NCBI RefSeq assembly: GCF_022045235.1
Contig: NW_027266267.1
Span: forward strand, 35,216,001-35,280,000
Length of the DNA: 64,000 nucleotides
From: Haliotis cracherodii
Lineage: Eukaryota
Direction of reading: 5' to 3'
Both the position numbers and the translations under genes were made by a program. The notes beneath the pieces were generated by a model. That model saw nothing but the letters and a program-made list of their open reading frames with translations, was not told where the DNA came from and made no database searches. Numbering within the stretch: position 1 is the first letter of the stretch; the number at the start of each line of letters is the position of its first letter. This document shows, piece by piece, positions 1 through 64,000 of the stretch.

Positions 1-362
1 TATTGAAACAGACCTATGCGATACGACCGGAGTGGGAACATCCAAAATATATATTTTTTGCACTGAAATAAGTAAAAAAGTCAAAAACATGACAACCAAC
101 ACTAACAATAACATGAATATTAAAGTTTGGACAATGTGAAAAAAATAAAAACACACATATTCGTCAAATATGTTATATAAACTAGTGTCCAAAAGAAGGT
201 ATAGAACATAAAAAGTTTTTCCCCATTATGGTAACTTGACAAAATCAATATAAATTAAGACTTGAATATGGCAGATGACAACTCAATGAATTCGGTGAGA
301 AAAAGTGGAAAAAATGACATTATTTGTAAAAATCGTGTATTTTCCCGAAACGACTTTGGGCT

Positions 363-1580
363 ATGAAGAGCGAAATGCACGTGTACAAGAGCTGTATAAA
401 ACTGAGGATACGGCATGCTATGACGACATCAACAAGCAGCACGTTTAACATCTATACAGAGGGAGAGAGCCGTTGGTGGGCGCAACATGGAGCCACCCAC
501 GCCACCATTGCAAGAACGTTTCAGTGCATCCGTGCCACCTTTAACAGATTGATGCAACGCTTGCAACAGACAGGACAGACATCAGACAGTCTTAGAAGCG
601 AGTGACCACGCCCAATTATCGGTCCAATCATCTCCGGAATCGCCTTATTACAGCGACGGTAACGGCAGCGACGGCACTGGGACACAGGGTGAGTCGACGA
701 ATAGTGTGGAGATTAAGAGAACGTGGTATCAGTGCAGGTCGACCCTACTGCGGAGTGATATTAACACGTCAACATCGACGTAACAGATTGACATAGGTCA
801 GATCAAGAGTCTTGGGACGCGTCATGTTCTCTGATGAGAATAGATATTCCTTGTACGTTTAGCGACAAATTGTGTTCCATGTAACGAACTTTTCAGCACT
901 CAAGTACGTACGTGTCTGTGACATGGCTATAAACAACTACCGCTCGGTCAGATACAATAGAAAGGCAACTCGTTTCATAAAAAAATGTTATCTGACGAGA
1001 ATGAGTGCAGTATTCTTTATTGTCAACTTACATATGTCATGATATTAACTTTTACAGTGCATGAATTATTTGCTGTACCATGTATAAGCAATTGTTCACG
1101 AATTCGCATTGACAATCCTGAGCGTGTCGCATTCCCGTCTAAACGTTATGTAATTTCTGAAATGAAACACGTGTACAGGAATTCATTGTTCATAGCCCTT
1201 AGTTTCATGTTAGAGGGACGCGAACATGTTCAAAACTGTACCTACAACACTGAGTTAAACTCCTCGACTCCCTCTTGCTTAATGCTGAAGGCAGTTCAGC
1301 ACATGGAAATGGGAGAGTGAGCTCAAAAGAGAAGCGGTAGCATCACGGTCTGGGGAGGTGTCTGCGGTGATGTCCTTGTTCGTTATTATTCAGGGAAACC
1401 TGAATGCTTAGAGATACAGGGATGAAGTTTTGAGACCCGTTGGGGAATCATTCATTCAGCATCAGTAACGAGGCATTGTCTTCAGCAAGGCGAGACCGCA
1501 TACGACAAGGCTCACATAGAACTTTCTGAATAACGCGAACATTCACGTGTTAACCTGGTCGTTCATAGCAACCGATCATG
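363..1580 (+). mobile_element. Degenerate Tc1-family DNA transposon, interrupted at ~860-1320
   Basis: HTH-like fragments (RLMQRLQQTGQTSD; HLRNRLITATVTA; RLRERGISAGRPYCGVILTRQHRRNRL) and catalytic-region remnants at 1335-1560 (GSITVWGG, GNLNA*RYRDEVLRP). Stops and frameshifts present. Confidence 0.8.
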
Positions 1581-2156
1581 TCATAATGGTCTGCACATAT
1601 TTTGAGGCAGGTTAATTGAAGTGATGTTAGTTTTAGATGACAATCCCGGCGTCACTGATGCATGTCAGCTGTGTTCAGTGGAAACAACGAAATGAATATT
1701 TGTTGCAATTGAAATATGTATAGATGCTAACAAAATAATACAATAATAAATGTGTCATACAAAAAGGTTATTAGATTAAATATATTATAATAAAGCTTGA
1801 ACAATTTAAAACAGCAAAAAGCCATAAAAATGTAAATTCAAAATGTCCTACTAAAGCAAAAAATATTCCGACACGGTTGTTAAAGGTGAATGTGTTACGT
1901 CAGTTCGTAATTTATAAGTGAGTTTGTTATAAAGGCAGTTTACTGTACATTCATATCAACCTAACAGTTACACTCTTTACGTCGAAATAATGTCTAAGTT
2001 CCACACGGGATTAATCACAGGAGGGAGGGAGACATACCAAACAAGCGAACATCCAAAGGAGCAGGGCCCCATTTGAATTTGTTTGTCTGGCAAATGTGAG
2101 CGTTGTGTCGCCAAGAACATTGTCTGCACCGATTAAGTTGACGTCACTTCCTCCAT

Positions 2157-2191
2157 TTAGATTTCACTGTCGGCTTCGGACCGAGAATAAT
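2157..2191 (-). CDS. Gene A possible terminal exon (YYSRSEADSEI*)
   Basis: ttgcag acceptor, phase 1, compatible with the gtaagt donor after 2896. Alternatively the repeat exon reads through to the stop at 2870. Confidence 0.35.
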
Positions 2192-2201
2192 CTGCAACAA
2201 C

Positions 2202-2239
<38 letters not shown>

Positions 2240-5200
2240 AACATCAACATTGTCTTGCTGTCATAAATCCCTAAGGGGGCGGTAGCCCAGTGGTTAAAGC
2301 GTTCGCTCGTCACGCCGAAGACCCAGGTTCGATTCCCGACATGGGTACAATGTGTGAAGCCCATTTATGGTGTCCCCCGCCGTGATATTGCTGGAATATT
2401 GCTAAAAGCGGGGTAGAACCATACTCACTCACACACTCAGTCAGTCATAAATCCCTAAAAGGATGTGACATTTTGTATGTATGTTGTTTTGCGCCACAGT
2501 CAGTAATCGTCCTGATGACATCCTTTAATAGTCGAGTCCGGACCAGGCAAACCAACGGTTAATGTTATGAAAAACTTTCCACGTCGTTCGGCTATGATGA
2601 CACATTAACTACCAAGTTTGTTTTGTTTGTTTGTTGATTAACTGCACATCCAGAAATGTTCTAGCTTTGTGACTGAGGCCTGTAAATCATCGGGTTACTG
2701 ACATCATGAGCATCGATCTACGAAATGCGGATACTATGACATGCATGGACCATGCCACCGATTCTGAGCACCCGATGCCGTTATAATCAACCGAGACAAA
2801 TCACCCAACCCTTTCAGACCCTATTACGACGAACATATATAAGGAGACTCATTCTAACTCCTAGTCCGGTCAATCACACTTCCGTGGATACTTACATGTT
2901 CCGTTCTTTGTTTTCATTGACATATCTGGTACGGCATACAGATCATCAACGTTGACAGCACCGGCTACAGCTGACTGGTGTGTGGGTGTCTTGTCCGGGA
3001 CGACGTACATGTCACTATCGTTGACAGCACCACGTACAGCCGACTGGTGCTCTGGTGTTTTGTCTGGTACGGCATACAGATCGTCAACGTTGAGAGCACC
3101 ACGTACAGCTGACTGGTGCTTGGGTGTCTTGTCCGGGACGGCATACATGTCACCATCGTTGACAGCACCACGTACAGCCGACAGGTGCTTGGGTGTTTTG
3201 TCTGGTGCGGCATACAGATCGTCAACGTTGACAGCACCACGTACAGCCGACTGGTGCTTGGGTGCTTTGTCTGGTATAGCATACAGATCGTCAACGTTGA
3301 CAGCACCACGTACAGCCGACTGGTGCTTGGGTGTCTTGTCCGGGACGGCATACATGTCACCATCGTTGACAGCACCACGTACAGCCGACAGGTGCTTGGG
3401 TGATTTGTCTGGTACGGCATACAGAGCGTCAACGTTGACAGCACCAACTACAGCAGGCAGGTGTACGGTTGTCTTGTCTGGTACGGCAGTTAAATATAGA
3501 ATGATGGTGTTTATATTCCAACAACTAACAACATAATATTCTCCCGAAATTCTTCCCGAAATTATTAAGCTTGATCGAGAAGGCAACACTATAATCACAA
3601 CTCAAATACAATAGTCAGATATGTGAGGAAGTGAAGAACACCACAGCTGTGAAGACTTACTAGTTAAGAGCTCTTTGTTGTCAACAAGTTCAACTTGATT
3701 TCTGAAAAGGATTTTTGTTATAAATTATTGATCGTTTCAACACTGGAATAAATTATTGCAAATAATGATAACCATAACTACATAGAAACCTATACGTAAA
3801 TGTGATCTTAGCAAAGTGGCAGAAAACATTTTCATGAATAATGTTGGTTTATCACATTTGAGACGATACTATCGATCCCATAGCCCCAATCAGAGATACA
3901 CGTTCACACATTAGCTGAGGCGCTGTTTCACTTTCATAGCTTGGAGAGAACAAAATCACACACAATATTGTTTAGGCCAATATAATCTCCAGGAAAGCTC
4001 ATAACAAACTAAAGTTTAGTACATGTCTAGTATTCTATAATGTTTCGTGTTTCATTGTGAATATAACGCAAACTTGTCTGGACTAAATCGTTTGTGAATA
4101 AAGCTTTCCTATGATAAACGAAATCGTTCAACCAATATTACATGGTTAGGTGTTTGTATTACGCAGTGACTGGTTCCTGAATATAACGAATAATAACATT
4201 GTTAACAGTACGTTTTTGAGATGCAAATGAAACTAACAAAACCATTTCCATAACTGTAAGAAATCTGTACCGAAAGCAGAGTCCATTTTCCGTTCTGACT
4301 ATATCAAACACATGTGTTTATGAATCATACTCAATAAATAATGACACAAGGTTTAGATCGTATCCGTCACAATCCTATGCAAAGGCAAGAAAAGACATAC
4401 AGTTGAGCACATTGAAATAACATAACTCTATACGGAAGATGACCCATACGGGCTTTGCGTGATGGAATTCAAGGGTGACATACAGTGGAAGCACTTGACA
4501 CTCTACTCACGTAACATAAAGTGGGTTTTCTGAAAGCTCTGCACCATTGTCTACATCGCTGATAGCTGTGAACAGACATGACGACCAATACCTGTGTTCA
4601 CTGCATAATTTATTATATTTCTGTTGTTAATACTCTTGTGATATGTGTTGATGTATGCTCAAATAAGCGATTTTATGACAAGGATGGATAAGCAAATGAA
4701 TTGACAGATGCGAGCTGTAGCTTTTATGTTTGATGAAACTGTCATTTAATCTTTACATCTGAAATGTTTAACGTTGTCATAATTGTTCTGGTTTGATCTT
4801 CAAATCACTTTACATCAAATCGGAATCTGATACTTAATAATAGTAACATATTCCGACTGCAGAAGTGGAGTTTACCTTGCGTGACTTTTCTCGTTCTTCC
4901 CCTTCTAACAACACCTACACAGATAACGATTATGATGAGGATCATGATGCCACCTCCTGCCCCAGCAGCGATGTACATGGTGTCATCTTGAACATAAAAC
5001 ATATACTGGGTGTCTGGGCCATGGTTAGTGATGCTAATGACGTTCATGTTGATCTTTTAAAGATATGATACATATGGTGTTATCTTAAGGGGAAAACAAA
5101 TACTGGGCTAATATACTGTCCATGTATGAGTATATATACGTTCAGGCATGAGTCCGTGTACATAAACCATGAGTGTAAGTATTGAATGATCTGAGACAAT

Positions 5201-7205
5201 ATGAGCGAGAGGAGAGACCATGCTGCATACACGCAGATGCATTTGATGACCTGAATCTGTATGCTGTGACTATGAAGGATCTATGTCATGAAGTTCTTAA
5301 CTTGATGATGTTTCACCACAAATGATTTAGGTTGATTTGGGAAGTTCAATTTCGAAAGGGAACTGTTATATATATATATATATATTACAGATTCGAGTTA
5401 CCTGTTCTGTTTCAGTACTGTACACAAATCTAGGTTTTAAGCATGGTATGCAGAGATGGAGATTATATGTAATTACTAGATTCTAGAGTTGTCTGTATGT
5501 CCGTATCCGTTGACTGCGATGATGGCCGACTAGCACTGGTATCAAGTGGATCCAATTTGTCCCAATTACTCGAAGGTGTGAAACAGCACGTCGTTAGTAA
5601 TGGGTTAATGATCAATGTTTTTTTCCATGCTATTTGTCTTGATGTGAGAACATTATATCTTACTTTGTTGTTCATAATCGTTCAATTCACAGTAACTAAG
5701 CTAAGTCAATATCCTACTCGAACAAACTGCAGCGATATAATGTCGTGCAAAACCGCAATATCAAGAGCTATGATACACTGCATTAATGCCGTTCAATGCA
5801 CAAAGGTGGTATGTCTTGGATCATGGGTCCGTATACGGTTGTGTTATAAATTCCTGACTGTATCTAAATATCGTACACATCGTAGCTAAAGGTAAATATG
5901 ACGACTAGTACATTACTACCTTGATTATCGTTGCTCGAGGGAGTAGTTATCTTGATAGTTGTAAGTTTTGCCAACGTTGTTGCTGAATCAGTCAGTTGTG
6001 AACCTGTGTTATTGGTAGTCCCTGCCAAGCCTGCCGACATAAATAATAAAAAACAAAACATTATGAAATGTGCTAGCCCACCGCAGAGGACATATAATTA
6101 CACACTACTGTTGTTTGAAATATCTTCTAGATGAGCCAACATCAGTTATGCTCAGTGTAATTGTGAAACGACGTTCGAACATTTTATAAAAGTACAAACT
6201 AAAATGTGTGGATAGCTGGAGACATATTATATACAGAGGATGATTAAAACTATCTGACATTGTATCTGACCTACAATTGTTAAGATGATTTTACCAGCAT
6301 TAATGTGAATGGCATAACAGGTCTCATTGTTTCTCTAAATGTAATATACAAAACTACCTAGAGTACCTTGAATATCTGCATACACAAATAATATAAATTA
6401 ATTGTCGCATTTACCAGCTCAATATCGATGCTCTAGAAGAATCAATTTTATTTTATCGCCTCTGTGGTGAGATGGTTGGAGCGTCTGTCTGACACGATGT
6501 GCCATAACATGATGTGTGAGATAAAAAGGACATGTAGATGTAAATAAAGGAATATATCAGCGCATGGCAAAAAGGATCATACCTAAAGTAAGGTTGTTAC
6601 TGACTCTCTTGCGTTGATCCTCACACCGCCACACAGTGCCAGCATGGAGGTACTGAGTTGTCGTCAGTGTCATGTTGTGCTGGTAGTCACCACAGCTTAC
6701 ACTGACATCCGATGAAGTGTATAGGTCGTAACGATATGCATGAGTATCGCCTGGGCTGTTGGGATGGTGTTTTTGACAGACATTCCCTGCAAACACTGAC
6801 GTGAGAACTCGTACGTCATCCATGTACCAAAAGGTAAACTCTATGTCTATAGTGGTGTTAGCATCGGTGCAGACTAAGGTGACATCATCGTCTGACTGGA
6901 ACTGAGTGAGTTCTAGAAGAAGACCACCTGTAACATTCCAACATACAACCAGCATGAGAAGCATCCAGAACACAAACATGCAGTGACATTCTTTGTCGTT
7001 CTTCATGTACTTACAATGCCCCAATAGCCTTAACATGCAAACACAAAACAGATCTGATGTAAAGTGGTACAATCACTATCAAATTTCATCTACGACATTT
7101 CAATGGTTCTACCCTTCGCATGATTAGAAATTCAAACCTACTGTTATTTGTGTATGCAATCCATCCTATACACAGCAGAGAAATCAGGTGAATCCTTACG
7201 TCCAT
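2157..7205 (-). CDS. Gene A: single-Ig type-I transmembrane receptor with NPxY + 8x YxxP cytoplasmic tail (spliced model)
   Basis: Exons 7205-7142 (signal peptide), 6927-6583 (Ig), possible 6375-6358, 6030-5920 (stalk), 4986-4876 (TM), 4565-4511, 3701-3661, 3477-2896 and possible 2191-2157. All introns GT-AG with compatible phases and no internal stops. Confidence 0.8.
2275..2443 (+). mobile_element. tRNA-derived SINE, family 1 ((CTCA)n tail)
   Basis: A/B-box head (tagcccagtggttaa / ggttcgattcc). 15-bp TSD gtcataaatccctaa at 2260-2274 and 2444-2458. Confidence 0.9.
2896..3477 (-). CDS. Gene A cytoplasmic repeat exon: 8 x 69-bp (23-aa) units, each ending in Y-A/V-x-P-D
   Basis: Within ORF 2870-3598. 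Acceptor ccgtaccag, donor gtaagt. Example units: TPKHQSAVRGAVNVDDLYAVPDK and SPKHLSAVRGAVNDGDMYAVPDK. Confidence 0.85.
3661..3701 (-). CDS. Gene A cytoplasmic microexon (NQVELVDNKELLT)
   Basis: ttttcag acceptor and gtaagt donor; 41 nt, phase 2 to 1. A homologous 41-nt exon lies at 53923-53963 (+). Confidence 0.75.
4511..4565 (-). CDS. Gene A juxtamembrane exon with NPxY (AISDVDNGAELSENPLYVT)
   Basis: ttcacag acceptor and gtgagt donor; 55 nt. Homologous exon at 51937-51991 (+). Confidence 0.8.
4876..4986 (-). CDS. Gene A transmembrane exon
   Basis: DDTMYIAAGAGGGIMILIIIVICVGVVRRGRTRKVTQG: hydrophobic helix followed by basic stop-transfer residues. 111 nt, phase 1-1. Confidence 0.85.
5920..6030 (-). 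CDS. Gene A S/T-rich stalk exon
   Basis: GLAGTTNNTGSQLTDSATTLAKLTTIKITTPSSNDNQG; 111 nt, phase 1-1. Same length in B, C and E. Confidence 0.8.
6583..6927 (-). CDS. Gene A immunoglobulin (V-like) domain exon
   Basis: VTLVC...W(Y)...C...VSVSC...HNMTL...AGTVWRC...SNNLTL. 345 nt, phase 1-1. Confidence 0.85.
7142..7205 (-). CDS. Gene A signal-peptide exon (MDVRIHLISLLCIGWIAYTNN)
   Basis: ATG, hydrophobic core and phase-1 gtaggt donor. A homologous exon precedes all five Ig exons. Confidence 0.75.
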
Positions 7206-7865
7206 GTTTCTCCTCAAACATCCTCTCGTGAACATTAATTTAGGTTTGGTTGAAAGAACTCAACGGAAGTCACTACACATGAAATACACACAGCGCAATA
7301 TGTAGCATTCTTCGTGAACAAACATGAGCGCTCCACTTTGTGTGCAATACATCCTTTTCAGGAAGGAAATAGTCCAACATTCAGCATTTACTCGCATTCA
7401 GCTGTTTTTTTCCTTGTGTGGGTATTGATAAAAATACATACCTGTCAGATGTGCATCTGTGGATTACAAGGACACAAGTTGATATGTACGTTCTGAAGTT
7501 CTGGTGTTTGCAAAAAACTGAAACTGACTCGCGCAAGTACATTAGCTCTTGCAATTAATGCGGTTAGATAAAACTAAACATCATATAAAATATCCCTTAT
7601 GAAATACGGTCACATCATCAAGAGAAATAAAACAAGAAATGTGTTGAGCTTGAAATTATGTTCAGGTATTGCAATCAGGTGTGACACATTGAGGATTAAT
7701 TAACCAGATTTCCTCATGGCAGTTTGCCGAGATATGTGATAAACAGACAACAAATAGCTGTAAGTAATAGCACTGTGACATTTACCACAGTAATAACTTG
7801 TTTGCTTCAGAATAAGATGTATGGTCAGGGCGTAAACTTGTTTCTTTCCAACTTTAGGAGAAAGA

Positions 7866-8200
7866 ACCGATTCTGTGGTCTGGTGGATGGAGCGTCTGTC
7901 CAGAGAGCCAAAGGTCGGTGGTTCGAACCCTGGCTGCGTGTAACCAAAAGACGTAAACAATATACGTGTTGTGATCCTGCTCGGCGTTTGGTATTAAGAG
8001 GACAAGGACAAAACAATGACTGGTGGGCTGGGAGTATGAAGTGTCGAATTTCATTTAAAACTGCGCAGTGATATCTCGCTTGTTCTGGCACTATAACAAC
8101 AGCATATGTTCGGACAGGAACAAGCACCCACACACGTCGGCTAAATCCAGGATATAATCTTGAACGTGATCTTAAATTCCATTTCATTTCACATTATCAT
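7866..8200 (+). mobile_element. tRNA-derived SINE, family 3 (V-domain-like core), degenerate
   Basis: tRNA-like head followed by accaaaagacgtaaa...ctgctcggcg core. Homologous to 52847-53205. Confidence 0.7.
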
Positions 8201-9393
8201 TCTCATCTGGTAGCAATACAAACCTCGCCGTACCGGGGTGGGATATATAATGCAACTGATAAACAATGATCACTGATCCACGAAACGACTATCTGGACGT
8301 TTGAATTGCTGTGTTGCTCATGCATTGCATTCATACATTACGTGCAAACTGCACTTCTGCCAGTCTGTGGTTGCCTGCAGTACTCGTAGGGCCATACCAA
8401 AAGGACCATTCTTCATTATCTATCCAGCCGTATTTGGATCATGTATTTGATGCATTTGTGAAAAGGCTTTCTTTCTACATGTGCTGTTCAGGAGAAGATA
8501 CCAGTATCTGCTGGTGCCAGGACTACGAATAGCCGTACTCCGTATGGACAAGCACACAGTTCTGTTTTGCCCTCAATGTATACATGTATACATTTCCTTC
8601 TTTAAAAGAGCCATACAATACCATTGTCATCGTTGTATATGCGCTTTGTCATTTTACACAATTATTTCAGGTCCGTGTGCCTGAAATTTCAAATAGATCC
8701 GAAGGAACTGACCACTGGTAGATACTTTCTTATACGTTATTGCGAGTAGGAGTTATATAAACACCGTACAATTGAAACTTGAAAGTGTTTTTTTCCAGGT
8801 CGTAGCATACAAAATGTCGTGGTGAAAATGGTAATCTAGTTATAGTTTATTGCAATGTTTGAAATTAACGAGTTAATTGAAAACAAAGACATTAAGCTGT
8901 GAACTTTTCAAACCTTTATTATTACCGAAAGAGAACATTAAGAATTAAATAGAAACTCCAACATTTCCAAACCAGTTCACACAAGCCTATTGCAGAGACT
9001 TCATATGTTTATCTAATAATGTTTCAGGACATTCACTTCTTCACTACATGCGTTTGTTCTATGCAGAAACTAATGGACAGGAGAATTGGTTTTGACAATT
9101 TTTAAACGTCAACACCAGATAATCAGTCTCGATCATCTGCCGAAACAAAGTCCTTTGGTGTAAAACACAACGTACTGATGACAATGGTATGACTGGATAA
9201 CTGAAATTCAGCAACAACTCCAGGTGTTCGCGTAAAGGTATGCATATCCAGCCTTTACCAGCAGTACCTGTCAATCACACTGTAAAAAAAGTAAGCATTT
9301 GTTTGTTGCCAAACGTAATGTCATTATGATAGTAGCCAAATATACTGGCAGAAAATGCCATAAACGAACACAAAACACTGTGGATTGACACTA

Positions 9394-9578
9394 CTATGTT
9401 CTCATGGGTGGGTTTTCGTAGTCAGCCTTCTTGGATACAGTGTTGTAGTAAACATCGTTTGCGTGTATGCTGGGCTGTCTGGAAGCTTCTGTCTTGATCT
9501 CGGAGTAACAGGGATCTTTGTTACCGTTGTGAGCCAAAGTGCCGTAGTGAGGTGTATCAACCTCAGCCAGTGACACAT
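9394..9578 (-). CDS. Gene B terminal cytoplasmic exon, multi-Tyr
   Basis: DVSLAEVDTPHYGTLAHNGNKDPCYSEIKTEASRQPSIHANDVYYNTVSKKADYENPPMRT*; gtgtag acceptor. Confidence 0.8.
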
Positions 9579-12500
9579 CTACACAAACACAAATACAATT
9601 TAGAACTTAAGAATCAAGTATTGTGGCACCAATACTTGATATTTTACATATTTTACATTACACAGAGGGTCGCAAGCTGCATCAGTACATTTGATCTCTG
9701 ATACAAGGCCACAAGACATTAATGGTTGGTTTTTTTCTTTTGTATTGAGATATATGTTAGATATACTCAGTAGAAACTACTGTTAGCAATGGAACAAAAC
9801 ACTACGTTGTTGTTCGATTATAAAACAGTAAATTCACATCCAATCAGCACTGATCGTATACGTGGCTTTACAATCAGCTCCGGCTGTAAAACAAAATCGG
9901 CTTATGAATTGGAAACCAAAGGTAATTCTTTTTGTTAAAACTGGACGTGTGGTCCAGTCATCTAGGGCCCCGCAATTCGTTGTCCAATGTTGTGTCTCTT
10001 GGGCACGCTAAAAACCTACGAATACCGCCTCACATTAATACAACTTGAATAATGTGCAAAGCTGCATTGTACACAACTCACTCACTCACGCACTATAAAT
10101 AAAGCATTGGAACATGATGATCGAGCGAAGGACAACAATAGGAACTGACAACTGTAAATAAATGTAAACAAATATATGGAGAAAAGTTTAGAAAGAGTTC
10201 ACCTTGTGTAGCTTTTCCAATTCTTCTTTGCCTCCTCACAAAACACAAACAGAGAACACTTATGATGAAGATCACGACGCCACCTCCCGCCATAACCATG
10301 ATGATTATGGCGTTTTTATTACCTTGAAAAAGAAAAATATGAAAACTAATGCTGGGCTACATGTATGAGTTGTATTGTGCATAGAGGTTGTTGGTATAAG
10401 TATTGAATAATCTAATAAAAGCAAACACATTGATAAGCAGCGAAACCAGTCTTTGTAGGATGTATGCTGATGCTGTTATGGAGCTATTATATGATGTTAT
10501 TTACAGTATACTGTTTCACAAACACCATAAATGGTTTTGGTTATTTCGGAAGCTTTTGAATGGGAGACTGGTATCGCTTTCATATATCAAAGATACGCAC
10601 AACCTGTTCTTTTGCCAAAATGAAGTGTCCTGCAGAGCATGAAGACAGGAGGTATACATAAAAGAACGTGTCTCATAAACTATATTTTACAAATGTTTGT
10701 TCCTCATCAGTCAACGACTGCCATGAAAACCGACTAATATTGGAGTCTGGTGGATTCGGTTTATAATCGTTACCCGAACAAGTATTGTTCTGGGGACACC
10801 AAAAATGGGCTTTACACCTTGTTCAGAACGTCGTTAGTAATGGGTGTCTGTTCCATGATTTATTATTTAGCAGTGACATATTTGTGGAGGTCTTGTATAG
10901 TGTAATATTACATACTTCCATACAGCAGGGTTGACCTGTTATAAATTCTGCAATATCAAGAGCCATAACATACTAAAATATATCACCATGATGTCTGTTT
11001 GAATAAATGCTGGGCCGGTGGGGTAGCTGAGCGGTTAAAGCGGTCGCTCGTCACGCCAAAGAACAGGGTCCGATTTCCCACTTGGGTACATTGTGTGAAA
11101 CCCATTTCTGGTGTCCCCAACCGTGATATTACTGCAACATGTCTAAAAGCAACGTAAAACAATAGTCACTCACTCACTCAAATAAACAAGGCTCAATGCA
11201 TATTGATATTATGTATTAGATCATGTGTCTGTAAAAGAGATTATTGAAAGACCATAATTGTCCTACTGATGTATTACTTCCTAATCCTTTTGATCTCCCG
11301 TTTAGAAAATTGCACTGAGCAGGATCGCAGTTTCAGAAAATCACAAATGTCGAGTGGCGTGAACAATCTTCATCTATGGCGTTGTTTCCAGTGTGACGCT
11401 ATTCCGACCTTAAGCATCAAAAGGATTCAAATGACTTCAACAATGCCATCAGAATGACGGAAACAATGTCTTTTGCACTAGTACACATACATTTTTCATG
11501 AACTCGGTCTTTTCTAACCCTATGGGTAATCATAGTTGTAACATATATAAAACTAAAATACATTGTACTGCCAAACCTTTAGCTTAATACGTATACAAGT
11601 ACATGCCTTATGTCGGCAAAAGTTTAAATATGATAACTGGTGTGAATACAAAGTCACTCTAAATATAATATGCACTGTATGCAAACGTTAGTTTAGTTAG
11701 TTGGTGCACAACTACCATGAATAGCTATGTCTGAAGTGGTCGTTGTTGCTGATGCAATCAGTGGTCGAGTTGACTCATACGCAGTCCCTAGAATGTCTGC
11801 AGACACAAATAATTTATATTAATTGTGACATGTACTGGCTCAATATCTAACACACAATAACTCAAATGAATAATCTATTGTATTTGTGGTCTAATGGCAG
11901 GGGGACTGCCCGGAGAGAAGAAGGTCGGATGTTCGATGTCCGGCCGTGTCATTCTAACAAAAATGTGAAAAGATGGTACCTGTTATTTCCCTGCCCGGTC
12001 CACTGAGTCAAGGGAATAAAACAAGGACTTGTTGCTTCGGAGCGTAATGAGTCTGAGTGGGGTAATCATGTTAAAGTAGTGCATGGTATCTCAGTGGGCT
12101 AGCACTATGAAACCTGCATTAGTNNNNNNNNNNNNNNNNNNNNNNNNNNNNNNNNNNNNNNNNNNNNNNNNNNNNNNNNNNNNNNNNNNNNNNNNNNNNN
12201 NNNNNNNNNNNNNNNNNNNNNNNNNNNNNNNNNNNNNNNNNNNNNNNNNNNNNNNNNNNNNNNNNNNNNNNNNNNNNNNNNNNNNNNTATAAGTGCAATA
12301 ATCTTGAACGCAACGATAAATTCCATTTCAGATCACATCTTAAAGTATTGATGTATCTTTGTACCGTGATGTATTTATTGATCATGGATAACGAATGAGT
12401 TACATCTGCATTGATACATGTACAGTGTGTCACAACATGCTGCGTGAGATTAAAAGAACATGAAAGTGTAAATAAATGAATATATGCGCACGAAATGAAA

Positions 12501-14037
12501 CAGATAGGTCATACCTTAAGTAAGGTTGTTACTGACTCTCTTTCCATGCTATTTGTCTTGATGTGAGAACATTATATATTTTACTTTGTTGTTCATAATC
12601 GTTCATTTATTCACAGTAACTAAGCTAAGTCAGTATCCTATTCGAGCAAACTGCAGCCATAAAATATCGTGTGAAAAACGCAATATCAAGTGCGCAATAT
12701 TAGTGTCATACATTCCTGACTGTTTCTAAATATCATATACATCGTAGCCAAATGTTAGTATGACGACCAGTACACTACCGTGATTATCGTTCCTCGGGGC
12801 AGTAGTTATCTTGATAGTTGTAAGTTTTGACAAGGTTGTTGCTGCTTCGGTCAGTTGTGAAGTTGCCTTTATGTTAGTCCCTGCGAAGCCTGCCGACATA
12901 AATGATACAGAAATAATCATGAGGGAACAGAATTACACACGACTATAGTTTGAATAATCTTCTAGGTGAGCCAACATCAGTTATGCTTAGTGTGTTTTTT
13001 AAAATGACGTTCGAACATTTTACATATAGAGTTACTAACTAAAATGTGTGGATAGCTAGAGACACATAGTATACAGGGGATCATTAAAACTATCAAGTAT
13101 TGTATTTGAACTATTATTGTTCCACCAGCATTAATGTGAATGGCATAACTGGTAAAACTCAATACAATGTTTCTCTTAATATAATATGCATCGTTAGTTT
13201 AACAGACACACAACTACCTTTTGAATGGCCGCAGACATAAATAATAAATAATATAAATATATTATGGCATTTACAATCTCAATATCGATACGTCTCTGTG
13301 GTCAGATAGTTAAAGCATCTGTCTGACACGATGTGTCATAACATGATGTGTGAGATCAAAAGGAGACGTTGATTTAAAAAAAGGGAATATGAGTGCATGA
13401 CAAAAAGATCATACCTAAAGCAAGGTTGTTGCTTACTCTCTTGCGTTGATCCTCACATCGCCACACAGTCCCAGCTTGGAGGTATTGAGTTGTCGTTAGA
13501 GTCATGTTGTGTTGGGTGTAACCACAGCTTACACTGACATCCGTTGAAGTGTATAGGTCATAACCATATGTATAAGTATCGCCTGAGCTTTTTGGTGGGT
13601 TCTTTGCACACGTTGTCCCCACAAACACTGACGTGAGAACTCGTACGTCATCCATGTACCATTTTGTAAACTCTATGTTGATAGTGGTGTCAGTTGCGGT
13701 GCAGACTAAGGTGACATCATCGCCTGACTTGAACTGAGTGAGTTCCAGAGGGAGACCACCTGCAACATTCCAACATACAACCAGCATGAGTAGCATCCAG
13801 AACACAAACATGCAGTGACATTCTTTGTCGTTCTTCATGTACTTATAATGCCCGAATAGCTTTAACATGCAAACACAAAACAGATCGGATATATAGTGCT
13901 ACAATCACTATCAAATTTCACCTACGACATTTCAATGGTTCTACCCTTCGCATGATAAGAAATTCAAACCTACTGTTATTTGTGTATGCAATCCATCCTA
14001 TACACAGCATAGTAATCAGGTGAATCCTAATGTCCAT
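9394..14037 (-). CDS. Gene B: single-Ig type-I receptor with ITAM-like/ITIM-like tail (model crosses gap 12124-12287)
   Basis: Exons 14037-13974 (SP), 13759-13415 (Ig), 12889-12779 and 11796-11716 (stalks), 10322-10203 (TM), probable microexon 9883-9838, terminal 9578-9394. The cytoplasmic microexon phases are not fully resolved. Confidence 0.7.
10203..10322 (-). CDS. Gene B transmembrane exon
   Basis: NKNAIIIMVMAGGGVVIFIISVLCLCFVRRQRRIGKATQG; 120 nt, phase 1-1. Confidence 0.85.
11012..11180 (+). mobile_element. SINE family 1, diverged copy
   Basis: Homologous to 2275-2443. A duplicate sits at the equivalent position at 18041. Confidence 0.8.
11716..11796 (-). CDS. Gene B second stalk exon (ILGTAYESTRPLIASATTTTSDIAIHG)
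   Basis: 81 nt, phase 1-1. Homolog at 49866-49946 (+). Confidence 0.65.
11885..12340 (+). mobile_element. SINE family 3 spanning the assembly gap
   Basis: Homologous to 52847-53205 on both sides of the N-run. Confidence 0.7.
12124..12287. other. Assembly gap (N-run)
   Basis: Run of N bases. Confidence 1.
12779..12889 (-). CDS. Gene B stalk exon
   Basis: GFAGTNIKATSQLTEAATTLSKLTTIKITTAPRNDNHG; 111 nt. Confidence 0.8.
13415..13759 (-). CDS. Gene B Ig domain exon
   Basis: 345 nt, phase 1-1, paralog of 6583-6927. Confidence 0.85.
13974..14037 (-). CDS. Gene B signal-peptide exon (MDIRIHLITMLCIGWIAYTNN)
   Basis: 64 nt with a phase-1 donor. Confidence 0.75.
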
Positions 14038-14666
14038 GTTTCTCCTCAATCATCCTCTCGTGAACATTCTTTTAGGTTTGGTTGAAAGAACTCAATGGAA
14101 GTTACCACATATGAAATGCACACGGCGCAATATGTAGCATTCTTCGTGAACAAACATAAGCGCTCCACTATATGTGCAATACATCCTTATAAGGGAGGAA
14201 ATAGTCCAACAATCAGCCTTTACTCGCATTCAGTTGTTATTTTTCCTTGTATGGGTATTGATGAATACATACCTGTACGTTCTGAAGGTTTGGTGTTTGC
14301 TAAAACTGAAACTGACTCGCGCAAGTACCTTTGCTCTTGCAATTAATGCGTTCAGATAAAACTAAACATCATATAAACTATCCCTTATGAAATACGGACA
14401 CATCACCGAGAGAAATAAACAAAATGTGTTGAGCTTGAAATTACGTTCAGGTATTGCAATCAGGTGTGACACAATGAGGATTAATTAACCAGATTTCCTC
14501 ATGGTAGTTTGCCGAGATATGTGATAAACAGAGTCAGATAAACAGACCTCATTTAGCTGTGAGTAATAGCACTGTGACATCTAGCATAGTAATAATTTGT
14601 TTGCTTCAGAATAAGATGTATGGACAGGGCGTAAACTTGTTTCTTTCAAACTTTAGGAGAAAGAAC

Positions 14667-14990
14667 CGATTCTGTGGTCTAGTTGATGGAGCGTCTGTCG
14701 AGAGAGCCAGAGGTCGGTAGGGCTCCAACCCTGGCCGCGTGAAACCAAAAGACGTAAACAATATACTTGTTGTAATCCTGCTCGGCGTTTGGTATTAAGA
14801 GGACAAAACAATGACTGGTGGGCTGGGAGTACAAGGAGTTGAATATTTACTAAGACTGTGGCATGATATATATCGGTTGCTCTGGCACTATAACTACAGC
14901 ATATGTTCGGACAAGTACAAGAAGCCACACACGTCAGCTAAATCCAGGATATAATCTTGAAAGTGATGTTAAACTCCATTTCATCATACA
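14667..14990 (+). mobile_element. SINE family 3, duplicate of 7866-8200
   Basis: Same position within the ~7-kb segmental duplication. Confidence 0.7.
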
Positions 14991-16439
14991 TTATAGTCAC
15001 ATCTGATCAATACAAACTTCTCTGTACCGTGGTGGGATAGCCACAGCAAGTCATAAATAATGACCACTGGTCTACGTAACTAATATCTGGACGTTTGAAT
15101 TGCACCAAATTTGTGTTGCCCATGCATTTCATTCATACAACTTGCACAACTGCTATTTGGTGGTTGCGTGCAGTACTCGATGCGTATACCAAAGGGACAA
15201 TTCTTCATTTTCTATCCAGTCGTATTTGGATCATGTATTTGATGCACTGGTGAAAAGGCTTTCTTTCTACATGTGCTGTTCAGGAGAAGATACCAGTATC
15301 TGCCGGTGTCATGACTACGAATAGCTGTACTCCGTATGGACGAGCACACAGTAATGTTTTGCCCTCAGTATATACATGTATACATTTCCTTCTTTAAAGG
15401 AACCATACAATACTATTGTCATCGTTGTATATGAGCTCTGTCATTTTACACAATTATTTCAGGTCCGTGTGCCTGAAATTTCAAAGAGATCTGAAGGAAC
15501 TGACCACTGGTAGATACTTTCCTACACGTTATTGCGAGTAGGAGTTATATAAACACCGTATAATTAAAACTTGAAATTGTGTTTTTCCAGGTCGTAGTAT
15601 ACAAAATGTCGTGGTGAAATTGGTAATCTAGTTATAGTATATTGCAATGTTTGATAGTAAATGTGCGATTAAGGAGTTAATTAAAAACAAAGACATTGAT
15701 TAAGCTGTGAACTTTTCAAACCTTTATTATTACCAAAAGAGAACATTAAGAAATAAATAGAAACTTCAACAATTCCAAACTAGTGCAAAAAGCCTATTGT
15801 AGAGACTTCATACGTTTATTTTATAATGCGGTTTCAGGACATTCACTCATTCACTCCTGATAAGAGGCATTCACATGTACATAACATGTAACGTGGGTAA
15901 CGTTTGTGTAACAAAGGATTTCAAAAGGGAGAACTTACACATATGTTTGAAGTGATACTTACACGTAATATACGATGCAAGTGATAGTAAATCCAAGATA
16001 AAATGTAAAGGTTATGTGTATGTTCTATGCAGACACTAATTGAGTGGAGAATTGGTTTTGAGAAATTTGAAAACGTCAACACCAGATAATCAGTCTCGAT
16101 CATCTGCCGAAACAAAGTCCCTTGGTGTAAACCCAAAGTACTGATGACAATGGTATGACTGGATAACTGAAATTCAGCGACAACTCCGGGTGTTCGCGAA
16201 AAGGTATCCAAGTCCAGCCTTTACCAGCAGTGCCTGTCGCTCACACTGTCAAAAAAGTATGTTTGTTGCCATACCCAAAAGTACTTTTGCTATATATATA
16301 CGGCGATACTAAGAGAGTTCTTTCGAAAAGTCCAAGCCAATTAAACAAATGACGTAATGTCATTATGATAGTAGTCAAAAATACTGGCAGAAAATGCCAC
16401 AAACGAACTTGCTTGTCTAAACACTGTGGATTGACACTA

Positions 16440-16624
16440 CTATGTTTTCATGGGTGGGTTTTCGTAGTCAGCATTCTTGGGTACAGTGTTGTAGTAAACA
16501 TCGTTTGCGTGTATGCTGGACTGTCTGGCAGCTTCCATCTTAATCTCGGAGTAACAAGGATCTGTATTGCCATTGTGAGCCAAAGTGTCGTAGTGAGGTG
16601 TGTCAACCTCAGCCAGTGATTCAT
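16440..16624 (-). CDS. Gene C terminal cytoplasmic exon
   Basis: DESLAEVDTPHYDTLAHNGNTDPCYSEIKMEAARQSSIHANDVYYNTVPKNADYENPPMKT*. All five Tyr are shared with B. Confidence 0.8.
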
Positions 16625-19600
16625 CTGCACAAACACGAATACAATTTAAAACTTAAGAATCAAGCATTGTTGACATAAGGCATAGTTTACATGACACACA
16701 CGGGTGCAAGCTGCATCAGTACATTGTATCTGTGATACAAGGCCACAAGACAGTAATCGTATTTTTTTCTTTTGTATTGAGATATATGTTAGATATTCTC
16801 AGTAGAAACTACTGTCAGCAGTGGAACAAAACACTACGTTGTTGCTCGATCATAAAACAGTAAATTCACATCCAATCAGCACTGATCGTATACGTGGCTT
16901 TACAATCAGCTCCGGCTGTATACAATATCGGCTTATGAATTGGAAACAAAAGGTAAAAAGAAATTAAAACTGGACGTGTGGTCCAGTCATCTAGGGTGCC
17001 GCAATTCGTTGTACAATGTTGCGTCTCTTGGGCACGCTAAAAACCTAGGAATACCGCCTCGCATTAATACAACGGGAATACTGTGCAAAGCTGCATTGTA
17101 CACAACTCACTCACTCACGCACTATAATTAAAGCGTGAGAAAATGATTATCGAGAAAAGGACAACAATAGGAACTGACAACTGTAAATAAATGTAAAAAA
17201 GTATATGGAGAAAATATTAGAAAGAGTTCACCTTGTGTAGCTTTTCCAATTCTTCTTCGCCTCCTCACAAAACATACACAGAGAACACTTATGATGAGGA
17301 TCACCACGCCACCTCCCGCCATAACCATGATGATTATGGCGTTTTTATTACCTTGAAAAAGAAAAATATGAAAACTAATGCTGGGCTACATGTATGAGTT
17401 GTTTTGTGCATAGAGGTTGTTGCAATAAGTATTGAATAATCTAATAAAAGCAAACACATTGATAAGCAGCGAAACCAGTCTTTGTAGGATGTATGCTGAT
17501 GCTGTTATGGAGCTATGACATGATGTTATTTACAGTATACTGTTTCACGAACACCATAAATAGTTAAGGTTATTTCGGAAGCTTTTGAATGGGAGACTGG
17601 TATCGCTTTCATATATCAAAGATACGTACAACCTGTTCTTTTGCCAAAATGAAGTGTCCTGCAGAGCATGAAGACAGGAGGTATACATAAAAGAACGTGT
17701 CTCATAAACTATATTTTACAAATGTTTGTTCCTCATCAGTCAACGACTGCCATGAAAACCGACTAATATTGGAGTCTGGTGGATTCGGTTTATAATCGTT
17801 ACCCGAACAAGTATTGTTCTGGGGACACCAAAAATGGGCTTTACACCTTGTTCAGAACGTCGTTAGTAATGGGTGTCTGTTCCATGATTTATTATTTAGC
17901 AGTGACATATTTGTGGAGGTCTTGTATAGTGTAATATTACATACTTCCATACAGCAGGGTTGACCTGTTATAAATTCTGCAATATCAAGAGCCATAACAT
18001 ACTAAAATATATCACCATGATGTTTGTTTGAATAAATGCTGGGCCGGTGGGGTAGCTTAGCGGTTAAAGCGGTCGCTCGTCACGCCAAAGAACAGGGTCC
18101 GATTTCCCACTTGGGTACATTGTGTGAAACCCATTTCTGGTGTCCCCAACCGTGATATTACTGCAACATTGCTAAAAGCAACGTAAAACAATAGTCACTC
18201 ACTCAAATAATCGAGGCTCAATGCATATTGATATTATGTCTTAGATCATGTGTCTGTAAAAGAGATTATTGAAAGACCATAATTGTCCTACTGATGTATT
18301 ACTTCCTAATCCTTTTGATCTCCCGTTTAGAAAATTGCACTGAGCAGAATCGCAGTTTCAGAAAATCACAAATGTCGAGTGGCGTGAACAATCTTCATCT
18401 ATGGCGTCGTTTCCAGTGTGACGCTATTCCGACCTTAAGCATCAAAAGGATTCAAATGACTTCAACAATGCCATCAGAATGACGGAAACAATGTCTTTTG
18501 CACTAGTACACATGCATTTTTCATGAACTCGGTCTTTTCTAACTCTATGGGTAATCATAGTTGTAATATATATGTTCCTGACTTTTCCTAAATCTAAAAT
18601 ACATTGTACTGCCAAACCTTTAGCTTAATAAGTATGTCGGCATAAGTTTAAATATGATAACTGGTGTCAATACAAATTAAAGTCTCTCTAAATATAATAT
18701 GCACTGTATGCAAACGCTAGTTTAATTAGTTGGTGCACAACTACCTCGAATAGCTCTGACAGGAACTGCGTGAGTTCCAGAGGGAAGCCACCTGCAACAT
18801 TCCAACATACATTAGAATATATTGTGTTATACATTCCTGACTGTTTCTAAATACCATATACATCTTAGCCAAAGGTTAGTATGACGACAAGTACACAACT
18901 ACCTTGATTATCGTTCCTCGGGGGAGTAGTTATCTTGATAGTTGTAAGTTTTGCCAACTTTGTTGCTGATTCAGTCTGCTGTGGACTTGTGTTATTGGAA
19001 GTCACTGCAAAGCCTGCCGACATGAATAATAAAAACAAATAAACAATTATGAAATTTGCTTGCCCACCATAGAGGACATAAAATTACATACTAGTATTGT
19101 TTGAATAATCTGCAAGATGAATCAACATCAGTTATGTTTAGAGTTGTTGCGAAAGGACGTTCGAACATTTTACATATGAAGTTACTAACTAAAATGTGTG
19201 GATAGCTGGAGACACATAATTGATCAATAATATACAGAGGGTTATTCAAACTATCAGATATTGTAATTGACCTACGAGTGTTCAGATGGCTTTCACCAGC
19301 ATCATTTGTTTGTTTTGTTTGTTGTTTAACGCCGCACTCAGCAATATTCCAACTACTCGACGGTCTGTAAATAATCGAGTCTTGACCAGACACTCAAGTG
19401 ATTACCATCACGAGCACCGATTCACGCAATATGGATACGATGACATGCATCAACCAAGTCAGCGAGCTTGACCACCCGATCCCGTTAGTCGCCTCTTATG
19501 ACAAACATAGTCGCCTTTTACCGCAAGCATGGGTTGCTGAAGACCTATTCTACCCCGGATTTTCACGGGTCTTCACCAGCACTAAATATAATATGCATCA

Positions 19601-20462
19601 TTAGTTTAACAGACACAAAACTACCTGGAGTATACATAAATAAAATAAATTAAAGGTGGCATTTACTTGCTCAATATCGATACGTAAGAACAATCTAATT
19701 GTTATCTCCTCTGTAGTCAAATGGTTAGAGCGTCTGTCTGACACGATGTGTCATAACATGATGTGTGAGATCAAAAGGAAACGTTGATATTGATAAAGAA
19801 ATATGGGCGCATGGCAAAAAGATCATACCTAGCGTAAGGTTGTTACTGACTCTCCTGCGCTGATCCTCACACCGCCATACAGTGCCAGCATGGAGGTACT
19901 GAGTTGTAGTTAGTGTCATGTTGTGCTGGTGGTCACTACAGCTTACACTGACATCCGTTGATGTGTATAGGTCATAACTATATGCATAAGTATCGCCTGT
20001 GCTGTTGGGTGGGTTTTTTGAACAAGTTTTCCCCACAAAAACTGAAATGAGAACTCGTACGTCATCCATATACCATTGTGTGAACTCTATGTTGACAGTG
20101 GTTTTAGTAGCGGTGCAGACTAAGGTGGCATCATCGCCTGACTGGAACTGAGTGAATTCTAGAGGGAAACCACCTGCAACATTCCAACATACATTAGAAT
20201 AAATCAGGCAAACAGGTTGTGATTTTCGTACTTTGTCATTCTTCAACACCTGTCATGTTGAATTCCGTCAGCGTACACAAAGAAACGTGGTGAGGGAGTA
20301 CTTTTCAATACTGTGATTGCTAATTACACTATATACACCATTGCACCATATCTTTATGTATATAGACAATTCAATACTTTGTATAATGACAAAGGGAAAC
20401 CTACGTGTGTGCGCAATCCGTCCTATCCAAAACAGGGTAGTCAGGTATGTGAGACATCCCAT
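16440..20462 (-). CDS. Gene C: single-Ig type-I receptor, B-type tail
   Basis: Exons 20462-20405 (SP), 20173-19829 (Ig), 19013-18903 (stalk), 17351-17232 (TM), probable 16915-16870, terminal 16624-16440. Confidence 0.75.
17232..17351 (-). CDS. Gene C transmembrane exon
   Basis: IIIMVMAGGGVVILIISVLCVCFVRRRRRIGKATQG; 120 nt. Confidence 0.85.
18041..18204 (+). mobile_element. SINE family 1, duplicate of the 11012 copy
   Basis: Nearly identical sequence and flanks. Confidence 0.8.
18745..18791 (-). pseudogene. Chimeric pseudo-exon: Ig-exon start fused to the end of the 81-nt stalk exon
   Basis: ttgcag|GGFPLELTQF matches the 20173 exon start and is joined to gctattcgag|gtagttgtgcacc, which matches the 11716 exon end. 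47 nt, so it would shift the frame. Confidence 0.7.
18903..19013 (-). CDS. Gene C stalk exon
   Basis: GFAVTSNNTSPQQTESATKLAKLTTIKITTPPRNDNQG; 111 nt. Confidence 0.8.
19305..19572 (-). mobile_element. SINE-like interspersed repeat, family 2 ((AAAC)n tail)
   Basis: Homologous to 50533-50808 and 53484-53740. Flanked by a ttcaccagca duplication. Absent from the paralogous A and B introns. Confidence 0.85.
19829..20173 (-). CDS. Gene C Ig domain exon
   Basis: 345 nt, phase 1-1, 4 conserved Cys. Confidence 0.85.
20405..20462 (-). CDS. Gene C signal-peptide exon (MGCLTYLTTLFWIGRIAHT)
   Basis: Same gtaggt phase-1 donor as in A and B. Confidence 0.7.
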
Positions 20463-21864
20463 GTTACCAGCACATCGAATACACTCTCGTGAACGTCCCT
20501 TGAAGGTTGCTAAAATACTGTTAAACTAGTCACTGCACACCATGCCCTACACTGAGCTACATACAGTGTGTCTGTGCAGTCACCAACTACTCTCATGGAA
20601 ATGTTATTTCCTTGTTTAGATAGAGTCGGAATCAAGTTTTTTTGTTTTTTTATAACCATGGAAAAGTTTTTGTCGCTTTTATTTAGATAACGATGAATAC
20701 CTACCCATTATTGTGGATAGAATGGAACGGGTCGCTATTCAGAGTTTGATAGTAGGCGTGTGCACAACTTATTAAGAGCAGAATGCAACTGACCTGCGAC
20801 AGTACATTTGCCGTATAATTATAACATATATTTGGTTTGCCAAGAAATAATTACATGCAATGAAAATTTGCAGAAACTATGTTCAGATAGCCACGCGTAA
20901 AGTTTGGTGGTATTGATACTTGTTAATTTAAGTTTTACTGTCGGATCTTGACACAGTGGCAGTTCTCTCAAAGCAGCCTCGGGTAACCTGCCGATATGTT
21001 TGATATATGTGCGAGGCAGGCTAAAATAAGTTCGTTATCACAAACTATTGAAACCGCTATTGAAAATAAAACTGCCCTCGCCAAAAAAAGCTACGATAGC
21101 CAAAAAACGATATGATAGCCACATAATTCATGGAAGGTAAATGGACATGAGTGTTCGATCTGTTATTTATAGCTTTGTAAGGGGTGAGTGAATGACAATT
21201 ATTTTACGCCTTTTTACAATATTCCAGCAGTATGATGTCTGTCTGCAGTGTAAAACATTATTAAACAACTCATTCCCTCAACAACGTATGTGTCATGTAG
21301 TATCATGCACTTTATAAGCCACTACTCCACACGGAAAATGTAAACGCCATTGAAGTCATTCAAAAAAAAAAAAAAAAAAATTTCAATTTACAATGCACGT
21401 TAACCCAGCTCATGCTGACCTCATTGAGGAATGGACCCGGCTATACCTATGTTTATTGGTTTAATGTCACATACCATACACTTTAAATTGTTCACGCAAA
21501 CACATGTTGGAAGATGTCGCGATTATGACTACATGTATGTATTCATTTTAAAAAGAAAGATATCCTTGCTATTGAATGTAACTTTATGTAACTGTTTCTT
21601 CATTCAAAATAAAGCTTTTACCTCTCTTTTGCCAGTTTTCTTTATCAATCATAAGCTTAATATGTATCTGGTATTTTTTAATTCCATTTATCTAAGAGTA
21701 AATTGATACTGAATTCTCCTCCGTGATACGGGCGGACTTGGATGCAAGGGGAATACTTGTGTTCTATCACAGCAACCATATGGGAACACTTTCCAGTGAC
21801 ACTTGCACATGTGCTTTTTCGCTGGACCAAAGTGGTCACATGTTTCTCATTAATAGATAGATCT

Positions 21865-22090
21865 TAAGCAACCCATGCTTGCCGCGACTATGCTTGTCGT
21901 ATAAGGCGACTAACGGGATCGGGTGGCCAGGCTCGCTGACTTGGTTGATGCATGTCATCGTATCCAAATTGCGTGGATCTATGCTCATGATGTCCATCAC
22001 TGGATTGTCTGGTCCTGACTCGATTATTTCAAGACCGCCGTCATATAGCTGGAATATTGCTGAGTGTGGTGTTAAACAACAAACGGACAG
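21865..22090 (+). mobile_element. SINE-like family 2, 5'-truncated
   Basis: Homology to 50533-50808. Confidence 0.8.
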
Positions 22091-22744
22091 ACATGATTTA
22101 GTATATGATGTCCATCGTTCAACTTATACGTCTCCTGGGTTCTACGTATCAACGAATAACACTTGCATCCCGTGTATGTATATGAATAACATTGCTGCCC
22201 CAGGGTTCCATAGAGACAAACGGATATTAAAAAAAATATAATGTACCTAAACAGTTGTCTCTTTGCGAACTGATTCTCTCCTGTTATCGTATGGGTTGTA
22301 TCAACTGCACATCCATTAAGCATAGTCGGGCTAACGTGACTGAGAAGACAAACTAAACAATATGTGACCGATTGTTGCCAACGTTCAAATATTTGTCCGA
22401 CACACCAGTGGTTAAGAACATGATCAATGATCCACTCAACCAGGTAACACACTGCATAACAGTTGTCACTTACTGTGGTGTTGGGCTCTGATCTACCCTG
22501 GACATTAGGAATGACACAATCTGTGAATCAGTAAATGGATGCATGTACGTCACATGCGGTTTTAGCAGGCGACGATAAGAATCGTGTTGTTTGATAACCT
22601 GTCAGTAAAACATCCCCACCTCCGTTAAGACGACCCAGATGGGTATCATGGATACTTACATCACCCCCGCGATGCTTCTGGAGTGAGTGAGTGACTGAGT
22701 TGGATTTAATGGATTTAATGGTAAGTATGTATCTTGGTTTGGAA

Positions 22745-22895
22745 GGGGCGGAGGAGTAGCCTAATGGTTAAAGCGTTCGCTCGTCCCACCGAAGACACGG
22801 GTTCGATTCCCTTCACGGGTAGAATGTGTAAAGCGCTCGTGTCCCCGCCGTGATGTTGCTGGAATATTGCAAGCGGCATAAAACAATATTCACTC
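22745..22895 (+). mobile_element. SINE family 1
   Basis: Homology to 2275-2443. Confidence 0.8.
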
Positions 22896-23224
22896 TGGTG
22901 CTTCGCACCTCAGTGAGCAATACTCCAGCTATATCGCTGCGGCTTGTAAACAACTGTGTCAGCACTAGACAATCTAGTGATTGATTCTACTTGCAACGTG
23001 TCACACCTCCAGGGTGTCAATCAACCAAGCCACCGAGCCTCCCCGACCGATACATTGTGTCGCTTCTTACGACGTGCATAGGTGGTTAGAAGCGATTGGT
23101 GCCGGTAGTCAGTCTCCGTGACTCAGCCGATTGCGTGTCATCGTACCCGATGGCGTGGGACTCAAAACATCAGCCTCTCAACGCGTTTTAGAGGCCGCCG
23201 CGAAAAAACACGAATAATACTGAA

Positions 23225-23494
23225 TGTGAGTGAGTGAGTTGGGTTTAAGGCCGCTATTAACAGTATTCCAGTTATATCACGGCGTGTGGGAGGAAAGCCC
23301 GAAGTAATGCAGGTCTCAGACGTTTATTACTTCGGTGAAACCCACGAGCACGGGTATTGCTGACAAACCTAGAAACATAATTGGGGCGAACCGGAATTCG
23401 AACCCACAATCATAGGTTTCTGGTGTGTCCAAGGGCCACAACTCTGTACAGCGAATCGCGGCGCCTTAGACGACTGGGCCACCCGTGCCGCCCA
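23225..23494 (-). mobile_element. tRNA-derived SINE, family 4
   Basis: Head gggtggcccagtcgtctaaggcgc...gggttcgaattcc, (CTCA)n tail, TSD aatactgaatgtg. Second copy at 44632-44918. Confidence 0.85.
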
Positions 23495-24361
23495 ATACTG
23501 AATGTGCATTAAACAGCACGCATTAACTGCCTTTGATTTCCCAAATCAGTTCTACTGGAAGTACCGAGACACAATTCATTGTATATTTGAATACACATTT
23601 GTAGATAGCGATAATGTACATGTGACCTTATTCAGTTATTGCGATAGCATTCATCGGAACACGTTATTTTGACAGCTTCCGCGTCGCCATGTATGTACAA
23701 CAGGTGTCTTCTATCAATGCGTCAGCTAGTCTGTGATTCGACCATTTCACGTGATGTAGGAAGTTTGTCTAACGGATTTATCAATTACATCACATGCATG
23801 TAGTGGTGTAATGGTGTAGGCATCGGGTGTATGTCAGTATTGTAGCGAAGGCAAATAGCGGAAGGAGAGTAATCTCTTTATTGTCATTGTACTTTTATTT
23901 CGAATACTACCGTACACATATACACCTCACTCGGTGTTCCGGTCTATATTATATGTCCTGTTCCAGTCGATAAAGATCTTGTTCCGGTCTACACACCATC
24001 TTTTGTTTCCGACTGTACACTATCACCTGCTTGATAACGGTGTTAGAACCTACACCGAAACGTCGCTGCTAATTGTAATAAAGAAGTTGTTCATCCATAT
24101 ATGTTATCCTTACTTTGTACTCCAACGTCTAAATGCCTTTCAGAGAACTTACACGCAATAAGCAATTCTATGTCACGTTCTGTTTCAATCTACACATCGT
24201 GTTCTTTTCTCGTCTACATATCATCTTGATTTTATCCACTGCAGTTGTATTCAAACAGTTGAATTATACACCATGTCATTTTCCCATTTAAGAACATTTT
24301 GTAACTGATTTGTCCACATCAGTCATGTTGTAACTGTTGGCTTATTAATGAGCTGATTATA

Positions 24362-24674
24362 NNNNNNNNNNNNNNNNNNNNNNNNNNNNNNNNNNNNNNN
24401 NNNNNNNNNNNNNNNNNNNNNNNNNNNNNNNNNNNNNNNNNNNNNNNNNNNNNNNNNNNNNNNNNNNNNNNNNNNNNNNNNNNNNNNNNNNNNNNNNNNN
24501 NNNNNNNNNNNNNNNNNNNNNNNNNNNNNNNNNNNNNNNNNNNNNNNNNNNNNNNNNNNNNNNNNNNNNNNNNNNNNNNNNNNNNNNNNNNNNNNNNNNN
24601 NNNNNNNNNNNNNNNNNNNNNNNNNNNNNNNNNNNNNNNNNNNNNNNNNNNNNNNNNNNNNNNNNNNNNNNNNN
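24362..24674. other. Assembly gap (N-run)
   Basis: Run of N bases. Confidence 1.
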
Positions 24675-26220
24675 TGCGTGTGTGTCACTTATTTGAAAAG
24701 TTTGATAATCTCTTGGTTTAGTTTGATAACTCACGGTTTGACCTTTGACCTTCACCTCCCCCTTGTGTCTAATGATGTTTTTAAACCACGCAATCACGCA
24801 AACAGTTTTCCATCAAGTGTTGTCTACTTCAGGAATAACCCATTAATAATAAAGCGAGGGGACACAAGAAATATACTTCAAGCATTGTCACCATGTTGGA
24901 ATCCTGACACATATGTCTCCCAACAAACAAGTATCCAAGTCAACAACAAATATATCTCCAGCAATCAGGACGCACTATGAGCATGATCTATTTATAGTGA
25001 AGACAAGACAACGTACAGCTGATACAGTGATATAGTGATATACAGTGAACATATGATATATTGATGTTGCGTCAACGCAGTGATAACAACACATGTGGCG
25101 GTATCAATATGTGCAAGTATCGACATACACAGCAAAACATTACTGAGTCCTGGACAAGTGGGTTTTTTTAAGAAAAATCTTAAAACAGAAGCTGATTTAA
25201 GTGATCGGCAAGTTCTTTAAATGTTAGTGATTAAATTAAGTACAAGTACACAGGGTTGTATGAAAATTCAACTAGAAAACTAAACAACAAAAAGTTCAAA
25301 TATATATACAACAAGATATAAAAAGTGAACAAAACATGTTTCTATAAAAAAGTCTTTGAATGTAAAAAGTGTCTCCTTGACATAAATTTCATTCTGACCG
25401 TGCAACTAACTCATCATTATGTTGAATGATCTATAGCAATGTGGAACTGTGTATTTTCAAGATGGCAAACTAACTACAAAATGTTCACTAGCTGATGTTT
25501 ATTAGCCGGAGGTCGGTTATGAGATTCAATAGTTCATTAATGTTATTACGTGCCTCATGTGGTGGCAAAGCTCAAAGTGATGCTTGTCTGTTTGATAGTG
25601 ATCACTATTTGATAGTGATTCCTAAGCACATGCTCATGGTATAGTCGGGAATCGTACAATCGACTCTGCGTTATGCAGATATTTCCATTGGATATGGAAA
25701 GGGTTTTGTCGCTTTATTTATTTAGATTACGGGTTTGGAAGTGACAAACAAAAGACCATAAAACAGGGCGAATTTGGAATTCGAACGCATATTATTTGCA
25801 CTGACTCAACTATGCACGGCACAATGAACGACGGAGCCACCCTCGCTTCCGTATCTATAAGTAATACACTGGTACAAAATATCATACTTGGCGAAAATGG
25901 AGACAACACTGACTATTCGGTTTATTTTGTCTACTAAAAGTCTCTTTCGGAACCTCTACAGTGAAGGATTCTTTCAATAACTCACATTGTTCCATACAAT
26001 CCATGACACGCAGAAAGTCGTCATGCTAATCGTGCGTGATTTCGGAACCCACGAACGGAAAAACATCACATTACACATGAATCACTTACTATCGAGTATG
26101 TTGTGGACTTCCATTGAAGAGAAACAGATAATCCAGCACAGACTCGCAGATTATTTTTCAAAACAAATGTTCCTATTGCTTAATATCCACTGTGTCTATC
26201 TGTATGGCCATTGTCCTGAA

Positions 26221-26594
26221 TCAAGGATCAACATTTGATCCCAGGACAGATCTCACAAAGTCTGACTTTTTGGCAGGGTTGATGTCGGACATACGTCTCC
26301 CCTTGTTAGCCTTCTCATTGCTACTCAACTCTTGAATCTGTGGCCTCTTCCTTGTAACGATGTACCTCCGTGCAACCCGTGCGATTCTGTTGTTGCAGAC
26401 AACCAGGACAAAGATGATGCTGAGCACCACGAGCAATGCTGCCACTAGACCTATGATAAGGTAAACGGGTACAGATGCTTGACTGACAGCAGGAGTATAT
26501 GACTTGGTAAAGGTGGTGGAGGCAGTCAGGGTGGTGGTTGAGGTGGTTGAGGTGGTTGAGGTGGTTATGAAGATGGTGGAGTTGGCGGATTTCA
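26221..26594 (-). CDS. Terminal exon: Thr-rich stalk + TM + short basic tail (candidate 3' end of gene D, or a separate gene)
   Basis: cttttag phase-1 acceptor. KSANSTIFITTSTTSTTSTTT...VYLIIGLVAALLVVLSIIFVLVVCNNRIAR...NVDP*. Confidence 0.75.
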
Positions 26595-26890
26595 CTAAAA
26601 GATGACAAAAGGACAATCAATCGTACACTTATATATAACACTTCGAAACCCAGGAGAGACCAACATCCAAAGTATGACTTCATGACCATTGCTGGTGACC
26701 ATTCCAATTTGGTCTGCCCTTGCTTTAATGGCTTATTGATGATAGTTTACACCTATATATGGAGTCAGTTTTGAAATAAATATATGTTGTACAACATGTT
26801 TGATTACAAATAAATAGATCTTACAAACTGGATCACACACGTCTCATAAGCCATCTGTTTTTCATAAATCTCAGCATAAATTACACGCAC

Positions 26891-26911
26891 CTGTAGATGT
26901 CGATGTAGTCC
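26891..26911 (-). CDS. 21-nt stalk microexon (TTSTST)
   Basis: tttcag acceptor and gtgcgt donor, phase 1-1. Confidence 0.55.
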
Positions 26912-27012
26912 CTGAAAGGAGGAAAGCAACAAAATGAGATAAATCTCATTATAAGAAGAGCCTATTTCCATTAGATTCCCCTTATATCAGACACATATAT
27001 CCAGTGATATCA

Positions 27013-27180
27013 GGGGGCGGTCGGGTAGCCAAGTGGTTAAAGCGTTTGCTCGTCCCGCCGAAGACCCGGGTTCGATCCCGACATGGGTATAATGTGTGAA
27101 GCCCATTTTTTGTGTCCCCCGCAGTGATATTGCTGGAATATTGCTAAAAGCGGCGTAAAACTATACTCATTCACTCACTT
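27013..27180 (+). mobile_element. SINE family 1
   Basis: Full length with TSD cagtgatatca. A partial inverted copy lies at 27373-27460. Confidence 0.9.
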
Positions 27181-30100
27181 CAGTGATATCAGAATTTATT
27201 AATGCCAAGAACATGTACATCTGTACTTATATAATACGATAGGTATTGTTTTAATTGACGTTCGACTTGATAATCAAAAGAATGACTGAAGTAGTGTGGG
27301 ACAACAACATATACACACACGCAAGCGTTGACAGTGATGGTTTTGCAGTTGATGTCGCGCCAAGCGCAAAGATGAGTGAGTGAGTATGGTTTTACGCCGC
27401 TTTAGCAATATTCCAGCAATATCACGGTGGGGGACACCAGGAATGGGCTTCACACATTGTGAACAAAGATAAAAACACCTATGATAAATACTTAATATAA
27501 CACTGGATGATATTCCATAAAATTGTCCAAAAGTAACAAGGTTATTGTAGACAAATACATTGATACTGAACAGGAAATTAAATCAATAATTATATAAAAT
27601 AATTAAATACATATATATTTGACAGACAACCCTCCTTCCCTTCTAGAGGGTATATGTGACCAATTTGCACCTAACTGGATCCAAAGCTCATTATATGATT
27701 CCTGCAAAATCATTGTAAGTACATCATAGCAGTTAAAGGTGAGAGTTGTTTCAGCTAAATAGCAAAGATCACAAAATGGGGAATAGGTTATTCTATTAAC
27801 ATGCATTGAAGCTAGTCAATGTGTACGTGTTCGTGTGCGTGCGCGCGTCCGTATAGAATTATTAAGGCATATCCATTCAATTAAGTAATGACATTTATAC
27901 ATATGTATTTGGGCACAATACTTATGAATAATCCTGATATCATGTGGAGACTGTTGACGAGTTTGGACAGGCACAGATTAGTTAGAAATTTCGAGGATAC
28001 GTGTTGATATGTTTGTCAACTAATAACCTGAAATAATTATAATTTATTCTATAGGCATCTGTACATAATCGTGATCCAACGGGGACTTATCAGTGAAAGT
28101 GTTCCGTGCGTGATGTCCCGGTAATTGTAATGGGGCGGCTTCGGAGCCCAGTGGTGCAGGTGTAAGATCGTCACACCAGATCAAGGTTTGGTGATGCAGA
28201 TTGGTACAGTATTTGAATCGCCCTCAGGAACATAGTTAAAAGACTACTCATCCAATGTTACTGTGCAATTCACTATTGTTATTAGCAACACCTCTTTTCT
28301 ACTGCTTTAGGTGATAGTTTAAGGTGATTCTAAATGGTGCTTTGGTCCTGTAAACATAATCATTTAAACTAATGCACCATGACCAGTCATTTTGAAGCTT
28401 TATCAATCCATGTATAACCGTCATTACACCAATAATAAGCATACGCTTCCATGCAAAATACTGGAACTACACGGGAACCTTGTGGTGACAATCAGGTCAT
28501 TGTCACCAATGTGTTAGTATATAACATTATCCATCATCTAATCAAGGGACCCTGAACGTCGAGACACAGAATAACGATAATAATTCCAGTATCCATAACA
28601 AGTGTCACCATTGTTCGGGGAGACAGATCTGTCTAACGTTCCTTGGTGTTTGCTAACACAGCCTACAGATAACCTGTGACATTTGGCAGGGAAATATAAG
28701 CGAGATATCACAAGTTGTACATTTAACAACAAACTGGTTGAAATACTAACATTAATCATTCAAATGAAAATTTAGATAGCATTACGCTACACTGTGTAGT
28801 ATTAAGATACTAGGCTGCAGACCATCACCATCAATAGCCAAAACACCCTACTGTACCTCTACAGGACTTAGCTAATGCTGGTTGGGGGTAATTCTAAAAC
28901 ATTCTTAAGATAACAACACGTAACATTGTATCAAGCATGTCTATTAGCAATGTGATCATACCAATTGAATTTGAAAATGAATCATATAACATATGTTTAC
29001 AATTCATTACTGAATTACATGTATTTCAAGTATTTCAAAATCTGATCTTCACGAGGGCGGAAAAACGATCCTGTGACATTGTATAAAGAATCCCTTTCAA
29101 AAACACACCATGCTTGACAATGAACTCACAAGAAATCAATTCAATAGGTTTAATATTAGGCTCGTCATTGTAAACCGTCTTGTGTAAACCATTGCATTCA
29201 TTGACAACCGAGGCAGGAATAATCATAAATTATATTTATTTACTACCTATCCGGGTGTCCTGCTTCTTTAATATAAGGTCCCGCATGTAAGCTATAATTC
29301 AGGGCATAGAAGCATTACATGGAATAACCGGTAGGAATATTGACGAAGCCCTGTTTAGCTGCAATGTAATGTATTTTGATGTGTTATACAATATACCAAC
29401 ATGGGCGGGTCATCAGGAAGTATGAATATTTGGCCAGGAAGTAATCAATATACAAATAATATACAAATAATTCAATTCAATACCAGTGCACACTGTAATA
29501 GTGTGAGTATTAGTGTAACAGTTCTGTCATTTCAATATTAGCCGATCAAGACTGATAAATGACTGGCGAGTGTATTTGAATCCACTAAAGCAAACTATTG
29601 TATGAAAAATGGTGAGTGTTGTTTGAAGGCGTGGAATCATGGTTGATATGCTTTGATTCTAATTTAGACGTTGTTTGTTTCCACGACCATTTCACAGGCC
29701 TTAATGTTTCAAAATTTCCACTCATCTTATTCTTACGACAACATTGTACAATAGATTTGAAACTGTCTGGAGGAAATAGTAACTTGTACCACGATATAAA
29801 TAGACTTGTTAAAACAGTTCTAAAACTCTCACGTAGTCACATAGGCACCGATAACCTTACAGAAAGTAATAACAGCGTCACCACCAACTTCATCAATGTT
29901 TTGGTAAAGATAGGTAATGGTAACTACATACAGAGGATTGGTGATGGTAAATATCCCGTATTAGGAATAAATATTGTATTTAGCGAGCCTTGGCTATAAT
30001 TTCAGTTTTCAATTCTGTGCTCGAAAATCTCTTCCCATCTCTCACAAACATTACCTAAACATTGCAAGATTTCCTGGAATGTGCGCATTTATATATTTTA

Positions 30101-31129
30101 CGTCAGAGTGTAAGTGATGTGTCAGTCTGACAGAGACAGTAGCAAATATAGTTCTAACAAAAACTTGCTTCTTATACAGAGGCGTAACAAAACATATGCA
30201 AAACAACAATTGCCTAGATAAATTTGTTTTTCTTGCCTTTCGCGGCAATCAATCGTCTGTCCTACAGAGTAACCACCATTTGTCAAAGGGAAGTTACTCT
30301 AACCCTAGTCTATGAGACGTCACGGCCACAGTCAGACGTTGTTGACATCCTGTCATGTCATAACGTTAAGAAGTGCAATATGATGTACACACAGCCACAA
30401 AACTAAACAAGGTAACAATACGAACATATTGTGGCCAAATCCAACAGTTTAAAAGGTTCTCAGCCGCAGAGGTCTACAAGCACATTTCTGGAAAGTGATC
30501 CCACTTGGCTAGCGCCCTCGGAAAATTGTTGCGCTATTTATATCGCCAAAGTTGCCAAATTTGTAAAATGCCTTAGCTACGTCACACTGAGTTTCAGTAT
30601 ATTAGACTATTCTTTTGATAATGACAGCAATTATCCCAGTAGTAGTAGATTATCGAGGGTTAATTCTGACTCGATCGGCGAATGATAAGGGCGACGCTAT
30701 ATTTGTTTGTAAACACTGAAAGTAGTCTCTTCTTGACCTTTGTTATTTTTAATCTCTATCCGCATATGACCCCAACGTATATCGTGTTGTTGTGACTACA
30801 TGTTTGTTGTTTAAAGCCCCACTTAGCAATACAAGAGCTGTATGATCATGAAGGATCGCTGACATTACCCTTTCGCAGCAGATGGAGGGCAGAAGGACGT
30901 CGAACGAAGAGGTTAACACTAGGATTGTTCTCAGTCAGACTTCAGACGCTCACCGCAATTTAGATAGCTCAGTTGCCAGTGACAAGGCCCTCCATTGTTT
31001 CATGAATCAACACGCCTTACTTTGTCAACCTAACAGAAGCGGGCATCCCGGGAAGTCACCATATGGAAGCTTTCTGTGAGTATCGAGTCTGGAAGAGACC
31101 ATCCAGCGATCGATATTATGAGCAACAGT

Positions 31130-31836
31130 CCAGGGTTCGATGTCACGCAATTACCCAAGCAACCTTGGTATGACCAGAGTTTGACGACACGCAATCAAGC
31201 AATCAAGCCTTGTATGACTAGGGTTCGATGTCACGTAATCCACTAATCAACCTTGGTATGACCAGGGTTTGATGACACGCAATCAAGCAATCAACCCTTG
31301 TATGACTAGGGTTCGATGTCGCGCAATCAACTAATCAACCTTCGTATGACCAGGGTTTGATGATACGCAATCAAGCAATCAACCCTGGTACGGCCAGGGT
31401 TCGATGGCACGCAATCAACCAAACAGCCTTGGTATGACCAGGGTTCGATTTCACGCAATGAACCAATCGACCTTGGTATAACCAGGGTTCGATGAAGCGC
31501 AACCAACCAAGTAACCTTGGTTTGATAAGGGTTCGATGACACGCAATCATGAAATCAACCTTGATATGACCAGGGTTTGCTGGCATGCAATCAACCAATC
31601 AACCTTGGTATGACCACGGTTCGATGTCACGCAATCAACCAAGCAGCCTTGGTATGACCAGGGTTCGATGTCACGCAAACAACCAAACAGCCTTAGTATG
31701 ACCAGGGTTGGATGTAAAGCAATCAACCAAACAACCTTGGTATGACCAGGGTTCGATGACACGCAATCAACCAAACAGCCTTGGTATGACCAGGGTTTAA
31801 TGCCACAAAGTTGAACAAGTAACCTTGGTATGACCC
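31130..31836. repeat. 44-bp minisatellite, ~16 copies
   Basis: Unit cagggttcgatgtcacgcaatcaaccaagcagccttggtatgac. Confidence 0.9.
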
Positions 31837-32279
31837 CAAAATCGAATAACATAGCATACAATTACCTCAGAATCCCAGAGGTAATGCAAATTATATAGGC
31901 CACGCACTAATCCTAAAATTGACGAGCATGATTAACAAAACACCATAGTCTTAGACTCTGGCATTAAAAGACTGGAACATTGAACTGAGCGCTGTATACT
32001 ATTCACAGGTAGAACTATCCATGTCACCAAAAATGAATATAAGTTAGTTTCTTGATTATAAGAATGTTGTCATCCGTGAATTATCGCCAGTACTGAAATG
32101 GTGTTACATTTTAATCAAAATCTGCATGCATGACGAATAGCACATAAGGTCTACTGTTTACCTTCAGTACGTCACTAATATGATTGAGGTAATGTTTGAA
32201 CTAGAAGCCCCAAAGATATACCCACCATGTATTCAGTTGGCCCACACATTTCCACAACAAGAAATGAACTTTGTCTTAC

Positions 32280-32384
32280 CTTGTGTACTGCCTTCAGGAA
32301 TCTGCGTTGATGTTAACGGTAATTGTTGAACAGTCGATGGCCTTGATGGTAGAGTTTTGTCTGTGCGACTGGTCTCAGGAAAGT
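32280..32384 (-). CDS. Gene D stalk exon, copy 4
   Basis: DFPETSRTDKTLPSRPSTVQQLPLTSTQIPEGSTQG; catcaag acceptor and gtaaga donor. Confidence 0.7.
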
Positions 32385-35300
32385 CTTGATGTACAAATTA
32401 TATAATTAAAACACTGTTACTTGTGGTAATGTTCTTCGTAATACATACAGTGGTTCTGACAGTAAGGACCTAAAAACTGTAGGTCAATCACCATCATCCG
32501 ACGAGGACAAATGATCTTAAGATAGCATGACGTCTGTAAACATATTTGCCTGTTAGTAAAACTCCATAGAATGTGATGAATTTGAATCAAATACAATTAC
32601 CCGAAAGAGCATTGTCAAGAATATGTTACTTAGTCGAAACCTGCATACTGATCTTAACATCGAAACCCATGCCCTGCAGAGTAATTGTTCACTTGAAGTA
32701 TAATGTTTTAAGAACGCATATACATGTATATCACATGCATAAAGAGAAGCAACCCTTTAACTTAGCAACGCCACATGCTAGAGTTGCATTCATGATTTTT
32801 AGGACGTGGAATCTGACACTTTCTGAGATGACATTATAAAAACTAATAATATGGTGGCAAAATTGATAATTTGATTCGAGCCTCCTGAGCAAATTTAGGC
32901 CTGATCATTGGCGCGAACAAGCATTCCGACATACATGTATATCCCTATCATCCAATTCACTACTCTAATTCCTTAGACATATCACCCATCGTCGTGATCG
33001 CTACCTGACATATCACCCAGCATCCGTATTCCTACAAATGTATCCCCGAGCATCTCAATAAGTACCACAATAACACCAAGCATCTAGATTAGCACCGACA
33101 TATACCACAACATCCTGATCACTAATGACATATTCTCCAGCATCCCGATCATTGTAACCTTGGTATGACCCCAAAATCGAATAACATAGCATACAATTAC
33201 CTCAGAATCCCAGAGGTAATGCAAGTTATATAGGCCACGCACTAATCCTAAAATTGACGAGGTTGATTAACAAAACACCATAGTCTTAGACTCTGGCATT
33301 AAAGGACTGGAACACTGAACTGAGAGCTGTATACTATTCACAGGTAGAACTATCCATGTCACCAAAAATGAATTTAAGTTAGTTTCTTAATTATAAGAAT
33401 GTTGGAATCCATGCATTATCGCCAGTACTGAAATTGTGTTACATTTTCATCAAAATCTGCATGTATGACGAATAGCACATAAGGTCTACTGTTTACCTAA
33501 AGTACGTGATTGATAGGATTGAGGTAATGTTTGAACTAGAAGCTCCAAAGATATACCCACCATGTATTCAGTTGGCCCACACATTTCCACAACAAGAAAT
33601 GAACTTTGTCTTACCTTGTGTACTGCCTTCAGGAATCTGCGTTGATGTAAACGGTAATTGTTGAACAGTCGATGGCCTTGATGGTAGAGTTTGGTCTGTG
33701 CGACTGGTCTCAGAAAAGTCTTGATGTACAAATTATATAATTAAAACACTGTTACTTGTGGTAATGTTCTTCGTAATACATACAGTGGTTCTGACAGTAA
33801 GGACCTAAAAACTGTAGGTCAATCACCATCATCCGACGAGGACAAATGATCTTAAGATAGCATGACGTCTGTAAACATATTTGCCTGTTAGTAAAACTTC
33901 ATAGAATGTGATGAATTTGAATCAAATACAATTACCCCGAAGAGCATTTTCAAGAATATGTTACTTAGTCGAAACCTGCATACTGATCTTAACATCGAAA
34001 CCCATGCCCTGCAGAGTAATTGTTCACTTGAAGTATAATGTTTTAAGAAAGCATATACATGTATATCACATGCATAAAGAGAAGCAACCCTTTAACTTAG
34101 CAACGCCACATGCTAGAGTTGCATTCATGATTTTTAGGACGTGGAATCTGACACTTTCTGAGATGACATTATAAAAACTAATAATATGGTGGCAAAATTG
34201 ATAATTTGATTCGAGCCTCCTGAGCAAATTTAGGCCTGATCATTGGCGCGAACAAGCATTCCGACATACATGTATATCCCTATCATCCAATTCACTACTC
34301 TAATTCCTTAGACATATCACCCATCGTCGTGATCGCTACCTGACATATCACCCAGCATCCGTATTCCTACAAATGTATCCCCGAGCATCTCAATAAGTAC
34401 CACAATAACACCAAGCATCTAGATTAGCACCGACATATACCACAACATCCTGATCACTAATGACATATTCTCCAGCATCCCGATCATTGTAACCTTGGTA
34501 TGACCCCAAAATCGAATAACATAGCATACAATTACCTCAGAATCCCAGAGGTAATGCAAGTTATATAGGCCACGCACTAATCCTAAAATTGACGAGGTTG
34601 ATTAACAAAACACCATAGTCTTAGACTCTGGCATTAAAGGACTGGAACACTGAACTGAGAGCTGTATACTATTCACAGGTAGAACTATCCATGTCACCAA
34701 AAATGAATTTAAGTTAGTTTCTTAATTATAAGAATGTTGGAATCCATGCATTATCGCCAGTACTGAAATTGTGTTACATTTTCATCAAAATCTGCATGTA
34801 TGACGAATAGCACATAAGGTCTACTGTTTACCTAAAGTACGTGATTGATAGGATTGAGGTAATGTTTGAACTAGAAGCTCCAAAGATATACCCACCATGT
34901 ATTCAGTTGGCCCACACATTTCCACAACAAGAAATGAACTTTGTCTTACCTTGTGTACTGCCTTCAGGAATCTGCGTTGATGTAAACGGTAATTGTTGAA
35001 CAGTCGATGGCCTTGATGGTAGAGTTTGGTCTGTGCGACTGGTCTCAGAAAAGTCTTGATGTACAAATTATATAATTAAAACACTGTTACTTGTGGTAAT
35101 GTTCTTCGTAATACATACAGTGGTTCTGACAGTAAGGACCTAAAAACTGTAGGTCAATCACCATCATCCGACGAGGACAAATGATCTTAAGATAGCATGA
35201 CGTCTGTAAACATATTTGCCTGTTAGTAAAACTTCATAGAATGTGATGAATTTGAATCAAATACAATTACCCGAAAGAGCATTGTCAAGAATATGTTACT

Positions 35301-38300
35301 TAGTCGAAACCTGCATACTGATCTTAACATCGAAACCCATGCCCTGCAGAGTAATTGTTCACTTGAAGTATAATGTTTTAAGAAAGCATATACATGTATA
35401 TCACATGCATAAAGAGAAGCAACCCTTTAACTTAGCAACGCCACATGCTAGAGTTGCATTCATGATTTTTAGGACGTGGAATCTGACACTTTCTGAGATG
35501 ACATTATAAAAACTAATAATATGGTGGCAAAATTGATAATTTGATTCGAGCCTCCTGAGCAAATTTAGGCCTGATCATTGGCGCGAACAAGCATTCCGAC
35601 ATACATGTATATCCCTATCATCCAATTCACTACTCTAATTCCTTAGACATATCACCCATCGTCGTGATCGCTACCTGACATATCACCCAGCATCCGTATT
35701 CCTACAAATGTATCCCCGAGCATCTCAATAAGTACCACAATAACACCAAGCATCTAGATTAGCACCGACATATACCACAACATCCTGATCACTAATGACA
35801 TATTCTCCAGCATCCCGATCATTGTAACCTTGGTATGACCCCAAAATCGAATAACATAGCATACAATTACCTCAGAATCCCAGAGGTAATGCAAGTTATA
35901 TAGGCCACGCACTAATCCTAAAATTGACGAGGTTGATTAACAAAACACCATAGTCTTAGACTCTGGCATTAAAGGACTGGAACACTGAACTGAGAGCTGT
36001 ATACTATTCACAGGTAGAACTATCCATGTCACCAAAAATGAATTTAAGTTAGTTTCTTAATTATAAGAATGTTGGAATCCATGCATTATCGCCAGTACTG
36101 AAATTGTGTTACATTTTCATCAAAATCTGCATGTATGACGAATAGCACATAAGGTCTACTGTTTACCTAAAGTACGTGATTGATAGGATTGAGGTAATGT
36201 TTGAACTAGAAGCCCCAAAGATACACCCACCATGTATTCAGTTGGCCCACACATTTCCACAACAAGAAATGAACTTTGTCTTACCTTGTGTACTGTCTTC
36301 AAGAATCTGCGTTGATGTAAACGGTAATTGTTGAACAGTCGATGGCCTTGATGGTAGAGTTTTGTCTGTGCGACTGGTCTCAGGAAAGTCTTGATTTACA
36401 AATAGCATAATTAAAACACTGTTACTTGTGGTAATGTTCTTCGTAATACATACAGTGGTTCTGACAGTAAGGACCTACAAACTGTAGGTCAATCACCATC
36501 ATCCGACGAGGACAAATGATCTTAAGATAGCATGACGTCTGTAAACATATTTGCCTGTTAGTAAAACTTCATAGAATGTTATGAATTTGAATAAAATACA
36601 ATTACCCCAAAGAGCATTTTCAAGAATATGTTATTTAGCCCAAACCTGCATACCGATCTTAACATCGAAACCCATGTCCTGCAGGGTAATTGTTCACTTG
36701 AAGTTTAATGGTTTGAGAAAGCATGTGCATGTATATCACTGGGTGAGATGCCAATGCGACAATCACACCAAAGTGTCATGGTACTGTAGCTCTACAGTCA
36801 CAAAAGTGCCAACATAAAGTCAAAATAAAAATTGTTTGAGCACTGAATTTCAACTATTTTCTGCATACATTAACTCTGAAACAATCCATTCTATTGTATC
36901 AGTGGTTCCTAATCCTCCATAAAACATGTAAAATGAAATATTATACAAGTTTCAACTCTGAGTCTTACACGCCTCCTTATATTGCTATACACGTTCCCAG
37001 CATTTAAATCCATAACAACATATCCCCAGCAATTGATGATTAAAAACATATCAGCCACCACTTCAATGCCTACCAGCTTTTCCCCCAGCATCTCGATTAC
37101 TATCGGTATATCTATAAACACCCCGATCACTACCAAAATACCCCGAGCATCTTGATCACTGCCAACATATCCCCAGCATCTTAATCGCTACCGATATATA
37201 CCCCAGCACCTGGATCACTAAAGGTCTATCCCTCAGCCTCTCAATCACTAAGGGCACATCCCCGAGCGTCATTGGATCTCGGTCAATACTGGCAAATCCC
37301 CCAGCGTCCTGATAACTTCCGACATTAATTAATCTCAAGATATATCCCCCAGCATCTCGACCACAACGGGTATATGCCCCAGCATACAAATAACTACCAG
37401 CATATCCCCCACTATCCCAATGATCACCGACATAATCCCCATAATCCCCACCGACATAATTCATCACTTACAGCATATTAATCCCCATCCCAAACACTAC
37501 CGAAATATCCCCCATAATGTCATTAACATTCGTTAAATATCTCCAAGCTTCCGGATCACCACCTACATATCCCCAGCACTTCGATCACTGCAAGCATTTC
37601 TTCGACCACCTCGATCACTGACAGCATATGCCCCTCCATCCCATTCACCATATCCCCCAGCATGGCCTTCACTGAAGCCTTATCCTCGATCATCCTGATT
37701 AGTAGTTTCTTATCTGTACAGAGCGAAGATTGTTTTTGGGAAACTTAACAAGTAAGGTCAGCATTAATAATAATCCTAAAAAATCATACAGGTTTCCAGG
37801 CATCGAAGTGTTATAAGGGGTGGCAATATAAACTTGGATTGGGCAAGAATGTGATACATTTAAGCAAAGAAGGTTATTATATATTAGTTCTTCCAACAGA
37901 TGGTTATACACTCATTTCCTTTATTATTTCTGGTGACCTTGACTTTTTTAAAGAAATCAACCATCTCCTAGACAGCTGTAGACTCTTTACGCCCGTTCAC
38001 AGTGGATAACCTGTCATAACAATGAAGGTATTGGATTGTAAGCTGTTTGAATTTTTAATTCATAGTAGCAGGGTTTTTTTTACCTTAAATCTATTATATG
38101 CCAGAACTTATAGAGAAAGATGTAGTAATTTAAACTGAATTGATGCTAAAAATCGATTCATACACCTTGCTCGACAACCCTGTTTATTGTGGAAATTTGT
38201 AAAGTAACATATGATGTACATACTCTAAAAATGTGGAACAATATTCCATTGGTTTTTGATAAGGAGGGTTGGCGCGAAGGCCTTTAAATCACTTAAATGA

Positions 38301-39438
38301 ACTGATGCGGCAGATTAATTTGATTATGTGGACAACATACATGATACGTTAATTGCCAACGGGCTGCCTCTTGGAAGACGATCAATATCAAACTCCCACA
38401 CTGACAACTTTAAGCTGAGCTACAGTAAAAGTATTATCAACACAGAGCATGACCACATTCCATCATTATACATACCTAAAGTGAGATTGTTACTGCCTCT
38501 ATTACGTGAATCCTCACATCGCCACACGGATCCATCATGGACGGTTAGCTCCGTGGTTAATGTCAGATTGTGTTGGTAGTATGTGCAGTTTACACTGACG
38601 CGACCCGAGATGTACTTATCATAATAGATGTCGGTATAATTACTTCCTCCGGGGATACTACTGGGCTTATCATTGTCACAGTGTTCGATGTTCTCTATTT
38701 TCCTTGAATTCAGGACGATTGCGCCGTCTCTGTACCATGTTGTATGCGTCATTGATTCGTTGCTGTTGCTGCTGCAGATTAAGGTGAAAGTGCCTTCAGG
38801 CGGGGTTATGTCAATCTCTAGAGTGAGTTCATCTGCAACTTTCAAAATAACATACATGTGACACGACTGATGTTTTGTTCAACACAACTTTAAAAAAATC
38901 ATTTGTGCTTCTTCAAAATTTCCTGGGAGTCAAAAGTGGTTGCAGGTTGCAGAGGAAGACAAATCAGGAAAACAACATCATTCGTCGTAAAAGGAAGATC
39001 AGTTTCGGGACTCATAATATATTTATCTTATTTTGTTGGTTCAATACATGAATAATGTACAAATCCGTGTACGTGTAATCTTTGTTTGAAAACAAAACTG
39101 AAATTTTGGATATTGTCAAGACAAAGAATATTATATATCAAGTAATTAAATATGAATTACAGAATTGTTCAACACAACTTTAAAAAGTAAGGTTGTTGTG
39201 CTTCTTACATAAATTGCGGTTGTAGGTTGCAGAGGAAGACAAATAAGGAAAACAACATCATTCGTCGTAAAAGGAAGTTTAGTTAGTTTTGGAAAAGAAT
39301 ATTGGACACTACCAAGACAAAGACTGTTTTGTAAGATTACTTGTGAAGTTCTGAAGTGTGTTGAAGCTTACCAGACGAATGTGCATACACAATCATCCCT
39401 ATCCACAGAAGGAACATCAGAGGAATCCCACTTCCCAT
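32280..39438 (-). CDS. Gene D: single-Ig receptor with four copies of a stalk exon (3' end uncertain, possibly 26221)
   Basis: SP 39438-39372, Ig 38832-38476, and 105-nt stalk exons at 36389-36285, 35054-34950, 33719-33615 and 32384-32280. All phase 1. Confidence 0.75.
33615..33719 (-). CDS. Gene D stalk exon, copy 3
   Basis: DFSETSRTDQTLPSRPSTVQQLPFTSTQIPEGSTQG; splice sites intact. Confidence 0.7.
34950..35054 (-). CDS. Gene D stalk exon, copy 2
   Basis: Same translation as copy 3; splice sites intact. Confidence 0.7.
36285..36389 (-). CDS. Gene D stalk exon, copy 1
   Basis: DFPETSRTDKTLPSRPSTVQQLPFTSTQILEDSTQG. Confidence 0.7.
36985..37700. repeat. Degenerate ~30-bp intronic minisatellite
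   Basis: atatcccccagcatc..gatcact motif. Inverted homologs at 43400-44300 and 46070-46660. Confidence 0.75.
38476..38832 (-). CDS. Gene D Ig domain exon
   Basis: FTLIC...TWYRDG...C...VSVNC...HNLTL...DGSVWRC...SNNLTL; 357 nt, phase 1-1. Confidence 0.85.
39372..39438 (-). CDS. Gene D signal-peptide exon (MGSGIPLMFLLWIGMIVYAHSS)
   Basis: ccATGG start context, hydrophobic core, gtaagc phase-1 donor. Confidence 0.85.
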
Positions 39439-41186
39439 GGCTTCGTCAAAACTGCTTGGAGACTCGCTGACGAGCTACACGTTTGGTTCATAAACACACT
39501 GTAAACCTCGTACCTTGTGAAACACTGTGGTATATTTATATTTATATGATGATATGCGTGGTGTTGACACACCCACTGTTTTTTATTAACTTTTATACTC
39601 GCGTTCTCTATAGCGTGATATATAGCGGGTCTGGTATCTAGAAAGAGGAAAATATGTTACATTTTGATCACAATCATTATCATGCAATCCTTTGAATTGA
39701 TGCATGCCACGAATCTTTTGTAACGTGTATGATACATTATATGTCCACATATGAGGAAAACCAGACAACATTGTATTCATTGAATATATTGTAGTCATTG
39801 TACATCATGATAGGTCGTGCAGGAAGACACGTCAATCCGGCATACAATCACTATGAGGAACCTGGCGCTTGTTATGACAAATCATAATCAGTTATAAACT
39901 GGTTTCTAAAAGAAACTTAAGCGTCAACACGAAAACTTAAACTTCCACAATACTTAAAACTTTTGTCCATTCTGTGTAATTCGCTATGTTGAATCTGATT
40001 ATCATATTTGCTTGACAGAAACAAATCTGCTTCGCATTTCCATAGTATTATATATTTGGCTAACAATTGAAAAATATTGGATGAGTAGACGGCAATTCAT
40101 GTTTAAATTTAAATACGGTTGGAAATGTTGTTTAATTCAATGGAATGAATGCAGTTTGTGGAATTATATGGAAACCGGAATCAACTTGAATAGTAAATTG
40201 ATTCCATTTTCAAAACGTAAACAAATAAACAAATATACCACTTCTCCTCTCAATTATTAGGATAGCGTAGTTTCGTACTAGCATTTAAACTTACATATAC
40301 TAAACATGAATAAATGTATGCGTGAGTAAGTGAGAAAGGTTTTATGCCACATTTAGCAATAGTCCAGCAATATCTCGACCAAGGATGGTCTACATTGTAC
40401 CAATGTGAGGAATTAAGCAGGGGCGTTCGGCGTGAGGGGAGACAGGCGGAGGTAGCCACCAGGCTACCGAGCCCTTAATAAACATGAAAACGACTAAGCT
40501 AGATCGGGTGGTGAAGCTGTGTGACATTGTTGATTGCGTCCAATCGTGACGTATGGTGTGTGTTGTTACTCATGCTATCAGACACTGGTTTGTCTGTTTA
40601 ATGTAATTGGACAACTACCCGCCGCCGCGTAAAATAACATTCACTAGTACTCTCTCGAACTCACATAAACTATGTGCCCTCAAAAATCGTACATGTAGAT
40701 GGTGTGTATATAATAATATCAACTGTGACTTATTTTATTTCTGTGACTTATTTTATTTCTACATAAACCAATAAAGCTTTACTACATTGTGAGGTTGTTC
40801 CCGGTACTGGACACCTTCGCCCGAACGCAACGGTCCCCAATAGTAGTGTGTGGCTGCACGTGGAATCATGGACTATGACGCGTGATCCGATTTCGATTGT
40901 AACCAGTCTCGTTACTGTCTTTGTCAAGTAAACGTCTTGTGTTCGTACCTCTGTGTTATATGTTATGTGGGCCAGAAGACCTTACAACATGGACTAACAA
41001 ACTTCAAGCCCAACGAAGCTGAAACTTTGTGATAACGAGAATGTACATAGAAATTCAATCTCGTTATCTATGTAAACTATTGAGGTATCAACATATTGCA
41101 ATACGTCTGCAACCGAAAATTTTACCGTGTTGAAACTTGTCACATACGATTTCTCTTATACGTATGACTTTACTTCGAATCAAAAA

Positions 41187-41357
41187 GGGGCGGTCGGGTA
41201 GACTAGTGGTTAAAGTGTTCGCTCGTCACGCCGAAGACACGGGTCGATTCCCGACATGGGTACAATGTGTGAAGCCCATTTCTGGTGTCCCCCGCCGTGA
41301 TATTGCTGGAATATTGCTAAAAACGGCGTAAAACCATACTCACTCACTCACTCACTC
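41187..41357 (+). mobile_element. SINE family 1
   Basis: Full length; TSD tcgaatcaaaa. Confidence 0.9.
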
Positions 41358-41495
41358 GAATCAAAAAGAGATTCATAAGGATATAACTTGTTTCATAAAA
41401 TACTGCAGCAATGATTTTGCGTTGAATTTTATGAAAGCAATATACGAGTGTACATTGAGCGAAAGAATGTGTTGAATTTTATGGAATCAATATAC

Positions 41496-41659
41496 GAGTG
41501 AGTGAGTGTGGTTTTACGCCGCTTTTAGCAATATTCCAACAATATCACAGCGGGGGACACCAGAAATGGGCTTCACACATTGTACCCATGTCGGGAATCG
41601 AACCCGAGTCTTCGGCGTGACGAGCGAACGCTTTAACCACTAGGCTACCCGACCGCCCC
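41496..41659 (-). mobile_element. SINE family 1
   Basis: Full length, inverted; TSD caatatacgag. Confidence 0.9.
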
Positions 41660-42005
41660 AGCAATATACGAGCGTACATGGAGCGAAGAATGTGTTGTGA
41701 GTCCAGACTTGGAAGCTCGGTTTAACTCATGCAGCGTGTTAATTATTGGTCGCGGAAAACCGGTATAGAGAACGTGAGTAGTCCATGCCTGTTATCAACC
41801 ATAGCAGAATAATAAATTAAAGATAACATAAACAGTTGGCGTATCAGCAGACGAACTTAAACACCCGCGCATATGATCATACGGCTAACATTAACATAGG
41901 GAAATATAAATATACGACAGTGTTTCACAAGGTACGAGGTTTACAGTGTGTATATGAACCAACCTGTAGCTCGTCAGTGAGTCTGCAAGCAGATCTGGCG
42001 AAGCC

Positions 42006-42072
42006 ATGGGCAGTGAGATTCCTCTGAGGTTCCTACTGAGTATAGGAATGATTGTGTATGTACATTCGTCTG
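42006..42072 (+). CDS. Gene E signal-peptide exon (MGSEIPLRFLLSIGMIVYVHSS)
   Basis: Inverted paralog of 39372-39438. Confidence 0.85.
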
Positions 42073-43204
42073 GTAAGCTTCAACACAGTTCAGTATTTCA
42101 CAATTGATCTTACAATACAGTCTTTATCTTGGCAGTGTCCAATATTCTTTTCCAAAACTAACTAAACTTCCTTTTACGACGAATGATGTTGTTTTCCTTA
42201 TTTGTCTTCCTCTGCAACCTACAACCGCGTTTGACTCCCAGGAATTTATTTAAGAAGCACAACAACCTAACTTTTTTAAAGTTGTGTTGAACAAAACATC
42301 AGTCGTGTCACATGTGTGTTATTTTGAAAGTTGCAGATGAACTCACTCTAGAAATCAACATAACCCCGCCTGCAGACAATTTCACCTTAATCTGCAGCAG
42401 CAACAGCAACAGCAACGAATCGATGATGCATACAACATGGTACAGAGACGGCGCAATCGTCCTGAATTCAAGAAAAATAGAGAACGAACGCTGTGACAAG
42501 GATAAGCCCAGTAGTATCCCCCACAACAATACTTATACCGACAGCTATTATGATAAGTACATCTCGGGTCGCGTCAGTGTAAACTGCACATACTACCAAC
42601 ACAATCTGACATTAACCACGGAGCTAACCGTCCATGATGGATCCGTGTGGCGATGTGTGGATTCACGTAATAGAGGTAGTAACAATCTCACTTTAGGTAT
42701 GTATAATGATCGAGTGCCTTCATGCTCTGTGTTGATTTTGATTTTACTGTAGCTCAGTTTAACATTGTTCAATGTGAACCTTAGGCAGTAGCCTCCGTCC
42801 AAGAGTCAGCCCGTGTGTGTTAGGAGTTATATACTATTAATTAATATCAAACTAATCCGCGGCATCAGTTCATTGACGTGATTTACAGCCTTCATGCCAA
42901 CCCTCCTTATCAATAACCACTGGAATATTGTTCCACATTTTCAGACGATGTTCATCACATCCTACCCTTAAATGTTACTTTACAAATGTCCACAATAAAC
43001 AGGGTTGTCGTGCAAGGAGTATGGAATATCTAAATTCAGTGTAAATTACTAACACGCTCTTGTAAGAGTTTGTATTCAACTTCTATGTAGGTTATGGCTT
43101 ATAATAGGTTTAAGGTCACGACTATAGCTACTACTAGGAATTAAGCACGCACTCGACTTACAACCCCCCCCCACCCCTCCACACACCACCTCCTATCCCC
43201 CACA

Positions 43205-43236
<32 letters not shown>

Positions 43237-46200
43237 CCACACCATTCCTCGTTCCCGTTTTATATTGCCTCCCTTATAACACCTTGACACCTCAAAACCA
43301 AAATGGAGTTTTTGATATATTGCCAGTGCTGACCTTATTTCTTATTTTTTTTCAAAAAGCAATGTTCGCTCTGTACAAATAATTTCCTCAGAAATGATTG
43401 AACAGGGTGGTCGGGGATATGACGTCAGTTAAGGCCATACTCGGTGATAAGTCGGTAGTGACTGGGATGGAGGGGGATATGCTGTCAGTGAAGAAATGCT
43501 TGCAGTGATCTGAGTGGTGGGGATTATCGTTAGTGATCAGAATGCATTTAAGTAGTAGTGTCGGTAGTGTTTGGGATTGAGATTATTATGTTGTTTTGGA
43601 TGAAGATGCTGGGGATTATATCGGTGATGATTGGGGTAGTGGGAAATATGCTGGTAGTTATTGGTATGCTGGGGCATATACCCGTTGTGGTCGAGATGCT
43701 AGGGGATATATCTTCAGATTAATTGATGTCGGTGGTGATCGAGACGCTGGGGATATGTCTTTAGTGATCCAGGTGCTGGAGTATACTAGTATATCGGTAG
43801 CGATTAAGATGCTGGGGATATGTTGGTAGTGATCAGGATGCTCGGGTATTTTGGTAGTGATCGGGGTGTTTATAGATATACCGATAGTTATCGAGATGCT
43901 GGGGGATAAGCTGGTAGGGATGGTAGTGATAGGTGATATGTTTTTAGTGATACAATTGCTGGGGATATGTTGTTATGGATTTAAATGCTGGGGAATGTCA
44001 GTTGAGACATGGGTGCTCAGGGGAGAAGGGGGGGGGGATGCTAGATGCTTGGTGTTATTGTGGTACTTATTGAGATGCTCGGGGATACATTTGTAGGAAT
44101 ACGGATGCTGGGTGATATGTCAGGTAGCGATCACGACGATAGGTGATATGTCTGAGGTGATTGTGATGCTGGTGGATATGCGGGTTATGAAAGAGATCCT
44201 GGGGATATGTAGTTTGTAAAGGAGGTCCTCGGAATCTGTCTGTTTTGAGTGGAATTGTTGGGATATGCCGGTAGTGATCATTATGCTAAGGGATGTAATA
44301 GTAGTGAATTGGATGATGGGGATATACATGTACATGTATGTCGGAATGCTTGTTCGCGCCAATGATCAGGCCTAAATTTGCTCAGGAGGCTCGAATCAAA
44401 TTACCAATTTTGCCGCCATATTATTAGTTTTAACAATGTCATCTCAGAAAGTGTCAGATTCCACGTCCTAAAAATCATGAATACAACTCTAGCATGTGGC
44501 GTTGCTAAGTCAAAAGGTTGCTTCTCTTTATGCATGTAATGCAAATATTTCTGAATGTTCGGAAATGTGATTCTCAGATGATATTACATGTGGGTGTTTT
44601 TAATAGATCTAAATATTTTGTCAAATATTTTGAGTGAGTGAGTGAGTGAGTTGGGTTTAACGCCGCTCTTAACAGTATTCCAGGTATATCACGGCGTGTC
44701 AGCTTAATGTGGGAGGAAAGCCCGAAGTGATGCAGGTCTCAGACGTTTACCACTTCGGTGAAACCCACGAGCATGGGTATGGTGCTGACAAACATAGAAA
44801 CATAATCTGGGCGAACCGGGATTCGAACCCACAATCCTAGGTTTTTTGCGTGCCCAAGGGACGCAACTCTGCACATCGAATCGCGGCGCCTTAGACGACT
44901 TGGCCACCCGTGACCCCAACAACTATTTTGAACGTGTATAGCATTATAAGGAGGCGTGTAAGACTCAGAGTTGAAACTGAGTATAATATTTGATTTTACA
45001 TATTTTATGGAGGATTAGGAACCACTGATGCAATAGAATGGATTGTTTCAGAGTTAATGTATGAAGAAAATAGTTGAAATCCAGTGCTCATAGTATATTT
45101 ATTATGACTATGTTGGCACTTTTGTGACTGTAGAGCTACAGTACCATGACACTTGTCGCATTGGCATCTCACCCTGTGATATACATGTACATGTTTTCTA
45201 AAATCATTATACTTCAAGTGAACAATTACTCTGCAGGACATGGGTTTCGATGTTAAGATCGGTATGCAGGTTTGGGCTAAGTAACATATTCTTGAAAATG
45301 CTCTTAGGGGTAATTGTATTTGATTCAAATTCGTCACATTCTATGAAGTTTAACTAACAGGCAAATATGTTTACAGACGTCCTGCTATCTTAAGATCATT
45401 TTCCTCATCGGATGATGGTGATTGATTTAATTAAATGAATACATATCCAGAGTAAAACTTTTGGGAAACAAATAAAATATATAGTGCATAATGAGAAGTT
45501 CTTAAGGTTTAACTGAAGGAACGTTACTTGTAGTGTGTTGTGACAATGTTAAGCAATATTATGTTTATTTATTATTTCGTGAAATGTCCTTACAGGCTTT
45601 ATAGCTGTATAGCTAACTGTCCAAACGTCACTAGTCTCCTCAATATCTATGCAGAAACTATTTAAATTCCAATGCTGACGGCAACTTTCTGAGGACACCA
45701 GGACCTACAGTTTTTAGGTCCTTACTGTCAGAACCACTGTATGTATTCCGAAAAACATTACCACAAGTAACAGTGTTTTAATTATATAATTGGTACATCA
45801 AGACTTTCCTGAGACCAGTCGCACAGACCAAACTCTACCATCAAGGCCATCGACTGTTCAACAATTACCGTTAAAATCAACGCAGATTCTTGAAGGCAGT
45901 ACACAAGGTAAGACAAAGTTCATTTCTTGTTGTGGAAATGTGTTGGCCAACTGAATACATTATGGGTATATCTTTGGGTCTTCTAGTTCAAACATTACTC
46001 AATCCTATTAATCATGTACTGTAGGTAAACAGTAGACCTTATGTGCTATTCGTGAGATCTTCAGATTAATTAATGTCGGTAGTGATTAGGATGCTGGGGT
46101 ATATGCCAGTATTGGTCGTGATCCCATGACGCTCGGGGATAGGCCCATAGTGATCGAGACGCTGAGAGATATGTCTTTAGTGATCCAGAAGTTGTAGGAT

Positions 46201-49200
46201 GTATCTGTAGGAATAGGGATGCTTTGGCTTATGATGTTGTTGACAGTGATCCCGCTCGGAGACACGCCCATAGTAAGTTAGAAGCTGAGTAATATGCTGG
46301 TCGTCACTGAGACTGATATGCTTTTAGTGATTGATATTGTGGGGGATATGTTGGTAGTGATCAAAATGTTCGGGTTATGTTGGTATTGATCGGGATGCAT
46401 ATATCGGAATAGGCTGGTAGGCATTGAGGTGACTGGCGATACGTTGTCAGTGGTGAAAATGCTTGGGAATATATCGATAGTGATCAAGATGTTGTGGTAT
46501 ATGTCGGTGCTAATTTGAATACGTGGGGATACTGTGGTACGTATTGAGATGCTAGGGGATTCATTTGTAGGAATACTGATACTGGGTGATATGTCAGGTA
46601 ATGATCACGACGATGGGTGATACGTCTGAAGTGATTATGATACTGGAGGATATGCGGGCTGTCAAAGAGATCCTGGAGATCTGTCGGTTGTGAAGGTGAT
46701 CCTGGAAATGTGTCGGTTGTGAAGGTGATCCTGGAAATGTGTCGGTTGTGAAGGTGATCCTGGAATTGTGTCGGTTGTGAAGGTGATCCTGGAAATGTGT
46801 CGGTTGTGAAGATGATCCTGGAAATGTGTCGATTGTGAAGGTGATCCTGGAAATGTGTCGGTTGTGAAGGTGATCCTGGAAATGTGTCGGTTGTGAAGGT
46901 GATCCTGGGGATATGTCTGTTTTGAATGGAATACTTGGGATATGCCGGTAGTGATCATAATGCCAAGGGGTGTTCCAACAGTGAAATGGATGATTAGGGT
47001 TTATGCGGGAATGATCGGAATGCTTGTTTTCACTAACGATCAGGCCTCAAGACGTTCGAATCAGATTACCAATTTTGCTGCTATGGGATTATTTTTAACA
47101 ACATTTTATTCAGAAAGTGTCTTTAAGCTTGCAATGCAAACATTTGTTTATGTTCTGAAACTTGATTCGAAGATGTGATATTGTATGTGGGTGTTTATCA
47201 AAACTTTATTTTGTAAAATACTTTGAAAACGTATGGCATTATAAAGAAGCATGTAAGACCTAAAGTTGAAACTCGAATATTATTTCATTTCACATGTTTT
47301 ATAGTGGATTATATTTATATGCATTGTAAAAACATTGTAAGTCAAGTGAACAATTACTTTGCAAGACATGCATTTCGATGTTAGGATTGATATGCATGTT
47401 TGGGTTAAGAAAAATATACTTCCAAATCCTCTTGGAGGTAATGGAATTAGATTCAAATTCATCACATTCTAGGATGTTTTATTAAAATGCAAATATGCTG
47501 ATAGACGTCATGCCCTCTTAACATCGTGTTCTTAGATAATCTAACATTCAATATCGTGGTCAGTTCATATTTGTGTCTACGTATATATTACCAATAGTTA
47601 TAGACCATCATCATTATAGTCAAAATCTCCACACAAAACGGTACTATATTTTTAAAAGTCATATCTTCTCTTCATAGTATTATGTTTTGTAAAATACTAA
47701 AATACTTTATATGTTGTTGTTTCTGTCACCATGATGGATGATGGTGATGGATTTAATGAAAATACTCAATATGAATGCATATTTCCATTTCAATGCCGTC
47801 AGCAACGTTCTGATGTCCTTATGAAATGCAGTTACTGTCAGAACCATTGTACTTATTGTGAAGACAAGTAACATTTGCATCTTCAAGTAACACCCTGTTA
47901 TGGATCCAAATAATTCATTGATGTTAATGTTAATTCCATGCCGGTGTCCAATATGCAATGATAATAATGATAATGTGTGGATAAAGGAGTTTGGACAAGC
48001 ACGAATATCTCGACTCTGGTATGAACAAGCAAACGCTAACTATAGAGGGGGAACTCTCTGGCAATTTGGAATCCATTGCCTGTATTTCTGGAACGTTATA
48101 TCCTGGCCTAAATACAAAGAGATTTTTTTGGATCGGGTTGTAAGGGTCAGTGATGGTTGATTACAGCATCGTTTTTCTGTATATGGGCATTACCCTTTCG
48201 AAGCGTCGATTTTGCACTGAAACGCGTCGAAATTGATTTTGGAATAAAACTGGGCTAGGGTAACGTGACACGTTAACCTTGGACGAGACACTGAATGTGT
48301 CCATTTCTACAGACGAACACAGCAATTATTTAAAATATATCACTTTGGTACACTTGTACGATTTTATTTTGTATTTATTTTTGTCAATAACTGGTGACAT
48401 TGTCTCTACTTTGTCGTTGCCACATTCATTCATTTTCACTACTAGTTTTAAACATTTCTCTGTGATAAATCTAGTTATTTTACTGCCCATCGTTGGCAGG
48501 TTTTTATACGTTTTCAAAGTATTTCTGATATTTAACCTTTGATAGTCACGATATGGCTGAAATATTGCCGATGTGACTTAAAACTTAACTCACTCACTCA
48601 CTCACTCATTCATTTTCACAATCTGACTGTTGACAACGTGTTGTCATTTCATTCACTCGCCACAGTCGCATTCTCTTCATATAAGCATGTAGTACGTCAC
48701 ATACATATATAGGACTGAGCAAAGATTGTAAGTTTTATATCTCTATATAGTAGCATGAACGGTGATAACTCCTGGCAGGCAGTCCTGGAAGGCAACTAGC
48801 ATCGGGGAGATCTGGTTTAGCCAAGTCAGAAATTCCATACAGTGCAAAACAAGAGCATGCAATTGTTTGCTTTTTGGGGTTCAGATTCACTCCCCAGTCA
48901 TAAAGCGTCTTGATCGGCTAATATTGACACGACAGTACTGTTACTCGAGAGCAACTATTATAGTATGCACTGGTATTGAATTTTTGGATATTGATTATTT
49001 CCTGGCCAAATATTCATTCTTATTGATTACCCACCCATGTTGGTATATTGTAAAACACATTGGCTGACACTGCCGCTAAAAGAAGTTGACACTCGTTTTA
49101 ACTTCTCTTTTTTAAGCAGGTTATGCTATATTTCTACTCACTCACTCAGACATACTTCGTGTTGTGAAAAAACCGATGTCAATTCCTTGAAATGTTAAAC

Positions 49201-51196
49201 CATCATTCAATAGTGTATAGGTGAATGGTAAAATATCAAAAGTTGACATCAGTGGAAGGTAAAATTTTAACAGTTGACTTCAGTGAAATATTAAATATTA
49301 TCAATTGACATCAGTGGAAGGTTGAATATCAAAAGTTGACTTCAGTGAAAGATTCAATATTAATAGTCGACTTTAATGAAAGTTTAGATATTACTAGTTG
49401 ACTTCAGTCAAAGGTTAAATTTTAATAGTCGACTTTAGTGAAAGGTTAGATATTAATAGTTGACTTCAGTGGAAGGTTAAATATTAATAGTCGACTTTAG
49501 TGAAAGGTTAGATATCAATAGTTGACTTCAGTGAAAGGTTAAATATTAATAGTCGACTTTAGTGAAAGGTTAGATATTAATAGTTGACTTCAGTGAAAGG
49601 TTAAATATTAATAATCGACTTTAGTAAAAGGTTAGATATTAAAAGTTGACATCAGTGGAAGGTTAAATATCAAAAGTTGACTTTACGGGTATGTGTGTTA
49701 CGGACTTCTTATTTTAGTTCGTAATAACCGTAGTTCGTTATAAGTATATGTACAGCATATTTACAACAAATGGTCGGGACTAAAAATATGTTTGTTATAT
49801 CGGTCAGTTCGTTATAAGCGTGTTCGTTAAAAACATAGATTACTGTATATGATTTTTGTATGCAGACATTTCAGAGGCTACTGAAGAGTCAACTACACCA
49901 CTGACTGATTCAGCAACAACGATCACTACAGACAGCGATACTCATGGTAGTTTTGTATCAGGTAAACATACGATGTATATTATATGTAGAGAAACATTTA
50001 TTCATACTAGTTATGTCATTCACATTTATGACGACGAAAGCCATTTTAATAACCACACGTCGGATACAATATTTAAAGTTTGTATTATCTTTTGTATATT
50101 ATATGTCTCCAGCTACCCACAGTTTAGTTAATAACTCGATCTGTATGCAAATGTCCCAACGTACGCTCAAAACACCCAAACATACAGTAATGTGTTATGT
50201 TATGTCCTCTGAGGTGGGCTATTTGGTTTTTTTTATTATTTGTCAGCAGGTTTTCCAGGGACTGGCTATAAGACAAGTTCACAACTGATTGATTCAACAA
50301 CAACGTTGGCAAAACTAACATCTATCAAGATAACTACTGCCCCGGAAATCGATAACAAAGGTACATGTACCCGTCGTCAACTAACCTATGGGTACGATGT
50401 GTATGATGTTTAGAAATATGCATGAATGTATAACAAAACCATATACTGACGCAGGATCCACGACGGACCACCAATGTGCATTGAACGCCATTTATCTGAA
50501 CAGAGAGTATTGTGATATTCTATATCACAGCAGGCCCGTGACGATTCCGGGGCAGAGTAGGTCTTCAGCAACCCATGCTTGCCGTAAAAGGCGACTACGC
50601 TTGTCATAAGAGGCGACTAACGGGATCTGGTGGTCAGGCTCGCTGACTTGGTTGATGCATGTCATCAGTCCTAATTGCATGGATTGATGCTCATGATATC
50701 AATCACTGGATTGTCTGGTCCAGACTCGATTATTTACAGACCGCCGTCATATAGCTGGAATATTGCTGAGTGCAACGTTAAACATCAAACCAACCAACCA
50801 ACCAACCATATCACAGCTCCAGATATTACGTTTTTTTGCACGGTATTTCTATTGCTGCAGTTTGTTCGAATGCAGATACTGACTTAGCTAAGTCACTGTG
50901 AGTGAATAACGATTATGAATAACAAAGCAAGTCATATTGTAGTAACACCACAAGTAGCATGGCAAAAATAGCATGGACCATACACCCATTACTAACGACG
51001 TGCTCCTTCACGTCATCGGGTGTAGAGGACAAATTGGATCCATTGGATTTCAATGTTAGTCGGCCATCATGGCTATCATAGGCTACTGATATACAGACAC
51101 ATCTTGTATGTAGTAGTTACATACAATATGCATCTCTGCTTACCATGCCCAAAACCTAGTGCTTTTACATTACTACAAACGATCAGGCTACTCGTA

Positions 51197-51260
<64 letters not shown>

Positions 51261-54200
51261 GATCACTTTTCCCTTTCGAAAACAAAACATCCCAATCAAA
51301 AACAACCTAAATTATTTATGGTGAAACATTATCAAATAAATTACTTCATATCATAGCTCCATAATAGTCTCTTCATACAGACGGACGCCTCCAACTTCAT
51401 CTGCGTGTACAGCATGGTTCCTCTTCATATGACGCTTATGTTGTCTTAGAATATTGAACACTTACACTCAATGGGTATATACATGGTCTCATACTAATAT
51501 AAACTCATACATGTGCCAATTTCACGAAGCGAATTTGTTTTCTTTTCAAGATGAAGCCATATACATCTCGGTCGGGGCGGTAGTTTGCGTCGTGCTCTTT
51601 ATTATAATCGTTATCTGTGTATGTGTTGTGAGGAAGAGAAGAATGGGAGTAGTAACAGAAGGTAAACTACGTCTTTTATGACGGTTGGAACATATAGCAG
51701 TTATTTGCCATCATATTCTAATTTGAACTTGATCATTCATGTCAACGTTAAGCAGTACAAATATAATGATTAAATGTCAGTTTCATAAACGTAATAATCG
51801 ACAGCTCTTTATTTCAGCTTTTAATAAAAAAAAGTATTTGAATATACATCCACAACCATCAACCAAAGCATTAAAAATAGAAATATTATAAATAATGCAG
51901 TGAACAAATTGAAATGATCGTCATGTATGTTCACAGCTCACAGCGATGCAGACAATGGTGCAGAGCTAACAGCAGCCCCAACCAATGCTACGTGAGTAAA
52001 ATGTTAATTACTTCCATATTCCCGTATGAGTCGCCAAAGATATATCGATTATCTCATATCGTTCAATAACGATCAAATAGCCAATTCGCTTCCACTTATT
52101 TACCCACCTAACCCGAAATAAAGGAGATTTATTTAGATCTATGCAGAAAGTTTCAGAGTGACAAAACACTTTCCACAACTTTCTAATAGTCCACTGTTCT
52201 TTTATGTAGAGCAATATTCCTACAGCTCCAGCTCTTGGTGTCTATATTGCACAACTTTTGAGGTACAATCGAGCATGCCCTTTCTGCCAAGAATTCAAGG
52301 AGCGTCATACACCTCTTGCTCAGAAGCTGTTTGATCAAGGTTACAACATTCAAAGAAACATTCAAGGCCAAAGTTTTCAAAACGTTTATGGTAGACATGT
52401 TGAGGACAAAACTGACGCAGCAGTGACAAAATTGATGTTCGATCCAATTCCCTATTTGGACTTGTACCATATGGTCCCGTGTTCTTTTCAGGTGATCAAT
52501 TGACTTGTCTTTGTGCGTGTTTATGACGGGTATCGCCGATGGGACTAGTAACACTCAACTTTTCACAAACACCTGGCCGTGGTCTTCTCACTATTTGATA
52601 GTGATTGATAAACACATAATCATGATACAGTCGGAATCGAACAATCGACTGTGCTTAAGGCGGAGGTTTCTTATGAATATGGAGTAGGAATTAATTGATT
52701 GTTATCACTATATAACTATCCACGGAGATGGTTGACCTTGTCGCCTTCAATTGAAATGTTTATATTTACAGAATTAAAATTCACATCGACGGACGCATCA
52801 ACAGCCCTGATCACAGGTAATTCACTTGAATCCTTAATAACTTCAAGACCGCCTCCGGGGTCTAATGGTAGAGCGTCCGCCCGGACAGCGGAAGGTCCGG
52901 GATTCGATCTCCGGGCGCGTCCTACCAAAATACGTTAAAAGATAGTACTTGTTGTTGCCCTGTCTGGCGCTCGGCATGAAGGGGCTAAAACAAGGACTGG
53001 TTGGCTCGCATTCAGTATACTGTTTCTGAGTGGGGTATTCATGTTAAACTGCGGCATGGTATCTCAGTGAGCTAGCACTATAAATCGGCATCAGTCCGGA
53101 CTAGTACAAGCAGCCACACAAACAGACACACGAACATGCACGTCGCTATAGAAGCGCAATAATCTTGGACGCGACGTTAAACCCCATTTCACCTCACCTC
53201 ACCTGAAAACTTCTAAATTTGTTTTTATAATGCAGCTGCTTGAAAAAAAGCGCACATTGTGTATCCTCAAGTGGTTGAACTCGACCTTTTATAAGTTCTA
53301 ACATATTTTCAAATTTGTATTGTATTAATAAGTATGATTGTTTGATTACATGTTGTTGAAGGACGATGGGCTATAAATAGACACACTTGTTCTTGATATT
53401 ACAGGCAACGCCCAACACCTATTCGGATACGATGACACAAGTCACCCATCAATAATATCCCCTTAAATGTGAACTTTCTTAACTTGTTTGTTTGTTGTTA
53501 AACGCCGCCCTCAGCAACATTCCAGCTATATGACGGCGGTCTGTAAAATAATCGAGCCTGGATCAGACAATCCAGTGATTGGCATCATGATCATCGATCC
53601 ACCCAATTGGGATCGATGACATGTATCAGCGAGCGTGACCACCCGATCCCGTTAGTCGCCTCTTACGACAAGCATAATCGCTTTTTACGGGAAGCAGGGG
53701 TTGCTGAAGATCTATTCTACCCCGGAATCGTCACGGGTCTTAAAAGTGAACAAAACCCATTGTTCATGTAAATGTTACGGACTTATTCCTGCCACTTTGC
53801 GAATGTGTAAAGATCACATTTTCGTATAGGTTTCTATGTAATTTTGGCTATTATTATTTGCAATTATTTATTCCAGAGTTGAAACATGCAATAACTTTAA
53901 AATGAATTATATTCCTTTTCAGAAACCAAGTTCAACCTGGTGACAAGAAAGAGCACTTAACTAGTAAGTCTTCACAGTTGTGGTGTTCTTCACTTCCTCA
54001 CACATATGACTATTGTATTTGAGTTGTGATTATAGATAAAGCGTTGCCTTCTCGATGAACCTTAATAATTTCAGAAAGAATATCTAGGGAAAATAATATG
54101 TTGTTACTTGTTGGAATATAAACACCATGATTCTATATTTAACTGCCGTATCAGACAAGACACCCGAACACCTGCCTGCTCTTGACAGTGCTGTCGACGT

Positions 54201-54528
54201 TGGCGATCTGTTTGCCGTACCAGACAAGACACCCGAACACCTGCCTGCTCTTGACGGTGCTGTCGACGATGGCGATCTGTTTGCCGTACCAGACAAGACA
54301 CCCGAACACCTGCCTGCTCTTGACGGTGCTGTCGACGTTGGCGATCTGTTTGCCGTACCAGACAAGATACCCGAAAACCTGCCTGCTCTTGACAGTGCTG
54401 TCGACGTTGGCGATCTGTTTGCCGTACCAGACAAGACACCCAAACACCTGCCTGCTCTTGACGGTGCTGTCGACGTTGGCGATCTGTTTGCCGTAAACAG
54501 AACCTTACCGTCGTCTCATTTTATATGA
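42006..54528 (+). CDS. Gene E: single-Ig type-I receptor with a tyrosine-free A-type tail (candidate decoy)
   Basis: Exons 42006-42072, 42337-42696, 45803-45907, 49866-49946, 50250-50360, 51551-51661, 51937-51991, possible 52772-52816, 53923-53963 and 54155-54528. GT-AG, phase compatible, open. Confidence 0.75.
42337..42696 (+). CDS. Gene E Ig domain exon
   Basis: 360 nt, phase 1-1, close paralog of the D Ig exon. Confidence 0.85.
43400..44300. repeat. Degenerate ~30-bp minisatellite (inverted homolog of 36985-37700)
   Basis: gatgctgggg(g)atat..gtagtgatc motif. Confidence 0.75.
44632..44918 (-). mobile_element. SINE family 4
   Basis: Homologous to 23225-23494; TSD tattttga. Confidence 0.85.
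45803..45907 (+). CDS. Gene E stalk exon (D-type, single copy)
   Basis: DFPETSRTDQTLPSRPSTVQQLPLKSTQILEGSTQG; 105 nt. Confidence 0.75.
46665..46910. repeat. 29-bp minisatellite, ~8 copies
   Basis: Unit tgaaggtgatcctggaaatgtgtcggttg. Confidence 0.9.
49230..49683. repeat. 31-bp minisatellite with alternating 62-bp higher-order structure
   Basis: aatagttgacttcagtgaaaggttaaatatt alternating with aatagtcgactttagtgaaaggttagatatt. Confidence 0.9.
49866..49946 (+). CDS. Gene E stalk exon (ISEATEESTTPLTDSATTITTDSDTHG)
   Basis: 81 nt; an alternative in-phase donor follows 49961. Confidence 0.7.
50250..50360 (+). CDS. Gene E stalk exon (A-type)
   Basis: FPGTGYKTSSQLIDSTTTLAKLTSIKITTAPEIDNKG; 111 nt. 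Confidence 0.75.
50533..50808 (+). mobile_element. SINE-like family 2, full length
   Basis: (ACCA)n tail; flanking atatcacag duplication. Confidence 0.85.
51202..51256. repeat. (TA)n microsatellite
   Basis: Directly visible. A shorter homologous tract lies in the gene A intron at ~5367-5384. Confidence 0.95.
51551..51661 (+). CDS. Gene E transmembrane exon
   Basis: DEAIYISVGAVVCVVLFIIIVICVCVVRKRRMGVVTEG; 111 nt. Confidence 0.85.
51937..51991 (+). CDS. Gene E juxtamembrane exon lacking NPxY (AHSDADNGAELTAAPTNAT)
   Basis: 55 nt with the same splice sites as A 4511-4565. Confidence 0.8.
52100..52430 (+). mobile_element. Penelope-like retroelement RT C-terminal fragment
   Basis: SNIPTAPALGVYIAQLLRYNRAC...FKERH...QKLFDQGY...YGRH, typical of this region in Penelope-like elements. 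Confidence 0.7.
52847..53205 (+). mobile_element. SINE family 3 (tRNA head + V-domain-like core), best-preserved copy
   Basis: A/B boxes; core accaaaatacgttaaaagatagtacttgttgttgccctgtctggcgctcggcat; (CACCT)n tail. Confidence 0.85.
53484..53740 (-). mobile_element. SINE-like family 2
   Basis: Homology to 50533-50808. Confidence 0.85.
53923..53963 (+). CDS. Gene E cytoplasmic microexon (NQVQPGDKKEHLT)
   Basis: 41 nt, homolog of 3661-3701. Confidence 0.75.
54155..54528 (+). CDS. Gene E terminal repeat exon: 5 x 69-bp units with FAV(P) instead of YAVP
   Basis: TPEHLPALDGAVDVGDLFAVPDK repeats. The upstream intron is homologous to that of gene A. Confidence 0.8.
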
Positions 54529-54599
54529 AAAATATCAACTCTTATTGATACAGTTTTATATTTTCGGGAACTTATTAAAATTCTATCAACATGTATTGA

Positions 54600-54870
54600 T
54601 ACATGTTACATGAAGAGAGACGAGGGTAACACAATTAAATCCCAACGTTTTTAGTCTGCAACCTGTACAAGCAAAATCAATTCCCATCGGAGAACATGAC
54701 GTACCATCAGTCTCTTGCCAACGTCGAACTCGAACTTTAATTAAGCGGTTTCGGAGATGAAAGGGCCGGATTGGGTGGTCTTCAACGCGCGTGGTCACCC
54801 GTAGTCTCCCGCTTCTATGCCTGTCTGATGTCTGTCCTGTCTGTTGCAAACGTTGCATCAACCTAGTAAT
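54600..54870 (-). mobile_element. Tc1 fragment, same family as 363-1580
   Basis: MQRLQQTGQTSDRHRSGRLRVTT...HLRNRLI. Confidence 0.75.
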
Positions 54871-56647
54871 GATGAAACGGGTGCCTTGAAACGTGCCTTT
54901 TAATTATCAAAATAGTGGAAAACTTGTTAGTTGGTATTATTTTGTACATTAGTTTATGTAACATTTTAAATTCATATTTGTGCGCTTATCTCTTTCACAT
55001 TCTTTAAACTTTAATATTGTTACAGGGACATTTCTCTATTACGCTATTGGTCGTATTGGTTGTCATGTTTTTTACATTTATACTGATTTCATTGCAACAC
55101 ATATTTAGTTTAGATGTTTCCACCCCGTGCGTATTGCAGTTTGAATAACGACATTGTACATATTTGACTACGTTATGTGTCGTTGTCTTCAATCGTATTA
55201 CGAATGTCAAAAAAGGGCAAAAGCGCGACCAGTTAAAATATATGTCAAAACCGAATATAAATATACCAGGAAAATCGTCACAGAATATTTCAACATATTT
55301 TAATTGGGCAGTTGATTCACGTATTGCAAGCAAATACTACAACAGGGATGTGATAGTGTTTCAATGCGGTTTTCCTCTGTGTCTCGGGGAAGACAAACCA
55401 ACATCATTATATTCGTGTATTGTGTAACATTGTATCCTTTACCAGCAACGTATTTTGCTATTAAGGCTTCGTCGCACAAAATACCTCAAGGAAGGATGAT
55501 CACGATTGTCACTCCTACAGGAATATTCAGTTCAAGCGAATATAAGCCAGACATAACGGGGTTGAATATAAAAAAATGTCGGTTATTATGAAAGTTAACA
55601 TATTTGATCTTCATTGGATCATGTTCACGTAGTCTCCTGTATATTAGGTGCTTTGGTCATATACATAGCATGGGAATTATTTTTGTAGTTTTTTTACATC
55701 AGGGTTCTATCTGATGATGTTTATGCAAACCGTTAAAAATGTTGTTTTTATTGCTGCATAGTCCCCTGTGTCATGTTATATGTGAAGAAATTACACTTTT
55801 TTGATTTTCAATGTACAATGTATTTTTCTATTATTCAATCATTTACATTTTCACATATATTTTAGTCGCACAGACGTTTTTATGTTGTCCTACATGTTGT
55901 TCAAGTTTAAGTGTTTTGTTTTAACATGTGGCTTTTACTTCCTTATCTGCTTTCAGCAACAAATAAATATGCCTCAACTAAAAAACTGTGTTCTTTTCAC
56001 TCTCAAACCTAATGTTCAATGCTTGTAAGAACAGTCTAAACTTCACATGCGAAACTTCCAACTTTCCACCATTGTTGATGAGACACTCCACAAAGTAACT
56101 GAACCCCCAAACAGGTTCCTAATCGAAGAAAGCAGGCAAAGCAGATCCTTGTGATAGTTACTTAATTTATAAAGCGTGCTATTCATCAGAGCTATATGAA
56201 ATGTGTGATTTGCCAAACTGTTCTAAACACTTACGAATTTTACATTATGAATACTAGTATGTCAATAATCTGTCGCCAAAACAAAAACAAATGGAACAAA
56301 CGTTGTATGTTGTGTATGTGAGTGGGCGGACAAAGGAAACAGTCAAGCATGGGTTGTTGAAGACCTACCCTACCCCAGATCTTCACGGATCTTTCCTTTA
56401 GTGGGTATTTGAGATGTGCATTTTCATTCGGAATAATAACTGGACATGCTTCATGTTACGCCAAATTGTTGCTTAACGTCGCAGGCAGGACTGTTCCAAG
56501 CACAATAAGAAATAAACAAAACATACACGATAAACTGATTGTTAATTTTAAGAAATTTGAATTCAATTCATAAAGTATCATTGTCAGAAAATTCCATACA
56601 AAAATTGAGATCAGAGATCGGTATTTTAAGAACTGAATTAATTATTT

Positions 56648-57152
56648 CTTTTTGTTTGTTGTTTATCGCCCCACTGAACAATATTCCAGCTGTATGGCGG
56701 CGACCTGTAAATATACTAATTTGATCCAGACAATCATGTGACTGACAATATGAGCTTTGGTTGGTTTGTTTGTTGTTTTACGTCGGCGTCTATAAATAAT
56801 CGAGTCTGGCCCAGACAACCCAGTGATAAATAGCATGAAAATCGATCCATGCAATTGGGATCGATGACATGCATCAACCAAGACAGCGAGCTTGACCGTT
56901 TAGTCGCCTCTACGACAAGCATAGTCACATTTTACGGCAAGCGTGGGTTGCTGAAGACCTACTCTACCCCGGGATCTTCACGGGACTATTATATGAGCCT
57001 AATAGATTCACGCAAATGGATTACGATGACATGAATCAACCAAGTCAGCGAGCCTGACCACCCGATGCCGTTAGTCGTCTCTTACAACAAGCTTAGTCGC
57101 CTTTTGCGGCAATCATGGGTTGCTGAAAATTCTACTCCGTATCTTCACAGGT
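56648..57152 (-). mobile_element. Cluster of family 2 SINE-like copies
   Basis: Two to three nested or partial copies; another at 57640-57858 (+). Confidence 0.75.
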
Positions 57153-59639
57153 CGAAATCTTTCTGAGGATTCTTGACAGGGTGAAGAATTAATTGTATTT
57201 ACTTTAGTGTGTTTGCAGAGCAGGAAATGTTTAACTCAGCAATATTCCAACCATATAGCGGCGATCTGTTATTAATCGAATCTGGACAAGACAATCCAAT
57301 GATTGAAATAATGATCAGCGATCCACGCCGTTGGAGTGAGTTGCATTCAAACAAGTCACGCAATCCATATATTCGCCTCTAATGACCAGTATTGGTTGTT
57401 TGGGACCAATTCTAACCTTTTGTGGAAAGAGCGTGCGCCCAGAGAGCAGATGCACGTCTATGTGAGTGCAATGATCCTGAGTGCAACGTTAAATCCCGTC
57501 TTAGATCACCTCACATCCTACCTGGAATCGGAGGTACCACTATTCATTTGTTTTACTTCACGGACAGTGTGCAATGTTGACATTTCAACATGGTATGGCA
57601 TACATTCATTGCACTCTCCTTCACTCATAGACGCCCCTCTACCCGTGAAGATCCGAGTTATAACCGGCTTTCGGCAACCAATGCTTGCCGTAATCGGGTG
57701 GTCGGGCTCGCGAACTTTGTTGCTGCATGTCATTGCCACAAATGCGTGGATCGATGCTCGTGATATCCTTCACTGGATTGGTCCAGACTCGATTATTTAC
57801 AGACTTCCGTCATATACCCGGAATATTAATGAGTGCGGCCTTAAACGACAAACAAACACTTGCCTCATACGCTACTGCAGAAGACAAAATGAGAACAAAA
57901 CCCAGAAGGTGCCTCTTTGTTGTGGATATTTTAGACTGAAACATGAAATTAATACAGACTACTAAACGGAAATAACGGTGTGGAGATGTATGAAGAAATG
58001 AGAAATCTGACAACAGTAAAAAGGATAAGAAAGTAACTGGCCTTTCTTACCGTAGAAGAACCAGTACTTGAATGTTGTTCAGTGTCCAACCGCCGTCTGT
58101 AACAAGTCGTTTTACTCATCGGCATTTATATCTAATGTGTAACACACGTCAGTTGTACAAACATCCAATCACACTCGATGAGAGGACGGACACGTGGCAT
58201 GCATATGGCACATACCCGCAGTCACAATCATTCAGAAGTGGAACAAATGATTGTCAGTCACAATCATTCAGAAGTGGAACCATTGATTGTTTAGACAGTT
58301 TTGTTGTTTGGCAGTCCCCTGAGCAGTGACCATAATTAGTTCTACACATTGTTCTCATTTTGTATGCAATTCCTGCATACTATAGTTATCTGTGATGAGA
58401 ATATCGTAATAGGTTACTGGTAATCGTTTTCATTGCCACAAAATAAATATCTCGCGTGTCTTTTACATGACATTGAAATATCATCCATGGCAAGGAAGAA
58501 ACAAAGGAGATGCTAATATAACTTGACGGTCGCAAGTAAACATGTACGTTTACCGCATAAGACGTTAAAAGATGGTACTAGCTTTTCACAGCACTTAGTG
58601 GATAAAACAAGGACTGATCAGTTAATGTACCTGAGTTTCAAACCCGGATATAAATTCCAGTTAAAAGGTTTGACTCATCTGCCATTTACACAATTATCCC
58701 TCATGATAAACGATACTCCACAGGGATTTTGTTACCAAGAAAGAAGTTTAATTGTAACACATTTTGTTTATGGATGTGGAAAATCTGTCAAAACTGAAAG
58801 TAACTCTTCACAGAAATATTCAGATACGCCCACATTATGTGAGTTGATGTACGTCCATTGCTTCGGTGTTGACATTAAATGATATTTACATATATCAATA
58901 ATTTAGGATTGTTTTTGTGTTGAAAAACTATAACTGAGCTCCTAAACATTAAGAACACAATTGCTGATCTCAAAGAAAAATCCCGCCAGACAATTTCTAT
59001 TTTTCAATAGTCTGAAGTATAATTAAGTTTTTCAAGAATTTTCGGGGAAATAGACATTTGGCTTTCTCGTACAGACAAACATTTCAAGATAATCAGCTGT
59101 TTCTGTCAAGCTAGAATATTCAGCTGAGTTCGACCAATATTAACTATATTATTCATTTTAAAACTTCAAATGACAAAATCGTGGGTTGGTTGGCAGACTG
59201 AAATACAGGGGATATCGTGACGCAAATACGATCGATTTGGGTCTAAATATGGTCATAAACTTTCACAAATCAATGGGTTCAGGTGTCACTAAGATGGCTG
59301 CTATTTGTTTTAAATATAACGTATTCTACACACATGCACTTTCGTTAAGTTCATCAATCAGACATATTGGCATTATTTATACTGTTCATACATGTATATG
59401 TCATGAAACATTCTTCGGAATGCAGATAATATATTAATGATCTCGAAACTTAAGTAAATTTATAGTAAGTACATTTATTATTGTACCATTGTATTGATTA
59501 GATAGTTCAGTTTATTCAGTATTTTAGGCATCAAGGCCCATAGTACAATGCAGATTGGATATTAAAGTTGTCCCGTGATGCACATGATTAGATTTTTAAT
59601 CAAGTTACACATTCCTCGTTATAAAGTTATCCATACATA

Positions 59640-61163
59640 TGAAAAGCCACTAACAAATAATAGATTTATCCGTTCTGAAACCCAATTATTTTCACCATTA
59701 TCATAACGTACTTTTAATATTTTGGAATACTAATATGAGTATCTATCAGGCATCAGGCAAGACATATTTATTTTCCTATTAGCATAGTCAATAAACACAC
59801 AATAAAAGCGACCTCTGGTTTTGCACAAATATTCCAAACTAAGAGCTTGTAAAAGAAACAAATTATCAACAGTAGAGTAGTGTGGCCGGAGCCCTGCTTG
59901 AGACTCGGGCAGTAAATCATTTACTTCCATACATATTTTCAAACGTTTTTCTATGATTGACGTGACGGTGTTTCCCATAATGTTTATTAGTGACAACAAC
60001 TTAAAGTATGGATAAAAAGATATCCACTGGTAGTTTAAAGAATTCAGGGGGTATCCCATCTTCACCTGCGGACTTGCCCGTACTCAGATTGTTGATAGCG
60101 TCCGTGACCTCTCTTTCAGTGATCTTATCTGACAGGAGTTCATCCGAAAAGGGTAAATCATTACAGTTATCACGTGTATGAGAGAGCAGAAACTCCTCCA
60201 CAACACAATCAAACTCATTATTATCAGTTCCCTGTAAGGGATTGTGAAGATCTCTAAAGTAAATCAGCCAATCACTTTGAGATATATTACTTCTCAGTGG
60301 ACATCTCTGTATGGCCTATTTCACTGTCAACCAAACTGTTTACAATAACTGTGTTTAGCAGCGGTATTGACTTCTTCATTTAGATGTACGTCGTAGTTAA
60401 GTTTCTTTTTGCACGTTACAACATTTCGTAAACCCACATTTGGCTGATATATATTGCTTTAAGTTAGAATCACACTTACAACTGCTAAATTTATTCAAAA
60501 TTCTGTATTTATCGGACTTCAAAAACTCGCACTCTTTAATAAAACCACGGAGGCTGATATCTTTGTCTACCTGAAGTTCCAAAAGAAACAGCATCCGCTG
60601 TCTTTGTACACTACAGTATGATATCGAACTCAGGCCTTTGGCGTGACAGGCAATCGCTGTAACCACAAGGCTACCGCACCGCTCACTTTATTAACATAAA
60701 GTATTGGGGACAATTGCAAGTGATATGTAGATTCTCGAAAACTCAAATATTTTGCTTGACTTGTTTTTGACAGTATTTAGGACAAGTGGGTTTAATATCA
60801 TGTGAATTCTCAAAAGTAAAAGGTTCGTTAGGACTCCTGGAGACACGTCCACGTTTTGATGGCCGATATCAACATTTATATTTCGTGATCCCATACTTTC
60901 AATGGAGAATATATTTCACATTTGGTTTGATTCTTTTCTCCACAGCTGTCTTAGTTATAAACAGAAACAATTAGAAATAGTATATTTTCTCACATTTACT
61001 CCTAAAGCACAATGAAACTATAGACCAAATCTCTGAGAATTGGATCGAGGGGTTTGTCCCCTTGAGTCGTGGGCGGTAGATGAGCACATAGGCAGAGTTG
61101 ACCTCACAAGTATGTATTGTCTTGCATCATTGATTGGATCAAACTTTCTAAACAGTGAATACA
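59640..61163 (-). mobile_element. Degenerate non-LTR retrotransposon (LINE) ORF2, continuing beyond the mariner at ~62430-62700
   Basis: ITEREVTDAINNLSTGKSAGEDGIPPEFFK and ESQAGLRPHYSTVDNLF...FYCVFIDY (RT N-terminal motifs). Confidence 0.85.
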
Positions 61164-61165
61164 TA

Positions 61166-62427
61166 CGAGGGGCGTTCAATATGTTTTGCAACTTCAATAT
61201 AAGAAGTCGCAGAATATCTTTTGCACTTTTATTTTTCAATATAATCCTAATTCACCTTAATACACGTATTCCATTTGTCCTTTACGCTTTTAGTACCACT
61301 TTTAAAGAAATCTGCAGACTGGCCCTATAACCACGCCTCTATGGCAGCCTTTTTGTCCTCCTCATCCTGAAAGCGTCTTTACGTAGGGTAGATGGCATTT
61401 GCCGGAACAGGAAATAGTCACTGGGGGCTAAGTCTGGGCTGTAGGGTGGGTGATTTAACAGTTCGAATCCACATTCACATATGGCGGCCTGTGCAATTCT
61501 CGACTTGTGAACCGTTGCGTTGTCATGCAAAAGTAGAATACCACGTGTTCACATCCCACGGCGTTTCTGGCGAATACCATTTTCGCAATTCTTTCATTAC
61601 ATAAGTATGATACTGTCCATTGATTGTAGTTATTGGTGGCATGTAATCAATCAGTAATATGTCTCTTGCATCCCAAAATATGGTGACCATTACCTTGCAG
61701 CCGATGGTTGAGTGTGAAACTTCCTCGGAGGCGGAAAATTGGCTTGCTTCCATTGTATGGATTCCAATTAATTTTCTGGGTCCCAGTGGTGGATCCATGT
61801 TTCTTCACCTGTCACAAGACGAGAAAGCAATCTGGCTTCATCATCAGAATAGAGATCGAGGAGGTCTCGACAACTTTCAGTTCTCTGATGGGGATCTTGA
61901 GCTCTGAGGTTTCTAGATACCCATATTGTAGATACCTTGGACACACAAAGATGCTCATGAAAAATGGTTCCAACGGTTCCAACTGATATTTGGAATTCCC
62001 GAGAAAGTTCAGATACTTTCACTCGTCGGTCAGACAAAATTCTTCTTTCTATAGCAGCAATGGTTTCCGGTTGGGTGGCATCTAAAGGCCTGCCTGACCT
62101 TGGGTCATCGTCTATGGACCCCCTACCCCCCTTTTATACTGTAGAGACCAACGGCAAACTGTGGAATAGTCAGGAGCATCCTTACCCATCACTTTACACT
62201 TTTGCTTTGCATGTCTCCTTGGTGAGGGACTTTATTATAGCACGATGTTCATGTTTGAGAGAATCCATGATTGTGACCACCCTTAGGTGATTGAAGCCAT
62301 CACATCTAACGTATTGCTGTGTCTTGACCTTGTTATGACACGTGTCAACCTGCCACACCGACCAAAAGTTGACATTGTTTGTGTAAACACAAATGCCCAA
62401 GTTGCAAAACTTATTGAACGCCTCTCG
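61166..62427 (-). mobile_element. Full-length non-autonomous mariner (D,D34D-type) element
   Basis: 29-bp TIRs (61166-61194 and 62399-62427) flanked by TA. Transposase motifs WV(S)R.L, VTGEETW, HDNA and HPPYSPDLAPSDY, with frameshifts. Confidence 0.93.
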
Positions 62428-63589
62428 TATTTAATGTTAGCTATTGTCCGAGAGGTAATTCCCGTTTATTACTCGCCCGTTTAAGATACCACTGTTGAAA
62501 AAAACAATTAGCTGGTGTTTAATACCAAATCGCGTGTTTACATGTATGTACTGCCTGGAACTAATTTCCCGAAACATATTGAAAGCTCTGAGCTCATTAA
62601 ATGACATTGTGTTTGAAGATGGTAAATCACTCAGATGAACTTAAGCAAACTCGATGACATTCACCCTGTTGCTTGGACATTGTTTCGTCGATGTAGCTTC
62701 CACACATTTTCACAAATTACGTTATTAAAATTCAAATAAAATAAGCTGAAGATAAAAACATGTTTATGACATCGCCTTCAACACAAACAATTATTTAACG
62801 TGTATTGTGTGTTCATGTCCTCTATACCCAAGTACCATAAGTTAGCATGTAGTTGTCATATTTTATTCATCTGAACAGACAACATCCAATTATAAAATTG
62901 TGTCTTGTTTAGTCAATGTAGAGATCCCTTTCAAAGGTGTTGAGCATGTAATGCGCGAATGTACAATATTTCAAATTTTCAGATGTAGGGCTTAATTTAA
63001 TCATGATATTTCAATTGATGACATTATTTATGCCGATTATAATGCAAGAAAATATCTCATATCTCATATGTCAAGCGCGGTGATATGGTTGGAATATTTG
63101 CTGAGTGCGGTGTTGGACAACAAATAAACAGATATCAAGACAACAACAATGTGAGGACACGTAAAATCCCTGACTTCGACCACACATTCCAAGTTAGTCG
63201 AGGATCTTGTTGTCGAATACTACTGCACTGCCGGTCCATTCTTGATCCCCTGTAATTTGAGTGTCCTGTTTCCCTATCCGGCGTTTATAATTAGTTATCA
63301 TTGCACGTATCCAAAAGGGTGATGGGGAGTTTACAGTTATTATGTCCAGGTTGAGGTCCACGTATTCATTGAACATGTCAAAAGGTAAACATACGAAGTG
63401 AGTGGAAAGAATATGAGATAATGATGAAAACATGCACTGAAGCATAAAGTGGAGAATACTTTCTTCATCAACGATCGGTGACGTTATATGGACAATAAAC
63501 TGCTGCAATGGGAAATGAGAGGTCACCAACAAACACAGGTGACCTTGAGTGAAAATGGTGATTTTTGTTATGCAAACTCCTATTATAAA

Positions 63590-63945
63590 GACACCATCGC
63601 CTAGTGGAAGGAGCGTTTGCTCGGAGAGCGGAGGGTCGGTGGTTCGATTCCCCGGCCTCTTCACACTGAATGATGTTAAAGATGGTACTCTCCATTAAGG
63701 GGTTAAAACAAAGACTGGAAGTACCTGTACTGTGTCTGAGTGGGATTGACATGTGAAAGTGCGGCATAGTATCTCAGTGAACTGGCACTACAAAGCCGGC
63801 ATAAGTATGGAATAGAACAGGACGTCACACACACACACACACACACACACGCACGCACGCACGCACGCACGCACGCATGCACGCGCGTACCTGGCTATGT
63901 AAGTGCAATAATCATGAATGCAGGATTAAGCCTCATATCACATGA
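63590..63945 (+). mobile_element. SINE family 3 with internal (CA)n/(CACG)n
   Basis: Homology to 52847-53205. Confidence 0.8.
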
Positions 63946-64000
63946 AACATTTACAATGGTTGAACTGCAACTAAAGGGAGGCAACTCGTGTTTCCTTACC

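Follow-up and report, generated by a model that had tools for sequence, protein, structure and literature searches.

The vertebrate paired receptors (KIR, LILR, PIR, SIRP, CD300 and CEACAM) are encoded by tandem clusters of type-I membrane proteins in which related immunoglobulin (Ig) ectodomains are joined to different signalling tails. In activating members of these families a short tail is combined with a charged transmembrane (TM) residue, through which the receptor pairs with an ITAM adaptor. Among the motifs found in other cytoplasmic proteins and receptors, YxxP arrays (p130Cas substrate domain) serve as Crk/Nck docking sites and NPxY (CED-1, Draper, MEGF10 and LRP1) as a PTB docking site. 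In invertebrates, the tails of the Hydractinia Alr proteins carry ITAM- or ITIM-like motifs (10.1101/2022.03.04.482883). The oyster receptor CgIgR has five Ig domains and an ITAM and recruits CgSyk (PMC6994640), and oyster receptors of this kind reportedly signal in haemocytes through Syk or SHIP2 (PMC6994640; PMC11841013; review PMC11999971).

The locus described here is DNA of the abalone Haliotis cracherodii, in agreement with a preliminary description that had recognized a mollusc-like genome. In the window, by which we mean the whole 64,000-nt stretch analysed, five genes (A–E) span positions 2870-54528. The window is a portion of a Haliotis-specific, tandemly duplicated type-I membrane receptor family. 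With the vertebrate paired receptors the family has in common the clustered layout, related Ig ectodomains and different signalling tails, as well as birth and death, exon shuffling, ITIM-like motifs, pseudogenes and truncated or tail-less members. By contrast with them, the abalone receptors contain a single V-set domain, carry the activating-type motif in cis on the receptor with no sign of adaptor pairing, and include a class of tail, NPxY plus a YxxP array, that is absent from the vertebrate families. The charged TM residue of the vertebrate activating members was found in none of the five window genes, and when 1.84 billion representatives were searched with a profile, no sequence homology to KIR, LILR, SIRP or CD300 emerged beyond the generic Ig fold. 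We liken the abalone cluster to paired receptors in its gene layout, with candidate signalling outputs.

Hydractinia Alr and the abalone genes are both lineage-specific invertebrate clusters of Ig-like genes whose V-set-like domains are poorly detected by sequence profiles. No homology between the two families was detected and abalone, unlike Hydractinia, are solitary animals, for which we know of no allorecognition phenotype. The oyster receptors CgIgR/CgIgIT2 and CgNCAM1 resemble the abalone proteins in being type-I Ig receptors of a mollusc whose cytoplasmic part carries an ITAM or ITIM; they differ in that each is encoded by a single gene and has three to five Ig domains, and to our knowledge no clustered swapping of heads and tails has been described for oyster ITAM/ITIM receptors. 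As no mollusc outside Haliotis was among the matches, the oyster receptors are not homologous to the abalone family. The tail of gene A shares a YxxP array or NPxY motifs with p130Cas and the engulfment receptors. Unlike in p130Cas, the abalone array lies directly on the receptor tail and is made by a 69-bp in-frame minisatellite; Pfam scans found no homology of this tail to Cas.

Gene models, Ig domain and tails

Complete models of A–E have canonical GT-AG borders and an uninterrupted reading frame in 5/5 cases:

2870-7205, minus strand: gene A, 444 aa (splice sites, open frame)
7205-7142, 6927-6583 and 6030-5920, minus strand: A signal peptide, Ig exon (345 nt) and stalk exon (111 nt)
4986-4876, 4565-4511 and 3701-3661, minus strand: A TM exon (111 nt), 55-nt exon with NPLY, and 41-nt exon
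3477-2870, minus strand: A last exon, eight 23-aa D[LM]YAVPDK repeats
9394-14037, minus strand: gene B, 301 aa in our model
14037-13974, 13759-13415, 12889-12779 and 11796-11716, minus strand: B signal peptide, Ig exon, and stalk exons (111 nt and 81 nt)
10322-10203 and 9578-9394, minus strand: B TM exon (120 nt) and tail (YGTL-x9-YSEI, VYYNTV, YENP)
16440-20462, minus strand: gene C, 272 aa
20462-20405, 20173-19829 and 19013-18903, minus strand: C signal peptide, Ig exon and stalk exon (111 nt)
17351-17232 and 16624-16440, minus strand: C TM exon (120 nt) and tail (YDTL-x9-YSEI, VYYNTV, YENP)
26221-39438, minus strand: gene D (splice sites, open frame)
39438-39372 and 38832-38476, minus strand: D signal peptide and Ig exon (357 nt)
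36389-36285, 35054-34950, 33719-33615 and 32384-32280, minus strand: four 105-nt stalk exons of D
26911-26891 and 26594-26221, minus strand: D 21-nt cassette, and last exon (stalk, TM and tail)
42006-54528, plus strand: gene E (splice sites, open frame)
42006-42072, 42337-42696 and 45803-45907, plus strand: E signal peptide, Ig exon (360 nt) and 105-nt exon
49866-49946, 50250-50360 and 51551-51661, plus strand: E stalk exons (81 nt and 111 nt) and TM exon (111 nt)
51937-51991 and 53923-53963, plus strand: E cytoplasmic exons (55 nt, NPxY lost; 41 nt)
52772-52816, plus strand: E optional exon (45 nt), in RefSeq only
54155-54528, plus strand: E last exon, five 23-aa repeats with F instead of Y

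The modules follow one order, from signal peptide through a single V-set Ig domain, an S/T-rich stalk and a TM segment to a cytoplasmic module, in phase-1 exons. The signal peptide exon measures 58-67 nt, the Ig exon 345 nt in A, B and C, 357 nt in D and 360 nt in E, and the TM exon either 111 nt (A and E) or 120 nt (B and C); A and E also have the cytoplasmic exons of 55 nt and 41 nt. Stalk length varies through modules of 81, 111, 105 and 21 nt. The 105-nt exon is a repeated module of D and E, and each of those in D lies within a separate unit of a 1335-bp tandem repeat. Charged residues occurred in 0/5 TM segments as read from the translations, that of D being fully hydrophobic. The preliminary description had proposed models of this form with phase-1 introns in the ectodomain; the models bear it out, and every intron of the ectodomain and TM region is phase 1. 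All of the exon lengths it listed are present, but the TM exon is 111 or 120 nt rather than 105 nt.

We found that the Ig exon is predicted to encode a V-set Ig domain, though Pfam misses it. The AlphaFold2 model is V-set (pLDDT 82.6, pTM 0.78), the top 50 Foldseek matches were V domains without exception, and VIA-align superposed 97/114 residues on VH, CD8alpha and TCR Vbeta (Z 10-11.2, rmsd ~3 Å). Cys19, Trp33 and Cys101 are invariant in 5/5 window genes; across 22 family exons W33 is invariant, and C19 and C101 are each kept in at least 90%. The domain also bears an extra conserved Cys pair. No Pfam Ig profile reached its gathering score, the best being PF00047 in D only (17.5 bits; cut-off 21.8), and A–C had no Pfam Ig match. 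Sub-threshold matches to SCAMP, gerPA, HGAL and TMEM154 among the scanned exons and RefSeq proteins were set aside as noise or motif-level.

The tails had been sorted into a YxxP array in A, ITAM/ITIM-like tails in B and C, a Tyr-free tail in E and a short tail in D, and our reading of the motifs agrees. The A tail has NPLY (an NPxY motif) followed by eight YxxP motifs, encoded by a 69-bp tandem array of 8.2 copies with 82% match. These YxxP motifs form a candidate docking array of the p130Cas type in a disordered region, as do two to three each in the upstream genes G1, G2 and G6. In B and C, as in G3–G5 and the relatives in H. rufescens and H. rubra, the ITAM-like spacer has nine residues (YDTL-AHNGNTDPC-YSEI). 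A strict ITAM has a spacer of x6-8; the B/C-type tails do not match YxxL/I-x(6-8)-YxxL/I and fit only the relaxed x6-12 form, and no ITAM family appeared in Pfam scans run with E up to 10. VYYNTV, invariant in all ITAM-type tails, matches the ITIM motif [SILV]xYxx[ILV] at the motif level only. The five tail tyrosines are invariant across the five local ITAM-type tails and those of H. rufescens and H. rubra (pN/pS 0.27-0.45).

The D tail is 59 aa long and motif-free, with one juxtamembrane Tyr. A D orthologue in H. rufescens (XP_048254005/6) has the Ig exon, two 105-nt exons, an optional 21-nt exon and a D-type last exon. We considered the D last exon as a separate gene and rejected this, as H. 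rufescens RefSeq isoforms join a D-type Ig exon to it; a 68%-identical paralogue of this exon lies 12 Mb off, without a family Ig exon nearby. The E tail is of the A type with every Tyr replaced, FAVP standing in place of YAVP, and its 69-bp array has 5.1 copies with 96% match. Because the array is so homogeneous, the open frame of E may be young, perhaps with no time to break.

Extent, annotation and assembly of the cluster

The window contains five paralogous Ig exons (tblastn E-values 1e-20 to 1e-117), and the cluster had been described as one of five genes. This count was too low: the ~64 kb upstream hold six further genes (G1–G6) and three broken heads, bringing the total to at least 11 intact genes, five inside the window and six upstream. 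Genome-wide, H. cracherodii has at least 60 related Ig exons. Among 1.84 billion proteins, the profile search returned 44 representatives alone, and all of those checked at E < 1e-12 were from Haliotis; outside Haliotis it gave only weak generic Ig matches, to fish and CD22-like proteins (E 5e-12 to 5e-4). H. rufescens and H. rubra have several distinct members. The family thus appears from sequence searches to be abalone-only, lineage-restricted and multigenic, rather than a one-to-one orthologue of a conserved single-copy gene.

Family proteins in the searched collections all came from NCBI or UniRef genome annotation, and when the Ig exon was used to look for short protein fragments that might derive from transcripts, only three genome-annotation proteins came back. 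RefSeq models for B and E exist under the name "uncharacterized protein". The B model (224 aa) comprises the signal peptide, Ig exon, 81-nt exon and tail, skipping the 111-nt and TM exons; the E model (XP_071095272) spans E from the middle of the Ig exon to the stop and is missing the 5' end. For A, C and D no H. cracherodii RefSeq protein was found in the searched collections. The cluster, previously called hidden, is therefore hidden only in part, since RefSeq already models B and E. In one upstream RefSeq model, the head of G2 is joined to the tail of G3.

There are two N gaps inside the locus, at 12124-12287, in the B intron separating the 111-nt and 81-nt stalk exons, and at 24362-24674, between the D stop (26221) and the C start (20462) and outside every model. 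Both are harmless to the gene models. These gaps, in a region rich in SINEs and minisatellites, raise the idea of an assembly artefact produced by collapsed or duplicated haplotypes or by misjoins. We consider this highly improbable: the copies diverge by 8-30% in DNA sequence, far beyond allelic differences, on both sides of the B gap the sequence aligns collinearly with the corresponding intron of the paralogues G3 and G4, at a fitting distance (280 nt including Ns compared with 266 nt in G3), the second gap is intergenic, and H. rufescens and H. rubra carry several distinct family members. ARAGORN found no tRNA genes, and the tRNA-like elements are therefore SINEs.

Exchange of heads and tails

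The Ig domain of A is 78-79% identical to those of B and C, and those of D and E are ~85% identical to each other; in each case the tails are different. Overall there are three Ig clades, each with two tail types (A versus B/C, G1/G2/G6 versus G3–G5, and D versus E), and on the tree of Ig exons the grouping of all ITAM-type genes into one clade was rejected (AU test, p=0.0006). Traces of the exchange remain in the DNA, the scars in B and C being recombination joints:

18754-18822, minus strand: scar in C (tblastn, sequence reading and B/C homology boundaries)
12515-12542, minus strand: scar in B, ~28 nt from the 3' end of an Ig exon, followed by its downstream intron
31819-47525: inverted duplication, D side 31819-39543 and E side 41902-47525, 84-95% identity (self-blastn)

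In the C scar, an Ig exon is reduced to its acceptor and initial ~47 nt, which run straight into the donor end of a stalk exon of the 81-nt kind; the product would be out of frame if spliced. For the B scar, 12542-12426 of B matches 6610-6498 of A, where the Ig exon ends at 6583. The B scar marks the joint between an A-like head (signal peptide, Ig exon and 111-nt exon) and a G3-like body (81-nt exon, TM exon and ITAM-like tail). The inverted duplication created the D and E heads, and E is chimeric, with a D-type head on an A-type body. The number of 69-bp repeat copies varies from 3 to 8 between paralogues. We conclude that unequal crossing-over, inverted duplication and exon shuffling put like heads on different tails. 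The scars, the tree test and the two tail types per Ig clade substantiate the earlier proposal of related ectodomains with interchangeable tails side by side.

Selection and candidate functions

Among A, B and C the Ig exons have dN/dS 0.26-0.43 at dS 0.28-0.35. In the youngest copies dN/dS is 0.5-2.1, and for whole exons of G2–G6 it is ~1 or higher; values of ~1 in the youngest copies are expected under relaxed constraint too. A loop at residues 58-66 has pN/pS 2.2. The complex had been called rapidly evolving, and the Ig-exon ratios of the youngest copies are in line with this.

These values bear on the view that the window copies are mostly birth-and-death debris whose frames are open through youth, with few functional members elsewhere. 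The high ratios of G2–G6 are consistent with it, as are the stop codons in the three broken upstream heads, the Ig scars within B and C, the loss of every Tyr and of NPxY from E, the RefSeq model that splices a G2 head to a G3 tail, and the finding of no RefSeq protein for three of the window genes. This reading is nevertheless unlikely, because A, B and C, at their degree of divergence, keep all 5-7 exons, their splice sites and low dN/dS, the tail tyrosines are invariant with low pN/pS, and D has an orthologue of equal architecture in H. rufescens.

We place a probability of roughly 0.6 on the explanation as a whole, namely a Haliotis-specific tandem receptor family with shuffled tails in which ligand binding by the V domain would lead to tyrosine signalling by the tail. 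Ligand would cluster the receptors, and Src-type kinases would phosphorylate the tails. The A-type tail (NPxY plus 3-8 YxxP repeats) could then recruit PTB adaptors and Crk/Nck-type SH2 adaptors, leading to responses of the cytoskeleton, for instance engulfment or adhesion. In the B/C-type tail, YxxL-x9-YxxI followed by VxYxxV/YxN and YENP may engage a kinase of the Syk type together with SHP or Grb2-type partners. D, with no motif, and E, with all Tyr lost, might bind ligand without tyrosine signalling, as sinks or decoys; alternatively, E may be a decaying gene. From motif matches alone, all of them short, we infer an immune or non-self role, and the likeliest setting would be recognition of microbes or altered self by haemocytes or epithelium.

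A non-immune role would fit some of the same features. The family may be expressed and act in cell–cell recognition or adhesion, at epithelial or neural contacts, in larval settlement or in gamete interaction, the last being a classic setting for fast evolution in abalone. In that case the tyrosine motifs would link adhesion with the cytoskeleton. NPxY together with arrays of YxxP is characteristic of scaffolds for adhesion and engulfment (p130Cas, CED-1/Draper and LRP1), no immune-specific feature was found in the genes, the TM segments are uncharged, and the elevated loop would fit any arms race, sexual conflict included. Still, we regard this role as somewhat unlikely: multigene single-V clusters that mix ITAM-like and ITIM-like tails have, among those studied, mostly proved to be immune or allorecognition systems (for example 10.1101/2022.03.04.482883), and the oyster ITAM and ITIM Ig receptors are reported to work in haemocytes (PMC6994640; PMC11841013).

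Beyond a tandem family of signalling receptors, we tentatively raise the possibility of an independent system in abalone that resembles the leukocyte receptor complex, a large chromosomal single-V array in which one head is shuffled onto alternative outputs. Those outputs would be a minisatellite-tuned Crk/PTB engulfment tail, a Syk/SHP ITAM–ITIM tail, a tail-less sink and a phospho-dead decoy. If true, Lophotrochozoa would gain its first described paired-receptor complex.

If the genes are expressed, the paired-receptor design, with one recognition domain, several outputs and rapid birth and death, would have arisen independently in a mollusc. Its tail modules are unlike the vertebrate ones and include an NPxY plus YxxP array set by a minisatellite, an ITAM-like motif in cis and a natural mutant with all Tyr changed to Phe. 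As the family is invisible to Pfam-based annotation, other invertebrate genomes may hold more families of this kind than have been counted. The genes are candidates for target discrimination by abalone haemocytes or epithelia, and are thus relevant to disease in the endangered black abalone.

Gene models and ectodomain fold

We found shared Ig-like sequence in five long open frames of the window, which an ORF listing placed at about 6.9, 13.7, 20.1 and 38.7 kb on the reverse strand and at 42.5 kb on the forward strand. The Ig exons of A, B and C were mutually 70–80% identical by tblastn and those of D and E about 85%, with 45–46% identity between the two groups in alignment. Models were read on the coding strand, each verified by script.

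Gene models and sequence gaps (window coordinates)
2870–7205 (−), gene A
9394–14037 (−), gene B
16440–20462 (−), gene C
26221–39438 (−), gene D
42006–54528 (+), gene E
12124–12287, gap within B, in the intron separating the stalk exons of 111 and 81 nt
24362–24674, gap between the D stop codon (26221) and the C start (20462), outside all models

In all five genes, a leader exon with an ATG start and hydrophobic sequence, ending in phase 1, is followed by an Ig exon of 345–360 nt and then by S/T-rich stalk, transmembrane (TM) and cytoplasmic exons. The stalk modules are exons of 81, 111 and 105 nt (the last present in four copies in D and one in E), A and E have a TM exon of 111 nt, B and C one of 120 nt, and exons of 55 and 41 nt are cytoplasmic in A and E. 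Every exon border of A–E carries AG/GT, and the script check found zero in-frame stops. The five Ig genes proposed in the preliminary description are thus borne out by open frames, splice borders and uninterrupted models, and its exon lengths were all recovered among them. The 81-nt stalk exon is entirely absent from C; at its position (6375–6358, −) A retains no more than 18 nt, open, in phase 1 and bounded by AG and GT. This remnant may be a micro-exon or may be defunct. For the gap in B, the left flank (12539–12393) aligned to the intron of the upstream paralogue G3 between the Ig and 81-nt exons, and the right flank (12113–12008) together with the 81-nt exon region (11854–11693) aligned to the same intron in the same order. 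A second upstream gene, G4, repeats this collinear order, and the aligned flanks stand 280 nt apart in B, 164 of them Ns, and 266 nt apart in G3. The gap is therefore intronic and crossed by no reading frame.

The Ig domain of the family gave no Pfam match at threshold. An AlphaFold2 model of the Ig exon was confidently all-beta (pLDDT 82.6, pTM 0.78), and its best PDB matches by Foldseek were variable-type Ig domains throughout. A second, independent structural search of representatives returned antibody VH, chicken CD8alpha and TCR Vbeta (Z 10–11.2, r.m.s.d. ~3 Å, 97 of 114 residues aligned). Both the canonical Cys-Trp-Cys triad and a second Cys pair are conserved in the family Ig exons, of which 22 from the H. 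cracherodii genome formed the family alignment. By its fold, the domain is a V-set Ig domain missed by profile libraries.

A larger cluster with a mosaic history

The window occupies C4:35216001–35280000. A profile of the five window Ig exons had 60 matches in the H. cracherodii genome, most of them on contig C4, in clusters at ~7.2, 8.8, 27.3, 29.4 and 33.6–34.1 Mb, and some on C18. By mapping all exon types to the upstream DNA, we identified six further genes, G1–G6, all on the reverse strand (C4:35151800–35209200; loci L031–L039), with three broken heads containing stop codons just upstream of G1, G2 and G3. The tail of G1, G2 and G6 is of the NPxY/YxxP type, each gene retaining two to three intact YxxP repeats; G3, G4 and G5 carry the ITAM-like type (YxxL-x9-YxxI) and two TM-like exons apiece. 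The local cluster thus holds at least 11 genes, so that the earlier count of five stands for the window and falls short of the total extent. A paralogue of the last exon of D (stalk, TM and short tail), 68% identical, lies 12 Mb off at C4:22796835–22797149 (L043, L047). Upstream blocks are also conserved there, and the Ig profile found no family Ig exon nearby.

Self-comparison of the window revealed a tandem unit of ~6.9 kb underlying A, B and C. It also showed that the heads of D and E arose by an inverted duplication (31.8–39.5 versus 41.9–47.5 kb), and that the A body (2.9–6.35 kb) is homologous to the E body (50.0–54.5 kb). From the last two, E is a chimera whose head is D-type and whose body is A-type. 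B is an A-like head (signal peptide, Ig and 111-nt stalk) fused to a G3-like body, and at the joint 28 nt from the 3′ end of an Ig exon (12542–12515) remain at the breakpoint. C carries a scar unlike that of B (18822–18754), in which a 5′ Ig-exon fragment is fused to the donor of the lost 81-nt exon. In a maximum-likelihood tree of 11 Ig exons, forcing the ITAM-type genes together cost 63 log-likelihood units (AU p=0.0006). Heads and tails have recombined more than once, as the proposal of interchangeable tails holds at its core.

Repeats in the window
31819–36996, 1,335-bp tandem repeat, ~3.9 units, 95–98% identity
2281–2451, 11008–11180, 18037–18205, 22743–22895, 27014–27188, 41187–41367, 41496–41663, tRNA-derived SINE, 80–94% identity
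19306–19573, 21857–22084, 50532–50794, 53485–53741, 56784–56987, 57693–57858, second dispersed repeat, ~260 bp
36996–37700, 43400–44300, G-rich degenerate minisatellites
31130–31797, 46669–46926, 49221–49685, further minisatellites (44, 29, 31/62 bp)

Each 1,335-bp unit contains one 105-nt stalk exon of D, which at this identity points to very recent exon amplification; E has a single copy (45803–45907), and the H. rufescens orthologue mRNA model uses two. In both D and E, the large second intron is filled with the G-rich minisatellites, which produce a strong mirrored GC skew. ARAGORN called none of the SINE copies a tRNA; two of them lie in inverted orientation to each other between the heads of D and E, near the axis of the inverted duplication. 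The ~260-bp repeat, whose translation includes ...SWNIAECGVKQQT..., sits in cluster introns and intergenic DNA.

Among the Ig exons of A, B and C, dS was 0.28–0.35 and dN/dS 0.26–0.43, which indicates purifying selection over substantial time. The younger G copies had Ig dN/dS of 0.5–2.1. In a sliding window over this small sample, only residues 58–66 exceeded 1 (pN/pS 2.2); they form a low-confidence loop of the model between strand E49–53 and helix 63–70.

Tail classes and predicted docking sites

In the A tail, NPLY precedes eight repeats of 23 residues, all containing D[LM]Y[AV][VIA]P; an in-frame tandem array with a 69-bp unit encodes them. E has an A-type body without any Tyr: NPLY is replaced by APTN, and its five repeats all read DLFAVPDK or end cut off at DLFAV, in an array that is 96% homogeneous. 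B and C have a common 60-residue tail with, in order, YxTL, nine residues, YSEI, VYYNTV (an ITIM-type and YxN match at motif level) and DYENP. All five local copies of this ITAM-like tail, as well as the relatives in H. rufescens and H. rubra, keep its five Tyr unchanged, with variation at the intervening residues (pN/pS 0.27–0.45). The D tail is basic, 59 residues long, with one juxtamembrane Tyr. From general motif knowledge, the A-, B- and C-type tails are predicted phosphotyrosine docking sites, at which NPxY would recruit PTB adaptors, the YxxP array Crk/Nck-type SH2 adaptors, the ITAM-like pair a Syk-type kinase, and VxYxxV/YxN SHP- and Grb2-type partners. Oyster CgIgR–CgSyk offers a mollusc precedent (PMC6994640).

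Distribution, annotation and interpretation

Proteins identical to window exons are H. cracherodii RefSeq proteins, so the preliminary description had rightly read the genome as mollusc-like. Only 44 of 1.84 billion representative proteins matched the Ig profile at E≤0.001, with no non-Haliotis mollusc among the matches. Those checked came from H. cracherodii, H. rufescens, H. rubra and H. asinina and are 'uncharacterized' or spuriously named in RefSeq; below them came weak matches of generic Ig type, to fish and CD22-like proteins. In more distant Haliotis members, one or two such Ig domains are combined with other Tyr-rich tails, whose motifs include YMxL, DYNPSLL and DLYAxP repeats.

The cluster had been called hidden, which holds for A, C and D, for which protein database searches found no H. 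cracherodii protein, and not for B and E, which are already RefSeq models. The E model (XP_071095272) begins within the Ig exon and has an extra 45-nt exon, and the B model (P0053, 224 aa) skips the 111-nt and TM exons. RefSeq also holds G6 and partial or joined models of other upstream genes, among them P0050, in which the leader and stalk of G2 are spliced to the TM of G3, ~17 kb apart. The H. rufescens protein P0001 ends in sequence read from the intron that follows the 81-nt exon. P0050, P0053 and P0001 represent either soluble isoforms that lack a TM or mistakes of annotation. Two H. rufescens isoforms, differing solely by a cassette of exactly 21 nt, join a D-type Ig exon, two 105-nt exons and the last exon of D; they back the predicted architecture of D and, like the other RefSeq and H. 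rufescens family models, are themselves annotation products. Searches of the full-text literature turned up no account of the abalone family, and abalone is absent from a 2025 review of invertebrate IgSF proteins.

Compared with vertebrate paired receptors, the abalone genes differ in carrying the ITAM-like motif in cis, in the absence of a charged residue from every TM segment, and in one tail class without a vertebrate counterpart. The architectural and evolutionary parts of the original interpretation are strengthened by the modular models, the mosaic history and the restriction to Haliotis. Our gene models show a lineage-specific, modular family of predicted single-V type I membrane proteins, mosaic in history and with four or more tail classes, for which a role in immunity or non-self recognition, as first proposed by analogy, may be envisaged.

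Follow-up and report, generated by a model that had tools for sequence, protein, structure and literature searches.

We lean modestly toward the view that gene A of the abalone Haliotis cracherodii encodes a lineage-specific type I membrane receptor, that positions 2896-3477 form a real coding exon in its tail, and that the tyrosine array of this exon would act, once phosphorylated, as a multivalent dock. The family to which gene A belongs is specific to abalones. All positions refer to the window, the 64,000-nucleotide stretch of contig NW_027266267.1 that was analyzed as a whole, and the features are collected in the table.

Recutting 2896-3477 into 23-codon steps reproduced exactly what a sequence-only reading of this DNA had described: eight in-frame 23-residue units in the order L-M-L-L-M-L-M-L, with an L type reading NVD[DA]LYAxP and an M type reading ND[GS]DMY[AV]VP. 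Tandem Repeats Finder reports the array at 2925-3488 with a period of 69, 8.2 copies, 82% matches, no indels, and a score of 722, along with a second, weaker higher-order period of 207 bp (2.7 copies, 86%). On the minus strand, the exon is bounded by an AG acceptor before 3477 and a GTAAGT donor after 2896. Each unit carries the conserved core [LM]-Y-A-x-P-D, from which unit 7 differs by a Val at +1. The sequence-only reading had also singled out Tyr and the +3 Pro as invariant among drifting positions. Both are unchanged in 8/8 units, but they are not the sole fixed positions, as 10 of the 23 are invariant within the array (K1, H5, A8, V9, G11, A12, N14, Y19, P22, and D23). What sets the Tyr-Pro core apart, judging from sequence comparison, is its retention across distant paralogues and even in a second phylum, not the pattern within the array. 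From an ancestral three-unit form the array expanded through unequal crossing-over in 69-bp steps, and this growth is recent: units 2 and 5 differ at only 1 of 69 nt. Each L-type unit also contains an AG|AC that could serve as an alternative acceptor in frame.

Table 1. Exons of gene A and repeat arrays within the window
Feature	Position	Strand	Details
Exon 1, start codon and signal peptide	7142..7205	minus	21 codons + 1 nt, phase 1 donor
V-set Ig-like ectodomain exon	6583..6927	minus	345 nt, phase 1-1; ORF and splice sites
Ser/Thr-rich stalk exon	5920..6030	minus	111 nt, phase 1-1; tblastn to P0042, P0001, P0006; AG/GT ends
Transmembrane exon, hydrophobic span then RRGRTRK	4876..4986	minus	111 nt, phase 1-1; ORF
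NPLY exon	4511..4565	minus	55 nt, phase 1-2; NPLY at 4527-4516
41-nt microexon	3661..3701	minus	phase 2-1; splice sites
Repeat exon, gene A	2896..3477	minus	582 nt, phase 1-1
Eight 69-bp units of the gene A repeat exon	3475-2924	minus	followed by 9 codons
Last exon, coding part	2157..2191	minus	11 codons including junction codon; stop TAA at 2159-2157
Paralogous array of gene E	54144..54495	plus	5.1 units, 96% identity, Phe for Tyr in every unit

To ask what such units might bind, we compared them with the ELM patterns for Crk SH2, Nck SH2, and PTB domains as printed in PMC8073766 and with the Abl substrate consensus Ile/Val/Leu-Tyr-x-x-Pro/Phe quoted in PMC4532999. Tyr-x-x-Pro is present in all eight units. 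The LIG_SH2_NCK_1 pattern matches seven of them, failing only at the Val at +1 of unit 7, whereas LIG_SH2_CRK matches 0/8 because every unit has Asp at +4, a position at which this pattern bars Asp, Glu, and Trp. The Abl consensus is matched by the five L-type units; the three M-type units fail with Met at -1. An earlier suggestion of Crk, Nck, and Abl as partners thus stands, at the level of pattern matching, for Nck and for Abl as the kinase, but not for Crk. The 8-residue segment around the upstream NPLY fits the printed LIG_PTB pattern, in keeping with the proposal that this NPxY is a PTB motif. The unit tyrosines are probable docking sites for signaling proteins.

In the mechanism we propose, clustering of the receptor would lead Src- or Abl-type kinases to phosphorylate the unit tyrosines, and the phosphorylated units would form a multivalent platform, recognized by an SH2 adaptor with a preference for Pro at +3. 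Nck would be the best-fitting adaptor by the published patterns, ahead of Crk, and the number of units would set the valency. The NPxY could in addition recruit a PTB adaptor. PDZ class I ligands end in Ser or Thr, any residue, and a hydrophobic residue at the C terminus. The S-E-I end of gene A fits this pattern, which makes a PDZ domain a possible partner.

Paralogue E bears on the role of the phosphate. Its array is identical to RefSeq protein P0006, and with Phe in all five units and the NPxY tyrosine lost as well, its tail contains zero tyrosines while the remaining motif residues are kept around the Phe. The survival of the motif in an annotated RefSeq protein raises the alternative that [LM]-[YF]-A-x-P-D-K docks without phosphate onto some other module, such as an endocytic or cytoskeletal adaptor, with the Tyr hydroxyl dispensable, and conservation that reaches P-D-K, past the Tyr-x-x-Pro core, fits this idea. 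We nonetheless regard it as improbable. The E units are so alike that a single Tyr-to-Phe change could have spread by duplication too recently for the rest of the motif to decay, and a tail stripped of every tyrosine, that of the NPxY included, looks like one that has lost a tyrosine function. Elsewhere, Tyr is kept in all the intact units listed, those of a sea urchin included, the other exception being the first unit in L002 and P0001, which is degenerate; L007, which lies outside that tally, has Asn for Tyr in some units. The codons also vary (TAT in seven gene A units and TAC in one; CCA in five and CCG in three), so that both Tyr and Pro have been retained across synonymous change. With tyrosine phosphorylation as the preferred reading, paralogue E would be a signaling-dead decoy or a decaying copy.

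We modeled gene A one exon at a time, using single exons in the similarity searches. All eight identified exons are open, with canonical AG/GT sites and phases that are consistent from start codon to stop codon. In tblastn searches, exon 1 aligns with RefSeq paralogues P0042 and P0045 at 86-91% identity over 22 aa, and the transmembrane exon aligns with P0002 at 76% over 34 aa. The V-set exon has five paralogous copies inside the window, the microexon has a counterpart in a homologous 13-residue segment of RefSeq models P0001, P0002, and P0006, and the S-E-I ending recurs in the homologous last exons of L002, L005, P0001, and P0003. NPLY was located where it had been anticipated, upstream of the array, in a small exon 14 residues past the end of the membrane exon. 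The coding array follows the membrane span and then basic residues, placing it in a cytoplasmic tail and bearing out the assignment to a receptor tail.

Transcript support comes from short-read contigs that resemble RNA, an origin that is presumed, as none is recorded as RNA and word shares are 0.04-0.22. The 275-nt record 2 of X1 covers 3065-2892 and then 2187-2087, skipping 704 nt and joining the repeat exon to the last exon; the joint has a 4-nt ambiguity and is canonical only as 2896|2191. Record 7 of X1 and record 23 of X2, also RNA-like, stop at 3478 and 3477, the repeat exon acceptor, and the DNA-like run X16 continues uninterrupted through 3474-3673. Contig cover of the last exon goes on to at least 2087, in the 3' UTR. 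Depth over the repeat exon is low (0-15.5), and some intron bins are also covered. In RefSeq paralogue models from H. rufescens, H. rubra, and H. cracherodii, the NPxY exon is spliced to the microexon and on to the repeat exon with the frame unchanged.

Thin RNA support is one of several points that would suit a recently dead or silent gene A, in which a minisatellite grows inside a pseudogene and the constraint is inherited from functional ancestors. Protein searches within the length windows covered found no protein model for gene A itself, which may be unannotated, labeled as a pseudogene, or beyond those windows. An extra stalk exon that the paralogue models place between the Ig and stalk exons was sought in gene A and not found intact, and the tyrosine of a conserved C-terminal motif, kept in the paralogues, is lost. 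We consider this account unlikely, however, because the identified exons are open and correctly phased throughout, and because the RNA-like contigs, one of them spliced, respect the exon ends. Loss of the stalk exon would leave the frame intact, as the stalk, membrane, and repeat exons are all phase 1-1. In addition, the differences among units, including those that postdate duplication, are biased toward synonymous change.

The same bias identifies the frame. The YxxP frame lies in a minus-strand open reading frame at 2870-3598 (242 aa) and alone is stop-free across the repeat exon, stops interrupting the other two minus-strand frames. Among gene A units, pN/pS is 0.43 in this frame versus 1.49 and 1.07 in the others, and the distant paralogous array L004 gives the same outcome (0.38 versus 1.72 and 0.87). 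Purifying selection acts on the gene A array in the YxxP frame only. With the RefSeq paralogue models in agreement, the frame assumed by the sequence-only reading holds. That reading had named translation in another frame as evidence against itself, and such a frame does occur in RefSeq isoform P0039 of paralogue E, in which the array is read through an acceptor specific to E. Isoform P0039 might also be taken to favor a non-coding array that stays open simply because its 69-bp period, in an intron or UTR, is divisible by three; stop-free repeats do open long frames, as seen in a 194-aa plus-strand ORF and a 160-aa ORF in a second minus frame. This explanation is very hard to sustain against pN/pS below 1 in one frame only in two independent arrays, splice sites exactly at the array edges with matching phases and RNA-like contigs ending there, homologous exons that RefSeq models from three species treat as coding, and the same peptide motif in a sea urchin protein.

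We next considered the predicted structure of head and tail. The AlphaFold2 model of the ectodomain (pLDDT 82.6, pTM 0.79) has 92 Foldseek matches in the PDB at E≤0.001, the top 50 being nearly all nanobody or VH structures with TM scores of about 0.5-0.66 and the leading ones scoring about 0.6-0.65. On this modeling, the ectodomain is a V-set Ig fold. The sequence is atypical for such a domain, as Pfam returned no family for the Ig exon at E≤1. The tail model has a mean pLDDT of 51.6, a pTM of 0.13, and practically no secondary structure, a low confidence that its shallow alignment of 12 rows could itself explain; the tail is predicted to be unstructured. That the eight units instead fold into a structured repeat domain, with conserved residues serving structure rather than docking, is highly unlikely: the 10 invariant positions and the half or so of the unit that is common to L004 do exceed the needs of a bare linear motif, but the tail model is featureless, sea urchin and ENA proteins keep only the core motif with spacers that vary in length and sequence, and the number of units ranges from 3 to 14. 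Pfam, run on the repeat, Ig, membrane, and stalk exons, yielded nothing meaningful and detected neither an SH3 nor a CAS domain. Spore-protein matches on the repeat exon, one of them just above the cut-off, were rejected as repeat artifacts with no single stretch passing.

Beyond gene A, L002, L004, L005, and the Haliotis RefSeq tails retain the core [LM]-Y-A-x-P-D-K. Two unnamed ENA proteins have it too, and the tail of an SRCR/WSC receptor of the sea urchin Diadema setosum contains it five times. Paralogues and species have 3, 4, 5, 7, 8, and 14 units. The only full-length 100% copy of the gene A array in the assembly is that of the window, and the short-read contigs are too short to span it. 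A genome-wide search with a single-motif DNA pattern gave 134 matches versus 98 for a reversed control, indicating that most isolated matches arise by chance and that only clusters are informative. Six contexts were examined among the matches listed, of which four are tail-like exons with a single motif copy each (L014, L015, L017, and L018); L016 belongs to a different protein setting, and L013 is non-coding. In the search of the abalone's own genome, L008-L012 and lower rows are other repeats or contain stops and were set aside. Of the 37 HMMER matches, 12 were examined, and because five of these (P0007, P0013, P0015, P0020, and P0034) are unrelated repeat proteins, the lower matches were treated as matches of composition. 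The ESM Atlas returned no usable match to the repeat exon and, for the sea urchin tail, only a sub-threshold lead (0.87) in a mollusc-rich cluster. A full-text literature search with six spellings of the core motif found no mention of it, and nothing relevant turned up on Ig receptors with tyrosine tails in abalone; PMC13229213 does not discuss receptors of this kind.

These comparisons allow a broader and distinctly tentative proposal, which we think possible though doubtful. Acidic-[LM]-Y-A-x-P-D-K might be an old, unnamed tyrosine signaling motif of invertebrate receptors, with a role like that of the classical immunoreceptor motifs. Because it occurs on unrelated ectodomains (V-set Ig and other tails in abalone, SRCR/WSC in the urchin), a single conserved protein might read it in protostomes and deuterostomes alike. 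Copy numbers of 3-14 would then represent evolvable valency, and one paralogue would have turned wholly into a tyrosine-free decoy.

The closest working parallels are found in other multivalent docking systems. In PMC4238058 and PMC6857567, nephrin is described as an Ig-superfamily receptor whose tail phosphotyrosines bind Nck within a nephrin-Nck-N-WASP system. Gene A resembles nephrin in that both are type I receptors of the Ig superfamily whose unstructured tails bear several tyrosine motifs of the ELM Nck class, with tail valency as the key variable, but it has one V-set domain in place of a long Ig/FnIII ectodomain. Gene A also differs in carrying eight near-identical motifs produced by tandem duplication inside one exon. 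Its motif has Ala at +1, Pro at +3, and then Asp-Lys; no sequence homology to nephrin was found, and Nck is a predicted partner only.

The cytosolic scaffold p130Cas (BCAR1) has an N-terminal SH3 domain, a serine-rich region, and a C-terminal helical bundle or CAS domain, and its Tyr-x-x-Pro sites are Src and Abl substrates and SH2 docking sites. Many Tyr-x-x-Pro motifs in an unstructured region suggest a similar working principle, yet gene A is no family member: it is a membrane receptor with signal peptide, Ig domain, stalk, span, and tail, Pfam detects no Cas domain in the four exons scanned, and the +4 Asp of its units fails the ELM Crk pattern in 8/8 cases. The label "p130Cas-like" given to the array at the outset is therefore a mere analogy, lacking both CAS architecture and homology.

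Tandem duplication of docking segments also has precedents. The bacterial effectors CagA of Helicobacter and Tarp of Chlamydia mimic motifs of the host, and their repeat number varies between strains. As in gene A, where phosphorylation sites and docks alike are candidates, a short segment with a tyrosine phosphorylation site is tandemly duplicated, and copy number alters the count of SH2 docks. Gene A, by contrast, encodes an animal's own receptor, and its copy variation is known among paralogues and species. Human DRD4 is a seven-span receptor in which the 48-bp coding VNTR of exon 3 occupies a loop and encodes motifs of the SH3 type. There too a coding minisatellite in a cytoplasmic receptor part multiplies a short proline-containing docking motif, whereas the gene A repeat supplies tyrosine motifs to the tail of a receptor with one span. 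Vertebrate KIR, LILR, SIRP, and Siglec genes form clusters of paired or multigene Ig receptors and share with the abalone genes a tandem arrangement of related V-set heads with differing tail types. No homology extends past the Ig fold, however, the abalone motif falls outside the classical immunoreceptor motifs, and an immune role in abalone is only conjectural.

Against this background, the gene A array gives a lineage-specific form to a familiar theme, multiplication of docking motifs being an established way to set valency. In this case minisatellite dynamics do the multiplying, within one exon of a receptor that belongs to the animal itself. With its natural variants of 3-14 units and the all-Phe neighbor, the family provides a ready series in which to test how adaptor clustering depends on phosphotyrosine array valency, and the core that mollusc and sea urchin have in common is a hint of an invertebrate signaling motif that has gone unrecognized. 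Abalones include a critically endangered species struck by a bacterial disease (PMC9709981 and PMC11518883), and an immune role, if true, would be of practical interest for these animals. Within the window, the tail types comprise the repeat tail of gene A, the tails of B and C with other tyrosine motifs, the D tail, and the tyrosine-free tail of E, all on related V-set heads.

The ectodomain exon occurs five times in the window, four times on the minus strand and once on the plus strand, and we defined gene A as the copy nearest the repeat array, mapping its exons with RefSeq paralogue proteins and reading every boundary. The model, checked one exon at a time and not as a joined sequence, has AG/GT splice sites throughout and phases that are consistent from start codon to stop. 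No intact copy of the additional stalk exon of the paralogue models was found in gene A, and the frame is unbroken without it because the adjoining exons are all phase 1-1. The last exon encodes eleven residues ending in S-E-I, with the stop at 2159-2157. It has nine bases fewer than in the paralogues: the genomic loci L002 and L005 and the database proteins P0001 and P0003, covering paralogues and other species, end in Glu-Tyr-Ser-Glu-Ile, and gene A ends in Asp-Ser-Glu-Ile, the C-terminal tyrosine being lost and the final three residues retained. Tyr-Ser-Glu-Ile also occurs internally in tails of the B/C type. A short interspersed repeat of very high abundance, with many copies in the window, occupies 2281-2432 in the last intron of gene A; in each of the four aligned sequencing runs its depth climbs to between hundreds of thousands and millions.

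Exons of gene A and repeat arrays of the same kind in the H. cracherodii genome
Feature	Position	Strand	Phase or array composition
Start codon and signal peptide	7205-7142	minus	ends phase 1
Ig-like exon	6927-6583	minus	phase 1-1
Ser/Thr-rich stalk exon	6030-5920	minus	phase 1-1
Membrane-span exon, then RRGRTRK	4986-4876	minus	phase 1-1
NPLY exon	4565-4511	minus	phase 1-2
Microexon, 41 nt	3701-3661	minus	phase 2-1
Repeat exon	3477-2896	minus	phase 1-1
Last exon, coding part	2191-2157	minus	starts phase 1
Gene A array	2925-3488	minus	8 units
Gene E array	54144-54495	plus	5 units, all Phe for Tyr
L002 array			4 units, first one degenerate
L004 array	same contig, about 26 Mb off		7 units
L005 array	locus G000:C4:35186362-35189598		3 units
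L006 array	locus G000:C4:35201755-35204991		3 units
L007 array	locus G000:C4:8762919-8766350, about 1399-2517 of locus	minus	about 14 units, Leu for Pro, Asn for Tyr in some

The sequence-only reading had described eight tandem 23-residue units of two subtypes in the order L-M-L-L-M-L-M-L, and cutting the array at 23 codons reproduced this order exactly. Tandem Repeats Finder gives a period of 69 bp (8.2 copies, 82% matches, no indels) along with a second, weaker period of 207 bp. The array is read from the minus strand within an open reading frame at 2870-3598 (242 aa), the same frame that had been proposed, and both remaining minus-strand frames of the repeat exon contain stops. The motif tyrosine and the proline at +3 are indeed invariant; the accompanying suggestion that other positions drift went too far, since 10 of the 23 positions are invariant.

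Summed over unit pairs, pN/pS in gene A is 0.43 in the coding frame versus 1.49 and 1.07 when the frame is shifted, and five full units of L004, an independent and distant array on the same contig, give 0.38 versus 1.72 and 0.87; these ratios are descriptive only, because unit pairs are not independent, but the frames are compared on one common set of differences. Synonymous variation is visible in the tyrosine codon (TAT in seven units, TAC in one) and the proline codon (CCA in five, CCG in three), as well as at the adjacent Val and Lys codons, where the L- and M-subtypes differ. Units 2 and 5 differ at a single nucleotide of 69, and units 3, 4, and 6 have 64-65 of 69 in common, so the array must be very young, at least in part. 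The acceptor of the repeat exon sits within a decayed partial unit, the final intron bases (3478-3495, minus strand) resembling a unit tail with Thr in the Tyr position. CCAG/AC recurs at one and the same phase in all five L-type units (boundaries within 2924-3475), and M-type units read CCGGAC at this point; splicing to any of the L-type copies would keep the reading frame and shorten the protein by whole units.

Modest but direct support places the repeat exon in mRNA, spliced to the last exon. Among the listed runs with this exon none is recorded as RNA; they were taken as RNA by guess (word shares 0.04-0.22), and contigs from four were aligned to positions 1-6000 of the window at 90% likeness. 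Record 2 of run X1 (275 nt) matches 3065-2892 and then 2187-2087, skipping 704 nt; with four ambiguous letters at the joint, the gap is a canonical GT..AG intron when taken as 2896/2191. Two contigs end at the repeat-exon acceptor (X1 record 7 at 3478, X2 record 23 at 3477), records 30 and 31 of X4 lie within the exon, and X16 appears DNA-like, one contig running unbroken across 3474-3673. Depths over the exon are low, with depth also in some intron bins. The contigs show 2-5% difference from the window and may therefore derive from other individuals or close species.

Protein searches found the repeat in abalones only, in models all named "uncharacterized protein" from H. rufescens (P0001, P0002), H. 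rubra (P0003, P0004), and H. cracherodii (P0006), and returned no model for gene A itself. P0006 is the exact translation of the gene E array, the second array of the window, which identifies the source of the window as an abalone, most likely H. cracherodii. These models splice the NPxY exon, microexon, and repeat exon in the frame of our gene A model, and those extending to the last exon share its final three residues. Within the genome, a search with the repeat gave 23 matches at E≤0.001, seven of which are arrays of this kind; RefSeq tails of other Haliotis species have three or four units. An arrangement of three units (L-type, M-type position, L-type) is common and appears to be the ancestral one. 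In gene A the second and third types of unit have multiplied, and in gene E the first, so the two expansions are independent. L007, about 6 kb from L004, belongs to the 23-residue family; its Leu at the +3 position makes the motif Tyr-x-x-Leu, and long open frames are present on both strands. L005 and L006 have two more A's than gene A after the last unit, giving a different donor frame that would put the conserved last exon out of frame unless compensated upstream.

The ectodomain is predicted to be an atypical V-set Ig domain. Pfam gave no family for this exon at E≤1, AlphaFold2 (14-row family alignment) modeled it with pLDDT 82.6 and pTM 0.79, and Foldseek returned 92 PDB matches at E≤0.001, the best 50 of which consist almost entirely of nanobody or VH domains (TM about 0.5-0.66). 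The repeat-exon model (pLDDT 51.6, pTM 0.13, essentially no secondary structure) agrees with an unstructured tail, a point weakened by its shallow 12-row alignment. The structural claim holds: the array is coding and unstructured, and it sets tyrosine motifs along the cytoplasmic tail of a receptor. Gene A is no relative of Cas, and the label "p130Cas-like" stands only as an analogy; its tail is a variant of known multivalent tyrosine-motif tails.

The proposed coupling to Crk, Nck, and Abl agrees in part with published patterns. With ELM patterns as printed in PMC8073766, seven of eight units fit the Nck SH2 pattern and none the Crk pattern, which in that form does not allow Asp at +4. The NPLY segment fits the pattern for PTB domains. 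The Abl substrate consensus quoted in PMC4532999 (Ile/Val/Leu-Tyr-x-x-Pro/Phe) fits the five L-type units. All of these fits are pattern matches only. In the M-type slot the residue before Tyr is Met, Lys, or Asn, depending on the copy, so kinases may act less well on this slot. By these published patterns, a docking role leaning to Nck and Abl over Crk is plausible.

In a rival reading the motif can function independently of phosphorylation, and gene E is the main evidence for it. Its array (5.1 units, 96% identity) has Phe at every motif tyrosine, the NPxY is lost, and the tail has no tyrosine at all; gene E would be a decoy without tyrosines or else a copy in decay. Its RefSeq isoform X1 follows the motif frame, and isoform X2 (P0039) reads another frame, starting the array from an internal acceptor that arose by an E-specific change.

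The core common to all listed arrays is acidic-L/M-Y-A-x-P-D-K. It occurs five times in a protein tail of the sea urchin Diadema setosum, separated by unrelated spacers and behind an ectodomain that, as read from its sequence, looks like SRCR plus WSC, and also in two unnamed ENA proteins; a full-text search of a literature library with six spellings of it gave no match. As a genome-wide DNA pattern, the six-residue core gave 134 matches versus 98 for the reversed control, so isolated matches are mostly chance. Clusters stand out, one of them a series of nine or more single-motif genes along this contig, and four of six fetched contexts resemble tail exons with more tyrosine motifs. This shared core, the building of the gene A array as a minisatellite within a single exon, and the all-Phe paralogue in the same cluster deserve follow-up. 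The series (G000:C4:12577672-12976889) holds at least nine single Tyr-Ala-Lys-Pro-Asp-Lys coding patterns, evenly scattered at intervals of 15-40 kb. L014 and L018, the two that were examined, each lie in a tail-like exon of 62 aa that has Tyr-Ala-Ser as a second motif. It is probably another tandem receptor family carrying the same motif once per gene.

P0045, the RefSeq model of the paralogue gene B (Ig exon 13413-13796), passes from ectodomain through a short stalk to a tyrosine tail with the membrane exon absent. This could represent an isoform that is soluble, or it could stem from the N run at 12124-12287. Three more sizeable tandem arrays fall within or close to genes D and E, at 31130-31797 (period 44, 15 copies), 46669-46926 (period 29, 9 copies), and 49221-49685 (period 31/62, 15 copies).

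Follow-up and report, generated by a model that had tools for sequence, protein, structure and literature searches.

Organization of the locus

The window considered here is a stretch of 64,000 nucleotides from the abalone Haliotis cracherodii (contig NW_027266267.1, positions 35,216,001 to 35,280,000). It carries a cluster of genes predicted to encode receptors with immunoglobulin (Ig)-like domains, and all positions below are those of the window (Table 1).

Table 1. Features of the receptor genes and of the junction in gene E
Feature	Position	Strand	Remarks
Gene A, A-type Ig receptor	2870..7205	-	NPLY and 8 YxxP motifs in 243-aa tail
Gene B, tail exon	9391..9578	-	ITAM consensus YGTL-x9-YSEI and ITIM consensus VYYNTV
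Gene C, tail exon	16437..16624	-	ITAM/ITIM-consensus type, as in B
Gene D, head-to-head partner of E	26221..39438	-	Signal peptide, Ig, four 105-nt stalks, 21-nt exon, stalk/TM/tail exon
E, putative proximal promoter/5' UTR	41902..42005	+	TATA-like TATAAATA; common to D
E exon 1, signal peptide (D-type)	42006..42072	+	Phase-1 donor; not in RefSeq model
E exon 2, V-type Ig-like domain	42331..42696	+	89% aa identity to D, 41-46% to A-types
E exon 3, 105-nt Ser/Thr/Pro stalk (D-type)	45803..45907	+	
D-type intron unit, older (~80%) duplicate	46057..47915	+	No stalk exon; carries 29-bp minisatellite
D intron 3 remnant, last D-type sequence in E	48856..49060	+	Matches 29604-29379, 85% ungapped
Junction interval	49061..49848	.	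31-bp minisatellite, then 3' part of short element
E exon 4, 81-nt stalk (A-type)	49866..49946	+	Alternative in-frame donor 49961 is the RefSeq choice
E exon 5, 111-nt stalk (A-type)	50250..50360	+	
E exon 6, transmembrane (TM) helix	51551..51661	+	No charged residues; then basic stop-transfer stretch
E exon 7 (c1)	51937..51991	+	A-type SENPLYV replaced by TAAPTNA; NPxY motif gone
E exon 8 (c1b), 45 nt	52772..52816	+	Common to P1, P2 and P6
E exon 9 (c2), 41 nt	53923..53963	+	
E exon 10, coding part	54155..54528	+	Five 23-aa repeats, DLFAV (TTT) for A-type DLYAV (TAT)
E 3' flank, possible 3' UTR	54904..56253	+	Conserved with flanks of A, P1, P2 and P6; AATAAA at 55962

The ten exons of gene E form one open reading frame. 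An earlier note on this DNA placed its mosaic at 42006..51661; the stop codon of the gene lies further 3', at 54526-54528, and the 45-nt exon at 52772-52816 is additional to the exon set of that note. The statement that all junctions are phase 1 holds from the signal peptide through the TM exon to c1, and again between c2 and the last exon, but the c1/c1b and c1b/c2 junctions are phase 2.

The E Ig domain is predicted to fold as an Ig beta-sandwich (AlphaFold2 with a 32-row alignment; pLDDT 83, pTM 0.80). Among the Foldseek matches listed, most are VH or VHH chains (E values 5e-5 to 3e-4, TM scores ~0.5-0.65). Residues C21, W36 and C108, corresponding to the B-strand Cys, C-strand Trp and F-strand Cys, are conserved in at least 90% of the 32 rows. 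V-type Ig domains usually carry a Tyr before the F-strand Cys; in this region E has Trp106 in its place. At Pfam thresholds no match was obtained for the D, E or A proteins: the best model for E, Ig_2, reached 16.9 bits against a gathering cutoff of 27, the Ig domain of A gave none at all, and no match was found for the domain of the other receptor family from which the tail type of D comes.

Gene D and its relation to gene E

In gene D the Ig exon lies at 38476-38838, the stalks lie in 1335-bp repeat units that are 98% alike, and a single exon from 26594 encodes stalk, TM segment and tail. This last exon is of the type found in another receptor family, and D looks chimeric too. Because its tail comes from another family, the D-type head of E does not make D an intact parent. 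The D tail differs from its paralog by ~15-28% and the E tail from A-types by ~20%; these values favour neither a D-first nor an E-first order.

D and E share homology extending ~180 bp above the ATG, and the identity between the two inverted genes is patchy, ranging from 85% to 98% in a pattern that fits gene conversion. Their ectodomains are similar, as in paired receptors (89% amino acid identity in Ig, 88-91% in the 105-nt stalk). The opposite signalling of such pairs is not found: both tails lack ITIM and ITAM, and neither TM segment is charged. The D tail has one Tyr, outside any motif, and thus E is no obvious decoy for D. The two Ig domains differ by 13 residues and two indels, with 9 of the 13 differences outside predicted strands, so that D and E may not share a ligand. 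Run X1 contains both D-type stalk contigs and E-specific Ig contigs, an observation that says nothing about cells or ligand.

Head and tail of gene E differ in ancestry

To judge from the sequence comparisons that follow, E is almost certainly a mosaic of a D-type head and an A-type tail with different ancestries. The head (promoter, signal peptide, V-type Ig and 105-nt stalk) matches gene D only, and the tail (two stalks, TM segment, four cytoplasmic exons and 3' flank) matches A-type genes only. The earlier note had taken 41900-46050 as an inverted homolog of D, and self-BLAST bears this out (41902-46067 against 39543-32119, 84-98% ungapped). It had likewise called 49860-54500 an inverted homolog of A. 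Inverted, colinear homology is indeed present, over 49841-56253 including the 3' flank, but it is to A-type genes rather than to A itself. This segment matches A plus six other A-type genes or gene parts in the left flank (~78-82% ungapped to P6), and the E tail is about equally near A and the flank paralogs (76-78%). A profile HMM built from 32 Ig exons of the family and run in six frames is blank between 42696 and 49866, in agreement with the claim that the two halves enclose no second signal peptide/Ig exon. One ATG-started hydrophobic stretch, at 46549, lies inside minisatellite-like DNA and has no Ig exon downstream.

Synonymous divergence (pS) from seven A-type genes (P3 was omitted, its stalk being misframed) is 0.54-0.67 in the head of E (95% intervals from 0.45 up) and 0.17-0.31 in the tail (95% intervals to 0.43). 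As a baseline, A differs from P1 and P6 by 0.26-0.27 in heads and 0.17-0.24 in tails. The promoter, intron 1 and the start of intron 2 of E align to D (z 47-65) and to none of five A-types (z ≤2.8). In the tail, each of five intron segments has an alignment in all A-types tested (z 21-59); for the 250 nt preceding exon 4, none of four gave one. The introns divide head from tail ancestry at the same point as the synonymous sites do.

Separate phylogenies for the exons, a check that the earlier note had proposed, place the D/E Ig far from the A-types and the E tail near them. The Ig branch from D/E to the A-types has a length of 0.81, against 0.18-0.23 for the E tail. In the Ig tree, D/E is sister to the A-type Ig clade (support 95/93); in the tail tree, E attaches to the branch that separates the (A,B,C) group from the P group, outside both (58/71). 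There is no spare head or tail: only D and E have Ig exons more than 45% identical to the E Ig. The 105-nt stalk occurs just five times in the genome, once in E and four times in D, and the E locus has a single plus-strand repeat exon.

The junction in intron 3

The head/tail junction of E is at 49061-49848, in intron 3, between phase-1 exons. E thus resembles KIR-type fusions in combining parts of different genes, as judged by synonymous sites, introns and promoter, and trees, and in having an intronic breakpoint that keeps the frame. Minisatellites do occur in the zone of 46100-49850 that had been described as the switch, including a 29-bp repeat of 8.9 copies at 46669-46926; most of this zone is still D-type. 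The remnant of D intron 3 has no other full-length match in the genome, and appears older than the conserved pieces of the head (31/205 mismatches against 66/1229, p=3e-6, for hand-chosen pieces). A 31-bp minisatellite of 14.9 copies follows at ~49221-49685. What remains at 49704-49848 of a high-copy short element, which we take to be a MITE, is its 3' part, ending in ACTG-TA; the 5' end is missing. This element may mark the breakpoint. The possibility that the 31-bp minisatellite is a dispersed element was rejected, as it has only two weak matches elsewhere, and so was a second stalk exon near 47890, where the alignment ends short of the exon.

Transcript evidence

E is likely a single expressed gene, and we consider it very probable that its halves are carried by one transcript. 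RefSeq isoforms P0003 and P0004 join them, with 97-100% identity per exon piece across the junction. These models begin at a Met within the Ig exon and have no signal peptide. The RefSeq set of "uncharacterized protein" models comprises P0003/P0004 (E), P0002/P0006/P0007 (D) and P0001/P0005 (D-like, from H. rufescens according to the source). P0001 to P0007 are automatic models of the same proteins or their orthologs, and say nothing on mosaic origin or function. Other models of the cluster are odd: P0009 joins the P2 head to the P3 TM segment 17 kb apart, and P0008 lacks a TM segment.

Among the sequencing runs, X1 has a contig on 42533-42696 with no differences to E, where D differs at three sites; E-specific sites in exon 2 lie at 42544, 42658 and 42677. 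Run X9, from another organism (organism C), has contigs with ~95% identity on the D-type intron duplicate of E, on 47986-48336 and on the tail intron at 53712-54139; thus, a relative shares sequence with both the D-type and the A-type part of E. Depth is present in 30 of 30 bins in this run, and among the contigs listed none bridges the junction. On 45700-50500, at 93%, the splice from one D-type 105-nt stalk to the next is found in all four of runs X1-X4. Contigs of these runs lack the 45907-49866 joint and leave 49886-50046 uncovered, but contigs show presence, not absence. On 41900-54700, at 88%, repeats dominate runs X1, X2, X3 and X9, and repeat joints are the only joints seen. The tail exons are thinly covered in X1-X3, and 40-nt windows of paralog exons are 88-100% identical, so this coverage is no proof of E expression. 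A search of runs with 41900-43000 gave none recorded as RNA; for six runs with a small share an RNA origin is a guess, and this outcome has no bearing on expression.

Loss of tyrosines from the E tail

The E tail has no Tyr among its 181 residues, compared with 5-10 in the tails of A, P1, P2 and P6. E has lost the NPLY motif of the A-types, and FAVP stands in place of YAVP in each of the five repeats, so that no YxxP motif is left in E; A has eight, P1 and P2 four each and P6 three. Tail Tyr is present in 33 of 35 TM-bearing relatives, hand-picked from 150 listed, and the other two are 23-aa stubs. Of 7996 scored candidates, P0004 alone is a longer homolog of the E repeat exon, which is weak evidence of absence elsewhere. 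E is probably made as a tyrosine-silent protein. However, isoform P0003 uses a different acceptor and reads the repeats in a Tyr-containing frame (LPYQTR); thus, the Tyr-free state is not true of every E product.

Changes specific to E are concentrated at the NPLY codons (8/18 nt versus 4/37, p=0.012, in a window chosen post hoc). In 513 nt of tail, ~6.5 frameshifts or stops are expected under neutrality and none is observed (P ~0.001, a rough estimate). The dN/dS of the tail against A-types is ~0.6-1.4, near 1. Because the five Phe repeats, which are 96% alike, represent one mutation spread by homogenisation, only about two Tyr losses are independent. Drift may have caused the loss, and we lean slightly against the idea that selection, rather than drift, removed the tyrosines.

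Mixing of heads and tails across the cluster

Heads in the cluster group by position and not by tail type (AU p=1.8e-05), and, from these groupings, ITAM-type and YxxP-type tails are shuffled against heads across the cluster. In the left flank, headless, tailless and broken copies are common. The combination of an Ig domain with a D(L/M)YAxP tail is found widely across the family. The earlier proposal that exon shuffling re-pairs binding and signalling modules is supported by the halves of E and by this wider mixing. It needs qualification in that the module borrowed by E has since become Tyr-less, and that D, having a foreign tail, is not shown to be an intact parent.

Possible origin and function of gene E

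We favour, with some reserve, the reading that E is an expressed fusion receptor that would bind ligand without tyrosine signalling. Within a cluster of phase-1 cassette exons, an old rearrangement, dating back ~15-20% divergence, could have cut through a short transposon and put the D/E head ahead of an A-type block of stalk, TM segment and tail. The heads of D and E, which lie inverted to each other, would later have undergone gene conversion that kept parts of them 93-98% alike. The product would be a type I membrane protein in which a mucin-like stalk of ~100 aa carries the V-type Ig domain. An A-type tail would dock Crk-type SH2 adaptors at phospho-YxxP and PTB or endocytic adaptors at NPxY. 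With this scaffold kept and its tyrosines gone, E might act as a non-signalling sink, an adhesion molecule or a damper among its Tyr-bearing cluster mates.

Other explanations can be weighed against this one. E may be a true fusion whose tail decays neutrally, with incidental Tyr losses and either a tethered Ig/mucin ectodomain or no function. A dN/dS near 1, the small number of independent Tyr changes and the frequency of broken copies in the flank are consistent with such decay, but the frame and canonical splice sites are intact over seven tail exons, E changes cluster at NPLY, and the unit that expanded to five copies is the Phe and not the Tyr unit; we regard it as unlikely. It is quite improbable that E is instead two broken neighbours with no joined transcript, one a headless A-type tail and the other a D-like head fragment that may be secreted. 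The 4 kb intron between the halves does contain putative poly(A) signals at 47481 and 48243, read-through of the stalk donor would yield a short product lacking the TM segment, and RefSeq models can stitch cluster neighbours, as P0009 does. However, the halves match in phase 1, share an open frame and are joined in two RefSeq isoforms; the tail has no promoter, signal peptide or Ig of its own, and retention of frame is not expected in a headless tail.

We give very little credence to the view that E is an ordinary old A-type paralog whose Ig diverged rapidly under positive selection, with D as the sole chimera. The sister position of the D/E Ig to the A-type Ig clade, the widespread combination of Ig with D(L/M)YAxP tails and the other family to which the D tail is native all agree with it. 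Selection on amino acids, however, is not a sufficient cause: a two- to threefold rise in synonymous divergence confined to the head lies beyond its reach, and so does a loss of homology in introns and promoter that is likewise confined there. The synonymous, intron and promoter data largely refute this view; what it says of D is probably right and leaves the mosaic nature of E unaffected. It is equally hard to credit an assembly artefact that fused a D haplotype with an A-type haplotype. The region is full of near-identical repeats, such as the units of D, but the halves of E are 76-95%, not ~100%, alike to D or A-types, and the contigs of run X9 fall on E-specific stretches on both sides in another organism.

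Beyond the fusion reading of E, the locus could be an undescribed abalone complex of the KIR/Siglec kind, with exchange of V-type Ig heads between ITAM/ITIM tails, YxxP arrays and foreign tails. The head of E would then have been fused to a signalling tail whose tyrosines were erased by selection, giving a signalling-dead decoy and natural Tyr-to-Phe mutant; we hold this extended reading only tentatively and think it rather doubtful. No paper on the abalone receptor family was found in the literature searched, which lay outside most subscription journals. The word "immunoglobulin" occurs zero times in the main text of PMC13229213, the supplements of which could list these genes.

Comparison with known systems

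Vertebrate innate receptor clusters retune responses by swapping binding and signalling modules; the abalone locus follows this logic in a mollusc, and its junction can be dated. The E tail is a Tyr-to-Phe mutant such as would be built as a laboratory control, and A and E together offer a ready test of Crk-type signalling by YxxP arrays in molluscan cells. The cluster, in which related heads carry ITAM/ITIM, YxxP or silent tails, may serve immunity or self-recognition in a genus hard hit by disease. Fusion genes in receptor clusters are themselves an already known phenomenon.

SIGLEC11 and SIGLEC16 are Ig receptor genes arranged head to head, 9 kb apart (PMC5701461); D and E are likewise, at 2.6 kb from ATG to ATG. 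Gene conversion homogenises the SIGLEC pair from promoter to Ig and may have done so in D and E; in both pairs a more diverged zone follows, and the tails differ. Siglec-11 inhibits, and Siglec-16 is activating by way of an ITAM adaptor (PMC5701461), whereas D and E have no ITIM, ITAM or charged TM residue, and the tails of both come from other genes. KIR fusion genes resemble E in that recombination shuffles binding and signalling domains within a dense cluster of Ig receptors; their breakpoints lie in intronic transposable elements, the genes that they join are closely related and arrayed head to tail, and many such fusions are rare (PMC7516082). E, by contrast, combines halves of genes whose heads differ by a dS of at least 1, lies inverted, and later lost its Tyr motifs.

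Among invertebrates, the Botryllus FcoR/Fester family forms an IgSF cluster with tyrosine-motif tails, as in the abalone, and its extracellular and intracellular trees are discordant through intergenic recombination (PMC12582321). It differs in serving chordate allorecognition, in combining Ig with Sushi domains and in having ITIM/hemITAM tails (PMC12582321). The V-type Ig receptors of Hydractinia (Alr, PMC9546547) and oyster (CgIgR, PMC6994640) are unusual and have varied tails, of which some carry ITAM or ITIM; ITAM-Syk signalling has been reported in a mollusc (PMC6994640). Their domain numbers are different, and the accessible text of both sources describes no YxxP repeat array or fusion silenced by Tyr-to-Phe change. 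YxxP is the CRK SH2 consensus, conserved from choanoflagellates (PMC5043372). Tandem YxxP motifs serve as CRK SH2 docking sites in the p130Cas/BCAR1 substrate domain and in choanoflagellate YxxP-repeat membrane proteins (PMC5043372), much as they would in A-type tails. The resemblance of the abalone tails to these proteins is one of motif only, and the E array is naturally Tyr-to-Phe.

Layout of the receptor cluster

The window (C4:35216001-35280000 of the 1.18-Gb genome) contains the right-hand end of a gene cluster whose members encode type I membrane receptors with a single Ig domain. Across the window and the flanks examined beside it (110 kb left, 70 kb right), the minus strand carries genes A, B and C, six further A-type genes or gene parts (P1-P6, left flank), and then D. 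E is the sole plus-strand member and lies head-to-head with D. At least 50 matches to the Ig exon occur in the genome. Structure prediction from a 32-row alignment gives the encoded domain an Ig-sandwich fold (pLDDT 83), closest among solved structures to antibody V domains, although the domain scores below Pfam thresholds. A literature search found no published description of E's receptor family.

Deletion scars are present in A, B and C (Table). The signal-peptide exon of C (20404-20464, minus strand) looks degenerate, with a weak and short match; thus, C may be a pseudogene. A distant cluster at C4:8.75-8.79 Mb (L028-L031) combines Ig exons related to these with 23-aa tail repeats of a similar kind (DMYAKP, DMYAKL), which shows that an Ig domain with a Tyr-repeat tail is old in this receptor family.

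Table. Positions of features of gene E and related loci
Feature	Position	Strand	Remarks
E SP exon	42006-42072	+	
E Ig exon	42331-42696	+	
E stalk exon	45803-45907	+	
E stalk exon	49866-49946 (or 49961)	+	
E stalk exon	50250-50360	+	
E TM exon	51551-51661	+	
E c1 exon	51937-51991	+	
E c1b exon	52772-52816	+	
E c2 exon	53923-53963	+	
E last exon	from 54155	+	stop 54526-54528
Duplicate of D-type intron unit	46057-47915	+	older, about 80%
31-bp minisatellite	between 49060 and ~49841-49848		locally expanded
High-copy short element, 3' part			without 5' end; ends ACTG-TA 16 nt above acceptor
Ig 3' end inside B	12500-12540	-	deletion scar
Ig start fused to end of 81-nt stalk, inside C	18720-18800	-	deletion scar
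A's 81-nt stalk, reduced to 18-nt remnant	6358-6375	-	deletion scar
Tail exon, ITAM consensus (YxxL-x9-YxxI) and ITIM consensus (VYYNTV)	9391-9578 and 16437-16624	-	second tail type
Three more ITAM/ITIM-consensus tail exon copies	left flank, L005-L007 region		
D homology to C4:22.80 Mb gene	about 24743-27574; further piece 28068-28173	-	window coordinates
Loci of the other receptor family, homologous to D stalk/TM/tail	L022:3020-7200; L025-L026		

Gene E joins a D-type head to an A-type tail

Judged from sequence comparison, E is a genuine fusion gene. Its head matches D in inverted orientation, as the earlier note had proposed, and no second Ig exon was found between the halves, again as claimed there. 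The tail had been called an inverted homolog of A; it is indeed inverted and colinear with A-type genes to 56253, but A itself is not the donor. The tail is 76-78% alike to all A-types and nests inside no single A-type subgroup, so it must have come from an early member of the A-type group rather than from present-day A.

The two halves differ in age. Synonymous divergence (pS) between E and seven A-type genes is 0.54-0.67 in the head and 0.17-0.31 in the tail, with separate bootstrap intervals; among A-types it is 0.12-0.30 and 0.08-0.34, respectively (P3 tail left out). Over the promoter, intron 1 and the first part of intron 2, E can be aligned with D (z 47-65) but with none of 5 A-types (z at most 2.8), whereas A and P6 align well with each other across these regions (z 17-67). 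The tail introns of E align to every A-type tested (z 21-59). Branch lengths in the nucleotide trees are 0.81 between D/E and the A-type Ig exons, and 0.18-0.23 for the E tail. Fast protein evolution as the cause of the head-tail contrast is ruled out by these pS, intron and promoter, and tree data.

D-type sequence continues well beyond the E stalk: 48856-49060 matches D intron 3 and, over that length, no other place in the genome. A-type homology begins at ~49841-49848 for every paralog having that exon. The break presumably lies at or near the truncated short element. Ungapped identity to D is 85% for this remnant and 93-98% for conserved head pieces (p=3e-6, pieces chosen by the analyst); the E tail is about 80% alike to P6 (p=0.10 against the D-intron remnant). 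This pattern fits one old event, after which gene conversion would have acted in patches on the inverted D and E heads. PMC5701461 reports such a pattern for SIGLEC11/16.

Every E splice site has AG/GT. The RefSeq-named models P0004 and P0003 trace the exon path from the Ig-exon interior through the head-tail junction, and are gene models of the E locus itself, not independent DNA. A contig of sequencing run X1 agrees with the E Ig at three sites that differ in D, and a D-type stalk-to-stalk splice is visible in 4 of 4 runs guessed to be RNA. Run X9, from another organism, has contigs at ~95% on E-specific stretches on both junction sides; none listed bridges the junction. E is likely one transcript with the predicted join.

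P0003 takes an acceptor at 54187 (plus strand), which lies within the first repeat. The resulting shift in frame turns the array into hydrophobic repeats that contain Tyr. P0009 joins the P2 head to the TM and tail of P3, 17 kb apart, and P0008 (gene B) omits the TM; these oddities would be explained either by errors in the models or by genuine splicing between paralogs. Intron 7 of E holds a high-copy fragment (52190-52460, plus strand) with high sequence depth, which resembles a retroelement reverse-transcriptase piece.

Gene D and re-pairing across the cluster

Paralogs of the stalk/TM/tail exon of D lie at C4:22.80 Mb (67%) and, with weaker similarity, at C18:7.81 Mb. Upstream exons at both loci encode two copies of a different ~100-aa domain, for which the genome has 128 matches, located on C4 and C18, and Pfam none. 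One such 4-Cys exon lies at L022:3645-3947 (plus strand), and the domain marks a large unnamed receptor family. No Ig exon of the A/D/E family was found at the C4:22.80 Mb locus. Thus, D is likely also a chimera, with a tail homologous to that of another receptor family. Because D-to-E homology begins at 29379, with no overlap with D's homology to the C4:22.80 Mb gene, the D/E head likely sits on two borrowed tails, its original tail having been lost. P0001, a model labelled H. rufescens, has the D layout with two stalk units, which indicates that the putative fusion is common to another species. Stalk length in D is set by 1335-bp intron-plus-exon units (31819-36739, minus strand); D has four stalk copies (units 98% alike) and P0001 two.

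B, C, P3, P4 and P5 have a single terminal exon with ITAM (Yxx[I/L]x9Yxx[I/L], as defined in the accessible part of PMC9546547) and ITIM consensus; the tails of A, P1, P2 and P6 are of the YxxP type. Ig heads cluster by position, (A,B,C) versus (P1,P2,P3,P4,P6), with support 100/100 (P5, whose head is partial, left out), and the AU test rejects a head topology that follows tail type (p=1.8e-05). The re-pairing of binding and signalling modules suggested earlier is thereby borne out, and is routine in the cluster.

The tyrosine-free tail of E

YxxP motifs number 3-8 in the tails of A, P1, P2 and P6, where they lie in 23-aa repeats. NPLY is present in three of these four tails; NPxY is a PTB/endocytosis motif. 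Phospho-YxxP is an ancient CRK SH2 consensus, according to the accessible part of PMC5043372. The 181-aa E tail has no Tyr: TTT replaces TAT in all five repeats, and SENPLYV has become TAAPTNA. Changes concentrate at the NPLY motif (8/18 versus 4/37 nt, p=0.012, post hoc). Tail Tyr is found in 33 of 35 TM-bearing relatives, among 38 hand-picked from the 150 matches listed. The frame is open although about 6.5 disabling lesions are expected, and the tail is therefore probably still produced. A strongly adaptive reading of Tyr loss is weakened by the small number of independent Tyr changes (about two), a dN/dS near 1 and the Tyr-containing frame of P0003. The likely product of E is a receptor that binds ligand but does not signal through tyrosine.

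Comparison with known systems

D and E lack the opposite signalling motifs that define paired receptors, and so are not classed as such. Their head-to-head arrangement resembles that of Siglec pairs. E would work like the KIR fusion genes described in PMC7516082, and resembles the recombining FcoR genes of Botryllus (PMC12582321).

What the first reader, a model, noticed from the sequence alone, without database searches (positions are those of the whole stretch)
51937..54528. Gene E looks like a natural 'all Y-to-F' phospho-dead version of gene A's tail
Seen: E's tail exons are homologous to A's, with the same 55- and 41-nt exons and the same 69-bp unit. All 5 repeats read DLFAV (TTT) where A reads DLY/DMY. 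In a separate exon, A's ENPLYV is AAPTNA in E (8 substitutions in 18 nt, versus 5 in the preceding 35 nt, by my count). The predicted E tail has zero tyrosines, yet frame and splice sites are intact. Inference: loss of Tyr motifs in two separate exons while the ORF is kept suggests selection for a non-signalling decoy or dominant-negative. Caveats: the repeat Y-to-F could be a single mutation spread by expansion, and the direction of change is not established.
Basis: partly seen in the sequence, partly recalled or inferred. Interest (0 to 1): 0.9.

Follow-up and report, generated by a model that had tools for sequence, protein, structure and literature searches.

The report
Tyrosine-less tail in an abalone receptor paralog
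One expressed gene in a black-abalone cluster of antibody-like surface receptors has lost every tyrosine docking site from its inner tail, but about three mutations explain the loss and nothing yet shows that selection favoured it.

Summary
Gene E (Haliotis cracherodii, RefSeq XP_071095272.1) shares gene A's 55- and 41-nt tail exons and 69-bp repeat. All five E units read DLFAV (TTT) and A's NPLY is APTN. The 181-aa tail of isoform X1 has no tyrosine. Two RNA runs hold spliced E contigs.

Tyrosine is the older state: 17 of 18 repeat units in four neighbouring paralog tails have it, as do a distant paralog and red- and blacklip-abalone proteins. All paralogs keep SENPLYV.

The decoy reading is only partly supported.
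- The five F codons are one TAT-to-TTT change in the first-type unit, later amplified.
- The total loss needs about three events: that change, a clustered patch over NPLY, and a roughly 2-kb loss that removed the terminal tyrosine-bearing exon.
- E's tail evolves at near-neutral rate (dN/dS about 0.85; exon rate equals intron rate). Its exons carry no indels against 8-15 in flanking introns, so the frame was protected.
- E's ectodomain is D-type (89% identical to D, about 42% to A), so E cannot mimic A.
- RefSeq isoform X2 reads the repeat out of frame.

Most likely E is a signalling-silent chimeric receptor with a relaxed tail. The scan noted a similar receptor cluster 2.6 Mb away (s1-826198, unchecked).

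The parts
51937..51991 (+). E 55-nt tail exon. It reads HSDADNGAELTAAPTNA; the NPLY of all paralogs is replaced by APTN.
   Evidence: The APTN-type sequence is unique in the genome.
52772..52816 (+). E 45-nt exon (IKIHIDGRINSPDH), in frame and without Tyr.
   Evidence: It is in RefSeq model P0003. RNA contig record 1 of run X1 covers position 52781. Homologous intron sequence exists in T1-T3 but not in A.
53923..53963 (+). E 41-nt tail exon (NQVQPGDKKEHLT).
   Evidence: It has 3 E-private changes, all non-synonymous.
54155..54528 (+). E last coding exon. Five 69-bp units (54157-54501) each read ...GDLFAV(PD), followed by NRTLPSSHFI and a TGA stop at 54526-54528.
   Evidence: The F-type unit occurs nowhere else in the genome. 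RNA contig X2 record 15 lies on 54157-54255.
54187..54188 (+). Alternative AG acceptor inside unit 1, formed by the AGT codon. RefSeq isoform X2 uses it, reads the repeat out of frame (LSTLAICLPYQTRHPNTCLLLTV) and stops at TAA 54494-54496.
   Evidence: P0039, checked against the sequence.
51551..51661 (+). E transmembrane exon (EAIYISVGAVVCVVLFIIIVICVCVVRKRRMGVVTE). The first half is strongly diverged but still hydrophobic.
   Evidence: RNA contigs X1 record 1 and X2 record 11 lie on it.
50250..50360 (+). E A-type stalk exon, spliced directly to the TM exon.
   Evidence: X1 record 1 joins 50247-50357 to 51548-51659 with 0 and 1 mismatches. Also.
49866..49961 (+). E A-type stalk exon (DISEATEESTTPLTDSATTITTDSDTHGSFVS).
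   Evidence: P0003.
45803..45907 (+). E D-type stalk exon.
   Evidence: P0003. It is homologous to D's repeated stalk unit.
42337..42696 (+). E V-set Ig-like head exon, D-type. The RefSeq models start at an internal Met (MMHTTW) inside it.
   Evidence: Model pLDDT is 78 and the best fold matches are antibody V domains.
42006..42072 (+). Candidate E signal-peptide exon (MGSEIPLRFLLSIGMIVYVHSS). It is in frame with the head exon but absent from the RefSeq models.
   Evidence: Its use was not tested.
54496..54665 (+). About 170 bp in E that stand where A has about 2 kb (2924-857). That A stretch holds the array's end (PDMSMKTKNGT) and the terminal Tyr-bearing exon.
   Evidence: Homology to A stops at 54495 and resumes at 54665-54701 (A 856-820) and 54800-54894 (A 610-516). 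No terminal-exon homolog lies downstream of E.
4511..4565 (-). A 55-nt exon with SENPLYV (an NPxY motif).
3661..3701 (-). A 41-nt exon.
2896..3477 (-). A repeat exon: eight 69-bp units, each D[LM]YA[VIA]P (YVVP in unit 7), followed by DMSMKTKNGT.
   Evidence: The donor at 2896|2895 is inferred from H. rufescens model P0001.
2157..2191 (-). A terminal coding exon ((Y)YSRSEADSEI, then stop). It is homologous to STWSEADNEYSEI of T1-T3.
   Evidence: Its use is inferred from P0001 and P0004.

Best explanation
Gene E is an intact, transcribed, chimeric member of a lineage-specific abalone cluster of single-pass receptors. These have a V-set Ig-like head, a Ser/Thr-rich stalk, one membrane span and interchangeable tail cassettes. 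E's head and first stalk exon are D-type. Its remaining stalk, membrane span and tail come from the A/T1-T3 tail type.

The ancestral form of that tail carries:
- an NPxY site (SENPLYV);
- tandem D[LM]YAVPDK units, which are YxxP sites, the consensus for Crk-type SH2 domains;
- a terminal exon with further tyrosines.

In E every tyrosine was removed by about three mutational events:
1. one TAT-to-TTT change in the first-type repeat unit, which was then amplified to five copies;
2. a clustered patch of 8 substitutions that turned NPLY into APTN;
3. loss of about 2 kb that removed the array's end and the terminal exon.

The isoform X1 protein therefore cannot be tyrosine-phosphorylated in its tail and cannot recruit SH2 or PTB adaptors. 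That follows from the sequence. Binding itself was not tested.

My inference is that the tail's residues have been under relaxed constraint since the chimera formed, while the reading frame is still kept. The result would be a membrane-anchored D-type ectodomain with a signalling-inert tail. I read the tyrosine loss as a by-product of that relaxation, not as its selected purpose.
For: Expression and integrity:
- A 396-nt contig in run X1 joins exon 50250-50360 to the TM exon with 0-1 mismatch and covers positions in the 45- and 41-nt exons. Run X2 holds contigs on the TM exon and on unit 1. Repeat-free introns have zero depth in both runs.
- RefSeq protein P0003 matches every exon exactly, with AG/GT borders.

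Polarity:
- Paralog tails T1, T2, T3 and A have Y in 17 of 18 units.
- A, T1 and T3 keep SENPLYV; no T2 copy of that exon was detected.
- T1, T2, T3 and A have the terminal exon.
- A distant paralog reads EEMYAKPDK.
- H. rufescens and H. rubra proteins have Y.

Single origin of F:
- E's units are 96% alike.
- Their consensus is closest to the first units of T2, T3, A and T1 (62, 62, 59 and 58 of 69), closer than to any inner unit (57 or fewer).

Deletion.

Relaxed residues:
- dN/dS of E against the consensus is 0.85 (41 non-synonymous, 15 synonymous), against 0.55-0.63 among the Y-bearing tails.
- Among E's units there are 6 non-synonymous and 0 synonymous differences. Among A's units there are 30 and 27, pN/pS 0.38.
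- E-private substitutions: exon 34/227 against intron 55/432. A-private: exon 17/210 against intron 64/441.

Frame kept: no real E-private indel in exons (the one tallied is, on my reading, a gap at the alignment's end) against 15 counted in flanking introns, or about 8 by my conservative reading.

Head type: E's head exon is 89% identical to D's and 42-45% to A-type heads.
Against: - A recent run of changes in the distal tail is entirely non-synonymous: about 12-13 against 0. It comprises 5 E-private changes, 5-6 between units and 2 more against a related species. The chance under neutrality is about 0.03, so positive selection is not excluded.
- A frame kept through about 15% private divergence shows that the protein has mattered. 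That also fits a selected decoy.
- The age of the losses is unknown. I could not read the Y/F codon in the related species' inner units.
- All rate estimates rest on about 270 coding sites and on paralogs that exchange sequence by gene conversion.
Confidence: 0.5

Rival explanations
1. Adaptive decoy or paired partner. Selection favoured loss of all phosphotyrosine sites, so that E binds D-type ligands (or pathogens that exploit D) without signalling or NPxY-driven uptake.
For: - E is spliced and its frame is intact.
- No real indel in exons against 8-15 in introns.
- The head keeps all 25 family-invariant residues and stays 89% identical to D.
- Three separate lesions all hit tyrosine-bearing parts.
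- NPLY changed at 8 of 18 nt, while SDADNGAEL just upstream is unchanged against the paralog consensus.
- The distal tail shows about 12-13 non-synonymous and 0 synonymous changes.
- Paired and decoy receptors kept similar by gene conversion are known in CEACAM families (PMC2832619).
Against: - One substitution would already kill NPxY, so 8 clustered changes look more like a complex mutation or drift.
- The five F codons are a single event.
- D's tail has no recognised tyrosine motif, so there is no signal for a silent partner to oppose.
- D against E head dN/dS is 0.73, which is uninformative.
- The RefSeq models lack a signal peptide.
- No ortholog data are available.
Confidence: 0.25
2. Transcribed relic. 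E is a recent chimeric by-product of birth-and-death turnover in the cluster, on its way to being a pseudogene. Its RNA is noise and the protein does nothing.
For: - The cluster holds broken relatives. T2's TM exon has a 12-nt deletion and a 1-nt insertion. T2 and T3 are shifted in frame just before the last donor.
- Many RefSeq models in the cluster are truncated.
- E's exon substitution rate equals its intron rate.
- RefSeq isoform X2 reads the repeat out of frame, and both models start inside the head exon.
- RNA depth is low: contig depths of about 5-9 in two small runs from one study.
Against: - Nine exons, all AG/GT sites and about 1.2 kb of frame are intact despite about 15% private divergence in the tail exons.
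- No exon indel against 8-15 in introns (P about 0.0004 to 0.015 by my Poisson estimate).
- The membrane span stays hydrophobic through heavy nucleotide change.
Confidence: 0.2
3. New motif. Y-to-F turned a phosphorylation-dependent YxxP site into a constitutive, multivalent D-L-F site, and amplification to five copies was selected for avidity. DLL and DLF are listed as clathrin-binding motifs of AP180.
For: - The GDLFAVPD core is identical in all five units, while all 6 between-unit changes lie upstream of it.
- DLF is treated as a clathrin-binding motif of AP180 in PMC5004861.
Against: - With only 6 changes the invariant core is not significant.
- Array size also varies in the Y-bearing paralogs (3-8 units), so amplification is ordinary here.
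- In that same paper, mutating single DLF or DLL motifs did not change clathrin binding.
- There is no direct evidence.
Confidence: 0.05

Closest known systems
YxxP-repeat docking regions for Crk-type SH2 domains (p130Cas/BCAR1 substrate domain; choanoflagellate transmembrane proteins with cytosolic DM-pYDVP repeats)
   Same: A, T1-T3 and related abalone and sea-urchin proteins carry tandem D[LM]YAxP(D)K units in a disordered cytoplasmic tail of a transmembrane protein. The motif fits YxxP and resembles the DM-pYDVP peptides shown to bind a Crk-family SH2 domain (PMC5043372).
   Different: There is no sequence homology to BCAR1 and no SH3 or FAT domain. Phosphorylation and SH2 binding are untested. 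E has the scaffold but F in place of every Y, so it cannot work this way.
NPxY sites in receptor tails that bind PTB domains or drive endocytosis (LDL-receptor, integrin-beta and CED-1/Draper type; named from general knowledge)
   Same: A and its paralogs have a conserved SENPLYV shortly after the membrane span.
   Different: E reads TAAPTNA at the same place. Only the Pro survives, and N and Y are both gone.
Paired and decoy members of vertebrate Ig-receptor families (CEACAM1/CEACAM3, KIR, LILR, Siglec pairs)
   Same: This is a tandem, fast-evolving cluster. Near-identical V-type heads (D and E, 89%) sit on different tails, and tail cassettes are shuffled between head types. Other members (B, C, P0042) have ITAM-like YxxL/YxxV tails. 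PMC2832619 describes the vertebrate case.
   Different: The family is unrelated: no Pfam domain is detected. E's partner D has no recognised opposing signal motif. No charged residue sits in E's membrane span for adaptor pairing. No ligand is known.
Laboratory Y-to-F 'phospho-dead' mutants
   Same: It is the same conservative substitution at every repeat tyrosine, with the flanking motif (GDL_AVPD) left intact.
   Different: It arose naturally as one mutation that was then amplified. It comes with wholesale loss of the other tyrosine-bearing parts.

Membership tests
YxxP-repeat SH2-docking tail | Several Tyr-x-x-Pro sites in a cytoplasmic disordered region | tested here: not met
   E X1 tail: 0 Tyr in 181 aa, and the units read F-A-V-P. 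A meets it with 8 units, and T1-T3 with 3-4.
YxxP-repeat SH2-docking tail | Phosphorylation by Src/Abl-type kinases and binding of a Crk/Nck-type SH2 domain | not testable with these tools
   This needs biochemistry. Only the motif resemblance to peptides in PMC5043372 is available.
NPxY PTB-binding or endocytic signal | Asn-Pro-x-Tyr in the cytoplasmic tail | tested here: not met
   E reads A-P-T-N. A, T1, T3 and the H. rufescens proteins read N-P-L-Y.
Paired or decoy receptor | Ectodomain nearly identical to that of a signalling partner | tested here: inconclusive
   E's head is 89% identical to D's and about 42% to A's. D's tail shows no recognised tyrosine motif, so no signalling partner is evident.
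Paired or decoy receptor | Expressed, intact and maintained by selection | tested here: inconclusive
   Spliced RNA in two runs of one study and an intact frame. No exon indel against 8-15 in introns. But tail dN/dS is 0.85 and no ortholog or population data exist.
Pseudogene | Disabling mutation (stop, frameshift or lost splice site) or no transcription | tested here: not met
   There is none in the nine exons checked, and the RNA is spliced. The stop at about 51079 lies in intron sequence that no family model uses as an exon.
V-set Ig-like domain (head) | Ig beta-sandwich fold with a conserved Cys pair and Trp | tested here: met
   AlphaFold2 model pLDDT 78, pTM 0.76. Best PDB matches are antibody V domains, E about 2e-4, TM about 0.6. 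W34, C52, C83 and C106 are invariant. No Pfam hit.

The most novel reading that the evidence does not exclude
The cluster is an invertebrate paired-receptor system that shuffles two V-set head types onto three kinds of tail cassette: YxxP-repeat, ITAM-like and tyrosine-free. Gene E is its selectively maintained, naturally phospho-dead member. The run of purely non-synonymous changes in an otherwise protected reading frame would then reflect adaptive remodelling of the tail.
Probability: 0.2. Interest if true: 0.65.

Novelty: new variant of a known kind. Interest (0 to 1): 0.4.

Why it matters
If E is maintained, it would be a natural experiment for tyrosine-motif signalling in a mollusc. The same repeat scaffold exists with Y (A, T1-T3) and with F (E) inside one gene cluster, so A and E tails can be compared directly in kinase, SH2 and PTB assays.

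It would also extend the logic of paired receptors with signalling and silent members to an unrelated invertebrate family.

D[LM]YAxPDK repeats also occur in a sea-urchin SRCR/WSC receptor. This points to a widespread, undescribed tail motif of the YxxP class in marine invertebrates. If E is merely drifting, the case is an ordinary stage of birth-and-death evolution in a receptor cluster.

Tried and rejected
- **Stop in the 'exon 3' homolog.** I first took a block between the stalk and TM exons (A 5572-5478; E about 51028-51105, with an in-frame TAG and a lost AG) as an exon and as a sign of a pseudogene. I rejected this. No family gene model uses the block and the RNA contig skips it.
- **WRCED to WRCVD in E's head as a sign of decay.** Rejected: that position also varies in other members.
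- **Gene conversion as the source of the APTN patch or the F unit.** Neither sequence type occurs anywhere else in the genome, at up to 3 and up to 1 mismatches respectively.
- **Ortholog locus in H. rufescens.** The protein searches found no E-like protein in H. rufescens within their length limits. That does not show absence.
- **Reading the related species' codons from read laying.** Runs X5 and X6 (organism C, about 5% diverged DNA) have contigs on 53712-54173 and 54433-54697, with no change listed at TTT 54487-54489. Many differences are not shown and the inner units are not bridged, so the Y/F state there stays open.
- **Pfam.** No domain passed threshold in E, D, P0042 or P0002.
- **Representative search.** Below the top few hits the matches were unrelated low-complexity repeats. 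A Mantamonas protein with DMFAEPEKK repeats is a chance look-alike.
- **Literature.** Searches found no description of this abalone family or motif.
- **Joined models.** E's exons were checked one by one by reference against database protein P0003, which was itself used for one search.
- The 477 N in the window were not touched.
Full report
**What the window is**

The window is Haliotis cracherodii (black abalone) chromosome piece C4:35216001-35280000. It lies inside a cluster of more than 130 kb of related single-pass receptor genes.

Each full member has a signal exon, one head exon of about 120 aa, Ser/Thr-rich stalk exons, a transmembrane exon and a tail cassette. Pfam sees no domain in these proteins. 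An AlphaFold2 model of E's head (pLDDT 78) matches antibody V domains at Foldseek E about 2e-4 and TM about 0.6. The heads are therefore V-set Ig-like.

**Check of the observation**

Gene A runs on the minus strand and gene E on the plus strand. Their tails are inverted paralogs: window 2925-6350 matches 54495-49974.

They read ISDVDNGAELSENPLYV and HSDADNGAELTAAPTNA.
- The 41-nt exons differ at 6 positions.
- Tandem Repeats Finder gives a 69-bp unit with 8.2 copies in A (82% alike) and 5.1 copies in E (96% alike).
- Every A unit has TAT, or once TAC, in D[LM]Y. Every E unit has TTT in DLF.

A database protein, RefSeq XP_071095272.1 'uncharacterized protein isoform X1' (P0003, 403 aa), equals E's exons one by one. 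All borders are AG/GT, and its 181-aa tail holds no tyrosine.

A 45-nt exon (52772-52816) between the 55- and 41-nt exons belongs to the mRNA. It adds no tyrosine.

**Is E expressed?**

Yes, at a low level. In two runs of one study from the window's species, a 396-nt contig joins exon 50250-50360 directly to the TM exon 51551-61 with 0 and 1 mismatches. Its depth value reappears at positions inside the 45-nt and 41-nt exons.

A second run has contigs on the TM exon and on unit 1 (54157-54255, no mismatch). Repeat-free introns have zero depth in both runs, so the material is RNA.

The contigs do not reach the 5' end. Both RefSeq models begin at an internal Met inside the head exon. The genome nevertheless has an in-frame signal exon at 42006-42072. 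Whether E protein has a signal peptide is open.

**Which state is older?**

I fetched 76 kb upstream of the window. It holds three more tails of the A type, which I call T1, T2 and T3.

- Of the 18 repeat units in A and T1-T3, 17 have Tyr at the motif position. One T1 unit has Asn.
- The 55-nt exons of A, T1 and T3 read SENPLYV. No T2 copy of that exon was detected.
- All four tails have a small terminal exon: STWSEADNEYSEI, or in A (Y)YSRSEADSEI.
- A distant paralog at C4:8.76 Mb has EEMYAKPDK units.
- H. rufescens proteins XP_048254177.1 and XP_048254627.1 and H. rubra XP_046560780.1 show the same Tyr motifs.
- A sea-urchin (Diadema setosum) SRCR+WSC receptor carries DLYA[MK]PDK repeats.

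Tyr and NPLY are therefore ancestral. F and APTN are derived and private to E. Neither sequence type occurs anywhere else in the genome.

**How many events?**

E's unit consensus is closest to the first unit of T2, T3, A and T1 (62, 62, 59 and 58 of 69). It is closer to these than to any inner unit, which score 57 or fewer (alignment). The five units are 96% alike and all carry TTT, GAC and GGC. So one first-type unit that already had TAT-to-TTT was amplified, and the five F codons are one event.

Homology to A stops at 54495 and resumes at 54665. About 170 bp in E stand where A has about 2 kb (2924-857). That A stretch includes the array's end and the terminal exon, and no terminal exon lies downstream of E. 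This single rearrangement removed the inner units and the terminal tyrosines.

The NPLY patch has 8 changes in 18 nt, four of them adjacent (CTTT to ACCA). The upstream SDADNGAEL equals the paralog consensus. This could be a complex mutation, drift or selection.

Two further tyrosines of the T-type tails were already absent in A as well: the first codon of the 41-nt exon and the codon at the last splice junction. In total, three events explain a tyrosine-free tail.

**Selection**

Rates were computed with Nei-Gojobori counts over the TM, 55-nt and 41-nt exons plus unit 1, 267 sites in all.

| Comparison | Result |
|---|---|
| E against consensus of A, T1, T3 | dN/dS 0.85 (41 non-synonymous, 15 synonymous) |
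| Among the Y-bearing tails | dN/dS 0.55-0.63 |
| Between E's units | 6 non-synonymous, 0 synonymous |
| Between A's units | 30 non-synonymous, 27 synonymous (pN/pS 0.38) |
| E-private substitutions | exon 34/227 (15%), intron 55/432 (12.7%) |
| A-private substitutions | exon 17/210 (8%), intron 64/441 (14.5%) |

E's tail residues thus evolve at about the neutral rate, and A's are constrained.

Yet E has no real private indel in exons; I read the one the script tallied as a gap at the alignment's end. The same alignments show 15 in the introns, or about 8 if only the clear ones are counted. By my Poisson estimate this gives P of about 0.0004 to 0.015. The membrane span also stays hydrophobic despite heavy change. 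The reading frame has therefore been protected.

In the young distal part, all 12-13 changes are non-synonymous. These are the E-private changes, the between-unit changes and two differences from a roughly 5% diverged relative. The chance under neutrality is about 0.03. This is suggestive only.

The D against E head exons give dN/dS 0.73, which is uninformative.

**What E can and cannot be**

E's head is 89% identical to D's and about 42% to A-type heads. E therefore cannot be a decoy for A's ligand, only for D's.

D's own tail (P0040) has no recognised tyrosine motif. RefSeq isoform X2 (P0039) uses an AG created by the AGT codon of unit 1 (54187-88). It reads the repeat out of frame with five chance tyrosines and no known motif.

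The cluster also contains decaying members. T2's TM exon is frameshifted, and the C-terminal frames of T2 and T3 are shifted.

**Comparison with known systems**

D[LM]YAVP is a YxxP site, the Crk SH2 consensus. It resembles the DM-pYDVP repeats of choanoflagellate transmembrane proteins that bind a Crk-family SH2 domain (PMC5043372). SENPLYV is an NPxY site, which I name from general knowledge.

The cluster's architecture recalls the paired and decoy receptors of the CEACAM, KIR, LILR and Siglec families (PMC2832619). I found no paper on this abalone family.

**Verdict**

The claim of selection for a phospho-dead decoy of A is not supported as stated.

The most likely reading is a signalling-silent chimeric receptor. 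Its tail is under relaxed residue constraint but its frame is kept (0.5). An adaptively maintained silent partner of D (0.25), a transcribed relic (0.2) and a new DLF motif (0.05) are not excluded.

**Limits**

- The single read-laying run could not show the related species' inner repeat codons.

Noticed in passing
P0012 (Diadema setosum XP_072170114.1), P0004 (H. rubra XP_046560780.1), P0015 and P0033 (ENA contigs): Tandem [DE][LM]YA[VMKQ]P[DN]K units occur in the cytoplasmic tails of unrelated receptors. One is a sea-urchin SRCR+WSC protein. This suggests a widespread, undescribed YxxP-class tail motif in marine invertebrates.
   Followed up: partly
window 54187-54188; P0039: The Gly-to-Ser change (GGT to AGT) in repeat unit 1 creates an AG that RefSeq isoform X2 uses as a splice acceptor. 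The repeat is then read in another frame, which stays open for about 300 nt.
   Followed up: partly
upstream of the window: C4:35187-35189 kb (T2) and C4:35203-35206 kb (T3): T2's TM exon has a 12-nt deletion and a 1-nt insertion. T2 and T3 are both shifted in frame just before the last donor (MSMKKQRTE instead of MSMKTKNGT). They are likely decaying paralogs.
   Followed up: partly
window 2157-7205, minus strand (gene A): All of A's exons look intact, including a signal exon at 7205-7140. Yet no protein with A's head turned up among annotated proteins of 162-514 aa. A may be unannotated or modelled in pieces, and its expression was not checked.
   Followed up: no
window 52700-52824 and T1-T3 introns: The sequence of E's 45-nt exon has about 76% identical counterparts in the matching introns of T1, T2 and T3, but none in A. 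The H. rufescens model P0002 does not include it as an exon.
   Followed up: partly
window 50456-50783, 52752-53243, 53408-53735: SINE-like repeats in E's introns reach enormous summed depth in all four runs (one stretch looked tRNA-like on reading; no tRNA scan was run). Copies at 50532-50794 and 53486-53740 are inverted relative to each other.
   Followed up: no
window 49221-49685, 43400-44300, 46000-46930: A 31-bp satellite and 29-bp satellites fill the interval between E's D-type exons and A-type exons. The A-type head exon that should precede 49866 is missing there.
   Followed up: no
window 54588-54700 and beyond: A 359-nt RNA contig (X1 record 7) starts 60 nt after E's stop and runs past 54700. 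It could be a long 3' UTR of E or a separate transcript. AATAAA/ATTAAA-type signals lie at 54574 and 54634.
   Followed up: no
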